Of a stretch of 64,000 nucleotides of DNA, positions 1 through 64,000 are shown one piece after another. Source of the stretch: Bacilli bacterium (GTDB taxonomy: Bacteria > Bacillota_I > Bacilli_A > ML615J-28 > CAG-313); assembly GCA_045652765.1 (NCBI GenBank), contig JAZOLG010000041.1, positions 7,310 through 71,309 on the forward strand. The letters run 5' to 3'. The notes under the pieces were generated by a model, which saw only the letters and a list, made by a program, of their open reading frames with translations, was not told the origin of the DNA and ran no database searches. Both the position numbers and the translations under genes were made by a program. Position 1 is the first letter of the stretch, and the number at the start of each line of letters is the position of its first letter.

Positions 1-1557
1 GTATTAGAAGTACCAAAAGATCAATCTAATGGCGATTATGCTACAAATATTGCCATGAGACTAGCAAGAATTGCTAGAAAAGCACCTGTGATGATTGCAA
101 AAGATATTGTTGAGAAACTAGATAAAAAAGATCTTCATCTTGAAAAAATCGAAGTTGCTGGTGCAGGATTTATTAATTTTACAATTGATGTTGATTATTT
201 ACTAGAAGTAATTGCTAAAGTTAATAATGATCCAACATATGGTTGTAATAATATTGGTGAAGGAAAAACAATTGACTTAGAATTCGTATCTGCTAATCCG
301 ACTGGATATTTACATGTTGGTCATGGACGAGGCGCGGCATACGGAGATAGTTTAGCTAATTTATTAAGTAAAAGTGGTTATAAAGTTACACGTGAACATT
401 ATGTAAATGACGCTGGTAATCAAATTACTAATATGGCTCTAAGTGTTTATGAAAGATACAAAGAACTATTTGGATTATCAATTGAAATGAAAGATGATTA
501 TTATCATGGTAAAGAAATCATCACTATTGCAGAAATGTTAAAATGCGAATATCAAGATAAATTTTTAAATGAATTTGATCTTAATTTCTTTAAAGAATAT
601 GGTACAAAAGTTTTACTAGCTAATTTGAAGAAAGACTTAGAAAGATTTAACGTTAATTTTGATGTTTGGTTTAGTGAAAAAAGCTTATATGCATCTAATT
701 CTGTTGAAAAAGTATTGAAAACATTGAATGAATTAGGTTATTTATATGAAAGTGAAGATGCTAAATGGTTAAAAACATCTCTTCTAGGTGATGAAAAAGA
801 TCGTGTAGTTGTTAAGAGTGATGGAAGTTATACTTATTTATTACCGGATATTGCATATCATGCTAATAAGCTATCACGTGGTTTTGACCATTTGATTAAT
901 GTTTTAGGCGCAGACCATCATGGTTATGTTAACAGATTAAAAGCTGCTGTTACAATGCTTGGTGGTAATGCCAATTTGATTGACGTTGAACTTTTACAAA
1001 TGGTAAGAGTAATGGAAGATGGTCAAGAAGTAAAAATGAGTAAAAGAAGCGGTAAAGCTATTACACTGATTGATTTAATAGATGAAGTTGGAAGTGATGC
1101 TTTGAGATATTTCTACGTTTCTAAAGCGTTGAACACTCATATGGATTTAGATTTAGATGTTATGCGTAAAAAATCTAATGAAAATCCTGTTTTCTATGCT
1201 CAATATGCGTATGCACGTGTGGCTAGTGTATTTAGAAAGTTTAATGAAGCAGGTAACGTTTTTGAAGCATCTACTCAATTTAGTAATATTGATAAATCAA
1301 AAGTTAAGAATATTTGTTTAACTCTTTTAAAATATCCTGTAGTAATTGAAGAAGCTGCAAGTAAACATTTAGTACATAAAGTATGTCACTATATTGATGA
1401 ACTTGCATATCAACTACATAGTTTTTATAATGAAGAAAAAATTATTACTGATAATATAAGTGAAACAACAGAAAAATTAACTATCTTAAAAGCACTACAA
1501 ACTGTACTTAAAGATGCCTTAAATACATTAGGTATCAATACATATGAACAAATGTAA
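1..1557 (+). CDS. argS: Arginine--tRNA ligase (5'-truncated by window edge)
   Basis: Frame open from base 1 (VLEVPKDQSNGDYATNIAM...); HIGH-type motif HVGHGRG, KMSKR motif. Confidence 0.97.
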   Translation, partial: VLEVPKDQSNGDYATNIAMRLARIARKAPVMIAKDIVEKLDKKDLHLEKIEVAGAGFINFTIDVDYLLEVIAKVNNDPTYGCNNIGEGKTIDLEFVSANPTGYLHVGHGRGAAYGDSLANLLSKSGYKVTREHYVNDAGNQITNMALSVYERYKELFGLSIEMKDDYYHGKEIITIAEMLKCEYQDKFLNEFDLNFFKEYGTKVLLANLKKDLERFNVNFDVWFSEKSLYASNSVEKVLKTLNELGYLYESEDAKWLKTSLLGDEKDRVVVKSDGSYTYLLPDIAYHANKLSRGFDHLINVLGADHHGYVNRLKAAVTMLGGNANLIDVELLQMVRVMEDGQEVKMSKRSGKAITLIDLIDEVGSDALRYFYVSKALNTHMDLDLDVMRKKSNENPVFYAQYAYARVASVFRKFNEAGNVFEASTQFSNIDKSKVKNICLTLLKYPVVIEEAASKHLVHKVCHYIDELAYQLHSFYNEEKIITDNISETTEKLTILKALQTVLKDALNTLGINTYEQM

Positions 1558-1697
1558 TTTTTTCGATGAATGAGCTGACAACTCAGGAGAAAAACGTACC
1601 GAAAACGTTAAAATGGATTCTAAGAGCAAATAAACTTGAAATAAGGTGGTACCGCGGAATAAAATTCGTCCTTATAGTTTTTTTGCTCGTTTTTTTT
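1558..1697 (+). ncRNA. T-box riboswitch (atypical, ultrashort Stem I; probable Asp GAC specifier)
   Basis: T-box AAGG-TGGTACC-GCG at 1643-1656 with antiterminator partner CGTCCTT at 1667-1673; upstream of two aminoacyl-tRNA synthetase genes. Confidence 0.85.
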
Positions 1698-1708
1698 AGG
1701 AGGAAATA

Positions 1709-3001
1709 ATGAAAATTAGTAAATTAAAAGGAACTTTAGATTATTTTGGTGACTCTATAAAAAGATTTCATGTAGTATGCAATGCTTCAAGAAAAATATG
1801 TGAGGCATTTGGATATGAAGAAGTTATCACACCCGTTATTGAGTCAATTGATGTATTTGTAAGATCAGCTGGTGAGAATTCAGATATCGTTGGAAAAGAA
1901 ATGTATACTTTCAACGATCGAGGAAACAGAATGATTGCTTTAAAACCAGAATCTACTGCTAGTGTTATGAGAATGGTTGTAGAAAATAAAATTTATGCAA
2001 ATCCTGGTGTAAAAAAGTATTATTATTTGTCACCTAATTTCCGTTATGAAAGACCACAAGCAGGAAGATACCGTCAATTCTATCAATTTGGGGTTGAAAC
2101 TTTATGTGAAGAAAGTCCTTATCTTGATGCAGAAGTTATCTTAGTTGCTTATAGAATATTAGAAGAATTAAAAATTAATAATGCTAAGGTCTATTTAAAT
2201 ACTCTTGGAAGCGACGAAACTAGAAAAAATTATACAAAAGCTTTAAAAGAGTATTTTGAACCATTCGTTTCAGATCTATGCGATGATTGTAAACGTCGTT
2301 TTGAAAAGAATCCACTTCGTATGCTTGATTGTAAGGTTGATGCTCATAGTGATATTATGAAGAACGCACCAAAAATTAGTGATTATTTAAGTGAAGAAGA
2401 TGATTCTTATTTTAAAGAATTATGCAAAACACTTGAATCATTAAATGTCCCTTATGTTATTAATAGCCGTTTAGTACGTGGTCTAGACTATTATACTAAT
2501 GATATTTTTGAAATAATTTATGAAAAAGATGGTAGTCCATATAATGGCTTAGCTTTAATTGCCGGTGGAAGATATAATAATTTAGGACAAGAATTTGATG
2601 GTCCTCAAATTCCAAGTATTGGTTTTGGAATGGGTGTAGAAAGAATGATCGGCGTAATTGAAGAAAATGGATATAGTGATAATTCTAATTTAAAAACAAA
2701 AGTTGCGGTTATTACAATGAGTAATGCATGTAAAATTGAAGGAATTAGATTGGCTGATTATCTAAGAAGAAATAATATGGAAGTATTTATTGACTATAAA
2801 AATAACAATTTAAAACCACAATTTAAACTTTGTGATCGTGAAAATGTTGAATTTATTTTAATAATGGGTGATGATGAAGTTGCAAATGGGACAATTAGGG
2901 TAAAAAATGTCAAAGAAAATACACAAGAAGATATAAAAATCGAAGATTTAAATAAATATTTTAATTTAAAAGAGGAAGAAATTTATGCGTACAAACACTA
3001 A
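1709..3001 (+). CDS. hisS: Histidine--tRNA ligase
   Basis: FRYERPQAGRYRQFYQFGVE, LVRGLDYY, GGRY motifs; SD AGGAGG at 1698-1703. Confidence 0.97.
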   Translation: MKISKLKGTLDYFGDSIKRFHVVCNASRKICEAFGYEEVITPVIESIDVFVRSAGENSDIVGKEMYTFNDRGNRMIALKPESTASVMRMVVENKIYANPGVKKYYYLSPNFRYERPQAGRYRQFYQFGVETLCEESPYLDAEVILVAYRILEELKINNAKVYLNTLGSDETRKNYTKALKEYFEPFVSDLCDDCKRRFEKNPLRMLDCKVDAHSDIMKNAPKISDYLSEEDDSYFKELCKTLESLNVPYVINSRLVRGLDYYTNDIFEIIYEKDGSPYNGLALIAGGRYNNLGQEFDGPQIPSIGFGMGVERMIGVIEENGYSDNSNLKTKVAVITMSNACKIEGIRLADYLRRNNMEVFIDYKNNNLKPQFKLCDRENVEFILIMGDDEVANGTIRVKNVKENTQEDIKIEDLNKYFNLKEEEIYAYKH

Positions 3002-4727
3002 TGGTGAATTAAGATTATCAGATGTAAATAAAATTGTTACTTTAACAGGTTGGGTTAGTAAAAAACGTGACTTAGGTGGATTAGTATTTGTTGATTTACG
3101 TGACCGTTATGGTATTACACAATTAATAGTAGAACCTGAAAATAAATGTTATGATTTAGCTGTTAGCTTAAAAATGGAATATGTAATTAAAGTGACAGGA
3201 AAAGTTGTTGAAAGAAGTAGTAAAAATCCTAACATGTCAACTGGTGATATAGAAGTTTTGGTTGATGAATTAACTATTTTAAATGAAGCTGAACTTCCAC
3301 CACTACTTGTTCAAGATCAAACAGATGCGCTTGAAGAAACAAGAATGCGTTATCGTTATTTAGATTTAAGAAGACCAACAATGCAAAATAATTTAGTGTT
3401 ACGTCATAAAACTTGTATGGCTATTCGTAATTATTTTGATGAACTTAATTTTGTTGAAGTTGAAACACCAATCCTAGGTAAATCTACTCCAGAAGGTGCT
3501 CGTGACTTCTTAGTGCCTTCTCGTGTGCATCAAGGTTCGTTTTATGCATTACCACAGTCTCCACAATTATATAAACAATTATTAATGGTTTCAGGTATGG
3601 ACCGCTACTTCCAAATTGTTAAATGCTTCCGTGATGAAGATTTAAGAGCGGATAGACAACTTGAATTTACACAAGTTGACCTTGAAATGAGTTTTGTTGA
3701 TGAGATAGATGTTCAAACAGTTACTGAAGGATGTTTAAAACGCGTTTGGAAAGAAGTTTTAGGACAAGATATTGTTACACCTTTCCCTCGCATGGCATAT
3801 GATGATGCTATGAATAATTATGGTAGTGATAAACCTGATACTCGTTTTGAAATGTTATTACAAAATATTACAGAATGGGCTAGTAAATTAGATTTTTCTA
3901 TTTTCAAAGATAATATTGCTGCAGGTGGTGTTGTAAAAGTTGTTGTTGCTAAAGGAGCTGCATCAAAATATTCTCGTAAAGAAATTGATCGTTTAACGTT
4001 AATTGCAAAAAAATACCATGCCAAGGGTCTTGCATGGGTTAAATATGAAGATGCAATTAGCGGTTCAATTGCTAAATTTATTACAGAAGAATTACAAAAT
4101 GAACTTGTTTCAACTTTAAATCTTGAAAAAGGAGACTTAGTGTTAATTGTATCTGATACATTAGAAAATGCCAATACTAGTTTAGGTGCATTACGTTTAA
4201 CTCTTGGTCATGAATTAGATTTAATTGATAATGATAAATTTAATTTCTTATGGGTTGTTGATTGGCCATTATTTGAATATAGCGAAGAAGATGGAAGATA
4301 TGTTGCTGCACATCATCCATTTACTTCTCCTAAAGATGGACATGAGGAACTAATGTTAGAACATCCAGAGCTAACAAAAGCTAAAGCATATGACGTCGTT
4401 CTTAATGGTTATGAACTTGGTGGTGGAAGTATTCGTATTTTCAATCAAGAAACACAATCAAAAATGTTTAAAGCTATTGGTTTAACTGATGAAGAGGTTA
4501 AAGTTAAATTCTCATATTTTGTTGATGCGCTTAGATATGGTACACCTCCACATGGTGGTTTAGCTTTAGGTCTTGATAGACTTGTAATGTTAATTACAAA
4601 AAATAATAATTTACGCGAAGTTATTGCTTTCCCTAAAGCTGCTAGTGCAAAATGCTTAATGAGTAACTGCCCAACTCCAGTTGCTGATAGTCAATTAGAT
4701 GAATTAAAAATAAAGGTAAATGAATAA
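2985..4727 (+). CDS. aspS: Aspartate--tRNA ligase
   Basis: YALPQSPQLYKQLLM, FRDEDLRADRQ, PPHGG motifs; hisS-aspS synteny. Confidence 0.97.
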   Translation: MRTNTNGELRLSDVNKIVTLTGWVSKKRDLGGLVFVDLRDRYGITQLIVEPENKCYDLAVSLKMEYVIKVTGKVVERSSKNPNMSTGDIEVLVDELTILNEAELPPLLVQDQTDALEETRMRYRYLDLRRPTMQNNLVLRHKTCMAIRNYFDELNFVEVETPILGKSTPEGARDFLVPSRVHQGSFYALPQSPQLYKQLLMVSGMDRYFQIVKCFRDEDLRADRQLEFTQVDLEMSFVDEIDVQTVTEGCLKRVWKEVLGQDIVTPFPRMAYDDAMNNYGSDKPDTRFEMLLQNITEWASKLDFSIFKDNIAAGGVVKVVVAKGAASKYSRKEIDRLTLIAKKYHAKGLAWVKYEDAISGSIAKFITEELQNELVSTLNLEKGDLVLIVSDTLENANTSLGALRLTLGHELDLIDNDKFNFLWVVDWPLFEYSEEDGRYVAAHHPFTSPKDGHEELMLEHPELTKAKAYDVVLNGYELGGGSIRIFNQETQSKMFKAIGLTDEEVKVKFSYFVDALRYGTPPHGGLALGLDRLVMLITKNNNLREVIAFPKAASAKCLMSNCPTPVADSQLDELKIKVNE

Positions 4728-5196
4728 TATGAAAGATCTAAATTATATTTCATGGGATAAATATTTCATGGGTGTTGCGAAACTTTCTAGTATGCGAAGT
4801 AAAGATCCAAGTACTAAGGTTGGCGCATGTATTGTAAATAGTGAAAAAAGAATTATCGGTATTGGTTATAATGGTTTTCCATATGGTTGTGATGATGATT
4901 TATTCCCTTGGGGACGAGAAGGAGATTATTTAGACTGTAAATATCCTTATGTTGTTCACGCTGAACCTAATGCAATTTTAAATTCTACAAACAATTTACA
5001 AGGAGCTACAATTTATGTAACTTTATTCCCATGTAATGAATGTACAAAATTGTTAATTCAAGCTGGAATCAAAGAGGTTGTGTATATGGATGATAAATAT
5101 TCAGGTACACCATCTGATTTAGCTGCTAAAAAAATGTTAGAAGCTGCAGGCGTTAAAACTAGAAAAATTGACAAATTTGATGTGAAGTTTGAATAA
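4720..5196 (+). CDS. dCMP deaminase family protein (ComEB-like)
   Basis: RSKDP, HAEPNA and PCNEC Zn-deaminase motifs. Confidence 0.9.
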   Translation: MNNMKDLNYISWDKYFMGVAKLSSMRSKDPSTKVGACIVNSEKRIIGIGYNGFPYGCDDDLFPWGREGDYLDCKYPYVVHAEPNAILNSTNNLQGATIYVTLFPCNECTKLLIQAGIKEVVYMDDKYSGTPSDLAAKKMLEAAGVKTRKIDKFDVKFE

Positions 5197-6272
5197 TGAA
5201 GAAATTTATAAAACAAAATTTATTTATTGTTATTCCATCACTTTTTGTCATGCTTGTCTTACTTGCATTTTCGATTATTCGTTTAGATTATGAAATTACA
5301 TCTCCTGGGATGATTAATAAGGTACAAAATGTCATAAATGTAGATAATTCATACGAATCAAAAGGTTCATTTTATACTACATCGGTATATGTTAATGAAA
5401 AGTGTACAATCTTACAATATATTTTGGCTCATTTTTCTAATGCTGTCATTATTGAGCCAGTCAGTGAAATTGTTGATGGAACAAGTATTAGAAATAGTAA
5501 GTCAGGACAAATTCAAAAAAATAATAGTATTAATAATTCAGTAATTTGTGCTTATGAAAAAGCTGGTTTTGATATTGAATATAATTATGTCGGTGTAATT
5601 GTTCATACATTGGCCGTCAATGCAACTTTAGATATAGAAGTTGGCGACATTATTTCAGCAGTTTGTGGAATTGAATTTGATTCAATGAATGAATTTTACA
5701 GTTTATTCAATGCTGCAAGACTTAGTGAACAATTTTTTAATGTTGAAACATTAACATGCAATCTTCCTCTTACTGTAAATGGTGAAGAACGTATTATTAG
5801 TACAACGACAGTTGACTATACAGAAGATGGCGAACCTTATCCAGTATTTGGATTTTATATCTATGATCAATTTGAGATTGAAAAAAATTCTGCTATGCCA
5901 CAATATACAATTTCTCAAACTAATACTGGTGGACCTAGTGGTGGTTTAATGCAAACATTAGCTGTTTATGATAGTTTAACTTATGATGATTTGACCCATG
6001 GATTAACGATAGCAGGAACAGGTACTATTGATATTGAAGGGAAAGTTGGTGCTATTGGAGGAATGTATTCGAAAATATTTACAGCATATTATTCAGGTTG
6101 TGATATTTTTTTTGTACCATATTATGAAAGTAGTGCTGGAGAAACAAATTATCAAGAAGCGTTAAGAGCTTATGATGCTTTAGGAAGACCAGATGATTTC
6201 ATTATTATTCCTGTTTCGACTTTTCAACAAGCGGTCGATTATTTAGAAAGTTTAGGTGAAAATCATGCTTAA
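5196..6272 (+). CDS. YlbL/SepM-like membrane-anchored PDZ + Lon-type (S16) protease
   Basis: N-terminal TM segment, PDZ-like middle, GGPSGGL (Ser) and GAIGGMYSK (Lys) dyad motifs. Confidence 0.85.
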   Translation: MKKFIKQNLFIVIPSLFVMLVLLAFSIIRLDYEITSPGMINKVQNVINVDNSYESKGSFYTTSVYVNEKCTILQYILAHFSNAVIIEPVSEIVDGTSIRNSKSGQIQKNNSINNSVICAYEKAGFDIEYNYVGVIVHTLAVNATLDIEVGDIISAVCGIEFDSMNEFYSLFNAARLSEQFFNVETLTCNLPLTVNGEERIISTTTVDYTEDGEPYPVFGFYIYDQFEIEKNSAMPQYTISQTNTGGPSGGLMQTLAVYDSLTYDDLTHGLTIAGTGTIDIEGKVGAIGGMYSKIFTAYYSGCDIFFVPYYESSAGETNYQEALRAYDALGRPDDFIIIPVSTFQQAVDYLESLGENHA

Positions 6273-6657
6273 ACTATATAAAAAATATTTTGAAATATCA
6301 AAAATATTTGAAAGTGATATTTTAGATAAAAAAACAACTAGAAAAATAAGTTTGATTGCAATACTATTTAGTTTGCCAATTATGATTATTTATGCACTAA
6401 TTTTATTTAATGCATGTACAATTTTTGTTGGCAATGTGCCAATTTTGAACGTATTCATTTTAATAATGCCTATTTTTGTTTGTTTGTTTTTTGGCCTAGT
6501 ATCTTTATTTACTATTCAATTATATAAAATGTATTTACCTGATCATGATTTACTATGTAAAGTTAAGAATTGGCAATTTTTTGTTGCTGGATTATTAAAT
6601 CCATATATTATTGTCTTTTCGATAGTTATTTCAGTTATTATGTGCTTTATTTTATAG
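6265..6657 (+). CDS. Hypothetical membrane protein (about 3 TM)
   Basis: ORF with SD AGGTGA before ATG 6265; hydrophobic segments; no family recognised. Confidence 0.7.
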   Translation: MLKLYKKYFEISKIFESDILDKKTTRKISLIAILFSLPIMIIYALILFNACTIFVGNVPILNVFILIMPIFVCLFFGLVSLFTIQLYKMYLPDHDLLCKVKNWQFFVAGLLNPYIIVFSIVISVIMCFIL

Positions 6658-6665
6658 GAGGCAGT

Positions 6666-7172
6666 ATGATTATATACGGAATTTTATTAACAGTTATTCT
6701 TGTATTTTTAGACCAAATATCAAAGTATGTCATTTTTGCAACAATAGGACTTGGAAAAGGTGTGCCTGTAGTTGATGGTTTTTTTAGATTATATGGTGTA
6801 TATAATACTGGTGCTGCATTTAGCATTTTAAATGATCATTCTTGGATCTTGCTAGTTATTAGCATTTTAGCAACTATTTTAATATCATATTTTATGAAAG
6901 ATTTTTCACTTAAAAGAAGACCACTTTATGGCATTTCCCTTGTTTTAATATTGAGTGGTTGTATCGGTAATATGATAGATCGTATGTTTAATAATTTTAA
7001 AGTATATGATTTCATTGATTTGCAATTTATGAACTTTGCCATTTTTAATATTGCTGATTGTTATTTAACTGTTGGTGTAATATTAATGGGTATATTTCTA
7101 GTTTTCTTTGAACAAAAAGATCCTATAAACTTTAAACTAAAAAATAATAAAGAGGAAAAAATCGATGAATAA
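6666..7172 (+). CDS. lspA: Lipoprotein signal peptidase II
   Basis: NTGAAFS, GNMIDR, FNIAD motifs; SD AGGAGG supports ATG 6666 rather than 6570. Confidence 0.95.
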   Translation: MIIYGILLTVILVFLDQISKYVIFATIGLGKGVPVVDGFFRLYGVYNTGAAFSILNDHSWILLVISILATILISYFMKDFSLKRRPLYGISLVLILSGCIGNMIDRMFNNFKVYDFIDLQFMNFAIFNIADCYLTVGVILMGIFLVFFEQKDPINFKLKNNKEEKIDE

Positions 7173-8061
7173 AATTATACTTATTTGTCAAGAAGGACCT
7201 ATTCGTGTTGACAAATTTGTTGCAGTTAGCATGGAAAAAAGTCGTAGTGAAGTTCAAAAGTATTTTGATGAATCAGGCGTTTATGTTAATGGTAAATTAG
7301 CTAAATCAAGTTTAAATATTAATAGTGGTGATAAAGTTGAATTTGATGTCCCAGAAGTACAAGAAGCGAAAATTGAAAAACAAAATATTCAACTTGACGT
7401 AGTTTATGAGGATTCTGATGTTATCGTAGTTAATAAACCTTCAGGAATGGTAGTACATCCCGCTAATGGTCATTTTAATGATACGCTAGTAAATGCTTTA
7501 ATGTATCATTGTACTGATTTGTCAACTATTAATGGTGAAATTAGACCAGGAATAGTACATAGAATTGATAAAGATACTTCAGGATTATTAGTTGCTTGTA
7601 AAAATGATTTAGCTCACAATTCAATTGCAGCACAATTGAAAGCAAAAACATCTACTAGAAAGTATATTGCTATTGTATACGGAAATTTTGATCATAATTT
7701 TGGAAAAATTGAAGCTCCAATTGCCAGAGATCCTCAAAATCGCTTAAAAATGGCAGTTGTAAAAGGTGGTAAAGAATCTATTACAACATTTAAGGTTTTA
7801 GAGCGTTTTGGTGATTATACATTATTAGAATTAAAATTAGAAACAGGAAGAACTCATCAAATTAGAGTGCATATGGCATACATTGGTCATCCGGTTTTAG
7901 GTGATCCTTTATATGGCCCAAAAAAGATTATTGGTAAAAACGGTCAATATTTGCATGCCAAAACATTAGGATTTGTTCATCCTAGAACTAATGAATATAT
8001 GGAGTTTACTTCAGAATTACCAGATTTCTTTTTAGAAATGATAGAAGAATTAAAAAAATAA
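7165..8061 (+). CDS. rluD: RluA/RluD-family 23S rRNA pseudouridine synthase
   Basis: S4 domain, HRIDKDTSG, TGRTHQIRVH; lspA-rluD synteny. Confidence 0.92.
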   Translation: MNKIILICQEGPIRVDKFVAVSMEKSRSEVQKYFDESGVYVNGKLAKSSLNINSGDKVEFDVPEVQEAKIEKQNIQLDVVYEDSDVIVVNKPSGMVVHPANGHFNDTLVNALMYHCTDLSTINGEIRPGIVHRIDKDTSGLLVACKNDLAHNSIAAQLKAKTSTRKYIAIVYGNFDHNFGKIEAPIARDPQNRLKMAVVKGGKESITTFKVLERFGDYTLLELKLETGRTHQIRVHMAYIGHPVLGDPLYGPKKIIGKNGQYLHAKTLGFVHPRTNEYMEFTSELPDFFLEMIEELKK

Positions 8062-8082
8062 GCACTCATTTGAGTGCTTATT
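8057..8082. terminator. Bidirectional intrinsic terminator
   Basis: AATAAGCACTCA-TT-TGAGTGCTTATT between convergent genes. Confidence 0.8.
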
Positions 8083-9022
8083 ATTCGTTATAGTCTTTAA
8101 GTTTTATATTATTTGATTTAGCATATTCAACAATACGTTGTGTATTTACAAATTTCTTTTTAGCAATTTGGTTTAAGATGCCAAAACCATATGATTTTAT
8201 AATACCAACAGCTTGACGATCAACTGCGCCTCCAGCTCCTTTAAGTAGTTCTACTTTGACTAATTTTGAAAGTTCATGCATTTCTTTTAAAAAGGCTGCA
8301 CGAGCTAAAATTGATGCAGCTGCAATGCTAACATGAACTCTTTCTCCTTTAGGAATTAGAATAACATCTTTTTCAACATTTTGTAGTTTGCGTAAATAGT
8401 GAAGATATTTTTCTTTTGGTGTAAATTCATCAATTAAAATTGCGTCGGGCTTTACATTATCAAGTTTTTTTAGTATACTATTAATAGCATTATTATGTAA
8501 GCATGCTTTAATGAAGTTCATGTTATCATCTTCAGTCTTATATAAAGAATTAAATTTTTCAGGTGATAATACTAAAATAGAACAAGTAACAATGTTTTTA
8601 AGTTTTAAGGCTAAGTCGATAATTACATCGTCCATTAATAATTTTGAGTCTTTAACACCTAAACGTTTAAGAGTTTCTATTTGATCACTACGAACATAAC
8701 AACTACATACGACAATTGGTCCAAAATAATCGCCTGTACCAACTTCATCACAACCTATTGCGCTGATGTTTTGATACATTGCGTAGTTTGATTCAATCTC
8801 TTTTTCGATTGGTAAATTGAATTTTTTGGCCCAAATGTTGTATTCGCCATCTTCAGATTTCCCTTGGAATAGTACTGTATTTGTAGTATAGAAAGTTACA
8901 CTAACATTTTCCATTTTGGCTCTTGCGATGGTATGGGCATTTTCACCTTTAATTAGGTATCCATCATAATATTCTAACATTTCTTTAATTTGGGCTGCTG
9001 TAGCATTAATTGTGTGACTCAT
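8081..9022 (-). CDS. rnhC: Ribonuclease HIII
   Basis: IGCDEVGTGDYFGP, DSKLL, IAAASILAR; N-terminal TBP-like domain; divergent from mutS2. Confidence 0.93.
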   Translation of the reverse strand: MSHTINATAAQIKEMLEYYDGYLIKGENAHTIARAKMENVSVTFYTTNTVLFQGKSEDGEYNIWAKKFNLPIEKEIESNYAMYQNISAIGCDEVGTGDYFGPIVVCSCYVRSDQIETLKRLGVKDSKLLMDDVIIDLALKLKNIVTCSILVLSPEKFNSLYKTEDDNMNFIKACLHNNAINSILKKLDNVKPDAILIDEFTPKEKYLHYLRKLQNVEKDVILIPKGERVHVSIAAASILARAAFLKEMHELSKLVKVELLKGAGGAVDRQAVGIIKSYGFGILNQIAKKKFVNTQRIVEYAKSNNIKLKDYNE

Positions 9023-9098
9023 ATTATCCTCCCATGTTAGTAATTTACACTACATTATAACACATAATTAAAATTTTTTTATACAAAGAGGTAAAAAA

Positions 9099-11435
9099 AT
9101 GAATAAATTTGAAAAAAAATTAGAAATAGATGTTATTTTAAATGAATTAAAAGAACATTGTATTATTGATAAAACAAAATTAATTGTCTCAAAACTAAAA
9201 CCAAGTTCTGATTTATTATATTTAAATAATGAACTTGATAAGATAGATGAAGCTCTTCAAATTGTTGAAAGAATGGACAGAGCTCCAATAATGATGACAG
9301 AAGAATATGAATCTGCTATCAAACTTGCGGAAAAAGGTGGTGTTTTATCGGGAAATGAATTATACACTACTATTAAACTGTATAATACAATAAAATACAA
9401 TATTTTATTTTTGAACTCTTTGAAAAAAGAAAATATTAATTGTACTTATTATGAAGAATATGTTAATAATTTATATATTAATGAGTATTTATATAGCAGT
9501 TTAAAGAAAAGTGTTGACGAAGATGGTACAATTTTAGATAATGCTACGCAACAATTAGCAAGTATTCGTCATCGTTTACATACTATTGATGCAAGAATTA
9601 AACAAAAATTACAAGAAATACTAGGTAAAGAAGCATCTAAACTGTCACAAAATACCATATCTATTCGTGATGGACATTATGTTTTACCTGTTAGAGCAGA
9701 ATACAAAAATAGTTTTAAGGGATCTATATTAGATGTTTCTGGTAGTCAACAGACTGTTTATATTGAACCTCAACAAATTATTGAATTGACTAGTAAAAAA
9801 GCAGAACTTATACAAGAAGAAAAAGTTGAAATTGAAAGAATTCTTCGTTTCTTAAGTAAGGATGTAGGTAATGAAGCTACAATTTTACTTGAAAACTATA
9901 GCATAATAGTCAATATAGATTTGATGTTTGCAAAAGCAGTTCTAGCTAAGAAACAAGCAGCTGAAAGACCAAAAATTAATAATGAATTGATTTTAGATTT
10001 AGTAGATGCTCGTCATCCATTGTTGAAGGTAAAGAAAGTTATTCCTAATAACATTTCATTTGATAAATATCAAGGTATAGTTATTACTGGGCCTAATACG
10101 GGTGGTAAAACAGTTTTGTTAAAGACAGTTGGCCTTTTGACAATGATGGTTAAATATGGCCTTCTAATTCCAGCATCTAAAAAAAGTAATGTAATGATTT
10201 ATGATAATATTTATTGTGATATAGGTGATGATCAAAGTATTGAATCGAATTTATCAACATTCTCGGCACATATGACTAATATTGTTAATATTATTGAAAG
10301 TGTTACTCCTAATTCATTAGTACTTTTTGATGAAATTGGTGGTGGAACTGACCCAACTGAAGGATCAAATCTTGCTATTGCTATTTTAGAATATCTTGTA
10401 AATAATAAAATTAGTTTTATTACAACTACGCATTATTCGGAATTAAAGACATATGCATATTCATCAACATTAATTGTTAATGCGTCTATGGAATTTAATA
10501 GAGATACACTTTCTCCTACATATCATTTAAAACTTGGGATTCCTGGGTCATCTAATGCCTTTGAAATTGCAAAAAAGCTAGGATTAAAGAGTGATATAAT
10601 CGAAAATGCACGTTTGAGAACAATTGAAAATAGTAACGATGTATCTGAATTAATTAAAAAGTTGGAGCATACTTCTACAAAATTAGAAGAAAAACTTCAA
10701 GAAACTTTATTTGAAAAAACAGAATATATTAAACTTAATAAAGAACTAGAGCTAAAACTAAAAAAGTTGGAAAAAGATAAAGAAAATATTTTAAACAAAA
10801 TACAACAATCTGCTCTTGAAGAGGTTGAAAAAGTTAAAAATAATGCATTAGAACTTTTAGATGAAATTAAAAGTCAAAAATCAAACAATCTTAAATTACA
10901 TGAGGCTATTGCATTACAAAAAATGGTTGATGATATAGAAGTTAAGACAAATAAACCTAAGAAAACTACTAAAAAAGTAAATACTAGACCTTTAAAAGAA
11001 GGCGATGATGTTTATTCTAAAGATTATGATCAATATGGTGTAATTGTTAAGAAATTAAAAAATGGTGACTTTAACGTTAATTTTGGTAACTTTGTTATTA
11101 AAATGGAATCAAGTGAATTAGAATTAGTTACAAAAGATGAAACACCTAAACCAAAGGTAAATGTCACAAGAAGTGTTGTTTCAAAAGCAAGAGTAGGTTT
11201 ATCACTTGATTTAAGAGGTGAACGTTATGAAGACGCTAAAGAAAAACTTGATAGATATTTTGATGATGCATTGTTTTCAGGTATTAAGCAATTTACTATT
11301 ATTCACGGATATGGTACAGGTACAATAAGAACACTAGTTCAAAATTATGTTAAAAATAGCAAATTAGTTGATTCTTATCGTTATGGTGGCCAAGGCGAAG
11401 GAGGCATGGGTTCAACTGTTGTAACTTTAAAGTAA
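9099..11435 (+). CDS. mutS2: Endonuclease MutS2 (ribosome-rescue/anti-recombination factor)
   Basis: GPNTGGKT Walker A, DEIGGGTDP, C-terminal Smr domain (LDLRG, IIHGYGTG). Confidence 0.95.
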   Translation: MNKFEKKLEIDVILNELKEHCIIDKTKLIVSKLKPSSDLLYLNNELDKIDEALQIVERMDRAPIMMTEEYESAIKLAEKGGVLSGNELYTTIKLYNTIKYNILFLNSLKKENINCTYYEEYVNNLYINEYLYSSLKKSVDEDGTILDNATQQLASIRHRLHTIDARIKQKLQEILGKEASKLSQNTISIRDGHYVLPVRAEYKNSFKGSILDVSGSQQTVYIEPQQIIELTSKKAELIQEEKVEIERILRFLSKDVGNEATILLENYSIIVNIDLMFAKAVLAKKQAAERPKINNELILDLVDARHPLLKVKKVIPNNISFDKYQGIVITGPNTGGKTVLLKTVGLLTMMVKYGLLIPASKKSNVMIYDNIYCDIGDDQSIESNLSTFSAHMTNIVNIIESVTPNSLVLFDEIGGGTDPTEGSNLAIAILEYLVNNKISFITTTHYSELKTYAYSSTLIVNASMEFNRDTLSPTYHLKLGIPGSSNAFEIAKKLGLKSDIIENARLRTIENSNDVSELIKKLEHTSTKLEEKLQETLFEKTEYIKLNKELELKLKKLEKDKENILNKIQQSALEEVEKVKNNALELLDEIKSQKSNNLKLHEAIALQKMVDDIEVKTNKPKKTTKKVNTRPLKEGDDVYSKDYDQYGVIVKKLKNGDFNVNFGNFVIKMESSELELVTKDETPKPKVNVTRSVVSKARVGLSLDLRGERYEDAKEKLDRYFDDALFSGIKQFTIIHGYGTGTIRTLVQNYVKNSKLVDSYRYGGQGEGGMGSTVVTLK

Positions 11436-11442
11436 TATTTTC

Positions 11443-11472
11443 TTGCAAAAACTATTAATAAAATGTTATAAT
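11443..11472 (+). promoter_or_regulatory. SigA-type promoter
   Basis: TTGCAA-18-TGnTATAAT upstream of ORF 11490. Confidence 0.65.
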
Positions 11473-11489
11473 ATAGATGGGAGGTTTTT

Positions 11490-12092
11490 ATGATAAAAAG
11501 AAAACAAAATAAATCATTAAGTCATGAAAGATTTAATAGTTTATTTAGTAAGAGTAAGACTTATCGACCTTTGTTTATTGATGTAGAATCATTTGATGAT
11601 TTAAATGCTAGAAACAAAGACACTGAAAAAGAAAATAGAGATAATGTCATTACTACAAAAGTAGTAAAAAAACCTTCTAAATTAACTATTATTGAACCTA
11701 CTTTTACTAATTTTTTACATCAATTAAATCCTGATATGAAGTATTTGTATAATGAAATTAAAAATTTACTATTAAGTTATAATGAAATGATTTCAAATAT
11801 AGGAATATACGCTGAAACTTTTATGATTAATAAAAAGTTACAATTTACTTTGTCTTTTGTTGGTAATTATGTTCAACTAAAATATAACAAAGTAATATAT
11901 AATATTGATGCAGTGAATAAAATTAAATTACTAGATGATGAAATAAAACTTTTGATGCATGAAAACAATGTTAATAAAAAAGCTGATTATCAAAAGGTTG
12001 ATTATATTAGCGAATTTCCTCAACTAGATAAATGTGTAATTATGGATGAAGAAATAGTAGGAAATCTACCATTTAAAACAATAAAAAAATAA
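11490..12092 (+). CDS. Hypothetical soluble protein
   Basis: 200-aa ORF with SD GGAGG; no confident family assignment. Confidence 0.7.
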   Translation: MIKRKQNKSLSHERFNSLFSKSKTYRPLFIDVESFDDLNARNKDTEKENRDNVITTKVVKKPSKLTIIEPTFTNFLHQLNPDMKYLYNEIKNLLLSYNEMISNIGIYAETFMINKKLQFTLSFVGNYVQLKYNKVIYNIDAVNKIKLLDDEIKLLMHENNVNKKADYQKVDYISEFPQLDKCVIMDEEIVGNLPFKTIKK

Positions 12093-12106
12093 AGGAGAGG
12101 ATTATT

Positions 12107-12829
12107 ATGAATTTATTAGAAAAAAAAGAGTATGTTTTACAAAACATTGGTGTTGTACCTATTGAAGAATTAGATGCTTACAACGAAAACTTTGCACATG
12201 TATTTACAAAAAACTCATCTTCATTTGAAGGTGAAAGAGTAACTCTTGCTCAAGTAATTCAAGTAGTTAAAGGTAGTAAGTTTAGTGGAGATGAAATTCT
12301 TGATCGTACAATTTATAATAACTATGTAACATTCCAAGAAGTTATGGAAGACGCAAAGTTAAAAAAACCACTTACTGAAGAATATTTGAAAGATATTCAT
12401 GAAAAATTAATGGCTGGTATTCAAAATGGTGGTTTATATCGTAATGTTGATATTAAAATCAAAGGCAGCAATCATACTCCATGCAGCTATTTAAAAGTTT
12501 ATGACAGAATGGCTAAATTCTTTTATGATATTAATGCTGGAGAAAAATCTGATTTAGAACTAGTTGCATATACTCATTTACAAATTGCAAAAGTTCATCC
12601 ATTCCTAGATGGTAACGGACGTTTAGCAAGATTAATGCTTAATTATCAATTAGTTGCAGCAGGATATTTACCTGTTTCATTTAAAGCAAAAGTTAAAGAA
12701 AGATATTTTAACGCCTTAGAAGAATTTAAAGTAAATAAAACAGAAGAACCATTTATGGCTCTTTTAGATAAAGTATTAAATCGTGAATATGATCGTATGA
12801 TCGAATTAATCGATAAATATAAAAAATAA
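12107..12829 (+). CDS. fic: Fic-domain protein (canonical, class II)
   Basis: HPFLDGNGRLAR catalytic motif; N-terminal inhibitory motif SSSFEG matching (S/T)xxxE(G/N). Confidence 0.92.
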   Translation: MNLLEKKEYVLQNIGVVPIEELDAYNENFAHVFTKNSSSFEGERVTLAQVIQVVKGSKFSGDEILDRTIYNNYVTFQEVMEDAKLKKPLTEEYLKDIHEKLMAGIQNGGLYRNVDIKIKGSNHTPCSYLKVYDRMAKFFYDINAGEKSDLELVAYTHLQIAKVHPFLDGNGRLARLMLNYQLVAAGYLPVSFKAKVKERYFNALEEFKVNKTEEPFMALLDKVLNREYDRMIELIDKYKK

Positions 12830-12843
12830 TAATCAAAATAACT

Positions 12844-12871
12844 AAAAACACTAACGAACGTTAGTGTTTTT
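12844..12871 (+). terminator. Intrinsic terminator
   Basis: AAAAACACTAACG-AA-CGTTAGTGTTTTT. Confidence 0.8.
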
Positions 12872-12933
12872 TATTATATTACTTTAAAAAAATATCAAAA
12901 AATGATATAATATCAGTGAGAAAAGAGGTCATT

Positions 12934-13464
12934 ATGAATAACAAAATAGAAATTATTAGTTATAAACATAATGGTGACCTGCATCGTGTCTGGCATAATG
13001 CTAATGTTGTTCGACATAATGAAAAAGAATTTGTAGTAGTAAATGATCACGCTAACGTTATTGATGGCGACGGAAGACGTTGGAAAACAAAAGAACCGGC
13101 AGTATGCTATTTTTATAAAGATTATTGGTTTAATGTAATATGCATGCTAAGAAATGGTTCAATATATTATTACTGCAATCTAAGTTCACCTTATGTTGTC
13201 GATAGTGAAGGTATTAAGTACATTGATTACGAGTTAGATGTTAAAGTATTCCCAAGTGGAGATCGATTGATTTTGGACCGAGATGAATTTGAATTCAATC
13301 AAATTCATTACAATTATTCACAAGAATTAATTAATATTATTGAAAAACAGCTTAAGGTTTTGCTGGAAATGATTGATTCTAAAGAAGGACCATTTTCATC
13401 TGAATTAGTTTTTGGTGATTACGACCTATACACTATGAAGAAAAAAACAAAAGTAAAAAAATAA
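12934..13464 (+). CDS. DUF402/YgaC (Ntdp-like nucleoside tri/diphosphate phosphatase)
   Basis: SYKHNGDLHRVW, YYYCNLSSP, YIDYELDV, LDRDEF motifs; SD GAGG before ATG 12934. Confidence 0.85.
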   Translation: MNNKIEIISYKHNGDLHRVWHNANVVRHNEKEFVVVNDHANVIDGDGRRWKTKEPAVCYFYKDYWFNVICMLRNGSIYYYCNLSSPYVVDSEGIKYIDYELDVKVFPSGDRLILDRDEFEFNQIHYNYSQELINIIEKQLKVLLEMIDSKEGPFSSELVFGDYDLYTMKKKTKVKK

Positions 13465-13499
13465 AATGGATATTTCCATTTTATTTTTTTATTTATTGG

Positions 13500-13527
13500 T
13501 CATATTTTAAATATTTATTCATAAAAT
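13500..13527 (+). promoter_or_regulatory. Possible sigmaE-like promoter of spoIVA
   Basis: TCATATT-13-CATAAAAT; spacer one base shorter than the usual 14; AT-rich background. Confidence 0.35.
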
Positions 13528-13569
13528 TTATTGACATAATAATATCGGGATAAATTATGACGAAAGAGA

Positions 13570-15087
13570 GTGAAGAAAATTAGAAAAGTTATCCCCCCAA
13601 TTTTGGGCTTTTCTAACAATGATATGAGTGATAGTGTAATTAAAGATGTTGCGACTCGTACTAATGGAGAAATCTACTTAGGCGTAGTTGGTTCAGTTAG
13701 AAGTGGGAAAAGTACTTTTATTCGTCGTTTTATCGAAAGAAAAGTACTACCTTTAGTGGATGAAGAAAGCGTGAAACAAAAAATAATTGATGAACTTCCA
13801 CAAAGTGGTGATGGTAAAACAATAATGACAGTTGAACCTAAATTTATACCAAGTAATCAAACGTTTATCAATTTTGAAGATATAGGTTTTAACGTCAGAC
13901 TTGTAGATTGTGTAGGATATGTTATTCCGTCATCAAAAGGTTATTTAAATGAGGATGGTTCTAATAGAATGGTGAAAACACCTTGGTTTACCGAAGAGGT
14001 TAGTTTTCAAGAAGCAGCAACAATTGGAACAAAGAAAGTTATTGATGCTCATTCACATGTAGGAATTATTATTACAAGTGATGGAAGTTTTGGCGAATTT
14101 ACGGAAAATGAATATGACAATGTTTTAGAAAAAGTAGTTGGTGAATTACAAAATGCTGACAAACCATTTGTAATAGTATTAAATACAATATCACCTAATA
14201 GTGATTATGTAAAAGATAAGGTAGAAAATTTAAAAGAACAATATGGTACTGCAGTAATAGCATTAAATGTCAACGAAATGACGGAAAATGATATTGATAA
14301 TCTTCTTAAAGAAGCATTAAGTGAATTTAAAATCAATGATTTATCAATTGATTTGCCAGAATGGGTTAGTAATTTAAGTTCAACTATTTCATATAAATCT
14401 CAACTTAATCAAGTTTTAAATGATTTAAAAAAATATGAAAGAATGAAAGAAGCATACTCTTTACAAGATACTCTAGTACAATCAGGATTATTTGAATCTG
14501 CTAAAATTACAGAAATTGACTCTGGAACAGGTAATGTAACAATTAGTTTGGAAGTGAATGATGATATTTATAGTTCTTGTATTGAAGAAATAATTGGTGA
14601 TAAATTAGATGATAAAGCAAAACTTATAGAAATTTTACAAGACTATCAAGAAAATAAAATCATGTGCAACAAAATTAAACCAGCTTTAAAAGGTTTAGAA
14701 ACGCAAGGATATGGTATAGCTTTGCCAGAAATCACTGATATGCAATTGTCAAACCCGGAATTATCTAAACAAGGTGGAAGATACGGCATTAAAATAAACG
14801 CTACTGCACCGGCTATTTTTATGGTTAAAATAGATGTCGAATCTTCATTTGAACCAATTATTGGATCAAAAGAGCAGGCTGAAGTGTTAGTTGAACATAT
14901 GACTAAAGATAGTAATGAAAATATTTGGAATAGTGAAATTTTTGGAAGAAAATTGTGCGATGTTATTAATGATGGTGTAAGAGCTAAAATTAATGCTATT
15001 CCAGAAGTTGTTCAGTACAAATATAAAGATGCAATTAATAAAGTTGTTAATAAAACTAAAGGCGGAGTAATAGCAATTGTATTATAA
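13570..15087 (+). CDS. spoIVA: Stage IV sporulation protein A (coat morphogenetic ATPase); start GTG 13570 or ATG 13624
   Basis: IYLGVVGSVRSGKSTFIRRF, MTVEPKF, RLVDCVGY, C-terminal GGVIAIVL; followed by HU as in spoIVA-hbs. Confidence 0.95.
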   Translation: MKKIRKVIPPILGFSNNDMSDSVIKDVATRTNGEIYLGVVGSVRSGKSTFIRRFIERKVLPLVDEESVKQKIIDELPQSGDGKTIMTVEPKFIPSNQTFINFEDIGFNVRLVDCVGYVIPSSKGYLNEDGSNRMVKTPWFTEEVSFQEAATIGTKKVIDAHSHVGIIITSDGSFGEFTENEYDNVLEKVVGELQNADKPFVIVLNTISPNSDYVKDKVENLKEQYGTAVIALNVNEMTENDIDNLLKEALSEFKINDLSIDLPEWVSNLSSTISYKSQLNQVLNDLKKYERMKEAYSLQDTLVQSGLFESAKITEIDSGTGNVTISLEVNDDIYSSCIEEIIGDKLDDKAKLIEILQDYQENKIMCNKIKPALKGLETQGYGIALPEITDMQLSNPELSKQGGRYGIKINATAPAIFMVKIDVESSFEPIIGSKEQAEVLVEHMTKDSNENIWNSEIFGRKLCDVINDGVRAKINAIPEVVQYKYKDAINKVVNKTKGGVIAIVL

Positions 15088-15113
15088 AAAAAGTGGCTTT
15101 TTACCTATATTTT

Positions 15114-15142
15114 TTGACAAATGATTCAAAAAATGATATAAT
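15114..15142 (+). promoter_or_regulatory. SigA promoter (consensus)
   Basis: TTGACA-17-TGnTATAAT upstream of HU gene. Confidence 0.85.
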
Positions 15143-15161
15143 TGTTATGAGGTAATAAGAC

Positions 15162-15440
15162 ATGAAGAAAAAAGATATTATTGAAGCTATTTTCCAAAAT
15201 AATGAATATTATAAACAAGATATTGAAAATGTAGTAAATCAAGTATTTGAAATTTTAACAAAAGGATTAGAGACTGAAGATAAGGTAATGATTAGTAATT
15301 TTGGAACTTTTGAAAAAGTTTTGCAAGAAGATTACTATGGTGTTAATCCTATTACTGGTGAAAGACAACTTGTCAAAGGTGGCTATAGAATTCGCTTTAC
15401 TTCCAGCAAACATTTAAAAGAATGTATAAACAAAAAATAA
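15162..15440 (+). CDS. hup: HU/IHF-family DNA-binding protein (divergent)
   Basis: NFGTFE and NPITGE motifs, 92 aa; spoIVA-hbs synteny. Confidence 0.85.
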   Translation: MKKKDIIEAIFQNNEYYKQDIENVVNQVFEILTKGLETEDKVMISNFGTFEKVLQEDYYGVNPITGERQLVKGGYRIRFTSSKHLKECINKK

Positions 15441-15478
15441 GGCTTATTTCAAGAACAATTGTTCTTAAAAATAAGCCT
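15439..15478. terminator. Bidirectional terminator hairpin
   Basis: AAGGCTTATTT...AAATAAGCCTT with inner AAGAAC-AATT-GTTCTT, between convergent genes. Confidence 0.75.
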
Positions 15479-15482
15479 TTTT

Positions 15483-16352
15483 TTATATAAATTTAATAAG
15501 TAATAAATTTATTATTACTGATGCTGCATTGTTGAACATGTGAACAAGAGTAGGTACAACGAAGTTTTCATCAGAATCTGCATAAATGTATCCTAATACA
15601 CATCCCATGACACAATATGGAATACCAAGTAAAAATTCTGTAATGATTAATTTAAATGATGAACCATCTAAAATCATAATTAATATAGCGGTAGCAACAT
15701 GGATTCCTCCAAATAGTATACCAGTAATTAAAATTTTTAAATTTTTTGAAAGATTATATCGTTTTAAATAACTAAACATTGATTTTCTAAAAATTAATTC
15801 TTCAACAATAGGAGCTGCAATTATTAATATACCACAGTATAATATAACAGCAAAAGTTTGTGATGAATGTAACATATCAACAATTTGTGTTTGATTTTCA
15901 GATTCATCAACGATTCTAAGTAGCATTAAAACTAAATTGCATATGTAAGAGGCAATGTAAACAAAACAAATCCCTTTGCCAGCTTTTTTAAAAGTGCTTT
16001 TAAGATTAATTTTAGTTCTTAGTAAATCGTTCTGGATAGCTTTACGTAATAATAATACTAAAACTATAAATATAGCAAGATATACACTTATTTGTGTCCA
16101 TAAATTAACAAAATCTGAAAAATGCTGTGTATATACCAATTCACCGTTAGTGTTTTGATATCCACTTGGCATATCAAATATTAATTTATATAATGCCATT
16201 ATGATTGTTTGAGCAACAGATGATGCGAAATACATGCATATAAAGTAAATAATAATTGTTTTTAGATAATGGTTCGATGGATATTCAATATCAACAGATG
16301 AGGTAGATATTGAATCACTATTAATATCGATTGTTTTATTTTGATTATTCAT
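15483..16352 (-). CDS. CPBP (CAAX/Abi) family intramembrane metalloprotease
   Basis: APIVEELIFR, FGGIH, HMFNN motifs; SD GAAGGTGA supports ATG 16352. Confidence 0.9.
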   Translation of the reverse strand: MNNQNKTIDINSDSISTSSVDIEYPSNHYLKTIIIYFICMYFASSVAQTIIMALYKLIFDMPSGYQNTNGELVYTQHFSDFVNLWTQISVYLAIFIVLVLLLRKAIQNDLLRTKINLKSTFKKAGKGICFVYIASYICNLVLMLLRIVDESENQTQIVDMLHSSQTFAVILYCGILIIAAPIVEELIFRKSMFSYLKRYNLSKNLKILITGILFGGIHVATAILIMILDGSSFKLIITEFLLGIPYCVMGCVLGYIYADSDENFVVPTLVHMFNNAASVIINLLLIKFI

Positions 16353-16462
16353 TAAATCACCTTCTTTATTATAATATAACATTTTTACAAAAAAAATACA
16401 AATGTTATTATAAAAATTGGAATAAAACATAATTATATAGCGTAGTATTAATGAGGTGTTTT

Positions 16463-17311
16463 ATGAAGAAAAGAATAATAATAATTGTTGCTTGTATATT
16501 AGGTGTTGTAGCAATTACAGCATTAATTATACCTAAAGATGTTTATGCAAAATGGTTTGGTAAAAATAATGTCAATGAAAATCAAAGTGCATACAATTTA
16601 TTAGTATATACTAAAAGTGATAAAAACCAAGTTGTTGGCGTTAATGTTGGAGTGGAAACATTAGAAGAAGATCAAATAAGACAAAAATGGGATATTTTGA
16701 CTTCCAATTCTGATTTATTACCAGAAGGTTATGCTAGTTTATTGACTAAAGATATTGTATTAAATGATTATCAAATTGATGAAAGAACATTAAAATTAGA
16801 TGTTTCGGAAAATATCATAGATATAAATCGACAAGCATTGGAAGCTTTGGTGTGGACATATGTAAATGATGATATTGATAATTTAGAAATTTATGTCAAT
16901 GGTAAAATAATTAATGAAGTTAGTGATTATACATTTTATGAATTAAATAAGAATATGGGTATTAATTTAACATATGAAACATTATATTTATACGAGTCAA
17001 CTGCAACAACAGTTGTATATCATGAAGACAATTGCATACGTCCAGTTACATATTTTCATTTGAATGATGATTTATGTGATTATATTGTTATGAAAATATT
17101 AGATAATATTGATTTAAATGAATATGATTATACATTAGAAGACAGTGTATTAACCCTTGATTTTGTTGATGCAAGTATTCTATCAACTAATCAAATAGCA
17201 TCAATTTCTGAAACGGTTGCATTAAATTTTGATTTAAATAGTTTAAACATTAACAATAATGAAAATGTGTTTTATCAAAGAGTATTTAATGAAATTGTAG
17301 AAAACGAATAA
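16463..17311 (+). CDS. gerM: GerM-like sporulation/germination protein (GerMN domain)
   Basis: N-terminal hydrophobic anchor; GerMN-like LKLDVSEN...ALVWT...IYVNGK, GIN and PVT motifs; directly upstream of rdgB as in gerM-rph-rdgB. Confidence 0.65.
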   Translation: MKKRIIIIVACILGVVAITALIIPKDVYAKWFGKNNVNENQSAYNLLVYTKSDKNQVVGVNVGVETLEEDQIRQKWDILTSNSDLLPEGYASLLTKDIVLNDYQIDERTLKLDVSENIIDINRQALEALVWTYVNDDIDNLEIYVNGKIINEVSDYTFYELNKNMGINLTYETLYLYESTATTVVYHEDNCIRPVTYFHLNDDLCDYIVMKILDNIDLNEYDYTLEDSVLTLDFVDASILSTNQIASISETVALNFDLNSLNINNNENVFYQRVFNEIVENE

Positions 17312-17346
17312 AAAAGTGAAGAAATTCACTTTTTTATTTTATTGAC

Positions 17347-17375
17347 TTGAAAATTTATGAAAATAAGCGTATAAT
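17347..17375 (+). promoter_or_regulatory. SigA promoter
   Basis: TTGAAA-17-TATAAT. Confidence 0.7.
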
Positions 17376-17424
17376 AAGTAAATGTAAAAGGTAAAAAAAT
17401 AGAGATTGTATAAATGAGGTATTT

Positions 17425-18843
17425 ATGAAAGTATTAATTGCATCGCATAATAAAGGTAAAATTAATGAATTTAAAGATATATTAAAAAATTTAAATTTTG
17501 AATTTGTGACATTAAATGATTTTCCAAATATTGAAGAACCGGAAGAAAATGGTTTAACATTAAACGAAAATTCTTTAATAAAAGCTAAATATTATTATGA
17601 TCATTTTAAAATTCCTGTTATTGCAGATGACACAGGCTTATTTATTGATGATTTAGGTGGTGAACCAGGAATTAAATCAGCAAGATACTCTGGAATTAGT
17701 GAAAAAGCAAATAGAGAATTAGTACTGCAAAAACTAAAAGGTAAAATGAGTAATGCTTATTTTGAAACAGTATTAACTTTTTATGATGGTTCTAATGTTA
17801 TTACAGCTAATGGTATTATGCAAGGTATTATAAGTAATCAGGAAAAAGGAATCCATGGATTTGGATATGATTCTATCTTTTATTTACCTCAATATGAAAA
17901 AACGCTAGCTGAATTAGGCACTGAAATAAAGAATAGTTTAAGCCATAGATATCATGCAACTAACAATTTAAAAAGAAAAATTACTTTTTTTAATAATCTG
18001 AATGATGAAATTGAATATATTAAAACATTAATAACTAATAATTTATTTGAAGATGTTGTTTCAATTGAAAAAATCATTGGTGGAATGAGCAATAATACTT
18101 ATTTAGTAGAAACAAATAAAGGTCAATATACAGCTAGAATCCCAGGAATAAACGCTGAATTGTTTGTTGGCAGAATGAAAGAACTAGGAAGTTTGAATCT
18201 TGTAAGAAATAAACCATCATTTGTTCAATATACTTATTTTGATTTGCAATCAGGTTTTAAACTTTCTCCTTATATTATAAGAGAACAAAATGATTATAGC
18301 GAAGAAGCAATTGCAGAAGTACTAGATGAACTTCACAATTTAAGTAGATTCGAAAATGACTATAAACCATTTGATCGCTTTTTATACTACGAAAGACTTG
18401 TTGAAATATTTGGTATGAAGCTTGATGATGATTATTTTGTATTGAAAAACAAGATTTTATCATATCGTAATTATTTGGAACAAAGACCAAAAGTTCCATG
18501 TCATAATGATGCTCAATTATCTAATCATATTTTTAACAATAATAAGCACATTTTGATTGATTTTGAATTTACAGGAAATAATGATCCTTTGTTTGATTTT
18601 GCATGTTTAGGGAATGATGATTTAAATATCGGAAAAAATGCTTATAGTAAATTAGTACAAAGAGAATTAAGTGAAGAAGAAAATAAAGTAATTGAACTAT
18701 GGTATAGTTTACAAGCATTAAGCTGGTATTTAGTAGCAATGTTTAAATATGCTACAGGAATGAATAAGACGGCAGGATTAGATTTTAGTAATATTGCGAC
18801 TTATTTCCTTAAAAAAGCAGATGATTTGCTAAAGAATTATTAA
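17425..18843 (+). CDS. rdgB: Fusion: RdgB/HAM1 dITP/XTP pyrophosphatase + choline/ethanolamine-kinase-like phosphotransferase
   Basis: HAM1 motifs SHNKGK, ADDTGL, GFGYDSIF, SHR in first ~185 aa; GGMSN, CHND, LIDFEF kinase motifs after; single uninterrupted frame. Confidence 0.88.
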   Translation: MKVLIASHNKGKINEFKDILKNLNFEFVTLNDFPNIEEPEENGLTLNENSLIKAKYYYDHFKIPVIADDTGLFIDDLGGEPGIKSARYSGISEKANRELVLQKLKGKMSNAYFETVLTFYDGSNVITANGIMQGIISNQEKGIHGFGYDSIFYLPQYEKTLAELGTEIKNSLSHRYHATNNLKRKITFFNNLNDEIEYIKTLITNNLFEDVVSIEKIIGGMSNNTYLVETNKGQYTARIPGINAELFVGRMKELGSLNLVRNKPSFVQYTYFDLQSGFKLSPYIIREQNDYSEEAIAEVLDELHNLSRFENDYKPFDRFLYYERLVEIFGMKLDDDYFVLKNKILSYRNYLEQRPKVPCHNDAQLSNHIFNNNKHILIDFEFTGNNDPLFDFACLGNDDLNIGKNAYSKLVQRELSEEENKVIELWYSLQALSWYLVAMFKYATGMNKTAGLDFSNIATYFLKKADDLLKNY

Positions 18844-18877
18844 ATAATTTAATTTAGTAATTAAAACAACGTTTTTC

Positions 18878-18906
18878 TTGACTTTTTTTCGAAAATAATA
18901 TATAAT
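18878..18906 (+). promoter_or_regulatory. SigA promoter of rpsU
   Basis: TTGACT-17-TATAAT. Confidence 0.8.
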
Positions 18907-18943
18907 ATAGAAGATTTTATGGTGCGGAAGGAGGGACCAAAGA

Positions 18944-19120
18944 ATGCCAAAGACTATCGTTCGCGAAAATGATACACTTGATGAAGCACTAAAAAGATTC
19001 AAACGTGATGTTTCTAGATCGGGTACCCTTGTTGAAGCCCGCAAACGTCAACATTACATGAAACCAAGTGATATCCGCAAAGAAAAAAGACGTGCTGCAC
19101 GTAAAAATGGACATCGTTAA
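18944..19120 (+). CDS. rpsU: 30S ribosomal protein S21 (58 aa, not in ORF track)
   Basis: Hand translation [42 protein letters not shown]...; SD GGAGG. Confidence 0.95.
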
Positions 19121-19158
19121 TCATTAAAGTAAAATGGGCATTTTTATGCCTTTTTTCT

Positions 19159-19187
19159 TTCTAAAAGTATTATTTTGGTCATATAAT
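19159..19187 (+). promoter_or_regulatory. SigmaE-like promoter of yqfC-yqfD
   Basis: TTCTAAA-14-CATATAAT just after the rpsU terminator; the -10 also contains TATAAT but the -35 is a poor SigA match. Confidence 0.5.
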
Positions 19188-19201
19188 AATATGGTGATAT
19201 T

Positions 19202-19417
19202 TTGAAAAAAATATTTAAAGAGTTTTATGACCAAAATGTTTATATTAAAAATCAAAAAAGTGTACATATTGATAATTATAAAAAACTTTCTTATATTAGT
19301 GAACAATTAATCATAATTGATAATATTCAAATAAAAGGCAGCAATTTATATGTTTATGAACTTGATTCTTTTCAAATTCAGGTAGAAGGTGCAATAAATG
19401 AAATTTCATTTATTTAA
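19202..19417 (+). CDS. yqfC: YabP/YqfC family sporulation protein
   Basis: HIDNYKKL...IQIKGSNL...VEGAINEISF pattern; position before yqfD; TTG start with GGTGA SD. Confidence 0.8.
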   Translation: MKKIFKEFYDQNVYIKNQKSVHIDNYKKLSYISEQLIIIDNIQIKGSNLYVYELDSFQIQVEGAINEISFI

Positions 19418-20474
19418 AAGATATTTTATTTCTACTTCTTTCGAATGTTATAATAACAATTTAACGTATATTCAAAATATTGAAAGTAGACATGTCAAGA
19501 TAAAAAATGGAATTGTAACTTTTTACTCCAATAATTTTATAGATATTGAAGGTTTTAAATGCGAAAAAAAATTTAAACTTTTTATTAAAAATAAAATGGA
19601 GTATTATTTAATATTTATAGTTTTAATTATTAGCATTCTATTAATTATGTTTGTTTCTCCTTATTATATAAAAGAAGTTGAATATCAAAATGGTAGTATT
19701 GAAGATGAGATTATCTTTAATGAGACATCTGATTTAGTAAAAAAACACAAACAAGTTGACTTAAATGATTTGTCAAAACAATTTATGTTAAAATATCCTC
19801 ATTATTCGTGGATTAGTTTAAAGAAAAAAGGGAATATAGTTTTATTAAATATTGAATTAAATGAATTATCAAGCTTAAATTATTTAACTAATAATATACA
19901 AGGAGATTTTATAAGTGGATATGATGCTTATATTAAGCATATTATTGTAACTCAAGGAAAAGTTAATGTTGATATAAATCAAACAGTAAAAAAAGGTGAT
20001 TTATTAATTCTTGGCAATTTGCCTAAACAAAAAATCTCTCCATGTGGTATAATAATAGGAGAAATAGTTTATTCTAAAGAGATAACAATTTACAAAAATA
20101 ATATGATTAAATCATACACCGGAAATCTTATAAACTATCAGTATGTTAAACTTAAAGATAAACAAATTCATAAGAATAATAATACATATTTAGTATATAA
20201 AACAAGAACGAATAATATTTTTAGTTTATTTAATTTTATTAGTTATGTTGATGAAACAATTTATGAAATTGGTGATTTTTTAGTTCAATATGGTAAAGAA
20301 GATGCTATAATATATGGAAAAAGTATCATTTATTATGAACTGGAAAAACAAAGAACATCAAATAAAGAGAGTATTTTAAGTATTGATGTCTTGAGTATTA
20401 CCGAAAAAGAAGATCGATATGTTATTAAATTCTTAGTAAAAGCGGATAAAAATATTGTTTTGTTGAAACAATAA
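19398..20474 (+). CDS. yqfD: Sporulation protein YqfD
   Basis: TM segment, KKGNIVLLNI, YDAYIKHIIVTQG...VKKGDLLILG signature; yqfC-yqfD-phoH synteny. Confidence 0.85.
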   Translation: MKFHLFKRYFISTSFECYNNNLTYIQNIESRHVKIKNGIVTFYSNNFIDIEGFKCEKKFKLFIKNKMEYYLIFIVLIISILLIMFVSPYYIKEVEYQNGSIEDEIIFNETSDLVKKHKQVDLNDLSKQFMLKYPHYSWISLKKKGNIVLLNIELNELSSLNYLTNNIQGDFISGYDAYIKHIIVTQGKVNVDINQTVKKGDLLILGNLPKQKISPCGIIIGEIVYSKEITIYKNNMIKSYTGNLINYQYVKLKDKQIHKNNNTYLVYKTRTNNIFSLFNFISYVDETIYEIGDFLVQYGKEDAIIYGKSIIYYELEKQRTSNKESILSIDVLSITEKEDRYVIKFLVKADKNIVLLKQ

Positions 20475-20544
20475 TAAAAAATATTAATTGAATTCTTTGA
20501 AAAAATAACTTTATAGATTATAATATAGTTATAAGAGGAACTTT

Positions 20545-21501
20545 ATGGCGGAAAAATTAATTTATACTTTTAATAATCCTGATGTTGAAATGGCAATATT
20601 AGGACCAATGAATAAACATTTAAAACTCATTGAACATGCTTATAATACACATATTTTGCTTACTACTAATGATTTAATAGGCGATGAAGCAATAGAATCG
20701 AATTTATTAAAAATTATAAGAGTAATTGAAATTTATATTAATAAAGGTATCCAAGTTAAAGAAAGAGATATTCTAAGTATTATTTCAATGATAGATAATT
20801 ATAAAATTGAAGATGTTGAAGCGTTTTTTAATAAAAATGTTGTATTTGTTAATACATATGATGGAAGACAAATTGTTGCGAAAAGTATTAATCAAAAGAA
20901 ATATTTTGAAGCATTACAATCTTCTGATATTGTGTTTGCAGTTGGCGCTGCAGGTAGTGGGAAAACATTTTTGACTGTTGCTTATGCAATGAATCTTTTA
21001 AAAAAGAATAAAATCAAAAAAATTATTATTACTCGTCCTGTTGTAGAAGCTGGTGAAAAGTTGGGATTTTTACCAGGAGATTTAAAAGAAAAGATTGATC
21101 CATATTTAATACCGATTTATGATGCTATTAATGATATTTTAGGCAATGAACAAGCCGAAAAATTAATTGAAAAAGGTATAATTGAAATTGCACCACTTGC
21201 ATATATGCGTGGTAGAACTTTAGACAATGCATTTATTATTTTAGATGAGGCTCAAAATACTACTGAAAATCAAATGAAGATGTTTTTGACTAGACTCGGT
21301 TTTAATTCTAAAATGGTTATTACTGGTGATACTACACAAATTGATTTACATAAAAGTATTACATCGGGTTTAATACATGCAATTAAGTTATTAAAAGATA
21401 TTGAAGAAATCAAATTTGTTAATTTTTCTACTATTGACGTTATGCGTCATCCTTTAGTTTCTAAAATTATAAATAAATACGAAGGTAATACAAATGATTA
21501 A
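20545..21501 (+). CDS. phoH: PhoH family ATPase
   Basis: GAAGSGKT, TRPVVEAGEKLGFLPGD, YMRGRT, LDEAQN. Confidence 0.95.
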   Translation: MAEKLIYTFNNPDVEMAILGPMNKHLKLIEHAYNTHILLTTNDLIGDEAIESNLLKIIRVIEIYINKGIQVKERDILSIISMIDNYKIEDVEAFFNKNVVFVNTYDGRQIVAKSINQKKYFEALQSSDIVFAVGAAGSGKTFLTVAYAMNLLKKNKIKKIIITRPVVEAGEKLGFLPGDLKEKIDPYLIPIYDAINDILGNEQAEKLIEKGIIEIAPLAYMRGRTLDNAFIILDEAQNTTENQMKMFLTRLGFNSKMVITGDTTQIDLHKSITSGLIHAIKLLKDIEEIKFVNFSTIDVMRHPLVSKIINKYEGNTND

Positions 21502-21934
21502 AGTTAACTTATGCAATAATTATGAATTTCTATTTAATGAGAAAAAACTAGTAAAAAAAATCGCAAAGAAAATTTATAAAGAAGAAAAGCTTAAAGGGAA
21601 ATATTTCTTAAGCATTATCATATTAAATAATGAAGAAATCCATAAAATGAATTATCAATATCGCGATATTGATGCACCAACAGACGTAATAAGTTTTGCT
21701 GCAATCGATGGTGAAGATGAATTGCCTGCTGAAATGGGAGACATTTTTATTTGCTATGAAAAAATCATCGAACAAGCTAAAAATTATGGTCATTCAGAGT
21801 ATCGTGAATTTGCATTTTTAGTGACACATGGTATTTATCATTTGCTTGGATATGATCATATGACTAAAGAAGAAGAAACAGTTATGTTTTCTAAACAAGA
21901 AAAAATATTAGAAATTTTGAAAATAGGTCGATAG
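21494..21934 (+). CDS. ybeY: rRNA maturation endoribonuclease YbeY
   Basis: TDVISF, HGIYHLLGYDH. Confidence 0.95.
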   Translation: MIKVNLCNNYEFLFNEKKLVKKIAKKIYKEEKLKGKYFLSIIILNNEEIHKMNYQYRDIDAPTDVISFAAIDGEDELPAEMGDIFICYEKIIEQAKNYGHSEYREFAFLVTHGIYHLLGYDHMTKEEETVMFSKQEKILEILKIGR

Positions 21935-21935
21935 T

Positions 21936-22349
21936 ATGGAAAAACAATATGAATTAGCTTTAAAAGCGCGAGAAAATGCATATGCGCCATATTCAAATTA
22001 CAAAGTTGGTGCGTGTTTAGTTTTAAAAGATGGTAATTATATTATCGGCTCAAATGTTGAAAATGCCTCTTTTGGATTAACAAATTGTGCTGAAAGAAGT
22101 GCACTTTTTGCAGCTGTTTCTCAAGGCTACCAAAAAGAAGACTTTAATGAAATTGTAATTGCAACAATTAATGATGTGCCTGGATCTCCATGTGGAGCCT
22201 GCCGTCAAGTAATTTCTGAATTAATGGATTTAAATGCCAAAGTGACATTAATTAATCCTAAACTTACTAATACAATCAGCTTGAGAGTAAAAGATCTGCT
22301 ACCATATGCTTTTTCAGGAGAAGAATTAAATGAAAAGAAAAACATTTAA
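21936..22349 (+). CDS. cdd: Cytidine deaminase
   Basis: YAPYS, NVENAS, CAERSA, PCGACRQ. Confidence 0.95.
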   Translation: MEKQYELALKARENAYAPYSNYKVGACLVLKDGNYIIGSNVENASFGLTNCAERSALFAAVSQGYQKEDFNEIVIATINDVPGSPCGACRQVISELMDLNAKVTLINPKLTNTISLRVKDLLPYAFSGEELNEKKNI

Positions 22350-23235
22350 ATCAGGATTTGTATCTATTGTTGGTAGACCAAATGTTGGTAAAAGTACTTT
22401 AATGAACCAAATATTAGATACTAAAGTTGCAATAGTAACTCCAAAAGCCCAAACAACAAGAAACAAAATTCAAGGAATTTATACAACAGAAAATGAACAA
22501 ATAATTTTTATTGATACACCAGGAATCCATAAATCCTTTAATGAACTTGGTGAAAACATGAATCAAGCTGCATATGACAGTTTAGATGGCATTGATGCTG
22601 TTTTGTTGATGGTGGATTCAACTAAAGAATTTAGTGATTTGGATCAAGAAATTGTTGAGCGATTTACGAAACTTCGAGAACCTAAATTTTTGGTGTTGAA
22701 TAAAATTGATTTAATAAAAGATGAGCAAAAGTTGAATGAATTAATTGCACATTATAATTCAATTAATTTTGTTAAGATACTAAAAATTAGTGCTTCAAAT
22801 AATTTAGGTGTTGATCAATTGGTATCTAGCATTGTCGATGCTTTAGATGAAGGTCCACAATATTATCCAAGCGATCAGTTAATGGATCAACCAGAAAGAT
22901 TTATGGTTAAAGAGATTATTCGTGAAAAAGTGTTATTACTTACATCACAAGAAATTCCATATTCTGTTGCTGTCGAAATTGAAAGCTTTAAAAATGATGA
23001 AAAAAATCCTAATTTAATAAACATTAATGCTACTATTATAGTGGAAAGACAATCACAAAAAAAGATTGTCATTGGCGAAAAAGGTTCTAAAATCAAAGAA
23101 ATTGGTAGATTATCAAGAATAGATATTGCTAAATTTTTAGGGAATAAAGTTTATTTGGAATTATTTGTTAAAGTAGAAGCTGATTGGCGTAATCGTAAAC
23201 ATTATTTGAAACAATTTGGTTATCAAAATAAATAA
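22330..23235 (+). CDS. era: GTPase Era
   Basis: GRPNVGKST, QTTRN, DTPG, NKID, KH domain. Confidence 0.97.
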   Translation: MKRKTFKSGFVSIVGRPNVGKSTLMNQILDTKVAIVTPKAQTTRNKIQGIYTTENEQIIFIDTPGIHKSFNELGENMNQAAYDSLDGIDAVLLMVDSTKEFSDLDQEIVERFTKLREPKFLVLNKIDLIKDEQKLNELIAHYNSINFVKILKISASNNLGVDQLVSSIVDALDEGPQYYPSDQLMDQPERFMVKEIIREKVLLLTSQEIPYSVAVEIESFKNDEKNPNLININATIIVERQSQKKIVIGEKGSKIKEIGRLSRIDIAKFLGNKVYLELFVKVEADWRNRKHYLKQFGYQNK

Positions 23236-23248
23236 GTATAATTATTTA

Positions 23249-23284
23249 AAAAATATCCATCCTAATTGTGGGAGGGATATTTTT
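23249..23284 (+). promoter_or_regulatory. Stem-loop after era that encloses the SD of the next gene
   Basis: AAAAATATCC / GGATATTTTT 10-bp stem plus TCC/GGA; GGAGG lies in the 3' arm. Confidence 0.6.
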
Positions 23285-23471
23285 GAACTTAAAAACAAAA
23301 GAACAAATTAGAAATGAATATTGGATGAAATTCTTAAAAAGTGGTCGAATTGAAGATTATATAATGTATAATCGATATAATAATTTAAGCGAAGAAATTG
23401 CAGAAATTGGAGTAATTGATGATAACAATAAACAAGAAGAAAATCGAAGGGGTAGTAATAAGAGCAACTGA
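23283..23471 (+). CDS. yqzL: YqzL-like small protein
   Basis: WMKFLKSGRIEDYIMY resembles the YqzL W..F..TG.I..YL.Y motif; era-yqzL-recO synteny; TTG start after GGAGG. Confidence 0.7.
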   Translation: MNLKTKEQIRNEYWMKFLKSGRIEDYIMYNRYNNLSEEIAEIGVIDDNNKQEENRRGSNKSN

Positions 23472-24153
23472 TTATAAAGAAAATAATAGTAAAATTTCGA
23501 TACTGACAACTAATGGATTGGAGAATTTTATAGTTAGAGGTACAAGAAAAATTACTTCTAAACTTTCATTATTGGCTCAACCTATCACTAAAGTTGAATT
23601 ATTTGTAACTAGTGATAAAATCTTAAATACTGTGACTGAAGGTATAGTATCAGAAAACTATACTAGCATAAAAGAAAATCAAGCAAAACAACTAGTTGCA
23701 TTGTCTATGCTTGAGTCGATATATTACTTTAATAAGCATGTTTTAGATACCAATTTGCTATATAAATTTTTCCTAGATTCATTAGATGTATTAAAAAATA
23801 CCGAATATCCATTGGAGTTATTAAATTATTTTGATATAAAATTATGGTATTTAGTAGGAATTATGCCTACATTCAATAAATGTATTAATTGTGGTTCAGA
23901 TAATTCTTCATATTTTACTATTTCTCAAGGTGGTAATTTATGTAAAAAATGTAAAACACATGAATCTTATGATGAATATGTATCTAATTTGCTGAAAATT
24001 ACATTTCTTCTAAAAATTGAAAAGTTAAATGAAGAATTTTTAAAACTGTTAAGTGAATATACTGATATATTTAATAAAATTATTAAAATTTATTACAAAC
24101 AATACTTAGATTTTTCTAATTTCAATCGTTCATTAATTGAAAAAATATTGTAA
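23419..24153 (+). CDS. recO: DNA repair protein RecO
   Basis: EGVVIRATDYKENNS OB-fold start, CxxC...CxxC zinc motif; synteny. Confidence 0.88.
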   Translation: MITINKKKIEGVVIRATDYKENNSKISILTTNGLENFIVRGTRKITSKLSLLAQPITKVELFVTSDKILNTVTEGIVSENYTSIKENQAKQLVALSMLESIYYFNKHVLDTNLLYKFFLDSLDVLKNTEYPLELLNYFDIKLWYLVGIMPTFNKCINCGSDNSSYFTISQGGNLCKKCKTHESYDEYVSNLLKITFLLKIEKLNEEFLKLLSEYTDIFNKIIKIYYKQYLDFSNFNRSLIEKIL

Positions 24154-24198
24154 AGATAGAAAACTATTTATCTTTACTTTTTTATTTTGTCAAAACTA

Positions 24199-24227
24199 TT
24201 TACAAAATAACAATAAAATGATATAAT
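24199..24227 (+). promoter_or_regulatory. SigA promoter of glyRS-dnaG-sigA operon
   Basis: TTTACA-17-TGnTATAAT. Confidence 0.7.
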
Positions 24228-24301
24228 AAGAAGATGAAAATGGAAAAATTTACATTTATTATAGACATAAAGTAAAACAATGTTAGTTTAAGGAGGAATT
24301 T

Positions 24302-25675
24302 ATGGAAATTACAATGGAAAAACTAGTTGCATTTTTAAAAGACAAGGGTTTTGTATACCAAGGTAGCGAAATCTATGGCGGTCTTGCAAACTCATGGGAC
24401 TATGGACCATTAGGTGTTGAGCTTTTAAATAATGTTAAGAAATTATGGTGGAAATTTTTTGTTCAAGATTCAGAATATAATGTTGGATTAGATGCTGGTA
24501 TTTTAATGAATCCTGAAACTTGGGTTGCCAGTGGACATGTTGGTGGATTCAGTGATCCGCTAATTGACTGTAAAGAATGTCATGCTAGATTTAGAGCTGA
24601 TAAATTAATTGAAGATCATACTCATGGTGAAATTACTGGTGATGGTATGAGTAATGAACAATTAATGAATTATATTCGTGATAACAACATTGTTTGTCCT
24701 ACATGTGGAAAGCATAACTTTACTGATATTCGTCAATTCAATCTTATGTTTAAAACTAATCAAGGTGTAATTGAAGAAGCTAAAAATACAATTTACCTAC
24801 GTCCTGAAACAGCACAAGGTATTTTTGTTAATTTTAAAAATGTTCAAAGAACTACAAGAAAAAAAGTTCCTTTTGGAATTGGTCAAATTGGTAAAAGTTT
24901 TAGAAATGAAATTACTCCTGGTAATTTTATTTTCCGTACACGTGAATTTGAACAAATGGAATTAGAATTCTTCTGTAAACCAGGTACTGATATGGAATGG
25001 TTTAACTATTGGAAATCATTCTGTCATGACTTCTTAAAATATTTAGGTCTTAAAGAAGAATCACTTCGTCTTCGTGATCATGAAAAAGAAGAATTATCAC
25101 ATTATTCAACTGCAACTACAGATTTTGAATTTAAATTCCCATTTGGTTGGGGTGAATTATGGGGAATAGCAGATCGTACTAATTTTGACTTAAGAGTTCA
25201 CCAAGAACATTCTAAAGTAAACCTAGAATATTTAGATCCTGAAACTAATGAAAAATATTTGCCTTATGTTATTGAACCAAGTGTTGGTGCTGGACGTTTA
25301 TTTTTAGCGGTTTTATCTGATGGGTTTGAAATTGAACAATTAGGTGATGGTGAAGAAAGGGAAGTATTACATTTAATTCCTGAACTTGCTCCTTTTAAAG
25401 TTGCTGTTTTACCACTTGTAAATAAGCTAAATGAAAAAGCTAAAGAAGTTTATCATTCTTTGAGAAAAATTATGCCAACTGATTTTGATGCATCAGGTAA
25501 AATTGGTAAGAGATATCGCCGTCAAGATAGCATTGGTACACCATTCTGTGTAACTGTTGACTTCGATACATTAGAAAAAGGAACAGTTACTGTTCGTGAT
25601 CGTGATACAATGGAACAAGAAGTAGTTCAAATTGATGATTTAAGAGGTTATTTAGTAAATAAAATTTATAAATAA
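24302..25675 (+). CDS. glyQS: Glycine--tRNA ligase (alpha2 type)
   Basis: [38 protein letters not shown]. Confidence 0.97.
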
Positions 25676-25697
25676 TTTTCTAGAAAGGATGGATTAA

Positions 25698-27461
25698 ATG
25701 ATTCCGCAAGATATAATTAATCAAATCATTGAAAAAGTAAATATTGCAGAAGTGATTGCTGAATATATACCGGTACTTCCTGATGGAACTGGTTTTAAAT
25801 CGGTTTGTCCTTTTCATAATGATACTAATCCTTCAATGAAAATTAGTCCATCTAAAAAAATATTTAAATGCTTTAGCTGTGGTGCTGGTGGAAATGTTAT
25901 TCAATTTGTTTCTAGATATGAAAATATTAGTTTTATTGATGCGTGTGTTAAATTAGCGCGTAAGATTGGAATTACAATTGAGAATAATACTGATCCTAAT
26001 TATGAAGCGAAGAAAAAACTCTATGATATTTTAAATGAAAGTTCAGAATTTTATAAATTTTACTTACATAATTCTGATGAAGGTAAGATTGCACTTAAAT
26101 ATTTAGAAGATCGTGGGATAGACAAAGAAATAATAGATAAATTTAATATAGGATTAGCACCTAGTGAAAAAGATTATTTAAATCAAGCTTTGAATGCTAA
26201 AAATTTTGGTGTTATTGATCAAATTGAATCTGGGATGATTCGAAAAGAAAAGAATGATTCATTTATTGATACATTTAGAAGTAGAATCATGTTTCCTATT
26301 AAAGATCTTAATAATCGAGTAGTAGGCTTCAGTGGTCGTATTTATTTGCCGGGTGATCGATCACCAAAATATATTAATTCAAATGAAAATTTAATTTTCC
26401 ATAAGAGTGAATTACTATATAATTATTCAAATGCTAATGAACATGCTAGACGTGATGATTATGTTTTTGTGTTTGAAGGATTTATGGATGTTATTGCAGC
26501 TTATAAAGCAGGTGTTAAGTCTGCGGTTGCTACAATGGGAACAGCCTTTACTAAACAACATTTGAAAGCTTTAAACGCTTTAACAAATAAAGTAATACTT
26601 TGTTTTGATGGTGACCAAGCTGGAATAAATGCAACATCGAAAGCAGCAGCTGTATTTTCTGGAGAAAACAAGATACCGTATGCAGTTCAAATACCTGAAG
26701 GATTGGATCCTGATGAATTTTTAAAAAAATATGGTAGTGATAAATTACGTTCTCATTTATTAGAAAATCAAGTTAATGTTTATGAATATATTTACAATAT
26801 TGCTAAACAAGACTTAATATTAGATGACGTTGTTAGTGTTCAAAGATTTAAAGATAAAGTATTTAGTTTCTTAAAAAATACTAATAATACAGTTAAGGAA
26901 TTTTATTTAAACAAGTTAAGTGGTGATTTAGGACTTGATCCAACAATGATAATTTCTGATTTTGGTTTTAGTTTAACCGAAAAACCAAAATCTATTGAAG
27001 TTGAACAAGTAAAATCAATTACAACTACTATTAAAAAGAAAATTCCTACTAAGATATATCGTGCATTAGATATTATTGTTATGCACACAATAAATTCAAA
27101 GGAAAAGTTTAAATTATTTTTCTGCGATCATAATTCTAAACTTAGTATTGCGGATTTTTCTGATTATTTTGATATTTTCACACGAATCGCAGAAATTTAT
27201 AGTATAAAAGATAAAATAGATATAAACGAATTAAAGAGTATGTTTTTAGAAGGGTCTTCAACCATTAGTTTACTAGAAAAGATTTTGGATAATAAGATGA
27301 ATGATGTAAATAATGTGTTAGAGTTTAAACAATGTGTTGAGACAATTGATAACTATTCTTTAAAAGAATATGCAAGAGCAAAATTATTAGGTGCGTTAGA
27401 AGATGATAAATTAATTAATGATTATCTTGCAATTCTGAAAACCTGGATTACTATTCAGTAG
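25698..27461 (+). CDS. dnaG: DNA primase
   Basis: CPFH...CFSC zinc finger, EGFMDVI, FDGDQAG TOPRIM motifs. Confidence 0.97.
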   Translation: MIPQDIINQIIEKVNIAEVIAEYIPVLPDGTGFKSVCPFHNDTNPSMKISPSKKIFKCFSCGAGGNVIQFVSRYENISFIDACVKLARKIGITIENNTDPNYEAKKKLYDILNESSEFYKFYLHNSDEGKIALKYLEDRGIDKEIIDKFNIGLAPSEKDYLNQALNAKNFGVIDQIESGMIRKEKNDSFIDTFRSRIMFPIKDLNNRVVGFSGRIYLPGDRSPKYINSNENLIFHKSELLYNYSNANEHARRDDYVFVFEGFMDVIAAYKAGVKSAVATMGTAFTKQHLKALNALTNKVILCFDGDQAGINATSKAAAVFSGENKIPYAVQIPEGLDPDEFLKKYGSDKLRSHLLENQVNVYEYIYNIAKQDLILDDVVSVQRFKDKVFSFLKNTNNTVKEFYLNKLSGDLGLDPTMIISDFGFSLTEKPKSIEVEQVKSITTTIKKKIPTKIYRALDIIVMHTINSKEKFKLFFCDHNSKLSIADFSDYFDIFTRIAEIYSIKDKIDINELKSMFLEGSSTISLLEKILDNKMNDVNNVLEFKQCVETIDNYSLKEYARAKLLGALEDDKLINDYLAILKTWITIQ

Positions 27462-27470
27462 GAGGTATAG

Positions 27471-28727
27471 ATGGAAGAGTTATATAAAAATGAGTTACAA
27501 ATTTTAAAGGATTTTGCTAATAAAGAACAATATGTACCACTTAGCAAGATTATGGAAGTATTTCAAAACCCAAGTGAAGAATTACTTGATGATATTGTTA
27601 AGTATTTAGAAAATGAAGGTATTGAAATTACTCGTGAAAGCGAAGAATTACCTGATGATGAACTATTGGTGGAAAAAGTAGATGATGATTTTGAAGGATT
27701 TGGTGATGAAATCGAATTTGATGAAGAATTAGTTGAATTAGCTGCAGTGGTTGAAAGTGAAATCAAAGTAGCTGACTTTGATGATTTTGTTTCTTCATCA
27801 CATCAAGCTGATGATCCGGTAAAAATGTATTTACGTGATATAGGTCAAGTAGAATTACTTACTATAACACAAGAATCAGAATTTGCAAGAACAGTTCAAG
27901 AAGGGATAGCCTCTAAAGAAAAAATTGAAGCTTTTCAAAAAATGAATAAACCAATTTCATATGAAGAAATGATGAAGTTACAAGAGAAAATCGAACAAGG
28001 TGATCAAGCTCGTGATATTTTAATTGAATCTAATCTTCGCTTAGTAGTTTCAATTGCAAAAAGATATTTAGGACGTGGTTTGCCACTACTTGATTTAATT
28101 CAAGAAGGTAATATGGGTCTTATTAAAGCTGTTTACAAATTTGATCCTACTAAAGGTTTCAAATTTTCAACATATGCAACTTGGTGGATTCGTCAATCAA
28201 TTACTCGTGCGATAGCTGACCAAGGTAGAACTATTCGTATTCCTGTACATATGGTTGAAACTATTAATAAATTAATGAGAATTACTCGTAAATTAACACA
28301 AGAAAAACATCGTGAACCTACACCAGAAGAAATTGCTGCTGAAATGAAGATTAGCGTTGAAAAAGTTCAACAAATTCAAAAAATTAATCAAGAACCATCT
28401 TCTTTAGACGCAACAGTTGGTGAAGAAGAAGATACAAATCTTGGGGACTTTATTGCTGATACTGAAATTCAAAATCCTCTTGAGTTTACTCAAGATCAAA
28501 TTTATCGCGAAGAAATTGAAGCTGTATTACAAACATTAACTCCTCGTGAAGAAAAAGTAATTCGTTTAAGATATGGCTTAGATGATAATCGTGCAAGAAC
28601 TCTTGAAGAAGTTGGTAAAGCTTTTAATGTTACGCGTGAACGTATTCGTCAAATTGAAGCTAAAGCTCTTAGAAGATTACGTCATCCTACTAGATTAAAA
28701 AGACTTCAACAACATCGTAATAAATAA
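27471..28727 (+). CDS. rpoD: Primary sigma factor SigA/RpoD
   Basis: [39 protein letters not shown]. Confidence 0.97.
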
Positions 28728-29380
28728 TGATTTTATCTAAAAGATTACAAAAGGTTCTTGAATTTGTTGATGCATCTGATAAAGTTGCTGATATAGGTGC
28801 AGATCATGGATATTTAACAATTGCTATGCGAGAAAAAGGTGTTGATTTTCTTCAAGTAGTAGAAAATAAAATAGGTCCATTAAATCGTGCTAAACAAAAT
28901 TTAATGGACTATGATAATATTATATTTAGTTTGTCTGATGGTATAAGTGATTTGAATTCATCTATTGATACAGTAACTATTTGCGGTATGGGTGGATTGA
29001 ATATTGTGGAAATATTAGAAAATCATCTAGATGTTGCAAAAAAACTTCATAAGATAATTATGCAAGCTAATTCGAAAACATTTGAATTACGAGAATTCTT
29101 AACTTCAAATGGCTTTGAAATTATTGATGAAGACATTGTAGATGATGGAGATAAGTATTATGAAATTATAGTTTCAAAGTATACTGGTAATAATAGTTCA
29201 CTTTTGTATCATGAATTACTATTTGGTCCGATATTGTTAAATAAAAAAACTGATACTTTTATTTCATATTATTTCGGATTAAAACAAAATATCTTAGACA
29301 TTCTATCAAAAAATGAAAATCGTGAAATGTTAGAACTTTATAAAAAACTACAATTAATCGAAAAATATGTATTGGGGTGA
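28727..29380 (+). CDS. trmK: tRNA (adenine22-N1)-methyltransferase
   Basis: ADIGADHGYL, SDG, ICGMGG; sigA-trmK synteny. Confidence 0.92.
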   Translation: MILSKRLQKVLEFVDASDKVADIGADHGYLTIAMREKGVDFLQVVENKIGPLNRAKQNLMDYDNIIFSLSDGISDLNSSIDTVTICGMGGLNIVEILENHLDVAKKLHKIIMQANSKTFELREFLTSNGFEIIDEDIVDDGDKYYEIIVSKYTGNNSSLLYHELLFGPILLNKKTDTFISYYFGLKQNILDILSKNENREMLELYKKLQLIEKYVLG

Positions 29381-29382
29381 AA

Positions 29383-30162
29383 ATGATGCTATTAGTTAAA
29401 GATATTTTAAATTATATTAATCAATTATATCCTCTTGTAAATTCTCATAGTTTTGATAATGGTAAAGTAGGTTTACAATTTGGTAATCCTGACAAAGTTG
29501 TCAATAAAATTATGTTATGTTTAGATACAACTGAAGAAGTAATTGATAAAGCAATTAAAGAACATGTTAATTTAATTATTTCACATCATCCATTTATGTT
29601 TTCACCACTTTTAAATTTGGATTATCGTACTAATTTTGGTAGAAAATTACAAAAAGTAATAAAAAATGATATTAATATTATGGCATTCCATACTAATTTT
29701 GATGTTGGTTTAGATGGAATGAATGACGTGCTAGCTAAAAAATTAGAACTTTCTAATATTCATTTTTTAACTGAGGAGATTTGTCAAGATTCTTTAATTC
29801 GTGTAGGAAATGTTAAACCGATGAAATTATTAGAATTTTGTTATTATGTTAAAGAAAAATTTGAAATTGATAATTTGCGAGTTGTTGGAAATTTAGATAA
29901 AGTTATTGAAACAGTTTCTATTGTAGGTGGATCAGGTTCTAGTGAATTTAATGATGCTTTAAGAGTATCTGATGTATTTATTACTGGGCAAATACCTCAT
30001 CATTTGGGAATTGAAGCAATAGAAAATGATTTTTGTTTAATTGAAGTTTCACATGCTATTGAGTTTTACGGTTTAAAAATGATTAAGTCAAAATTAGAAG
30101 AAAAGTTTAATGTTGAAATTGAAATATCAACAACTAATTTTGATCCATTTAAGACTATATAA
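29383..30162 (+). CDS. Nif3-like dinuclear metal centre protein (YqfO)
   Basis: DNGKVGLQFG, IISHHPFMF, HTNFD, FITG, HAIE. Confidence 0.9.
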   Translation: MMLLVKDILNYINQLYPLVNSHSFDNGKVGLQFGNPDKVVNKIMLCLDTTEEVIDKAIKEHVNLIISHHPFMFSPLLNLDYRTNFGRKLQKVIKNDINIMAFHTNFDVGLDGMNDVLAKKLELSNIHFLTEEICQDSLIRVGNVKPMKLLEFCYYVKEKFEIDNLRVVGNLDKVIETVSIVGGSGSSEFNDALRVSDVFITGQIPHHLGIEAIENDFCLIEVSHAIEFYGLKMIKSKLEEKFNVEIEISTTNFDPFKTI

Positions 30163-30201
30163 AATAATAAAAGGTTAGCTTTAAGCTAACCTTTTATTAT
30201 T
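30163..30201. terminator. Bidirectional terminator
   Basis: Perfect 18-bp inverted repeat AATAATAAAAGGTTAGCT / AGCTAACCTTTTATTATT. Confidence 0.85.
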
Positions 30202-30367
30202 ATTCTTCTTCAATAGCTGCAACTGGGCAGTTTTCTTCGCAAACACCACAATCGATGCAAGCGTCAGCATCAATAACGTAGATATCGCCTTCTTTGATGC
30301 ATTCAACTGGGCAAGTAGAAGCACAACTTCCGCAAGCGATGCAGTTTTCATTAATTTTTCTTGGCAT
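30200..30367 (-). CDS. fdx: Clostridial-type 2[4Fe-4S] ferredoxin (55 aa, not in ORF track)
   Basis: Hand translation MPRKINENCIACGSCASTCPVECIKEGDIYVIDADACIDCGVCEENCPVAAIEEE; two CxxCxxCxxxCP motifs; SD AGGAGG. Confidence 0.95.
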   Translation of the reverse strand: MPRKINENCIACGSCASTCPVECIKEGDIYVIDADACIDCGVCEENCPVAAIEEE

Positions 30368-30516
30368 GTTGTAATTCCTCCTATGACTTATACATTTTAC
30401 ATCTAAATTATTTTTTTTTCAATTATATTGCGAATATTTTTTAATTTACTTGAAAAAAAACACCTTTTCGTGTATAATGTTAATAAGTATATATAATAAT
30501 GAAAGGAGTAACTAAT

Positions 30517-30732
30517 ATGCCTTGGTGGGTAGGTTTAATTATTGGTATAGTTTGTTTAATAGGAGGAGCTATCGCAGGATTTTTTATTGCTCGTAAGATT
30601 TTTGCAAAGCAACTTGAAAAAAATCCTCCAATTACACGTGATATGATTCGTGCGATGTTCATGCAAATGGGACGTAAACCATCTGAATCAGATATCAATC
30701 GTGTTATGGCGTCTATGAAAACTTCAAAATAA
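30517..30732 (+). CDS. yneF: YneF family small membrane protein
   Basis: TM + KNPPITRDMIRAMFMQMGRKPSE; promoter TTGAAA-17-TATAAT at 30450-30478. Confidence 0.9.
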   Translation: MPWWVGLIIGIVCLIGGAIAGFFIARKIFAKQLEKNPPITRDMIRAMFMQMGRKPSESDINRVMASMKTSK

Positions 30733-30768
30733 AATAGTAGGATGAACTTTGGTTCAACCTACTATTTT
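30731..30768. terminator. Bidirectional terminator
   Basis: AAAATAGTAGG.TGAAC / GTTCA.CCTACTATTTT. Confidence 0.8.
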
Positions 30769-31424
30769 TTATTTTTAATATTATTTTTTTCTAATTCTGT
30801 TTTGTTTATTCTAGATTCTGTCCCATTTATTAGTCTTTTAATGTTTTTACCATGATCTATAAAAATGATAATCATAACTATTCCACTAAAAATAGTAAAA
30901 ATCATATCTGGAACCTTTGTAATTAATGGTCCAATAAAAAAAGAACTAATAAAAACACATGTAATTGATATTATAGATGAAAGGGAAACTATTTTAGTAG
31001 ATAAGAATACTATTAAGAAAACAGCAAGTTCAATTAAAAAGCAAATTGGTGAAAAAGATAGTAAAATACCTGTTGTACAAGCAACACCTTTACCACCTTT
31101 GAAATTAGCAAAAATTGGAAAAATGTGCCCAATGATTGCGGCTAGACCAAAGTAAAGTGGGTGTAAATGTGGTATTATTGAACAATCTATAATGTTATAA
31201 GTAAATAAAATTACTAATACACTCGCTTTTAAGGCATCAAGAAGGAAAACAAGTGCAGCATAACGTACACCTAGAACTCGTAAAGTGTTTGTCGCACCCA
31301 TGTTTTTGCTGCCATAGTTTCTGATGTCTTTTTTAAAAAACACTTTGCTGATAATTAATGCATTAGGAATCGAACCTAATAAATAAGCCAAAACTAATAA
31401 TAAAATTTCACATATAATGGTCAT
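30762..31424 (-). CDS. plsY: Glycerol-3-phosphate acyltransferase PlsY
   Basis: YLLGSIP, GSKNMGATN, GHIFP, FKGGKGVA; divergent from parE. Confidence 0.95.
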   Translation of the reverse strand: MTIICEILLLVLAYLLGSIPNALIISKVFFKKDIRNYGSKNMGATNTLRVLGVRYAALVFLLDALKASVLVILFTYNIIDCSIIPHLHPLYFGLAAIIGHIFPIFANFKGGKGVACTTGILLSFSPICFLIELAVFLIVFLSTKIVSLSSIISITCVFISSFFIGPLITKVPDMIFTIFSGIVMIIIFIDHGKNIKRLINGTESRINKTELEKNNIKNKK

Positions 31425-31550
31425 AAAATACCTCACTTGTATAGTATATCATAATTCAAATAAAAATTAAAATCAAATGATAATCAAAAACATAAAGTGA
31501 CAATTATATAGGCAATAAGGACATTTTTTTAAAAAAATAAGTTTTTTTAT

Positions 31551-31579
31551 TTGCCAAATTTTAACAAATATGATATAAT
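31551..31579 (+). promoter_or_regulatory. SigA promoter of parE-parC
   Basis: TTGCCA-17-TGnTATAAT. Confidence 0.75.
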
Positions 31580-31619
31580 AAGAATAATAAGAGAAAAAAT
31601 AAAATAGGAGGAAGGTAAA

Positions 31620-33569
31620 ATGGCTGGAAAAACACCTGTTTATGATGAGTCATCGATTCAAGTCTTAGAGGGACTAGAGGCAGTAAGAAAAAGACCAGGG
31701 ATGTATATTGGATCAACAGATTCAAGAGGTTTGCATCATTTAGTATGGGAAATTGTCGATAATGCTATTGACGAAGCACTTGCAGGATTTGGAACTCAAG
31801 TAGTTGTTCAAATTAATCCGGATAATTCAGTTGTCGTTGTTGATAATGGCCGTGGTATTCCTACTGGTAAACATAAAAGTAATGGTTTGCCAACTCCACA
31901 AGTTATTTTTAACACACTACATGCTGGGGGTAAATTTGACGAATCTGGTGGTTATAAAGTTTCTGGGGGGTTACACGGTGTAGGTTCATCTGTAGTTAAT
32001 GCACTTAGTGAATATTTGGAAGTAACAATTCACCGTGATGGAAAAATCTATTATCAACGTTTTTTAAATGGTGGTAAAACAATTGAGAAACCAAAATGGA
32101 TGGGCGATACTAGACGTACTGGTACGATTATTAAATTTAAACCAGATAGTAGAATCTTTTCTACGACTATTTTTGATTATAAAACAATAGCTAAAAGATT
32201 AAAAGAATCTGCATTCTTAATTAAAGGCTTAAGAATTGACTTAGTAGATAAAAGAACAGATAAAAGTGAAACATTCAAATATGAAGATGGAATTGTAGAA
32301 TTTGTTAAAACTTTAACTGCAGGTAAGGAAGTAATTCATCAACCAACATTCTTTGTAGGTGAAAACACGGGTATTTATATTGAAGCTTCAATTCAATATT
32401 CTTCAAAAACATATCAAGAAAATATATTGTCATTTGTTAATAATATTAGAACTAACGATGGTGGTACACATGAAATTGGATTTAGAACGGCTATTACTAA
32501 AGCAGTAAATGACCATGCCAGATTGATTGGGGCATTAAAAGAAAAAGATCCAAACTTAGAAGGTGCCGATATTCGTGAAGGTTTAACTGGTGTAATTTCT
32601 GTTCGTATTCCAGAAGCAATTTTACAATTTGAAGGACAAACAAAAAATAAATTAGGTTCACCTCAGGCCAAAACTGCTGTTGAAACAGTAATTGGTGAAA
32701 AAATGAAGTTTTTCCTTTCTGAAAATGGTGATATTGCACAAATAATTGTAAATAACGCGATCAAAGCTTCAAAAGCACGTGAAGCTGCACGTAAAGCACG
32801 TGATGATATGCGTAAAGTTAAACAAATTATTTCTAAACCTACTAACTTATTAGGAAAGCTTACTCCAGCACAAGGAAATAATTCTAAAATAAATGAATTA
32901 TTCTTAGTTGAAGGGGATTCTGCCGGTGGTTCTGCAAAACAAGGACGTGACAGAATGTTCCAAGCAGTGCTTCCTTTAAGAGGTAAAGTAATTAATTCTG
33001 AAAAAACTAGATTAGAAGAATTAATGAAAAATGAAGAAATTGCAATGATTGTTAGTGCATTAGGTGCTGGAGTCGGCGATGATTTCGATATTACAAAGTT
33101 GAATTACAATCGTGTTATTATTATGACTGACGCTGATACCGATGGAGCACACATTCAAGTTTTATTATTAACATTCTTCTATCGTTTTATGACAGAATTA
33201 GTCGAACAAGGTCATGTTTATATCGCAACTCCACCGCTTTATAAAATTTCTTATAAAAATACTGTTGAATACGCATGGACTGATTCAGAACTTCGTGATA
33301 AAATTGGTAACCAAAGAAATGTTACAATTCAACGTTATAAAGGGTTAGGTGAAATGAACGCAGACCAATTGTGGGAAACAACAATGAATCCTGCTAAACG
33401 TACTTTAATCCAAGTTTCTATAGGTGAGGCAGCAGCTGCTGATGACCATATTAGTATTTTAATGGGTGATGATGTTGAACCAAGACGTGAATGGATTGAA
33501 AATCATGTTATATTTGACACAGTAGATAGCTTTGTTTTAGATGATGTGGAGGCAAATGAAGATGAATAG
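31620..33569 (+). CDS. parE: DNA topoisomerase IV subunit B
   Basis: GHKL ATPase, [16 protein letters not shown]-terminal RREWIENHV; plsY-parE-parC synteny. Confidence 0.92.
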
Positions 33570-36051
33570 TAAGAAAACTTTAAATAGTATTATTGACCAA
33601 TTTGCAACAGAAACATTATTAAAAGAAAATTTAGAAAAAATTGTTGGAGAACGTTTTGGCAGATATTCGAAGTATGTTATTCAAGAACGTGCTTTGCCTG
33701 ACATTCGTGATGGATTAAAACCAGTTCAAAGAAGAATTTTATATGCTTTATATAAATTAAAGATGTTCTCAGATAAACCATATAAAAAATCTGCTCGTTT
33801 AGTCGGTGAAGTAATTGGTAAATATCACCCACATGGTGATGCATCAGTTTATGATGCGGCTATTAGAATGAGCCAAGAATTCAAAACATTAGTTCCACTT
33901 ATTGATGTTCATGGAAATAATGGTAGTATTGATGGTGACCCTGCAGCGGCGATGCGTTATACAGAATGTCGTTTAAGTAAATACGCAGAACTATTATTAC
34001 AAGATTTAGATAAAAGAACAGTTGGACTTGTCCCAAATTTCGATGATGAAGAATTAGAACCAATTGTCCTTCCAGCTAAATTTCCTTGTATCTTAGTTAA
34101 TGGTTCAACAGGTATTTCGCCTGCTTATGCGACAGACATTCCACCGCATAATCCAGTTGAAGTAATGGATGCAGTTATTGCAAAAATTGATAATCCAAGA
34201 ATGACTATCGATGAATTGATGGAAATTATGAAAGGTCCAGATTTTCCTACCGGCGGTATAGTCCATGGTAAAGATGCAATAAAAACAGCTTTTGAAACAG
34301 GTCGTGGAAAAGTAGTTGTTCGTTCTAAAACAGAAATTGTTTCAGACAAAAATGAAAATAAAATCATTATTACCGAAATTCCATATGAAGTTAATAAATC
34401 TAAACTAGTACAAAAGATGAATGATATGCTTGTTCAAAAAGAAGTTGATGGGGTTAAGGCAATTCGCGATGAATCAGATAGACATGGTTTAAGAATTGTA
34501 GTAGATGTTCGCAAGGATGTTGACCCTGGAAAAATCTTGACTTTCTTATTTAAAACAACTGAATTACAAGCAAATTATAGTTATAACATGGTAGCAATTG
34601 CTAATGGTAGACCATGTGTTATGGGTGTATTAGATATTCTAGATGCTTACATTGCTCACCAAAAAGAAGTTATGACTAACAAGTGTAATTTTGAATTACA
34701 AAAAAATGAACGACGTCTTCATATTGTAGATGGTTTAATTAGTATGGTATCAATTTTGGATGCTGTTATTAAAACAATTCGAAATTCACAAAATAAACGT
34801 AATGCTAAAGAAAACATTATGGCTAATTACAATTTTACAGAAATTCAAGCTGAAGCAATTGTTAATTTACAATTATATCGTTTAACTAATACCGATATTT
34901 TTGAATTAAGAAAAGAAGCAAATGAATTAGAACAAAGTATTCGTAAACTTCGTCATATCTTAGATAGTGAAAGAGCGATGATGAAAGCTATTAAAGACGA
35001 AATCAATCAAACAAAAGAAGTACTTAATTTTGAACGAAAGACTATTGTTGAGGATGAAGTTGAAGAAGTTACAGTAGCTAAGGAAGAATTAATTTCTAAA
35101 GAAGATGCTATCATCATTATCACACATGAAGGTTATATTAAACGTATGACACGTAAAGCATATTCTGCTTTAAATATGAGTGAAGATCAACAAACTAAAA
35201 TTAAAGATGGCGATGTTATAAGCGATTTATATGAAGCCACTACTACAGATGTATTATTACAATTTACAGATCTTGGAAATTATGTTTATTTACCTGTACA
35301 CAGAATTCCTGAATGTAAACATAAAGATGTCGGAATTCATATTAGTACATTAATAGGCATGGAAAATAATGAAAAAGTCATTTTTTCAACTATTGTATCT
35401 GACTTCTCGCAAGATAAATATGTTTTGATTGCGACAAAAGATGGTTTAATTAAACGTATCAAACTTGAAAAGTTAGAAGTTAATAGATATTCAAAAGTAT
35501 TAAAAGCAACTAAATTACGTGATGGAGATAGAGTTGTATCGGCTGATATTTGTGAAGGACAAGATGTAGAGGTTGTCATTGCAACTAAAGAAGGCTATAT
35601 GAACCGTTATGATGCTTCTGAGATTAGTGTTATTGAACCAGCCTCTTTTGGTGTTAAATCAATTGAAATGAAGAGTCGTCCTAAAGATGAAGTTGTTTCT
35701 GCTAAATATGTTCGTGAAAAAGATATTATCTTGTTGTTAACAAATCGTGGTAATATCAAACGTATGCGTCCTGAAGAAATCTTAAAAGGAAAGAAAAACC
35801 ATGTAGGAAAGATGTACTTAAAAGTTGTACGTTCTAATTTACATGAAGCAATTCATATGGATGTTATTCATCATAAAAATGCTAATTCAAATGTTGATAA
35901 CTACATTATTACTGAAAAAGGTTCTGTTGTAATTGATTACACTGTATTAAGAATTGCGATTGCTGATAATGGTCGTAAGATGGTTCCAACAGATATGGGA
36001 ACACCTAAATCATTAGTCATTTATCGAAATAATAATGATCTGGAACTATAA
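33562..36051 (+). CDS. parC: DNA topoisomerase IV subunit A
   Basis: [28 protein letters not shown]; no GyrA-box seen; SD GGAGG supports ATG 33562. Confidence 0.92.
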
Positions 36052-36169
36052 AGAATAATTAAAATGGATTTCTATTGAAATCCATTTTATTAATTTAAAA
36101 AAAATTTTTTATATATTTGAAATTTGATAAGGATTATGATATAATGCTTAATTGATTGAGGTGTATATT

Positions 36170-38230
36170 ATGTTTAGAATTGCAATCGATGGACCTGCTG
36201 GAAGTGGCAAAAGTTCAATATCTAAAATTTTATGTAAAGAGTTAAATTTTCAACATATCGATACAGGTTCAATGTATCGTGCAATTACTTTAAAAGCTTT
36301 ACAATTAGGTATTAATCTTGAAAACGAAGATGAATATGATTTCCTTGAGACAACAAAGCTAGATATTCAAGAAGATAAAATTTTTATGGATGGAATAGAT
36401 GTGTCAAAAGATATTCGTTCAGTTGAAGTTACAACAAATGCATCTACACCTGCTAAATTAGGTCGAGTTCGTACTTTTTTAGTTGACATGCAAAGAGAAC
36501 TTGCTGGAACTAGAAACATAATTATGGATGGACGAGATATTGGAACGGTAGTTTTACCAAATGCAGAGTTGAAAATTTATTTAGATGCTTCACCTGAATG
36601 TCGTGCAATTCGCAGAATGAAAGAAAGAGAACTTGCTGGTATCGTAGTCCCTTTTGAAACAACACTTGAAGAAATTATAGTTAGAGATACCAAAGATTCT
36701 ACAAGAGCAATTAGTCCTCTTAAGAAAGCTGACGATGCGATCGTCATCGATTCATCAAATATGACTATTGAAGAAGTAGTACAAACAATTATTAGTTACA
36801 TGAATGAAAGGGTTAATAAGAAAATGAGTGAAAATTTAATTACTATTAAAGAAGGTCAAGAAGTTACAGGAGTTATTAATAACGTTAGTAAAGACGCTAT
36901 TTACCTTGAATTACCAAATGAGCAAAAAGGTGTTATTTACACTAATGACTTATCTGATTATGTAGAAGGTCAAAAATTAAGAGATTACTACTTCGAAGGT
37001 GGAGAATTTACAGCTTTAGTTAAACAAATAGCTAAAGATAAAAAAACTGATAAAAACTTATACATTTTATCAACAAAATTATATAAAGCTCGTACAGATT
37101 TAAAAGTATTTGATGAATTAAAAGAAAAAGATGAAATAATTAGTGCTAAAGTTATGTTTGTTAATCATGCTGGTGCAGACTTGCTTTACAAAAACCATAC
37201 AGATATTAAAGTTTTCTTACCACTTAAAAATGTTTATTTAAAAGAAGAAGCTTTACGTCAATTAAAAGGTCAAATGATCGATGTTGTTATTACTAATGTT
37301 GATCATGATGCTATCAAAGTTATTGTTTCTAACTCAGCTGCACAAGCAAAAATGAAAAAAGCTAGATTTGAAGCTGCTTATAATGCATTAGAATTAAATT
37401 CAGTAGTTGAAGGTGTTGTTGAATCTATTACTGATTTTGGTGCTTTTGTTAAACTTGGTGAAGTTTCAGCTTTATTACATCGCAATGAATTAGATCATAA
37501 AATGGTTAGAAATGTTAATGATTATTTAAAAGTTGGACAAACAGTTACTGCTAAAATTATTAAATTAGAAGAAGGCAAAGTTGGTTTATCATTAAAAGCT
37601 TTAAAATCTCATCCTTGGGATGTTTTAAATGAACAATTCCACGTTGGTGACGTATTTGAAGGTGAAGTTAAACAAATTATTCCTGCTGGTGTTCTTATTA
37701 AATTAACTGATGAATATGCTGGTTTAATGCCAAATGTTGAATATTCATGGCGTACTAATGAAAGAGTTGCTGATAATGTTAAAGAAGGAGACACTTTAAC
37801 TGTTAAAATTATGAATATTGATGCAGCCAAAAAACGTATTTCATTATCACATCGTGAAACTGTTGAAAACACTTGGAAAAATATTAATCTTCAAAAAGGT
37901 GCTGTAATTAATGTAGAAATTGCTAAAATTGAAGAAAAAGGTGCAGTTGTTAATTACGAAAATGTTTCTGGTTTCTTACCTGTAAATGAAGTTACTGAAG
38001 AAAAACGTATTGGTAAAGTTGATGAAGTTTATGCTATTGGCGAAAAAGTAGATGCAATGGTATTAGAATGTGATCCAGGTAAAGCTAAACTTGTAGTTAG
38101 TGTTAAGAAATTAGAAAACCAAAAAGAACGCGCTGAATTTGATAAATACTTCGAAAAACAAAAAGAAGAAACTCCTTCAACAACTTTTGCTGATTTATTA
38201 GGAGAATCTTTTAAAAAATTTGAAGAATAA
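36170..38230 (+). CDS. cmk-rpsA: Fusion: cytidylate kinase + ribosomal protein S1 (about five S1 repeats)
   Basis: IAIDGPAGSGKS, DGRDIG, RDTKD Cmk motifs in first ~218 aa, then S1 repeats (e.g. ITDFGAFVKL); continuous frame. Confidence 0.9.
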   Translation: MFRIAIDGPAGSGKSSISKILCKELNFQHIDTGSMYRAITLKALQLGINLENEDEYDFLETTKLDIQEDKIFMDGIDVSKDIRSVEVTTNASTPAKLGRVRTFLVDMQRELAGTRNIIMDGRDIGTVVLPNAELKIYLDASPECRAIRRMKERELAGIVVPFETTLEEIIVRDTKDSTRAISPLKKADDAIVIDSSNMTIEEVVQTIISYMNERVNKKMSENLITIKEGQEVTGVINNVSKDAIYLELPNEQKGVIYTNDLSDYVEGQKLRDYYFEGGEFTALVKQIAKDKKTDKNLYILSTKLYKARTDLKVFDELKEKDEIISAKVMFVNHAGADLLYKNHTDIKVFLPLKNVYLKEEALRQLKGQMIDVVITNVDHDAIKVIVSNSAAQAKMKKARFEAAYNALELNSVVEGVVESITDFGAFVKLGEVSALLHRNELDHKMVRNVNDYLKVGQTVTAKIIKLEEGKVGLSLKALKSHPWDVLNEQFHVGDVFEGEVKQIIPAGVLIKLTDEYAGLMPNVEYSWRTNERVADNVKEGDTLTVKIMNIDAAKKRISLSHRETVENTWKNINLQKGAVINVEIAKIEEKGAVVNYENVSGFLPVNEVTEEKRIGKVDEVYAIGEKVDAMVLECDPGKAKLVVSVKKLENQKERAEFDKYFEKQKEETPSTTFADLLGESFKKFEE

Positions 38231-38287
38231 TTACTAAAAGAAGATTTATCTTATTGATAAATCTTTCTTTATTAATAGGAGGTAAAA

Positions 38288-39595
38288 ATGAATCGTGGAG
38301 TTGTTGCGATTGTCGGTCGACCAAATGTTGGTAAATCAAGTATTTTTAATCGATTAGTCGCTGAAAAAAATGCGATTACAGATGACCAAAGCGGAATTAC
38401 TCGTGACCGTTTATATGGTAAGTGTGAATGGTTAGACCAAGAGTTTTCTGTTATTGATACAGGTGGAATTGAAATTAAAGATGTTCCATTTATGGATGAA
38501 ATAATTGCTCAAGCTCAACTTGCCATGGATGAAGCTGATGTTATTGTTTTTGTAGTCGATGGACGAGTTGGTGTTACTAATCAAGATCAAGATGTTATGA
38601 ACATATTACATCGTACTAAAAAACCTGTTATCGTTGCTGCTAATAAAATTGATGATATAAATTTAAAAGATAACATTTATGATTTCTATAATTTTGGTGT
38701 TGAAGAAGTATTTCCTGTATCAGCAATTCATGGTATTGGAATAGGCGATATGCTTGATAAGATTGTTTCTTTGTTACCACTTAAAAAAGATAAATCTTAT
38801 GATGATGCAATTGAATTTTGTATTATCGGGCAACCTAATGTTGGTAAAAGTTCATTAACTAATGCTATTTTAGGTACTGAAAGAGTTATTGTTAGTGATA
38901 TTGCGGGAACTACAAGAGATGCGATTGATACACCTTTTGTCCGTGATGGAAAAAATTATGTTGTAATTGATACAGCTGGTATTCGTAAACAAGGAAAAGT
39001 TTATGAAAATGCTGAAAAATATAGTTTCTTAAGAGCTATTAAAGCAGTTGAAAGAGCTAGTATTACTTTAATTGTCTTAGATGGTAGTAAAGAAATTGAA
39101 GAACAAGATAAAAGAATTGCTGGATATCCACTCGAGGTTAATTCAGCAGTAATTATTGTTGTAAATAAGTGGGATTTAGTTAATAAAGATAGCAAAACAA
39201 TGAACAAATATATTGAAAAAATTCGTAGTCATTTCTTGTATCTAGGATATGCACCGATTGTTTTCTTATCAGCATTACAAAATGAACGCATTCAAACATT
39301 GTTTGATACTATTAACGAAGTATATGAAAACTATACAAGACGTATTCCAACAAATGTTTTAAACGATGTAATCTTAGATGCTACGTTGTTTTTTCCAGCC
39401 GCAACTTTTAATGGCGGAATGCTTAAAGTAAATTATGTATCCCAAGTTTCAAGTGCTCCACCTACATTTGTTTTCTTTGTTAATGATCCAAAGTATTTAC
39501 ATTTTTCATATCAAAGATATCTTGAAAATCAAATCAGAAAAAGTTTTATTTTTGATGGTGCTCCAATTAAAATGATTTTTAGAAAAAAAGAATAA
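38288..39595 (+). CDS. der: Ribosome biogenesis GTPase Der
   Basis: Two G domains (GRPNVGKS, GQPNVGKS) and KH-like C-terminus. Confidence 0.97.
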   Translation: MNRGVVAIVGRPNVGKSSIFNRLVAEKNAITDDQSGITRDRLYGKCEWLDQEFSVIDTGGIEIKDVPFMDEIIAQAQLAMDEADVIVFVVDGRVGVTNQDQDVMNILHRTKKPVIVAANKIDDINLKDNIYDFYNFGVEEVFPVSAIHGIGIGDMLDKIVSLLPLKKDKSYDDAIEFCIIGQPNVGKSSLTNAILGTERVIVSDIAGTTRDAIDTPFVRDGKNYVVIDTAGIRKQGKVYENAEKYSFLRAIKAVERASITLIVLDGSKEIEEQDKRIAGYPLEVNSAVIIVVNKWDLVNKDSKTMNKYIEKIRSHFLYLGYAPIVFLSALQNERIQTLFDTINEVYENYTRRIPTNVLNDVILDATLFFPAATFNGGMLKVNYVSQVSSAPPTFVFFVNDPKYLHFSYQRYLENQIRKSFIFDGAPIKMIFRKKE

Positions 39596-39689
39596 AAAGT
39601 TCCAATAAAATGGAACTTTTTTTCGTTTTATATAAAGAATAATTGTTTTAGAAAAATCATTATGGTATAATTAGTATGAGGTACTTATT

Positions 39690-40196
39690 ATGACTGAAGC
39701 ATTAATGATAAAAAGATTAAGAAATCATGATGAAGAAGCTTTTGACTATTGTTATTTCACATATAAAAATTTAGTATACTTTCATATTATAAAAATAGTC
39801 AAAAATAAAGAACTTTCTGAAGAACTTATGCAAGATACTTTTTTGAAAATGTATCAAAGTATTGATAAGTTTGATGGAAGATACTTTAAAGCATGGCTTT
39901 TAAAAATTGCTGGAAATCTTGCAATTAGTGAACTTAGAAAAAATAATGATACTGTAGAGTATAACGACAACATTATTTCTAAAGAAGTTGTTGATATGTA
40001 TAGTCATAATGATTTAATGAGTGATTTAAAAGGAATTTTGACTGATGATGAGTACCTAATTGTTGTATACAAAATAATATATAATATGAAAATAAAAGAA
40101 ATTGCTGAAGTATTTAATATTCCTATTGGTACTGCTGGATGGAAATATAATGAAGCAATTAAAAAAGCAAAGAAATATTTTAAGGAGGTTAAATAG
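39690..40196 (+). CDS. ECF RNA polymerase sigma factor
   Basis: Region 2 (QDTFLK, FKAWLLKIA) and region 4 (IKEIAEVFNIPIGT); 168 aa. Confidence 0.88.
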   Translation: MTEALMIKRLRNHDEEAFDYCYFTYKNLVYFHIIKIVKNKELSEELMQDTFLKMYQSIDKFDGRYFKAWLLKIAGNLAISELRKNNDTVEYNDNIISKEVVDMYSHNDLMSDLKGILTDDEYLIVVYKIIYNMKIKEIAEVFNIPIGTAGWKYNEAIKKAKKYFKEVK

Positions 40197-40197
40197 A

Positions 40198-40761
40198 ATG
40201 AATATTAAAAATAAAATTCGTAGTTCATGGCATAATCCTAAATTACCTAATGATTTTCTAAAGAAAAATGAACTTGAATTCACAAAGACAAAGTCTTTTA
40301 GAATATCATTTCCTGCTTATTTTATTTCAATTGCTAGTTTGATAATTGCATTTGTATCAATTTTTGTTTATGCAAATTTTAAATTTAAGAAAAATGATTT
40401 AAATGAAACTCCAATAGTAAATATTGATTTTGGTACATTAAATCCAATAGAATTGTCAATAAAAGCTAATGAAGTTAATAAAATTCATATCAAAAATGTT
40501 AGTTATTATAATGTTAGAGGTAATTTTGCTTTGTGGTTTAACAATTTAGATATTAAAAAAAGCAAAGTTGATTATAACACGATTAATTTAAAAACATTTG
40601 TTGATGGTATTAATCCAGTAAGATTAGGTATTGCTAATGATGAGTATACATTATTTTTTACTAAACATAATTATTTAGTAGTCTGTTATTCTGATAAATA
40701 TATAATGTATGACTTGCCAAATGCAGATTTATTACTTGAAAGTTTTTCATCTTCCTTTTAA
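40198..40761 (+). CDS. Putative single-TM anti-sigma factor
   Basis: SD AGGAGG, ATG 1 nt after the sigma stop; short N-terminus, one TM, extracytoplasmic domain. Confidence 0.65.
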   Translation: MNIKNKIRSSWHNPKLPNDFLKKNELEFTKTKSFRISFPAYFISIASLIIAFVSIFVYANFKFKKNDLNETPIVNIDFGTLNPIELSIKANEVNKIHIKNVSYYNVRGNFALWFNNLDIKKSKVDYNTINLKTFVDGINPVRLGIANDEYTLFFTKHNYLVVCYSDKYIMYDLPNADLLLESFSSSF

Positions 40762-40787
40762 CATTTTCTAAAGTCTTGCATATAATA
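40758..40787 (+). promoter_or_regulatory. Promoter of spoVIF (fits SigA and sigmaK patterns)
   Basis: TTAACA-17-TATAAT overlapping AC-16-CATATAATA. Confidence 0.6.
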
Positions 40788-40803
40788 ATGTGAGAGGTGT
40801 AAA

Positions 40804-41034
40804 ATGAATCGAGTATTAAACTTTATTTCTGAAAACAATATTGATCCAGCGTCTTTATTTCAACTAGTAGAAAAAGTTCAACAAATGGACTTATCTAATG
40901 AAGAAAGTATTAGACAAGTGATAAGGGATGTTTCTAGACTAGCAAATCGTCCTGTTGATAAGAATCAAGAAAACAAAATTGTTCAAGAAATTTTGAAAAA
41001 TGGTATCAATGATAATTTATTTAACATGATTTAA
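40804..41034 (+). CDS. spoVIF: Stage VI sporulation protein F-like
   Basis: LFQLVEKVQQMDLSNEESIRQVIRDVSRLANRPVDKNQENKIV matches the SpoVIF pattern. Confidence 0.8.
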   Translation: MNRVLNFISENNIDPASLFQLVEKVQQMDLSNEESIRQVIRDVSRLANRPVDKNQENKIVQEILKNGINDNLFNMI

Positions 41035-41056
41035 TAACAAGGGAAACCTTGTTATT
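41033..41056 (+). terminator. Intrinsic terminator with GAAA tetraloop
   Basis: AATAACAAGG-GAAA-CCTTGTTATT followed by T-run. Confidence 0.85.
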
Positions 41057-41079
41057 TTTTTACCCTAATAATGTTTAAT

Positions 41080-41108
41080 TTGACATTTTATAATAAATAT
41101 AGTATAAT
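41080..41108 (+). promoter_or_regulatory. SigA promoter (consensus)
   Basis: TTGACA-17-TATAAT. Confidence 0.85.
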
Positions 41109-41156
41109 ATATACACTGATTTTATCAGAAAAAATTAGAAAAGGTGGTGTTGTTAC

Positions 41157-42590
41157 TTGAGTCCCCTCAGGTATTTTAATCTAATTGGCGCTAACGAAAC
41201 TTTATTATTATGGCCAGTTGGAACAATTGCTATTAGTGTTGCAATTGTGATTTTAATTATTTGTTCTAGTTTCTTTTCTGCTTCTGAAACTGCATACTCT
41301 ACTGTAAATATTATGCGTCTTCGTACAAACGTTGAAGAAAAACAAAAGGGTGCAAAAGAAGCATTATGGATTGCTGAACATTTTGATCGTACTTTAACAA
41401 CTATTTTAGTAGGAAATAATATTGTTAATATTGCTGCTACTACGCTTGCAGCTTTAGTTTTAAGTGATTTAATTAAAAATCCTACTTTATCAAATATTGC
41501 TAACGTTGTTGGTATGACTATTGTTGTACTTATTTTTGGTGAAATTATTCCAAAATGTCGTGCAAAAGAAAGCGCAGAAAAACTTGCATTGCGATATGCG
41601 AAGTTAATGAGAATTATTATTAAGGTGTTATATCCAATTACTTCGTTTTTCATGTGGCTTAGAAAGCGCATGGTTAAAAAAAATGAAGAGGTTACACCTA
41701 CTGTTACTGAATCTGAACTTGAATCAATTATTGATACTATGGAAGAGGAAGGCGTTATAGATGCAGATGATGCTGATTTAATGCAAAGTGTCTTAGATAT
41801 TAGTGAACGTACTATTTATGATATTATGGTTCCTCGTGTTGATATTATTGGCGTTGAAGTTGAAATGTCAGTTGAAGAAATTAGAAATATTTTCTTTGAA
41901 AACAAATATTCTAGACTTCCAGTTTATCGTGATGACAAGGATCATATATTAGGTATTTTAAGTGAACGTGACTTTTTCACATTCTTGCTTAAAAACAAAA
42001 CTACTGCTAAGTTTAATATTTTAGAATTAATAACTAGACCATTATATGTTTCTAAGACAATGAAAGTTGATGATTTAATTAGACGCATGCAAATTGAAAA
42101 GAAACATTTTGCCATTGTTTCAGATGAATATGGTGGTACAAGTGGTATTGTTACTATGGAAGATGCTTTAGAAGAAATCGTTGGAGAAATTTATGATGAA
42201 CATGATGACAACGATGATAACACTGATATTGTAAAAATTAGTGATAATGTTTATGAAGTTGAAGCCGATGTTCCACTAGATGATTTATATGAAATTTTAG
42301 AACTTGGTAAAGCTCCTGAATCATCATATACAAATGTTGGTGGGTTCTTATATAGTCTTGCTGAACAAGTGCCTACAGAAGGTGAAATTTTATTGTGGCA
42401 TACTTCTGTAATGAAAGAGTCTGAAGATGAAATGATTGAAGAAACAAAATATGAACTTCAATTTACAATATTAGAAGTAAAAGAAAGAAGAATCATTAAA
42501 GCAAAATTAGAAATAAATGAAATTGTTGAAAATGATGAATCTAAAGATATTGAAGAGTCTAAAGAAAATGAAAATTCTGAAGAACTATAA
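41157..42590 (+). CDS. HlyC/CorC (CNNM + CBS + CorC) family transporter
   Basis: [39 protein letters not shown]. Confidence 0.92.
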
Positions 42591-42694
42591 AGCGATAGCT
42601 TTATAGTTTTTTTGTTGCAAAATTTTAGCGTTTTAATATAAAAAAAAGTATAATTATGTTATAATAAGTTAATAAAAAAATAAGGAGATTACTT

Positions 42695-42994
42695 ATGGAG
42701 ACAATGCCAGCTTTATTGTGTATTTTTATTGTTTTATACATTATTTATTTAGAAATTAAAAGTCCAAAGAAAGACCGTGACTTATTCGTGGATATTTCTA
42801 TTTCGGTTATTATTATGTTAGTTGGATTTTATAGTATGTATGAATATAAATTTGATGTTAAATTACTAGTTGTTGATTTATATTTAGGTTTATTGGCGTT
42901 ATCTATAGGTTATATTGGACTAGTTGTTTTTAATTATAAAAGATTAAATAAAAATAATGAATTAGAGAATGTAGGTGATGAAAATGTCGATTAA
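42695..42994 (+). CDS. Hypothetical small membrane protein (3 TM)
   Basis: SD AAGGAG; hydrophobic helices; overlaps lepA start. Confidence 0.7.
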
Positions 42995-44810
42995 TTATGA
43001 AGAGTTAAAAAAACGTCAAAATTTAATTCGTAATTTTTCGATTATAGCTCATATTGACCACGGTAAAAGTACATTAGCAGACCGTATTTTAGAAAAAACT
43101 AAGGCACTGGATACTCGTGAAATGAAGGATCAAATTTTAGATACAATGGATTTAGAAAGAGAACGCGGTATTACAATTAAATTAAATGCAGTTGAACTTA
43201 ATTATACTGCTAAAGATGGTAAAACTTATATAATGCATTTAATTGATACTCCGGGACATGTCGATTTCACATATGAAGTATCTAGAAGTTTAGCTTCTTG
43301 TGAAGGTGCTGTTTTAGTTGTTGATGCCGCACAAGGAATCGAAGCTCAAACTTTAGCCAATGTTTATTTAGCTGTAGATAATGACTTAGAAATTTTACCA
43401 GTAATTAATAAAATCGATTTACCGGCAGCTGATCCAGATAAAGTAAAAAAAGAAATTGAAGACGTTATCGGTTTAGACGCAAGTGATGCTGTTTTGGCTA
43501 GTGCAAAAGAGGGCGTCGGAATTGAAGAAATCTTAGAAGCAGTAGTGGAAAAAGTTCCTGCACCAAAAGGTAATGTTGATGGACCTGTTCAAGCTTTAAT
43601 TTTTGATTCATTTTATGATTCTTATCGTGGTGTTATTGCATCTGTAAGAGTCTTTAATGGTACAATTAAAAAAGGTGATCACATTAAAATGCTTGCCACA
43701 GGCGCAATGTATGAAGTTTTAGAACTTGGAGTTTATACACCAAAAGAATTGCGTAAAGAATATTTAAGCGCTGGTGATGTTGGTTTTATTAGTGGTTCTA
43801 TTAAAGAAGTTGGTGATGTTCGCGTTGGGGATACAATTACTACTTTAGAAAATTTAAACGAAGAACCATTACCAGGATATCGTAGTTTGAATCCGATGGT
43901 ATTCTGTGGTATTTATCCGGTTGAAGCAAACAAATATGATGAATTAAAAGAAGCACTTGCAAAACTTAAATTAAATGACGCAGCTTTAACTTATGAACCT
44001 GAAACGTCACAAGCATTAGGTCATGGATTTCGTGTTGGGTTCTTAGGACTTTTACACATGGATGTAATTGAAGAAAGAATTGAAAGAGAATTTAAAATTG
44101 AAATTATTGCTACTGCGCCAAGTGTTGATTATCATGTTAAATTGACTAATGGAACGATGATGAAAGTAGATAACCCAGCTTTAATGCCTGATCCGACAAT
44201 TATTAAAGTAATTGAAGAACCATATGTAAAAGCAACTATTATGGTACCTAGTGAATATGTTGGTTCAATTATGGAAATATGTCAACAAAAACGTGGTACT
44301 TTTATGGATATGCAATATATTGATCAAACAAGAGTATCACTTCATTATGATATGCCATTATCTGAAATTGTATATGACTTTTTTGATCGTTTAAAATCAA
44401 CATCACGTGGATATGCTTCATTAGATTATGAACTAGGTGGTTATAAAGAATCTAAGCTTGTTAAACTTGATATATTGTTAAATAGTGAAAAAGTAGATGC
44501 TTTGAGTATTATTGTTCATAAAGACTTTGCTTATCAAAAAGGACGCGCTTTAGTTCAAAAATTACGTAAAGCAATTCCAAGACAAATGTTTGAAGTTCCA
44601 GTGCAAGCTGCAATTGGTGGAAAAATTATCGCACGTGAAAATATTGCTGCTTTACGTAAAGACGTTTTAGCAAAATGTTATGGTGGCGACATTTCACGTA
44701 AAAAGAAACTTTTAGAAAAACAAAAAGAAGGAAAGAAGAGAATGAAACAAGTTGGAAGTGTAGAAATTTCTCAAGAAGCATTCCTTGCTGTACTTGAAAT
44801 TGATGAATAA
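42984..44810 (+). CDS. lepA: Elongation factor 4
   Basis: [36 protein letters not shown]. Confidence 0.97.
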
Positions 44811-45927
44811 AATAGGCCTTTATATTCACATTCCTTTTTGCAATAAAATTTGTGCTTATTGTGATTTTCCTAAAAGAGTTTCTAAAACTGAAATTAAAGA
44901 AAAATATATAAAATATTTAAAAAAAGAAATTGAATTGTATCAAAATAAAAACTTTGATTTTCGAAATATTACTAGCATTTATATAGGAGGAGGCACTCCT
45001 ACAGCGCTTGAAAAAGAAATGCTTGAAGAATTATTTGTTGAACTTGTACAAATGATTGATTTTTCGAAGATTATTGAATTTACAATAGAAGTTAACCCAG
45101 AAGATTTGAGTAAGGAATTAATTGACTTATTTATTTCATATAATATAAATAGAGTTAGTATAGGTATTCAAACTCTTGATAATGAACTTTTAAAATCGAT
45201 TAATAGAAGCTTTGATTATGATAAGTTTTTAGATAACTATAATTATTTGAAACGATATATTCCAAATGTTAACTTTGATGTAATGTATGCTATTCCTGGT
45301 CAAAGTGTAGATATGCTTGGCAATACTTTGATTAGATTAAAAGAATTAAACCCTACACACTTTTCAGTATATAGTTTGATTTTAGAAGAAAAAACTATTT
45401 TCTATAATAACTATTTAAAAGGTAGTTTGGAACTGATTAGTGAAGAACAAGAACTATTGATGGTTAAAAAGATACATGAAATTTTAGATGATGATTTCCC
45501 TCAATATGAGGTTAGCAATTATTCAAAAAGTGCTGTATCATATCATAATATGCTTTATTGGTCTAATGAACATTATTTAGGAATAGGCCTTTCAGCAGCA
45601 AGTTATATAGATAACAAAAGATATCAAAACACTAAAAATTTAAAAGAATATTTTTTGAATATTGATAATGGAAAATTTCCTATTGAATATATTGAAGAAT
45701 TATCTGTTGAAGATACTAAAAAACATCACATTATTCAAGGCTTTAGAAAAGTTCAAGGTATTAATATAAAAAGATATTTTAGTAGATATCATACTGACAT
45801 TTTTGCTGATTTTCCTTTATTAAATGAATTTATTGCTGAAGGATATTTTGAATTAAATAATGATTTTATCAAGATTAAAAATGAATACTTTTATATTATG
45901 GATCATTTTATTGAAAAATTAATGTAA
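44803..45927 (+). CDS. hemW: Radical SAM heme chaperone HemW
   Basis: [27 protein letters not shown]; lepA-hemW synteny. Confidence 0.92.
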
Positions 45928-45938
45928 GGGTTGATTTC

Positions 45939-46379
45939 ATGAAAAAACAAATTTTATATCTAGGTGTAATTGTAGGAATTGGGTTTGCAATTGGACTTGT
46001 TTCTGGTTTAAAAATTATGATAGATATAGAAGAAATAATTAAGGATAAAAATGGCATTGAAACATTTATCAATACTTTTACTATGAATTATTGGTATTTG
46101 TTTTTAATGATTATTTTAAATGATGGATTAAACATTATTGGTAATATATTTATTCTATTTGGAAAAGGAATAACTCTTGGGACCAGTTTGGGTATCCTTT
46201 TGAAAAATAAAGCTTTATTTGGCCTAGGAGTTTATTTGTTTAACTTTCTAGGCCAATTTATTATTTTATTGCCTTTAATGTTTGCGCTCATATTGGTTGA
46301 ATTTAAAAATATAAGAACAAAACTTGTAACTATGACAATCATAATTAGTTTGTATAGTTTTGTTATTGCGATAATATAG
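45939..46379 (+). CDS. spoIIM: Shortened SpoIIM-like membrane protein
   Basis: NYWYLFLMIIL...IIG, LFGKGITLG, GQFIILLP resemble SpoIIM helices; position before xerD as in spoIIM-(fur)-ripX-drm. Confidence 0.6.
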   Translation: MKKQILYLGVIVGIGFAIGLVSGLKIMIDIEEIIKDKNGIETFINTFTMNYWYLFLMIILNDGLNIIGNIFILFGKGITLGTSLGILLKNKALFGLGVYLFNFLGQFIILLPLMFALILVEFKNIRTKLVTMTIIISLYSFVIAII

Positions 46380-46387
46380 GAGGTTTT

Positions 46388-47287
46388 ATGGAGCAACTAG
46401 TAACTGAATTTAAATATTATTTACAAAGTGTTAAAATGATGAGTGCAAATGGCATCGAAGCTTATGTAAATGATGTAACTAATTATATAAATTATTTAAT
46501 AACTAAAATTTTAGTTGATGACATGAAGCAAGTTACTAGTGAACATATTAGATCATATTTAGCTCATTTAAAAAAGAAAAAAATGGTTACATCAACTTTA
46601 AGCAGAAATCTTTCAAGTATTAAGTCTTTTCATCGATTCTTAACTATGGATCGTTATGTTGATGTAAATGTTGCGAAAGAAATTACCGCACCAAAAATTG
46701 AAAAGAAACTTCCAACTGTTTTATCAATCGAAGAAGTAATGCGTTTATTAGATGTTGTACAAGGAGAAAAACCTTATGATTTAAGAAACATGGCAATGCT
46801 AGAATTGATTTATGGAACTGGGTTAAGAGTTTCGGAACTTGTTGGATTGAAAGTTACTGACATGCGTTTTACTTCTAAACAAATTAGAGTATTAGGAAAA
46901 GGTAGTAAAGAAAGAATTGTTCCTGTTAATGATTATGCCTTAAAAAAGGTTCGTGAATACTTAATGAATGCTAGACCTTTTTTGCAAGGTATGAAAAGAG
47001 ATTCTGGTTTTTTGTTTTTAAATAATCATGGAGAAGCAATCAGTAGAGTGGGTTTTTTTAAAATTTTAAAAGGTTTAACTGATGCTGCTGGTATTGATAA
47101 AAATGTATCGCCCCATACGTTAAGACATAGTTATGCAACTCATCTATTAGAAGCTGGTGTTGATATTCGCTTGATTCAAGAACTACTTGGACATGAGGAT
47201 ATTGCTACTACTCAAATATATACGCATTTAAGTTTAAATAAAATAAAAGAAGTTTATGGATCTAGTCATCCTAGACAAAAGGAATAA
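46388..47287 (+). CDS. xerD: Tyrosine recombinase XerD (RipX)
   Basis: GTGLRVSEL, GKGSKER, HTLRHSYATHLL, LLGH, TTQIY; xerD-deoB synteny. Confidence 0.9.
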   Translation: MEQLVTEFKYYLQSVKMMSANGIEAYVNDVTNYINYLITKILVDDMKQVTSEHIRSYLAHLKKKKMVTSTLSRNLSSIKSFHRFLTMDRYVDVNVAKEITAPKIEKKLPTVLSIEEVMRLLDVVQGEKPYDLRNMAMLELIYGTGLRVSELVGLKVTDMRFTSKQIRVLGKGSKERIVPVNDYALKKVREYLMNARPFLQGMKRDSGFLFLNNHGEAISRVGFFKILKGLTDAAGIDKNVSPHTLRHSYATHLLEAGVDIRLIQELLGHEDIATTQIYTHLSLNKIKEVYGSSHPRQKE

Positions 47288-47289
47288 TT

Positions 47290-48471
47290 ATGAAAAAATT
47301 TAAAAAGATTATTTTAATAGTTGCTGATTCACTTGGGATTGGCGCAGCATCAGATGCTGAAAAATATGGTGATAAAAATACTAATACTTTAGGACATATT
47401 GTCGATAAATATCCAAATATTGTAATGCCTAATCTAGATAAACTAGGTATTCGCTATTTTCTTGGGGAAAATGTTGCTCCAAAAGCTGTTTTGTCAAAGC
47501 TTACTGAAATAAGTGTTGGTAAAGATACATTAACAGGACATTTTGAAATGATGGGTTTAAAAGTTGATAAACCTTTTCCTTCGTTTACTGATACAGGTTT
47601 TCCAAAAGAATTAATTGATGCATTAGAAAAATTTTCCGGCCGAAAAGTAATTGGTAATGTTTCAGCTAGTGGTACTGAGATTATTAAGGAACTAGGAATG
47701 GAACAACTTGAAACTGGTGCATTAATAGTTTATACTTCGGCTGACTCTGTTTTACAAATAGCCGCAAATGAAGAAATCATTCCGCTTGATGAACTATATA
47801 AAATATGTTCGTACGCAAGACAAATTACTATTGAAAATCCAGAGTGGATGGTTGGCCGCATTATCGCACGTCCGTTTGTTGGACATAGCGTTGAAACATT
47901 TAAACGTACAACAAATCGACATGATTATGCACTTAAACCTTTTGATAAGACATGTTTAAACGTATTGTCTGAGAATGGCTTTGATACAATTGCTGTTGGA
48001 AAAATAAATGATATATTCGATGGATTTGGAATTACACAATATGTTCGAACTGTTTCAAATGAAGATGGTATGGATAAGACAATTGATTACGCTAAAACTG
48101 ATTTTAATGGACTTTGTTTTGTAAATTTAGTGGACTTTGATGCTTTATATGGTCATCGCCGCGATGTATTAGGATACAAAGAAGCTATTGAACGTTTTGA
48201 TGAGAAAATCGGTGTTTTATTAGAACAAATTGATTCTGATACTTTAGTTATGATTACAGCTGATCATGGAAATGATCCTACTCATACTGGAACTGATCAC
48301 ACAAGAGAAGATGTTCCGTTACTTTGTTATTATAAAGGTATCCGAGGTAAAATTTTACCAACAATGGAATCTTTTACGGTAATTTCCTCAACTATTTTAG
48401 AAAATTTTGGATTAAATTTAGTTTCAAAATATCCTGGGTTTTTAAAATCATTGGAGGAACAAAATGTTTAA
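47290..48471 (+). CDS. deoB: Phosphopentomutase
   Basis: DSLGIG, GKDTLTGHFE, YTSADSV, NLVDFD.LYGHRRD, TADHGNDP. Confidence 0.95.
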   Translation: MKKFKKIILIVADSLGIGAASDAEKYGDKNTNTLGHIVDKYPNIVMPNLDKLGIRYFLGENVAPKAVLSKLTEISVGKDTLTGHFEMMGLKVDKPFPSFTDTGFPKELIDALEKFSGRKVIGNVSASGTEIIKELGMEQLETGALIVYTSADSVLQIAANEEIIPLDELYKICSYARQITIENPEWMVGRIIARPFVGHSVETFKRTTNRHDYALKPFDKTCLNVLSENGFDTIAVGKINDIFDGFGITQYVRTVSNEDGMDKTIDYAKTDFNGLCFVNLVDFDALYGHRRDVLGYKEAIERFDEKIGVLLEQIDSDTLVMITADHGNDPTHTGTDHTREDVPLLCYYKGIRGKILPTMESFTVISSTILENFGLNLVSKYPGFLKSLEEQNV

Positions 48472-49378
48472 AACAGAAAAAATCCCATTTGATGAAAAGG
48501 TGTCTTTAAATGTTTATATTTGGATGCCTTCGGATAATACAAAAATTATTGGAACGGTTCAACTAGCACACGGTATGAGTGAACATTTAGGGAGATATAA
48601 TAAATTTGCTGAATATTTGAATTCGTTAGGATTTGTTGTTCTTGGCGCAGATCATTATGCTCATGGTTTGACTTGTGTTGATCCTTTTATGGTTGGTGTT
48701 TGTCAAGAGTATGATTTTATGTGGGCTGTTATAAATAGCATTAGACTTGTTAGAACTGCTTATTCGTCATATTTTAATGGTAATAATATTTTGTTTGCTC
48801 ATAGTATGGGTTCGATGGCTGCTCAAAGATATCTTGAATTGTATCCTGACGATTTTACCAAAGCTATCATTTGTGGAACTGATTATCCAGTGTTTAAATA
48901 TGCAATCGCAAAGTTAGCTTCAAAAATGCTTATGAAGAAAAATAAAATAACTTATAGTAAGTTTATCCACAATATGGGGGTTGGTGCTTTTAACAAAAAG
49001 TTTAAGTTGGATCATCCACAATATGGATGGCTTACAAATGATATGGATGTAATTGATTTATATTCAAAAGATAAATATTGTGGTAAAGTCTATCCAATTA
49101 ACTATTATTATTCACTTGCTAAGATGCTTAGGGTTTCAAAGAAGAAAAAAGAACGCTCTAAAATAAATCGAAATTTAGAAATCTTAATAATAGCTGGTTT
49201 AAACGATCCTGTTGGTGCTTTTGGTAAAGGTCCATTAAAACTAGGTAAAGATTATCTAAAACTAAATTTATCTACACGAATTAGACTTTATAAAAATGCT
49301 CGGCATGAGCTTTTGAATGAAATTGAGTCTATTAAAACAGATGTTTATAATGATATTAAAACATTTATTACAAATTAG
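48464..49378 (+). CDS. Alpha/beta hydrolase (lysophospholipase-like)
   Basis: HGMSEH, AHSMG nucleophile elbow, RHEL. Confidence 0.9.
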   Translation: MFKTEKIPFDEKVSLNVYIWMPSDNTKIIGTVQLAHGMSEHLGRYNKFAEYLNSLGFVVLGADHYAHGLTCVDPFMVGVCQEYDFMWAVINSIRLVRTAYSSYFNGNNILFAHSMGSMAAQRYLELYPDDFTKAIICGTDYPVFKYAIAKLASKMLMKKNKITYSKFIHNMGVGAFNKKFKLDHPQYGWLTNDMDVIDLYSKDKYCGKVYPINYYYSLAKMLRVSKKKKERSKINRNLEILIIAGLNDPVGAFGKGPLKLGKDYLKLNLSTRIRLYKNARHELLNEIESIKTDVYNDIKTFITN

Positions 49379-49493
49379 GCCTATTTTAGGCCTTTTTTTA
49401 CGTTTTTATACCTATATAAGTATTTATTCATTTTAATCAAAAAGTGCTAAAATATCGCATATTTTGGGCTTATTTTACACATATAAATAGTAG

Positions 49494-49553
49494 AAAAAGA
49501 GCTATTTACATAGATTTATAACTGGTTATAACTATGTATAAATAGCTCTTTTT
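49494..49553. repeat. 60-nt imperfect palindrome
   Basis: AAAAAGAGCTATTTA/TAAATAGCTCTTTTT + CATAG/CTATG + TTATAAC/GTTATAA. Confidence 0.8.
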
Positions 49554-49961
49554 ATTTGACAATTAAATTTCAAGCAAAATGGAAGTTTCTATATAAATGA
49601 TTAATTTATCAACCTAATAATAAAAGTGTCGAAATGATCATAAAAAGGGCTTATGTGAAAACTTAAATGGATAAATGTAAAAATTATTATAATTCGATTG
49701 ATTATAGAAGGGTTCTAAAAAGTTAAAAATCAGCAAGTATAAACTGTGTTTAAATAAAAGATGAAGCTTTATATAGGAATTCAAATATATAAATATTAGG
49801 CTGAAAAAAATCCAATTGATTATAGGAAGGTTTTATTATTATAAATATAAAAATATATTGGTAAAAAAAGAATAATCCACACTTTATAAACAAGTTATAA
49901 ACAATAATACACATATTATTGAATTAAACGATTTATCGGCTTATTGCCTAGATATTTAAGA

Positions 49962-49989
49962 AGTTAACATAATATATATTATAGGAAGT
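49962..49989 (-). other. dif: dif chromosome dimer resolution site
   Basis: Minus strand ACTTCCTATAA-TATATA-TTATGTTAACT; 2 mismatches to B. subtilis dif as recalled (ACTTCCTAGAATATATATTATGTAAACT); located at the gene-strand switch. Confidence 0.93.
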
Positions 49990-50230
49990 TATTTAAATAT
50001 TCTTTTATATAAGAAAAACACTTCTTTACTACATAAAATGATAGTTATTAATACGATTATTTGTCGAATTCTTGTATTATACATAAAATAAACTAACTCA
50101 TATTTTTAACATGAATATGTTTAAAATTTATAAAAGCATATCTTCTTGTCCCTTCTTATCAACATAATATATTAGGCGTCAAAAAAGCCCCAAAATCAAT
50201 TTAACCACTTGTTTTGAATAAATACTAGTC

Positions 50231-50308
50231 AAAAATAAAAAGCCCAAAATGGGCTTATTTTAGGCTTAAAAAGCAAAATAAAAACCCATATTATATATGG
50301 GCTTATTT
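50231..50308 (-). terminator. Tandem terminator-like hairpins
   Basis: AAGCCC-AAAAT-GGGCTT and CCCATA-TTATA-TATGGG, each flanked by A/T runs, at the end of the minus-strand operon. Confidence 0.65.
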
Positions 50309-51115
50309 ATTGAAATCTATTTGATCTGTTATTGTAATATTTAGCTTTTCCGCAAATTTATATGCTTCTATAGTAAACTGATCATTAAAATCATCAACAC
50401 TATGTGAATCATCATTGATTACAACAGTTAATAAATTGTTTTTTTGATACTCGCTTACAAGCTTCCAAAATTCTAAATGTGGATATTTATAAAACTCATC
50501 TTCGAGTAAATGACCTGTTTTACGATAACAATCTCTAATTCCATTAGCATTTATTTCTAATACAATATTATGGTCAATTGCTGCTTCAATTATTTGTCTA
50601 GACACTTCTTGACATACATCATCAAATACTGGATATGTATACATAAAAATTTCAGGATGTGCAAGAATTTTAAATAAACCAGTTTTGATTGCTTCGACAA
50701 TTGTATTACCGTAGATTTTGATAGTCTCATGATTTTGTTTAAAATAAATACTTTTAAATTCACCATTTACTTCAATTTGATGTTGTCCAAGAACTAAATA
50801 GTCAACTGAATTCCGCATTTCTAGAAGTCGAGTTAAATAACTGTTCGAATATTCTATTTCGAACGCTCCTAGAAGGGTTATTTGATCAGAATATTTATTC
50901 TTTAAATATTTAATTTCTTTTAAATAATCAATTGATTCACTCATCGACATTCTTCTAGAATGCCATTTTTCCGTTAATTCGTCTGATATAGGTCCATGAT
51001 CACTAATACCTAATACTTTATAACCATTTTCAATTGCTTTTAAAATATATTCTTCAATTTTGCCAGTTGCATGTTTACATAGATAAATGTGAGTATGATA
51101 ATTAGATATACGCAT
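50303..51115 (-). CDS. PHP-domain histidinol-phosphatase (HisJ-like) family
   Basis: NYHTHIYLCKHA, ISDHGP, LAHPE, EINANG, NDDSH; SD GGAG supports ATG 51115. Confidence 0.88.
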   Translation of the reverse strand: MRISNYHTHIYLCKHATGKIEEYILKAIENGYKVLGISDHGPISDELTEKWHSRRMSMSESIDYLKEIKYLKNKYSDQITLLGAFEIEYSNSYLTRLLEMRNSVDYLVLGQHQIEVNGEFKSIYFKQNHETIKIYGNTIVEAIKTGLFKILAHPEIFMYTYPVFDDVCQEVSRQIIEAAIDHNIVLEINANGIRDCYRKTGHLLEDEFYKYPHLEFWKLVSEYQKNNLLTVVINDDSHSVDDFNDQFTIEAYKFAEKLNITITDQIDFNK

Positions 51116-51116
51116 A

Positions 51117-52157
51117 TTAGTCTCCAAAGTATCTTGAAATAGGTGTCTTACTATCTGGATTCTTACGCCATTTAGCACTTCTTCCTGTTCCTAAAGGCAT
51201 AATTACACCATCATCTCTTAATTTATTTAAAATACGATTGATTGTAGCATCACTAACGTTGGGATTAGCTCTTCTTATATCATCTTTGCTAAAAAATTCA
51301 GGTAATTTATAGATGGTTGTTTCGACATTATCACTTTTTAACCCTTTATTTTGGTATTCCCAATGATGATTAAATTCTGAAAGCTCGTTATAAGTTTCAA
51401 TAATAATATCAAAAACTAAACGACTTAAATTACTAGAAGAAATAAAACCTTCTGTATAGTTGATAGAAGCATTTTTAGTTTCTTCTTGAAATTTATCGTA
51501 GTACTTATGAATCAACTTAAAAAAACTTAAATAATTAAAAATTTTAAGATTATTTTGAAGTAATAAATAGTATAAACCTAGAATTGATGCTAATCCATTC
51601 ATTCCATTATAAGGTTCTAAATTTACTATATCTAAATATAAAGTAATAGAAAGTATAATAGGTTCATATTTTTTTAAAGAAATATAATCATCATATTCAT
51701 CAAAACACTCGTTTATAAGCATTCGAATAGTCTTACGTATTGGTTTTTTATTTTCAAACGCTGTGAGAGACTTTGTAGTATAACCAAATTTGTTTTTTCC
51801 AAATATTTGATTAACATAACCGATAAGTTCTGCAGCATTTAAACGATATTTTGAAGCCTCAGATCTTATAATTTTAAGAGTTCTTTTAATATTTAATAAT
51901 AGTTCTTCTTGTTGATTTCTAGGTGCTGAATCTTTGAATAAAATTAATTGTTTTCTTTGATCTTTTACATCAATATTCAATAAATCAGCAAGATAATAAG
52001 TGTCCTCATTTAATGAGTCATTACTTAGTTTATCTAAAATATCATCAATTTGTTCTAAATAAATATCAGTTTTACCAACATTTTTGTATGCTTCAAGCAT
52101 TGAAAGTAACAAATCTGATGGTAGAATATAATGTTTAAGATTATTAAAGTTACTCAT
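51117..52157 (-). CDS. Fic-like protein with degenerate active site and C-terminal winged HTH
   Basis: EPYNGMNGLASI where HPFxDGNGRxxR is expected; C-terminal FSKDDIRRANPNVSDATINRILNKL...GTGRSAKW. Confidence 0.7.
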   Translation of the reverse strand: MSNFNNLKHYILPSDLLLSMLEAYKNVGKTDIYLEQIDDILDKLSNDSLNEDTYYLADLLNIDVKDQRKQLILFKDSAPRNQQEELLLNIKRTLKIIRSEASKYRLNAAELIGYVNQIFGKNKFGYTTKSLTAFENKKPIRKTIRMLINECFDEYDDYISLKKYEPIILSITLYLDIVNLEPYNGMNGLASILGLYYLLLQNNLKIFNYLSFFKLIHKYYDKFQEETKNASINYTEGFISSSNLSRLVFDIIIETYNELSEFNHHWEYQNKGLKSDNVETTIYKLPEFFSKDDIRRANPNVSDATINRILNKLRDDGVIMPLGTGRSAKWRKNPDSKTPISRYFGD

Positions 52158-52771
52158 TAAATGATACCCCTTTCTTTTTTAGAATATTCACATCCACAAT
52201 AGTTTTGTCGATACATTTCGTATTGTTTAGAAAGTTCTATTGAACGTTTATAACCATCTTTTAGTTTGAAATTTGAGTATATAAAAGGTATGCCAACTTC
52301 TTTTGCAAGTTCAAATCCAATTTCATTAATCCAATTACTGTTTTTATGGGGACTAATACTAAGTGTTGTTGTCCAGAAATCATAACCTAATTCTTTAGCT
52401 TTTAGTGCTGTTTTACGCATTCTAAATTTATAACAATTATAGCAGCGTATACTTTTTTCTCCTAACTCTTCAAGTCCGCTAATAGCGTTTGAAAAGTCAG
52501 ATTTAAGGTAATTACCAATTAATACGCTAGAATTAGGGGTTAAAATAGAACTAATTCTTATTTGTTCAGTTGTTCTTTTGTTGAATTCTTCTTCTGTATC
52601 AATATTTGGATTGTAGTAAAAGATATCAATATCTAACCCCTTTTTCATTAACTCAATACATGCTGAACTACATGGTCCACAACAACTATGTAGTAATACT
52701 TTATATTTTTTATTTTCTTCGATAAGTGATAATAAATCATTATAAGATTCGATATTTTGCATTATTTTCAC
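52157..52771 (-). CDS. queH: Epoxyqueuosine reductase QueH (DUF208)
   Basis: LLHSCCGPCS, YYNPNI, CYNCY, TTTLSISPHK, YRQNYCGC. Confidence 0.92.
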   Translation of the reverse strand: MKIMQNIESYNDLLSLIEENKKYKVLLHSCCGPCSSACIELMKKGLDIDIFYYNPNIDTEEEFNKRTTEQIRISSILTPNSSVLIGNYLKSDFSNAISGLEELGEKSIRCYNCYKFRMRKTALKAKELGYDFWTTTLSISPHKNSNWINEIGFELAKEVGIPFIYSNFKLKDGYKRSIELSKQYEMYRQNYCGCEYSKKERGII

Positions 52772-53648
52772 CTTTAAAAAACAATGGTATTACAGTTAAG
52801 GCAACAAAAGCCATTATAAAATATCTCAACATATCAAAGATGTTATGCATTGGGAATATTAATTTTAATCCACTTTTTAAACCAATAGTAAAGATTATAC
52901 CAAGTATGACACGTATAAGTTTATTTTTAAATGATACATTGGTAGTAAATTTAATATAGTTACTTTCAATAATATTTGAACTAAAAACTGCTAATGCTAA
53001 ACCAAAACTTTTAAATAAATCAACACAATTAGCATTGTTAATATTTATAATTAAGAAAGGTAATGTTACTACTACAACAATAATATAAATTAGATATAAA
53101 AATTTTGGATTTTTAATGTTATCATAAAAATAATTTAAACTATATGCAATGCCGATACCTAGTAATAAACCAATGAAAACATCTCCAAAAAAATGAACGC
53201 CAAGATATAGTCTTGAAATAGGTACGAGAATCAACAAAATAATAGAAATTATCTTAACTAGTTTAGGAATTTTATTAAATATTAAACTAGAATATAATGC
53301 TCCCGCATTTTGACTATGGCCAGATGGGAAACTTGTACCTGTTGCACCATCAGATGATGGAATTTTTCTTAGATATTCTTTGCCCGCAAATTGAAATGGA
53401 CGTTTAGCTAAAAATAAAGATTTAAATATACCATTAAATATAAATGATGTTGACAAAATAAAGGCTAATTTTTTTGCAAAGTCTTTATTAATACAATAAT
53501 AATATAATAGTATTATTGCAAAAACAATTTCTCCAGATCCAAATTCAGTAATAAATTGAAAAATAGGATTCAAAACATTACTTGAAAAACTATGAAAAAA
53601 ATCCAGTATTTTCCATTCAAAAGAGTTACGATATTGAAAATAATTCAT
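52740..53648 (-). CDS. PAP2 family membrane phosphatase
   Basis: KSLFLAKRP, SFPSGH, SRLYLGVHF. Confidence 0.9.
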   Translation of the reverse strand: MNYFQYRNSFEWKILDFFHSFSSNVLNPIFQFITEFGSGEIVFAIILLYYYCINKDFAKKLAFILSTSFIFNGIFKSLFLAKRPFQFAGKEYLRKIPSSDGATGTSFPSGHSQNAGALYSSLIFNKIPKLVKIISIILLILVPISRLYLGVHFFGDVFIGLLLGIGIAYSLNYFYDNIKNPKFLYLIYIIVVVVTLPFLIININNANCVDLFKSFGLALAVFSSNIIESNYIKFTTNVSFKNKLIRVILGIIFTIGLKSGLKLIFPMHNIFDMLRYFIMAFVALTVIPLFFKGENNAKYRIL

Positions 53649-54398
53649 CTAGCCACGCTTTCTTAAGTTCTTTTCTTGTTTTGCTTTACCATATAAGGTT
53701 TTGATTTCGTGAATTGTAAGAGTACGAACATAACCTACTGGTAAATTTTCCAATGTAACAGTTCCAAAGCGTGTTCTAGTAAGTTTTTTTACTTTATGAT
53801 TTATCGCTTCAAACATATTTTTAACTTGATGGTTTTTGCCTTCGGTAATAACAATTCTTACTAAACTTGAATTATGTGTGCGATCAACAGATTTTAATGT
53901 AACAAAAGCTGGCAAATAACTAATACCTTTATACTTAAGACCTTTCTTTAGTGGTACTAAATCTTGTTCGTTTACAATTCCATCAACTCTTGCAAGGTAT
54001 TCTTTTTCTACTCCACTAGTAGGACCAACCATTTGATACATAAAATCGCCATCATTAGTTAATAGTAAGACACCTTTAGTATCATAGTCTAAACGACCAA
54101 TGGGGAAAACATTGTATTGTTTTATTTCGTTAGGAAGAATATCGATAACAGTTTTGCGCTTTTTATCATCCTCTACCGAACAAATATATCCACTTGGTTT
54201 ATTTAAAACAAAGTAAACTTTTTCATTAGTTGTTATAACTTGATTGTCAACTTTAATTAAATCAGAATCTTTAACTAAATAACCCATTTCTGTAATAATT
54301 TGATTGTTGACACTTACTCTACCTTCTTTAATTAATTCCTCTGCTTTTCTTCTAGATGCAACACCACTAGCTGCAATTCTTTTTTGTAATCTTTCCAT
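53649..54398 (-). CDS. rluB: 23S rRNA pseudouridine synthase RluB (RsuA family)
   Basis: MERLQKRIA.SG.ASRRKAE S4 domain, GRLDYDT, EGKNHQVK. Confidence 0.92.
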   Translation of the reverse strand: MERLQKRIAASGVASRRKAEELIKEGRVSVNNQIITEMGYLVKDSDLIKVDNQVITTNEKVYFVLNKPSGYICSVEDDKKRKTVIDILPNEIKQYNVFPIGRLDYDTKGVLLLTNDGDFMYQMVGPTSGVEKEYLARVDGIVNEQDLVPLKKGLKYKGISYLPAFVTLKSVDRTHNSSLVRIVITEGKNHQVKNMFEAINHKVKKLTRTRFGTVTLENLPVGYVRTLTIHEIKTLYGKAKQEKNLRKRG

Positions 54399-54469
54399 AA
54401 TAATTTTTCTCCATCGTCTTATTATACTAAAAAAAACGAAAAAAGTAAACTAAAAACCATATTATAAAT

Positions 54470-54500
54470 AAAAATACAATGTGTAACACATTGTATTTTT
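54470..54500 (-). terminator. Intrinsic terminator
   Basis: Perfect 14-bp stem AAAAATACAATGTG-TAA-CACATTGTATTTTT. Confidence 0.8.
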
Positions 54501-54574
54501 GACTTATAAGTCGTTTTATAGAGGTTGAAATTAAAAATTGTGAGTAATTGTTCATTCAAATGCTAAAAAAAGAC

Positions 54575-54832
54575 TTATAAAATTTTTTTGAGTATATAAT
54601 TATCAGTAACATAATTAATGTTTTGTAAATTAAACTTATTCATATTATCAATTCTACTTTTTAAGAATGGAACATTTTCTATATTGCTAGAGAAATCTGT
54701 TTTTAAAAAATCAAATGTTGATTGATTATTTTCGACTTTCTTATACGTTAATATATTAGTTTTTAAATCTAATCTAATTTTACCAATTAATTGGTTGTTA
54801 TAATATAATTCATAATCATGGTATAAATTCAT
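54575..54832 (-). CDS. Small hypothetical protein (weak HipA N-terminal-like)
   Basis: SD AGGAG, own promoter and terminator; ELYYNNQLIGKI...TY...FLKSRI. Confidence 0.7.
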   Translation of the reverse strand: MNLYHDYELYYNNQLIGKIRLDLKTNILTYKKVENNQSTFDFLKTDFSSNIENVPFLKSRIDNMNKFNLQNINYVTDNYILKKIL

Positions 54833-54855
54833 ACTTTACTCCTATTTACTATCAA

Positions 54856-54884
54856 ATTATAACAAATAGAAAATCATTTGTAAA
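54856..54884 (-). promoter_or_regulatory. SigA promoter
   Basis: Minus strand TTTACA-17-TGnTATAAT. Confidence 0.75.
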
Positions 54885-54889
54885 ATTAT

Positions 54890-55705
54890 TTAACCAAATT
54901 TGTTGGCAAGATAACTATGAGATTTCCAATCATTGGAATCGTTAAATGTAACAATAATTAAATCTTTATTTTTTCCTTTATAAATACTTACTAATGTTCT
55001 TCCTGCTTTTTTGGTATAACCGGTTTTTCCACCGATAAAATTAGAATCACTTAAGATTAATTTATGTTTATGTCGGATGGTTAGAGTTTTATTGTCTAAT
55101 CTAATTTGATAACTTTTAGTGCCCAATAGCTCTTTTAAAAAAGGATACTTAATAGCTTCTTTAGTTATAAGTGCAAAATCATAGGTTGTTGTATAATTGA
55201 ATTCATCTTCATCCAAACCACTACTATTGTTAAATAAACTATTTTTAAGATTTAATTTAGTAACTTCTTCGTTCATTTTTAAAATAAAATCTTGTGGATT
55301 ATCGGAGTAAGCATATTGTAATGCTAAAGCCGCATCGTTTCCACTTTGTAAAATAAGTCCATATAATAATTCTTTAACAGTAATTACATCACCAATTTCT
55401 AAATACATTCTTGATCCTACTGCTTTATTAATTCTATCATCAATTAAAATAGTTTTATTTAAATCAATATTTTTATAGACTGTTAAAGCTGTTAATACTT
55501 TTGTAAGACTTGCAGGCAACATTTTTTGGTGAATATTTTCTTCATATAAAATTTGGTCATTATTAATATCGTAGACAATAGTTGATTTATTGTTAGTGTT
55601 AGACAATACTAATAACGTATCACCTTTGGTTTTATAAAATAATATTAAAGTTAATAAGATAACATATAAAATAATCCATATAAGAATAATTATTTTTTTT
55701 CTCAT
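54890..55705 (-). CDS. dacB: D-alanyl-D-alanine carboxypeptidase (S11, DacB-like)
   Basis: N-terminal hydrophobic anchor; SxxK (PASLTK), SxN (SGNDAA), KTG (GGKTGYT); upstream of rluB as in dacB-spmA-spmB-rluB. Confidence 0.85.
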   Translation of the reverse strand: MRKKIIILIWIILYVILLTLILFYKTKGDTLLVLSNTNNKSTIVYDINNDQILYEENIHQKMLPASLTKVLTALTVYKNIDLNKTILIDDRINKAVGSRMYLEIGDVITVKELLYGLILQSGNDAALALQYAYSDNPQDFILKMNEEVTKLNLKNSLFNNSSGLDEDEFNYTTTYDFALITKEAIKYPFLKELLGTKSYQIRLDNKTLTIRHKHKLILSDSNFIGGKTGYTKKAGRTLVSIYKGKNKDLIIVTFNDSNDWKSHSYLANKFG

Positions 55706-55739
55706 ATAATCACCAATAAATTATATTTCTGAAAAGTAA

Positions 55740-55766
55740 AAAAGATACTACAATGTAGTATCTTTT
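55740..55766 (-). terminator. Intrinsic terminator after miaA
   Basis: AAAAGATACTAC-AAT-GTAGTATCTTTT. Confidence 0.8.
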
Positions 55767-56638
55767 GTTAAAAATTCGTTTATTTTATTAATTGTCTCTT
55801 TAATTGTTACTTCGTAATTTGATAAATTTACATTAATCATTAACGTATTAGAATGATTTCTATACCATGTTAGTTGTCGCTTGGCATAGTGTCTTGATGC
55901 TTTTTGAATGTTATCGATCATTTCATCTTTAGTAATTAGACCATCTAAATAATTACAAACATCTTTAAATCCTATAGCTTTTGAAGCTTGGAAACCAATT
56001 TTATTACGATCATTATCTACTTCTTCGATTAATCCATTTTTAATCATTTCAATAACTCTTTGGTTAATTCGATTATATAAAATATCTCTGTCTAGTGAAA
56101 GACAAATAATTAATGGTTCATATACAAGATTATGATTTTGACTTCTTTCTTCAATATTTTGGGTTTTAGCAAGTTCGATTGCTCGTATAACTCTTTTGCG
56201 ATTATTAGGATGAATTTTAGAGGCATTTTCGCTATCTAAGCTAGATAGAATCTTATGAAGCTCTTCATTAGTTAATCCTTCATCATTAAATTTATAATCA
56301 TTATTATCACTAAAACGATAATCATAGATAACACTATCGATATATAATCCACTTCCACCAACAATAATTGGTATATCAACTTTATCAATTAAATCTCTTA
56401 CAAGTTTTTGATATTCATAAATAGAAAAACTTTTCTGTGGATCTAGTTCATCCATTAAAAAATGTTGAACATCTTCCATTTCATTAAGTGTAGGCTTTGC
56501 AGTTAAAATATCTAAGTGTTGATAGATTTGATAAGCATCTCCATTTATTAAAGGCATTTTGAAATATTTTGCTACTTCAATAGAAAGTTTAGTTTTGCCT
56601 ACTGCTGTTGGACCAGTAATGATTATTACTTTTTTCAT
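55748..56638 (-). CDS. miaA: tRNA dimethylallyltransferase
   Basis: GPTAVGKT, LTAKP, VGGSGLY, YAKRQLTW. Confidence 0.95.
   Translation of the reverse strand: MKKVIIITGPTAVGKTKLSIEVAKYFKMPLINGDAYQIYQHLDILTAKPTLNEMEDVQHFLMDELDPQKSFSIYEYQKLVRDLIDKVDIPIIVGGSGLYIDSVIYDYRFSDNNDYKFNDEGLTNEELHKILSSLDSENASKIHPNNRKRVIRAIELAKTQNIEERSQNHNLVYEPLIICLSLDRDILYNRINQRVIEMIKNGLIEEVDNDRNKIGFQASKAIGFKDVCNYLDGLITKDEMIDNIQKASRHYAKRQLTWYRNHSNTLMINVNLSNYEVTIKETINKINEFLTKDTTL

Positions 56639-64000: not shown

Follow-up and report, generated by a model that had tools for sequence, protein, structure and literature searches.

The leader of the hisS-aspS operon described here is probably a functional T-box of the transcription-attenuating kind, which would sense uncharged tRNA-Asp(GUC) and control hisS-aspS with a minimal architecture. 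The leader lies near the start of the window (the whole 64,000-nt stretch of DNA that was analysed), and all coordinates below refer to the plus strand of that stretch. The 3′ part of argS, cut off by the window start, occupies positions 1-1557, and its stop codon (TAA, 1555-1557) abuts the 140-nt leader that stands ahead of hisS-aspS, in which the T-box (1562-1697) makes up a switch of about 135 nt. A Shine-Dalgarno (SD) sequence (AGGAGG, 1698-1703) and the hisS start codon (ATG, 1709-1711) follow, the two together spanning 1698-1711. The regulated operon (1709-4727) consists, according to the list of open reading frames, of hisS (1709-3001) and a second gene (2985-4727) that overlaps it by 17 nt and that we call aspS on the basis of its position and of the preliminary description of this DNA.

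In the leader region every Rfam family stays under its gathering score. In a permissive scan, the Rfam T-box model RF00230 aligns end to end with positions 1557-1676; its score of 55.9 bits (E 1e-11) falls short of the gathering cut-off, 93. Five nucleotides replace 74 Stem I positions of the model and Stem II is deleted, and the alignment is good over the K-turn, the IIA hairpin with its F-box, Stem III and the T-box core. The preliminary description had suggested an Rfam search as a check and had reported neither a distal platform nor a Stem II; this sub-threshold match, with distal Stem I and Stem II deleted, itself shows the lack of both. The other elements that had been described are likewise present in the sequence at the positions given for them, except for the extent of Stem III, to which we return below. 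The genome that carries the leader (1.45 Mb, 65 contigs) has eight T-box matches. Apart from this leader they measure 193-234 nt, and all but one of those seven clear the Rfam cut-off, so that short T-boxes are not the rule in this organism.

BLAST with the leader as query matched it over its full length in further genera of its family. A pattern scan of 185,579 species genomes, one per GTDB species, yielded about 26 true members, all in MAGs of uncultured gut or rumen Bacilli labelled Bacilli, Mollicutes, Acholeplasmatales, Anaeroplasma or "Staphylococcus sp. CAG:324". Additional pattern matches in Chloroflexi, Proteobacteria, Actinobacteria, Gemmatimonadota, Zixibacteria and Lachnospiraceae look like chance and are, by eye, without T-box architecture, and one in Bacillus sp. 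AFS073361 (L071) is a canonical tyrS T-box whose Stem II had matched the pattern. We built a covariance model, R1, from 26 sequences and searched it against the order. Of the 49 genomes of the window's family, which comprises 13 genera of uncultured, Acholeplasmatales-like gut Bacilli, 44 have a single R1 match at 69-135 bits; none of the 57 genomes of the sister family has one of such high score, and the scores are sharply bimodal. Second-tier matches (63 bits or less) that were checked in the order, and most of those in the class, are ordinary T-boxes of 175-239 nt.

The 44 family leaders are distinct in sequence, and we compared them in a model-fitted alignment (A4), chosen since MAFFT misaligned IIA and Stem III. 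In A4, 97.7% of cells are paired and 16 of 24 pairs have changed on both sides, to which neither any of 500 shuffles nor any slid register comes close; these covariation counts overstate independence, given the kinship of the sequences and the bias of the alignment towards the model, and we still call the pattern unambiguous.

The preliminary description had proposed an ultrashort Stem I, built on a K-turn and carrying GAC at its apex, and had looked to relatives for covariation of the stem and conservation of the codon. Both are found. The minimal Stem I (1562-1591), delimited by the Rfam alignment and by covariation, comprises a K-turn, a 4-bp stem and a 7-nt apical loop. In the K-turn, UUC (1562-1564) pairs with GAA (1589-1591) to form the C-stem, GAU (1565-1567) is the bulge, and G1568-A1588 and A1569-G1587 are the tandem sheared G·A pairs. 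At the level of sequence the 5′ GA is kept in 39 of 44 leaders and the 3′ NGAGAA in 36, and 93% of C-stem cells are paired. In the short stem (1571-1574 with 1582-1585), each of the four pairs has changed on both sides across the 44 sequences; the first of them is UA in 12, CG in 10, GC in 10, GU in 7 and AU in 4. The apical loop, CUGACAA (C1575-A1581), is found in this form in 37 leaders, and the Asp specifier GAC (1577-1579) with its conserved 3′ purine, A1580, is retained in 44 of 44. The features of a long Stem I, namely a specifier internal loop with S-turn/AGUA, an AG bulge and a distal-loop platform, are missing from the window leader.

A canonical Stem I overlapping the end of argS, which according to the preliminary description would have undone its proposal, was looked for and rejected: the global Rfam alignment has Stem I deleted, and the relatives have promoters adjacent to the leader. 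In about 38 of the 44, a sigma70-like promoter (for example, TTGAAA-17-TATAAT) ends 13-30 nt upstream of the model start, which leaves the transcript without room for a long Stem I. The window copy itself has no recognisable promoter between argS and the leader; a relative from the same genus has a promoter region.

The same description had noted a IIA/B element with no Stem II in front of it, and here too the Rfam alignment and the relatives agree. No Stem II with an S-turn and a five-purine string is present in the window leader, and the spacing between the K-turn C-stem and IIA is only 1-4 nt in all 44 leaders. The IIA/B element (1593-1616) opens with the Stem IIA hairpin, AACGU[ACCGAAA]ACGUU-A, in which 1593-1597 pairs with 1605-1609 and which includes the F-box ACGUUA (1605-1610). 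IIA pairs hold in 97.5% of cells across the 44 sequences. In most members the IIA loop pairs with the strand after the F-box, in duplexes as different as UUUUGC/GCAAAA, GUUAUU/AAUAAC and UCAAA/UUUGA, and the cognate IIB duplexes average -3.1 kcal/mol, versus -1.2 kcal/mol for non-cognate ones (Wilcoxon p 6e-6). In the window the IIB pseudoknot partners are C1599-C1600(-G1601) and (U1614-)G1615-G1616. This duplex is weak (CC/GG, 2 bp, -1.8 kcal/mol by duplex folding), and inspection by eye allows a third, G·U pair (CCG/UGG).

Next comes a discriminator of canonical composition. The purine string AAGAG (1622-1626), Stem III and a conserved AA (1639-1640) correspond to the RRRxG-Stem III-AA motif defined previously (PMC7583486), with RRRxG kept in 43 and AA in 44 of the 44 leaders. 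In the window, Stem III has three A-U-rich base pairs (C1627-A1629 with U1636-G1638), and all three pairs covary among the 44 sequences. A short stem had been expected here and is present, but the longer pairing over 1618-1640 given in the preliminary description is unconserved in relatives; the part conserved in the class is 1627-1629 with 1636-1638. The antiterminator (1641-1675), again defined by the Rfam alignment and by covariation, contains helix A1 (1641-1646 with 1670-1675), the 7-nt T-box bulge UGGUACC (1647-1653), whose UGGU pairs with the tRNA 3′ GCCA, and helix A2 (1654-1658 with 1665-1669), which has G1654-U1669 at its base. The T-box core reads AAGG-UGGUACC-GCG...CGUCCUU over 1643-1673. 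Its consensus part falls at 1643-1656 of the window, and the bulge conforms to UGGNA[C/U]C in 44 of 44 relatives. Helices A1 and A2 are paired in 99.6-100% of cells. Also invariant (44/44) is the A2 G·U pair, a steric sensor of aminoacylation (PMC7583486).

Codon, bulge and tRNA agree with one another. The variable bulge base is U in 35 leaders and C in 9 (UGGU/UGGC), and G73, which pairs with both, precedes CCA at the end of the three tRNA-Asp(GUC) genes of the window's own genome and of the tRNA-Asp of all 29 relatives sampled. With GAC-A at 1577-1580, a bulge base complementary to G73 in these 30 genomes and aspS downstream, we read the leader as an Asp T-box. Sensing of tRNA-His, to which the position of hisS as the first regulated gene in the window might point, has next to no probability in our judgement. 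The base at position 73 of tRNA-His is C, which pairs with neither a bulge U nor a bulge C, and the loop holds GAC, not CAC, in all 44 leaders. Moreover, while hisS or hisS-aspS follows the 44 family leaders in most genera, the same leader precedes aspS alone in one genus, and the long hisS T-boxes of the sister family read GAC too.

The end of the Asp leader, as modelled, departs from the usual T-box plan: the terminator appears to have been rewired so that it competes for Stem III and the purine string. In minimum free energy (MFE) folds, the predicted terminator (1624-1697) pairs G1624-U1636 with A1676-C1688, encloses the A1/A2 hairpin and is followed by G1689 and eight U (1690-1697). The strand 1676-1688 (AGUUUUUUUGCUC) thereby pairs with 1624-1636 (GAGCAAAUAAACU), a segment that runs from the final purines of RRRxG through the 5′ strand of Stem III and its loop. 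A terminator of the canonical kind takes the antiterminator 3′ strand as its 5′ strand; the window holds no downstream complement of that strand and no helix that uses it. Four other T-boxes of the same genome, L001, L003, L006 and L007, were read in the right orientation over their downstream strand; all four have classical terminators, in which the antiterminator 3′ strand pairs with a downstream complement.

The same rewired topology is the MFE fold in about 40 of the 44 relatives. Its helix varies between genera with complementarity kept, as in GAGCA/UGCUC, GGGUA/UACCC, GAGGGUAGA/UCUUUCCUC and GUGAGGG/CCUCAC. The helix register also differs between genera, and the terminator was judged by comparing cognate with divergent non-cognate duplexes, whose means are -9.8 and -5.7 kcal/mol, respectively (Wilcoxon p 1e-8, kinship ignored). 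One relative (L168) has a local hairpin overlapping A1 in place of the helix that competes for Stem III. The predicted terminator loop, at about 40 nt, is unusual in size, and we count it against our main reading.

Could the leader act on translation instead, like the T-boxes of actinobacterial ileS, with tRNA binding freeing the SD from a sequestrator helix? A short Stem I with an apical specifier loop is otherwise known from translational T-boxes (PMC7583486), and the window shows partial complementarity between UUCGUCCU (1665-1672) and AGGAGGAA (1698-1705). Yet that complementarity to the SD is unconserved in relatives such as L010 and L024, the A1 3′ strand is paired in both predicted states, and in nearly all 44 leaders a helix and then 5-9 U precede the SD. 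We regard a translational switch as very unlikely.

For the transcription-attenuating T-box that we favor, we infer tRNA binding, an anticodon-loop-like presentation of the codon and competition for Stem III from these sequences, and we propose the following sequence of events. GAC would be decoded from the 7-nt apical loop, held by the 4-bp stem over the K-turn, with the IIA/B pseudoknot directly after the K-turn and with neither an elbow platform nor a Stem II S-turn taking part. Charge would be sensed by the canonical discriminator: the RRRxG-Stem III-AA motif, the UGGU bulge paired with G73-C-C-A, and the A2 G·U pair. To terminate, 1676-1688, just ahead of the U run, would pair with 1624-1636, which covers the purine string and half of Stem III (its 5′ side), and the A1/A2 hairpin would stay intact in both states. 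Uncharged tRNA would fix Stem III together with the purine string in the discriminator fold and so prevent termination. In classical T-boxes it is the antiterminator 3′ strand that the tRNA protects. The pocket that receives the tRNA 3′ end has Stem III and the purine string as integral parts (PMC7583486).

Given its brevity, the leader might also be viewed as the remnant of a T-box, with Stem I and Stem II deleted and with no role left other than that of a constitutive partial terminator or a spacer. The Rfam score under the gathering threshold would fit such decay, as would the weakness of Stem III and IIB in the window and the loss from the window copy of the promoter region that a same-genus relative has kept. 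We nonetheless consider decay highly improbable. The element persists across 13 genera, in 44 of 49 genomes, and compensatory substitutions have occurred in the short stem, in Stem III, in A1 and in the terminator. Little or no variation is seen in GAC-A, the UGGN bulge, RRRxG, AA and the A2 G·U pair. The leader's codon and bulge still agree with the tRNA discriminator base, which is not expected of a remnant. The preliminary description, which had named a decaying T-box as the alternative to a new minimal class, chose well between the two: the leader's spread over the family, its covariation and the specifier and discriminator invariants that it has kept support the view that it is a conserved, functional element rather than a decaying one.

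The sister family, in the same order, offers a view of how the minimal form arose. HisS was found in 54 of its 57 genomes with the window's hisS product as query, and its hisS leaders are the best matches to R1 outside the window's family. Five T-boxes of this kind (L108, L118, L120, L124 and L125) measure 190-213 nt, three of them with scores that clear the Rfam cut-off. Like the window leader, they have hisS downstream, GAC-A, a IIA/B element and the discriminator. Unlike it, they have a full Stem I, with AGUA, an AGAGA box and a distal loop, and present GAC-A in an internal loop; a 4-bp vestige occupies the place of Stem II; and the terminator is canonical, for example GUCCUUAAG/CUUAAGGAC plus a U run. 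That the sister family has a long Stem I and a canonical terminator indicates that the minimal form is derived. On this comparison of sequences, the apparent order of loss is a working Stem II first, in the lineage, and then distal Stem I and the Stem II vestige, in the window's family.

Short T-boxes are not confined to this family or to Asp. Searching R1 against 399 genomes of the class revealed four further short T-boxes, in another family with genomes of 0.8-1.3 Mb. A second model, R2, whose RNAalifold structure is poor and which served for searching only, was then run on 201 genomes of this family and added further ones. Of 23 loci inspected, 20, including three of the four found with R1, are 113-149 nt long and score 49-66 bits, all of them under the Rfam cut-off. 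In these 20 a promoter lies directly ahead of the leader, Stem II is missing and the apical loop follows the pattern Y-U-UAC-R-A; the gene downstream is usually tyrS. One Gly leader, in front of a GlyRS gene, has the loop UUGGCAA and is without IIA/B as well. The Tyr and Gly leaders (loci L202, L203, L209, L210 and L225-L249) share with the Asp leaders a K-turn, a 3-4-bp stem, a 7-nt loop of the form Y-U-codon-R-A, the absence of Stem II and platform, a promoter close by and a score under the Rfam cut-off, and differ from them in their specifiers (UAC and GGC) and genes (tyrS and GlyRS). Their terminators mostly compete for Stem III as well. The 5′ strand here is the 3′ half of Stem III plus AA and extends A1, and it covaries with its partner, for example GUUAUAAAU/GUUUAUAAC.

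In the Asp, Tyr and Gly members alike, the 7-nt loop follows the pattern of an anticodon loop: pyrimidine 32, U33, triplet, purine 37 and A38. This suggests that the codon may be presented by a U-turn and make a loop-loop contact with the tRNA anticodon. In glycine T-boxes, a G/C-rich codon has been proposed to make Stem II dispensable (PMC7583486). The existence of members that read UAC argues against so simple an explanation, and a strong codon-anticodon helix cannot be the general one.

Published binding data set an expectation that the present class runs against. A truncated Stem I alone barely binds tRNA, and a shortened Stem II abolishes binding in Mycobacterium tuberculosis ileS (PMC7583486, PMC11297988); function with neither module is therefore unexpected, and may need a helper. 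One can picture a functional RNA that is not self-sufficient, in which a protein (for example, a K-turn binder of the L7Ae family or another tRNA-binding factor) or a second RNA replaces the contacts of Stem II and the elbow platform. The barely detectable affinity of a short Stem I without Stem II speaks for it, as do the strong conservation of the K-turn, the existence of K-turn-binding proteins in Bacilli (PMC7583486) and the minimal Tyr T-boxes with their A/U-rich UAC codon. Nothing beyond known T-box motifs is conserved in the leader, though, and the discriminator together with anticodon pairing would give two-point binding, which may suffice. We think a dependence on such a helper unlikely, and whether the RNA works unaided is the main uncertainty in our interpretation of these sequences.

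If the leader does work unaided as a T-box, 3 bp between codon and anticodon and 4 bp with NCCA would be enough for co-transcriptional tRNA sensing, even with UAC. According to current structural models, a T-box with neither the Stem I platform nor the Stem II S-turn cannot capture tRNA (PMC7583486, PMC11297988). A natural, covarying class that has neither makes the minimal RNA for sensing tRNA identity and charge directly testable, and the rewired terminator suggests a second way of coupling the discriminator to RNA polymerase. Since these leaders fall under the Rfam threshold, T-box regulons are under-annotated in Acholeplasmatales-like and other reduced gut Bacilli. A switch of this size is also an attractive small scaffold for engineered tRNA-responsive switches.

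Three T-box designs are described in the reviews and papers that we searched: a long Stem I with Stem II; a long Stem I without Stem II or IIA/B, for glycine; and a short Stem I with Stem II, which is actinobacterial and translational (PMC7583486, PMC11297988, PMC7778990). In these sources we met neither a short Stem I lacking Stem II nor a terminator based on Stem III, which points to a T-box architecture absent from them. On balance, we lean towards a fourth archetype: a terminator-type T-box with a K-turn and an anticodon-loop-like 7-nt loop, with neither elbow contact nor Stem II, that may be used for Asp, Tyr and Gly by whole lineages of Bacilli with small genomes and whose terminator would usually compete for Stem III and the purine string.

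Among known systems, the actinobacterial ileS T-boxes of M. tuberculosis, M. smegmatis and Nocardia farcinica share with the window leader the K-turn, the short Stem I and an apical specifier with a 3′ purine; they too lack a distal T-loop platform and elbow contact and have a IIA/B pseudoknot and the same discriminator (PMC7583486). They differ in the S-turn of Stem II, which clamps the codon-anticodon helix and whose truncation abolishes binding (PMC11297988), and in acting on translation through an SD sequestrator with the codon AUC, whereas the window leader has a predicted terminator with a U run and the codon GAC. The glyQS T-boxes of Bacillus and Oceanobacillus resemble it from the other side, in that they have no Stem II, act by transcription termination and combine codon-anticodon with NCCA pairing. 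They keep a long Stem I whose interdigitated T-loop platform rests on the tRNA elbow, lack IIA/B and use the antiterminator 3′ strand for their terminator (PMC7583486, PMC11297988); the window leader is without the platform, keeps IIA/B and has a terminator that appears rewired. Judged by sequence, then, it parts from classical T-boxes in platform, Stem II, terminator topology and Rfam score, and by its discriminator, its specifier logic and its K-turn it is a member of their kind.

The T-box leader of hisS-aspS begins right next to the stop codon of argS in the window, and no promoter can be detected at this junction (1540-1570), which was compared with L081 (G003:C8) and L010. A relative from the same genus has approximately 55 additional nt between argS and the T-box, containing TTGATT-17-TATAAT. 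Transcription of hisS-aspS in the window would have to depend on read-through from argS, and the T-box would thus act as an intercistronic attenuator. Across the whole window, only one Rfam family scores above its threshold, the ribosomal protein L21 leader (RF00559, 50.2 bits; 63473-63550, minus strand).

The model-fitted alignment of 44 leaders from the family of the window contains both sequence variants and divergent members. In 8 of the 44 (L087, L093, L101, L104, L156-L158 and L160), the T-box bulge reads UGGUAUC in place of UGGUACC, a change within the normally conserved ACC portion. Two leaders diverge more broadly: L169 (G010:C30:17535-17675) has a differing 5' domain, CUUACU...GGUGACAC...GUAAG, in which a K-turn is not obvious, and in L168 (G013:C7:23612-23755) the terminator is a local hairpin overlapping A1, the outer helix of the antiterminator. 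A further locus, L053, lies on a 557-kb scaffold labelled as a Prevotella sp. metagenome-assembled genome (MAG; JAMPDF010000001.1); its leader and the start of aspS are nearly identical to copies in Bacilli MAGs (L042 and L058), which suggests that the record is mislabelled or misbinned.

Minimal T-boxes were also found with other specificities. Another small-genome Bacilli family, f8, has at least 20 minimal tyrosine T-boxes (L202, L203, L210 and L222-L249; e.g., G432:C2:41303-41439), none of which reaches the Rfam cut-off. With lengths of 113-149 nt, these elements share the loop Y-U-UAC-R-A, lack Stem II and are immediately preceded by a promoter; in most, the terminator lengthens A1 and does so at a cost to Stem III. 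A glycine T-box of 107 nt upstream of a GlyRS gene (L209; G125:C1:49008-49132, minus strand) has UUGGCAA as its loop, together with a K-turn and a stem of 4 bp; it contains neither Stem II nor the IIA/B pseudoknot, and its terminator (CUCUAAAGGAAAU/GUUUCUUUUAGAG) overlaps Stem III.

Longer Asp T-boxes occur upstream of hisS in the sister family f2 (L108, L118, L120, L124 and L125). These have a complete Stem I and only a 4-bp hairpin at the position of Stem II (e.g., UCCCAUGGGA); they look like an intermediate form, without the S-turn but retaining IIA/B and a canonical terminator. One other hisS leader, a 175-nt Asp T-box (L204; G270:C3:15695-15869) scoring 81.5 bits with Rfam, retains a much larger part of Stem I than is left in the minimal leaders, yet its terminator (GAGCACA/UGUGCUU followed by a U run) invades Stem III as theirs does. 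Terminator rewiring and a minimal Stem I are thus not strictly coupled.

Follow-up and report, generated by a model that had tools for sequence, protein, structure and literature searches.

A reduced set of about 25 sporulation genes has been predicted in ~90% of the genomes of CAG-313 and ~50% of those of CAG-698 (Field, Bowerman and Hugenholtz, 2024, Microb Genom, PMC10868615). Streamlined sporulation was described for two spore-formers of the Erysipelotrichaceae, [Clostridium] innocuum and Erysipelatoclostridium ramosum, in a survey that regards SpoIID and SpoIIP as indispensable (Galperin et al., 2022, bioRxiv 10.1101/2022.02.25.481979). The 64,000-nucleotide stretch analysed here (the window) carries seven sporulation genes of a host that most likely belongs to the GTDB order ML615J-28, family CAG-313, class Bacilli. 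The initial annotation had presented the lineage as a new sporulation suspect, which the prediction for ML615J-28 by Field et al. (2024, PMC10868615) had already anticipated. In our reading, to which we give a probability of roughly two in three, the seven genes are the part falling within the window of an endospore programme that is streamlined, inherited vertically and probably working.

Sporulation genes of the window

As shown in Table 1, all seven sporulation ORFs claimed by the initial annotation were uninterrupted, and the protein lengths given there were reproduced (GerM has 286 aa here and ~282 aa there). SpoIVA exceeded the TIGR02836 cut-off (498.7 against 459.9 bits) and contained all three Pfam SpoIVA domains (PF09547, PF20438, and PF20439), and its gene was intact in 29 of 41 relatives. 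The next gene is hbs, which we take to be the spoIVA neighbour in B. subtilis, and the spoIVA-hbs order was also seen in L095 and L096. The sigmaE-like promoter candidate upstream of spoIVA was near-conserved in congener L096 and is suggestive only, since the motif was not commoner genome-wide than in shuffled sequence.

Table 1. Features of the window, in window coordinates.
Feature	Position	Strand	Basis
sigmaE-like promoter candidate upstream of spoIVA: TCATATT, 14 nt, CATAAAAT	13500..13527	+	regex
spoIVA, spore-coat basement-layer ATPase, full length, 505 aa	13570..15087	+	HMM
hbs (HU)	15162..15440	+	PF00216, 81.4 bits
gerM orthologue, N-terminal anchor and two GerMN domains, 286 aa	16451..17311	+	orthologues, profile, predicted fold
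yqfC (YabP-family sporulation protein), 71 aa	19202..19417	+	HMM
yqfD (stage IV sporulation membrane protein), 358 aa	19398..20474	+	HMM
sigmaK-like promoter candidate upstream of spoVIF: AC, 16 nt, CATATAATA	40761..40787	+	motif
spoVIF, 76 aa	40804..41034	+	HMM
spoIIM orthologue, shortened polytopic membrane protein, 146 aa	45939..46379	+	HMM from orthologues, synteny
85-aa ORF at the expected spmAB place, apparent C-terminal remnant of a 297-aa gene	54575..54832	-	by-eye resemblance
dacB-position S11 DD-carboxypeptidase, catalytic domain only, 271 aa	54890..55705	-	HMM

YqfC passed the YabP-family model PF07873 (31.7 bits, cut-off 27) and scored only 20.6 bits, under the cut-off, with TIGR02856. 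YqfD reached 90.7 bits with PF06898 (cut-off 25.2) and 80.6 bits with TIGR02876 (under the 256.7 cut-off), and its L096 orthologue carries the PF06898 annotation. For SpoVIF the scores were 65.9 bits with PF14069 (cut-off 27) and 47.8 bits, under the cut-off, with NF052662. A sigmaK-like motif, one of eight gene-proximal matches in the genome, lies at an equal offset 5' of spoVIF in the window and in congener L098; as a spoVIF promoter it is suggestive only. The DacB-like protein matched PF00768 with 167 bits over residues 38-257, and the Pfam scan reported no C-terminal PBP5 domain. Its gene adjoins an RluB-like gene, presumably the dacB position in B. subtilis.

Profile searches supported the SpoVIF and YqfC assignments of the initial annotation directly, while the GerM- and SpoIIM-like ORFs had no direct match in Pfam or NCBIfam and were supported through orthologues. 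PF10646 is present in the gerM orthologues of relatives at the same hbs-CAAX-X-rdgB position, the GerM family profile matched B. subtilis GerM (6GZB) at E 2e-7, and the AlphaFold model (pLDDT 82.9) matched the tandem GerMN fold of 6GZB at E 9e-16 with a TM score of 0.66-0.69. The orthologues, the PDB profile match and the predicted fold together support, indirectly, the identity of this ORF as GerM. SpoIIM orthologues of relatives (161-192 aa), at the same hemW-X-xerD-deoB position, passed PF01944, and an HMM built from the PF01944-positive orthologues had a single match in the genome, the window ORF (E 1.4e-13), which indirectly supports its identity as SpoIIM. In the alignment the N-terminus, a distal segment of ~18 residues and the C-terminus were lost, and near relatives keep a form of 145-146 aa.

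The flanking anchors MiaA, MutL, MutS, Obg, L27, Prp, L21, the RluB-like synthase, DeoB, and XerD were verified with NCBIfam models. The dispersed layout noted in the initial annotation is simply ancestral gene order: the genes look scattered because they occupy ancestral Bacilli positions, as judged from what we take to be the B. subtilis map (spoIVA-hbs; gerM near rdgB; rpsU-yqfC-yqfD-phoH-ybeY-cdd-era-recO, the local order in the window; spoIIM-xerD-deoB; and dacB near rluB). Five neighbour sets had been listed as missing (spo0B, spmAB, cotE, dacF-spoIIA, and spoIVF). All are absent locally, but two are simply relocated, since dacF-spoIIAA-spoIIAB-sigF-spoVA is located on contig C42 and the gene of a SpoIVFB-like protease precedes rplU by ~3.6 kb on contig C36, which has a 141-base overlap with the end of the contig that carries the window. 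The 85-aa ORF had no family match in HMM searches; in congener L098 a 297-aa protein is encoded between rluB and dacB, and its last ~85 residues resemble this ORF by eye.

Host genome and its sporulation gene set

The source assembly is a metagenome-assembled genome (MAG) of 65 contigs and 1.45 Mb with 28.5% GC, a completeness of 89.9% and a contamination estimate of 0.1%. The genetic code is standard (tRNA-Trp CCA only; long ORFs under table 11). To our knowledge, the order ML615J-28 has no cultured member and its spores have never been seen. Public labels on relatives include 'Mollicutes', 'Acholeplasmatales', 'Staphylococcus sp. CAG:324' and similar names, and bacteria of the host type are often mislabelled as mycoplasma relatives. 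The wall-less, Mollicutes-like framing of the initial annotation is contradicted by MurA-G, a PBP1A-family protein and DD-carboxypeptidases in the host, an uncultured walled gut bacterium with a small genome. MurD, MurB, and the PBP1A-family protein scored above cut-off, a MurA-type EPSP_synthase-family protein reached 224.2 bits with Pfam, and MurC, MurE, MurF, and MurG were best matches, yet below cut-off. The sole SEDS gene is interrupted by a 21-kb recombinase-bearing element.

The genome-wide HMM search found spo0A, the genes of sigma E, F, G, and K, spoIIE, spoVA, SASP and the murein genes. The spo0A gene (278.8 bits, cut-off 200) has recN and spoIVB (316.7 bits, cut-off 305) as neighbours, and a cluster dacF-spoIIAA-spoIIAB-sigF-spoVAC-spoVAD-spoVAE-spoVAF includes SpoVAD at 439.7 bits (cut-off 402). 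SigK with a pro-sequence scored 273 bits (cut-off 252). SigE is partial, at a contig end beside sigG; its 5' part and spoIIGA are missing at the contig break, and spoIIGA is present in same-genus genomes. SpoIIE reached 166.7 bits against a curated cut-off of 491. Pfam scores were 58.4 bits for SpoIIR (PF09551), 72.2 for YunB (PF09560), 53.4 for alpha/beta SASP (PF00269), 48.8 for SpoIIIAH (PF12685), and 238 for GerA. An M23 SpoIIQ candidate, SpoVT, a CwlD-like amidase and a PdaA-like deacetylase were best NCBIfam matches (152.7, 171, 198.8, and 231, respectively), and GPR, SpoVG, and YlmC exceeded their NCBIfam cut-offs (323/120, 112.5/108, and 67/44). The germination receptor operon comprises a full GerAA, a putative GerAB, and GerAC. 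Since many matches fell below NCBIfam cut-offs, the orthology calls depend in part on gene order and on shared distribution among relatives.

A Pfam scan of 82 N-terminally anchored host proteins of 140-430 aa recovered CwlD, SpoIIQ, SpoIIIAH, SpoIIR, YunB, and PdaA, and neither SpoIIP nor SpoIID. SpoIIP (PF07454) and SpoIIIAE (PF09546) were found in 0 of 41 genomes of the order, and DpaA had no match there at E<=1e-10. The SpoIID domain is absent from the host genus; elsewhere in the order it was found only in proteins of 580-930 aa that occur in non-sporulating relatives too. SpoIIID was not found in a motif search.

Inheritance, selection and competing readings

Among the 41 relatives, SpoIVA, Spo0A, SpoIIE, GPR, and SpoIIGA marked nearly the same genomes. 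All five were missing from G013, G027, G028, G031, and G038-G040, and four of five from G026 and G029, where the SpoIIE-model matches were weak and short. This joint loss in some sister genera is the signature of a module working as a whole. In genomes at least 90% complete, SpoIVA was present in 17 of 18 (~94%) from CAG-313 and 8 of 16 (50%) from CAG-698. Most window genes were under purifying selection, with dN/dS against congeners of 0.04-0.12 for spoIVA, 0.09-0.23 for gerM, 0.19 for spoIIM, 0.10 for dacB, and 0.11 for spoVIF (82% identity), similar to the 0.03-0.2 of housekeeping neighbours. YqfC (0.68; 44% identity with a congener) and yqfD (0.46) evolved fast, with dS near saturation for both.

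The presence of the genes, their orthology, their shared inheritance and the purifying selection on them were observed; each regulatory step, and spore formation itself, we infer by analogy with B. subtilis and spore-forming Erysipelotrichaceae. Spo0A would set off asymmetric division, SpoIIE with SpoIIAA and SpoIIAB would release sigmaF, and SpoIIR and SpoIIGA would activate pro-sigmaE. The mother cell would then make SpoIIM, SpoIIIAH, GerM, SpoIVA, YqfC/D, and DacB, and the forespore SpoIIQ, so that a minimal SpoIIQ-SpoIIIAH-GerM bridge may form without the other SpoIIIA proteins. SigmaG and SpoVT would drive SASP, GPR, SpoVA, and SpoIVB; the SpoIVB signal would act through the short SpoIVFB-like protease on pro-sigmaK, and sigmaK would turn on late genes such as spoVIF. 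CwlD, PdaA, and DD-carboxypeptidases may tailor the cortex, and GerA-type receptors may trigger germination.

The initial annotation had left the choice between a reduced, divergent endospore programme and repurposed genes. The former is favoured by the coherent set, its block inheritance and purifying selection. That endospores are no longer made, the genes serving another differentiation or envelope function or decaying slowly, is possible but unlikely. It would fit the order-wide absence of SpoIIP, canonical SpoIID, SpoIIIAE, and DpaA, two of which Galperin et al. (2022) regard as indispensable, as well as the high dN/dS of yqfC and yqfD, the split SEDS gene and the many asporogenous Firmicutes that carry Spo0A. 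It is at odds with more than 30 intact sporulation genes, including the forespore-only SASP, GPR, SpoVAC/D/E, and GerA receptors that have no other known role, with their loss all together in some sister genera, with the housekeeping-like dN/dS of 0.04-0.23, and with the joint retention of pro-sigmaK, SpoIVB, and the SpoIVFB-like protease.

The same absences could instead reflect failing HMMs in a fast-evolving AT-rich lineage, or draft gaps, in an ordinary and essentially complete spore-former. SpoIIE (167 against 491) and YqfD (81 against 257) are present yet far below cut-offs, SpoIIM and GerM had no direct match and were recognised through relatives, spoIIE, yqfD, and spoIVFB had been called absent by Field et al. 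and are in fact present, and the assembly is 90% complete. We consider this improbable nonetheless, as SpoIIM and GerM gave Pfam matches in at least some of the 41 genomes while SpoIIP and SpoIIIAE gave none, the 82-protein scan yielded six spore proteins but neither SpoIIP nor SpoIID, and related Erysipelotrichaceae are independently known to have lost SpoIIIAA-AG. Mixing of another organism's genes into the 65-contig MAG is very hard to reconcile with the low contamination estimate, with the housekeeping genes that flank the sporulation genes on shared long contigs and have a like GC content of ~28%, and with the identical gene order of assemblies made independently, among them a 401-kb JGI contig.

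Comparison with described sporulation systems

The seven families are orthologous to those of B. subtilis, with SpoIVA at full length. The other proteins are mostly shorter than what we take to be the B. subtilis lengths: 146 against ~214 aa for SpoIIM, 271 against ~382 for DacB, 71 against ~93 for YqfC, and 286 against ~366 for GerM, whose missing length lies outside the GerMN domains, since both are kept. The window has no spmAB, cotE, or spo0B where these partner genes usually lie.

As in the Erysipelotrichaceae, the nine-protein Q-IIIA complex is reduced to SpoIIQ (bacillar type) and SpoIIIAH, GerM and SpoIVFB are retained, SpoIIID was not recovered (by motif in the host) and a neighbour of the Spo0B type is lacking. 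The Erysipelotrichaceae named do form spores. They appear to retain SpoIID and SpoIIP, judging by the survey's near-universal counts, while ML615J-28 lacks both and keeps SpoIIM; their genomes measure 3-4.7 Mb against 1.0-2.1 Mb across the order, and they carry GerAA alone in place of the host's three-gene receptor operon.

The set of Field et al. (2024) comes, by inference, from the same lineage; G032 is Coprobacillus sp. CAG:698, of the sister family. The SpoIVA prevalence found here (~94% and 50%) agrees with the published ~90% and ~50%, and both studies share small genomes, peptidoglycan genes, a vertically inherited reduced set and independent losses within the order. Since this broad pattern was published in 2024, our results are mostly confirmation, with a few new details. 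Of the published absences, only that of spoIID was confirmed; spoIIE, yqfD, a short SpoIVFB-like protease and alpha/beta SASP are present, so that these reported absences are divergence. New beyond that study are the SEDS gene split by the 21-kb element and an order-wide lack that joins SpoIIP, SpoIIIAE, and DpaA (0 of 41 genomes) to canonical SpoIID.

Sporulation genes of the window

The seven open reading frames that the initial annotation had assigned to mother-cell sporulation were uninterrupted where it had placed them in the window, which has a GC content of 28% and reads cleanly with the standard genetic code. Direct support from Pfam and NCBIfam profiles was obtained for five of them: SpoIVA, YqfC, YqfD, SpoVIF and an S11 DD-carboxypeptidase. 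SpoIVA scored 498.7 bits with TIGR02836, compared with a curated equivalog cut-off of 459.9, and PF09547, PF20438 and PF20439 together spanned residues 22-505, including the Walker-type ATPase domain. YqfC reached 31.7 bits with PF07873 (YabP family, cut-off 27) and 20.6 bits with TIGR02856, far under the equivalog cut-off of 77.8. The yqfC gene lies directly upstream of yqfD and overlaps it, and no YabP paralogue was found by phmmer with YqfC as the query. YqfD scored 90.7 bits with PF06898 (gathering score 25.2) and 80.6 bits with TIGR02876, under the equivalog cut-off of 256.7, and SpoVIF scored 65.9 bits with PF14069 (gathering score 27) and 47.8 bits with the NCBIfam equivalog NF052662, under its cut-off of 130. 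The dacB-like protein, which ends at residue 271, matched the S11 catalytic domain alone (167 bits), and Pfam reported no C-terminal PBP5 beta-sandwich domain of a DacB-type (PBP5*) enzyme in it; the dacB label comes only from the location of the gene beside an RluB-like gene.

The proposed GerM and SpoIIM matched neither Pfam nor NCBIfam directly, and both assignments were recovered through orthologues and profiles. The GerM-like protein had no match in either database at E ≤ 0.01, nor did a six-frame PF10646 search of the host genome return any. In six-frame searches of 40 relatives, the Germane domain was found in proteins of ~285 aa at the locus hbs-CAAX protease-X-rdgB, as in the window. 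Orthologues at 37-78% identity bear PF10646, and one of them is named "GerMN domain-containing protein" by NCBI. An HMM built from four PF10646-positive syntenic proteins of relatives matched this open reading frame alone (E = 4e-85), and a profile built on 16 aligned close homologues had B. subtilis GerM (6GZB) as its top PDB match (E = 2.1e-7). Moreover, the AlphaFold model (pLDDT 82.9, pTM 0.76) matched the tandem GerMN structure 6GZB with an E-value of 8.9e-16 and a TM-score of 0.66-0.69 over 259-279 columns. Profile and fold both indicate homology, and the protein consists of an N-terminal membrane anchor followed by two GerMN domains. Since both domains are kept, the shortening of this GerM falls outside them.

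PF01944 matched neither the 146-aa SpoIIM-like protein nor anything else in the host genome. At the identical hemW-X-xerD-deoB locus, relatives carry proteins of 161-192 aa that scored 27.7-54.9 bits with PF01944 (cut-off 26.9), and an HMM of five of these proteins picked out this open reading frame alone among the 4359 of the genome (E = 1.4e-13). In the alignment, the N-terminus and the C-terminus were shortened and a segment of ~18 residues before the C-terminal hydrophobic stretch was gone. Near relatives share the 145-146 aa form, at identities as low as 60%.

The synteny anchors MiaA, MutL, MutS, Obg, L27, Prp, L21, the RluB-like synthase, DeoB and XerD were checked with NCBIfam, HU was also verified, and the remaining gene order of the window was mirrored in congeneric contigs according to precomputed Pfam labels. 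The table gives further features of the window. The 219-aa membrane protein beside the ECF-type sigma factor is possibly its anti-sigma factor, and the trio of sigma factor, membrane protein and spoVIF is kept in the congeneric locus L098. The RdgB-kinase fusion has a dN/dS of about 0.15-0.21 in comparison with its congeners, and the 71-aa minus-strand open reading frame listed at the rpsU site is probably spurious. The 85-aa remnant lies at what we take to be the expected site of spmAB.

Coordinates of features discussed in the text (window positions, unless a contig of the host assembly, C, or a congeneric locus, L, is named)
Feature	Location	Strand	Remark
RdgB (Ham1) and choline-kinase/APH-like fusion, 472 aa	17425-18843	+	Equal length in congeners L095 and L096
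rpsU (S21, ~58 aa)	~18945-19121	+	Between rdgB fusion and yqfC; under the 60-aa ORF threshold
ECF-type sigma factor (168 aa) and overlapping 219-aa single-pass membrane protein	39690-40761	+	Directly upstream of spoVIF
85-aa ORF	54575-54832	-	Between RluB-like and dacB-like genes; C-terminal remnant of a 297-aa protein, function unassigned
297-aa protein, intact	L098:18701-19594		Matching site in a congener
SEDS gene	C50:9683-32162		Outside the window
438-aa Mur-ligase-family protein	C10:39973-41289		Paralogue of the next
438-aa Mur-ligase-family protein	C39:2573-3889		Paralogue of the preceding
Locus with a sigmaK-like motif close upstream	C29:65195-66436		Outside the window
Locus with a sigmaK-like motif close upstream	C20:49200-49430		Outside the window
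Locus with a sigmaK-like motif close upstream	C7:1938-2201		Outside the window

A sigmaE-like motif 5' of spoIVA and a sigmaK-like motif 5' of spoVIF were both conserved between species, and as promoter candidates they are only suggestive. Genome-wide, sigmaE-type motifs were not enriched (34, compared with 21-38 in shuffled sequence). Besides spoVIF, the sigmaK-like motif (AC, 16-17 nt, CATAnnnTA) was seen a short way upstream of murA, of ylmC/ymxH and of the gene for a 76-aa LuxR-type, GerE-like regulator; of the 73 matches in the genome, 8 were gene-proximal.

The sporulation set of the host genome

Outside the window, the host genome contains a recN-spoIVB-spo0A cluster, in which Spo0A and SpoIVB exceed their curated cut-offs, and the classical cluster dacF-spoIIAA-spoIIAB-sigF-spoVAC-spoVAD-spoVAE-spoVAF. 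The sigE gene, whose 160-aa product is cut by a contig end, adjoins sigG, and sigK has a pro-sequence. The best NCBIfam matches of the three products were SigE, SigG and SigK, respectively, and SigF was assigned from its location after spoIIAA-spoIIAB. Spo0A and the four sporulation sigma factors of the core signature of endospore-formers (Galperin 2012/2022) are therefore all present. Genomes of the same genus have spoIIGA, and its absence from the host assembly is due only to a contig break within sigE. None of the other contigs overlaps the broken end of contig C40, so neither spoIIGA nor the 5' portion of sigE was recovered.

SpoIIE is a divergent, membrane-type protein (166.7 bits), and SpoIIR, a CwlD-like amidase, a PdaA-like deacetylase and YunB were also found. 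The bacillar-type SpoIIQ, with a degenerate M23 domain, had 152.7 bits as its best match, and SpoIIIAH scored 48.8 bits against a cut-off of 30.6; the two proteins form a strictly conserved pair in the core signature. Among the forespore proteins, GPR scored 323 bits, SpoVAD 439.7 and SpoVAC/E 206.9, and GerAA and GerAC occur with a putative GerAB permease, which had no family match. The alpha/beta SASP scored 53.4 bits; its gene follows iscS-thiI, which is presumably also the place of sspA in B. subtilis. CotJB- and CotJC-like genes precede ftsZ. Strict motif searches found no SpoVT, SpoVS or SpoVG, and looser motifs found these three and YlmC. GPR, SpoVT, SpoVG and YlmC were each confirmed with NCBIfam; the SpoVS-like protein is known by motif and had no NCBIfam match. 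The first motif searches of the genome for SpoIIID, SpoIIGA, SpoIIIAA and SleB/CwlJ were empty, the absence of SpoIIID being one by motif only.

A 191-aa M50 protease resembling SpoIVFB, with the motifs HEIGH (HExxH) and NPLDG, is encoded on contig C36 (2.9 kb), whose first 141 bases are identical to the final 141 of the contig that holds the window; the join completes ppdK. This overlap places the protease upstream of trxA-ppdK-rplU, a site that we take to be near the spoIVFB position of B. subtilis; a partial open reading frame further upstream (102 aa) had no family match. Five sets of neighbours, namely spo0B, spmAB, cotE, dacF-spoIIA and spoIVF, had been listed as missing in the initial annotation. 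The genome search showed that dacF-spoIIA and spoIVFB have moved elsewhere and are not lost, and the local absence of spo0B, spmAB and cotE was borne out.

The genes spoIIE and yqfD and those for a SpoIVFB-like protease and an alpha/beta SASP occur in this genome, in forms too divergent for KO or equivalog thresholds. KO-based catalogues thus over-call losses in fast-evolving lineages.

Host lineage, cell wall and the split SEDS gene

The host assembly comprises 1.45 Mb in 65 contigs, with a completeness of 89.9% and a contamination of 0.1%. Contamination of the assembly was rejected as a source of the set, given this estimate and the recurrence of the gene order in a congeneric contig. A Mollicutes-type genetic code was likewise rejected, as the only tRNA-Trp is of the CCA type and nothing points to TGA reassignment. 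The SpoIVA sequence of the window had no exact entry on record. A single-protein SpoIVA scan of contigs had found no relatives, and these were retrieved by an alignment-based SpoIVA scan. They included "Staphylococcus sp. CAG:324", "Coprobacillus sp. CAG:698", "Bacillales bacterium UBA1427/UBA3946", "Acholeplasmatales bacterium DTU056/067", "uncultured Mollicutes bacterium UMGS1109" and "Bacilli bacterium" genomes from the ruminant gut. The order consists of two families, and SpoIVA was found in 17 of 18 near-complete genomes of the host's own family and in 8 of 16 of the sister family. In the order ML615J-28, the sporulation set has been reported in ~90% of CAG-313 and ~50% of CAG-698 (Field, Bowerman and Hugenholtz 2024, PMC10868615). 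From this match in prevalence, and from the positions of Staphylococcus sp. CAG:324 in the host's family and Coprobacillus sp. CAG:698 in the sister family, we infer that the host belongs to family CAG-313 of ML615J-28. We know of no cultured representative of this lineage.

The host cell appears to be walled, judging from its gene content. MurD, MurB and a PBP1A-family protein exceed their cut-offs, MurC, MurE, MurF and MurG were found as best matches, and the genome further encodes CwlD, PdaA, a MurA-type protein and a pair of S11 carboxypeptidases. A wall has been predicted for CAG-313 as well (Field et al. 2024, PMC10868615). The description of the genome as Mollicutes-like reflects a label that relatives carry in public records and not its cell biology. 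Two paralogous Mur-ligase-family proteins (see the table) were also noted. The one scanned, on C10, had a weak MurE score (107 bits), and a third MurE-like protein has 457 aa. These proteins may be tied to muropeptide salvage.

A single SEDS (FtsW/RodA/SpoVE) gene was found in the assembly, immediately upstream of murG-murB-cotJB-cotJC-ftsZ, and it is broken after codon 98 by an element of ~21.4 kb. Within this element are three genes for large serine recombinases, together with genes that, judged by eye from sizes and N-terminal sequences, resemble type I restriction-modification genes; the ends of the element are inverted (ACACTTAAAT / ATTTAAGTGT). The rejoined protein of 363 aa scored 408 bits with SpoVE, its best NCBIfam match, and 383 bits with FtsW. 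In a 93%-identical relative (locus L100) the gene is intact, the site is empty and the context is alike, and an independent sample (locus L099) has the identical right-hand junction, so the insertion is real and recurrent. Intervening elements that are excised in sporulation are well known in the mother-cell genes sigK, spsM and gerE, and our literature search found no report of such an element in spoVE. The insertion may be a skin-type intervening element that is excised only in the mother cell, in which case this part of wall synthesis would be sporulation-specific, or it may be a simple knock-out.

Engulfment and the state of the spore programme

The initial annotation had proposed either a reduced, divergent endospore programme in the lineage or sporulation genes repurposed after sporulation was lost. 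A coherent set of the first kind was indeed found, and that proposal is not new for this lineage, since such a programme has already been inferred for the Mollicutes-related order ML615J-28 (Field et al. 2024, PMC10868615). What is new here is the gene-level inventory for one genus, the recognition of spoIIE, yqfD, the SpoIVFB-like protease and the alpha/beta SASP below the KO and equivalog thresholds, and the order-wide non-detection of SpoIIP, SpoIIIAE and DpaA. Neither SpoIIP (PF07454) nor SpoIIIAE (PF09546) was found in any of 41 genomes, nor was DpaA at E ≤ 1e-10. The SpoIID domain (PF08486) was not found in the host's own genus, and elsewhere in the order it was confined to proteins of 580-930 aa that genomes lacking the sporulation set also carry. 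When 82 host proteins of 140-430 aa with an N-terminal anchor were scanned with Pfam, the other envelope-associated sporulation proteins were recovered, and SpoIIP and SpoIID were not. The host genome therefore lacks detectable SpoIID and SpoIIP, the engulfment hydrolases of the core signature (Galperin 2012/2022), and the true losses are narrowed to SpoIID, SpoIIP, most of SpoIIIA and DpaA.

We read the set as a streamlined and probably working spore programme. In a rival reading, the genes are a relic that no longer makes endospores; the main argument for such a relic is that septal wall thinning in engulfment is unexplained without SpoIID and SpoIIP, which were present in nearly all of 76 spore-formers surveyed and deemed indispensable (Galperin et al. 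2022, bioRxiv 10.1101/2022.02.25.481979). The inheritance of the set speaks for function. SpoIVA, Spo0A, SpoIIE, GPR and SpoIIGA co-occur in a nearly identical set of genomes; all five are missing in seven others (G013, G027, G028, G031 and G038-G040), and two more (G026 and G029) lack four of the five and matched the SpoIIE model only weakly and over short stretches. This all-or-none co-inheritance is the pattern expected of a working module under selection. The dN/dS ratios (NG86, against the congeneric loci L095 and L096/L098) are rough, since dS was about 0.8-1.5 and near saturation: 0.04-0.12 for spoIVA and 0.09-0.23 for gerM in comparison with two congeneric species, and 0.11 for spoVIF, 0.19 for spoIIM and 0.10 for dacB in comparison with a congener. 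Apart from the upper gerM value, these lie within the range of neighbouring housekeeping genes (0.03-0.2). Faster evolution was seen in yqfD (0.46) and yqfC (0.68), with lengths kept. Across the seven genes the approximate ratios ran from 0.04 to 0.68, and none came near the value of 1 that the initial annotation had set against its own proposal. We consider a relic unlikely.

The streamlined programme may also be put in a bolder form, which we regard as possible and rather doubtful: members of the order would form true endospores with an engulfment kit smaller than any seen so far, without SpoIID, SpoIIP, SpoIIIAA-AG and DpaA, keeping the SpoIIM scaffold and the SpoIIQ-SpoIIIAH-GerM bridge, with septal thinning and forespore feeding by an undescribed route. 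If spores are made, the lineage would be a natural minimal model of engulfment without DMP hydrolases, and ethanol or chloroform selection might aid its culturing. For strictly anaerobic gut bacteria, spore formation decides survival in oxygen and passage between hosts.

Gene by gene, our results confirm that a coherent spore programme is retained in a 1.5-Mb lineage frequently classed with the Mollicutes, and they support the published model of a stepwise, repeated loss of sporulation and of the cell wall toward mycoplasma-like bacteria. Proven spore-formers of the Erysipelotrichaceae have lost SpoIIIAA-AG and kept SpoIIQ, SpoIIIAH, GerM and SpoIVFB (Galperin et al. 2022, bioRxiv 10.1101/2022.02.25.481979), and the host genome matches that pattern in the four proteins kept and in the non-detection of SpoIIIAE.
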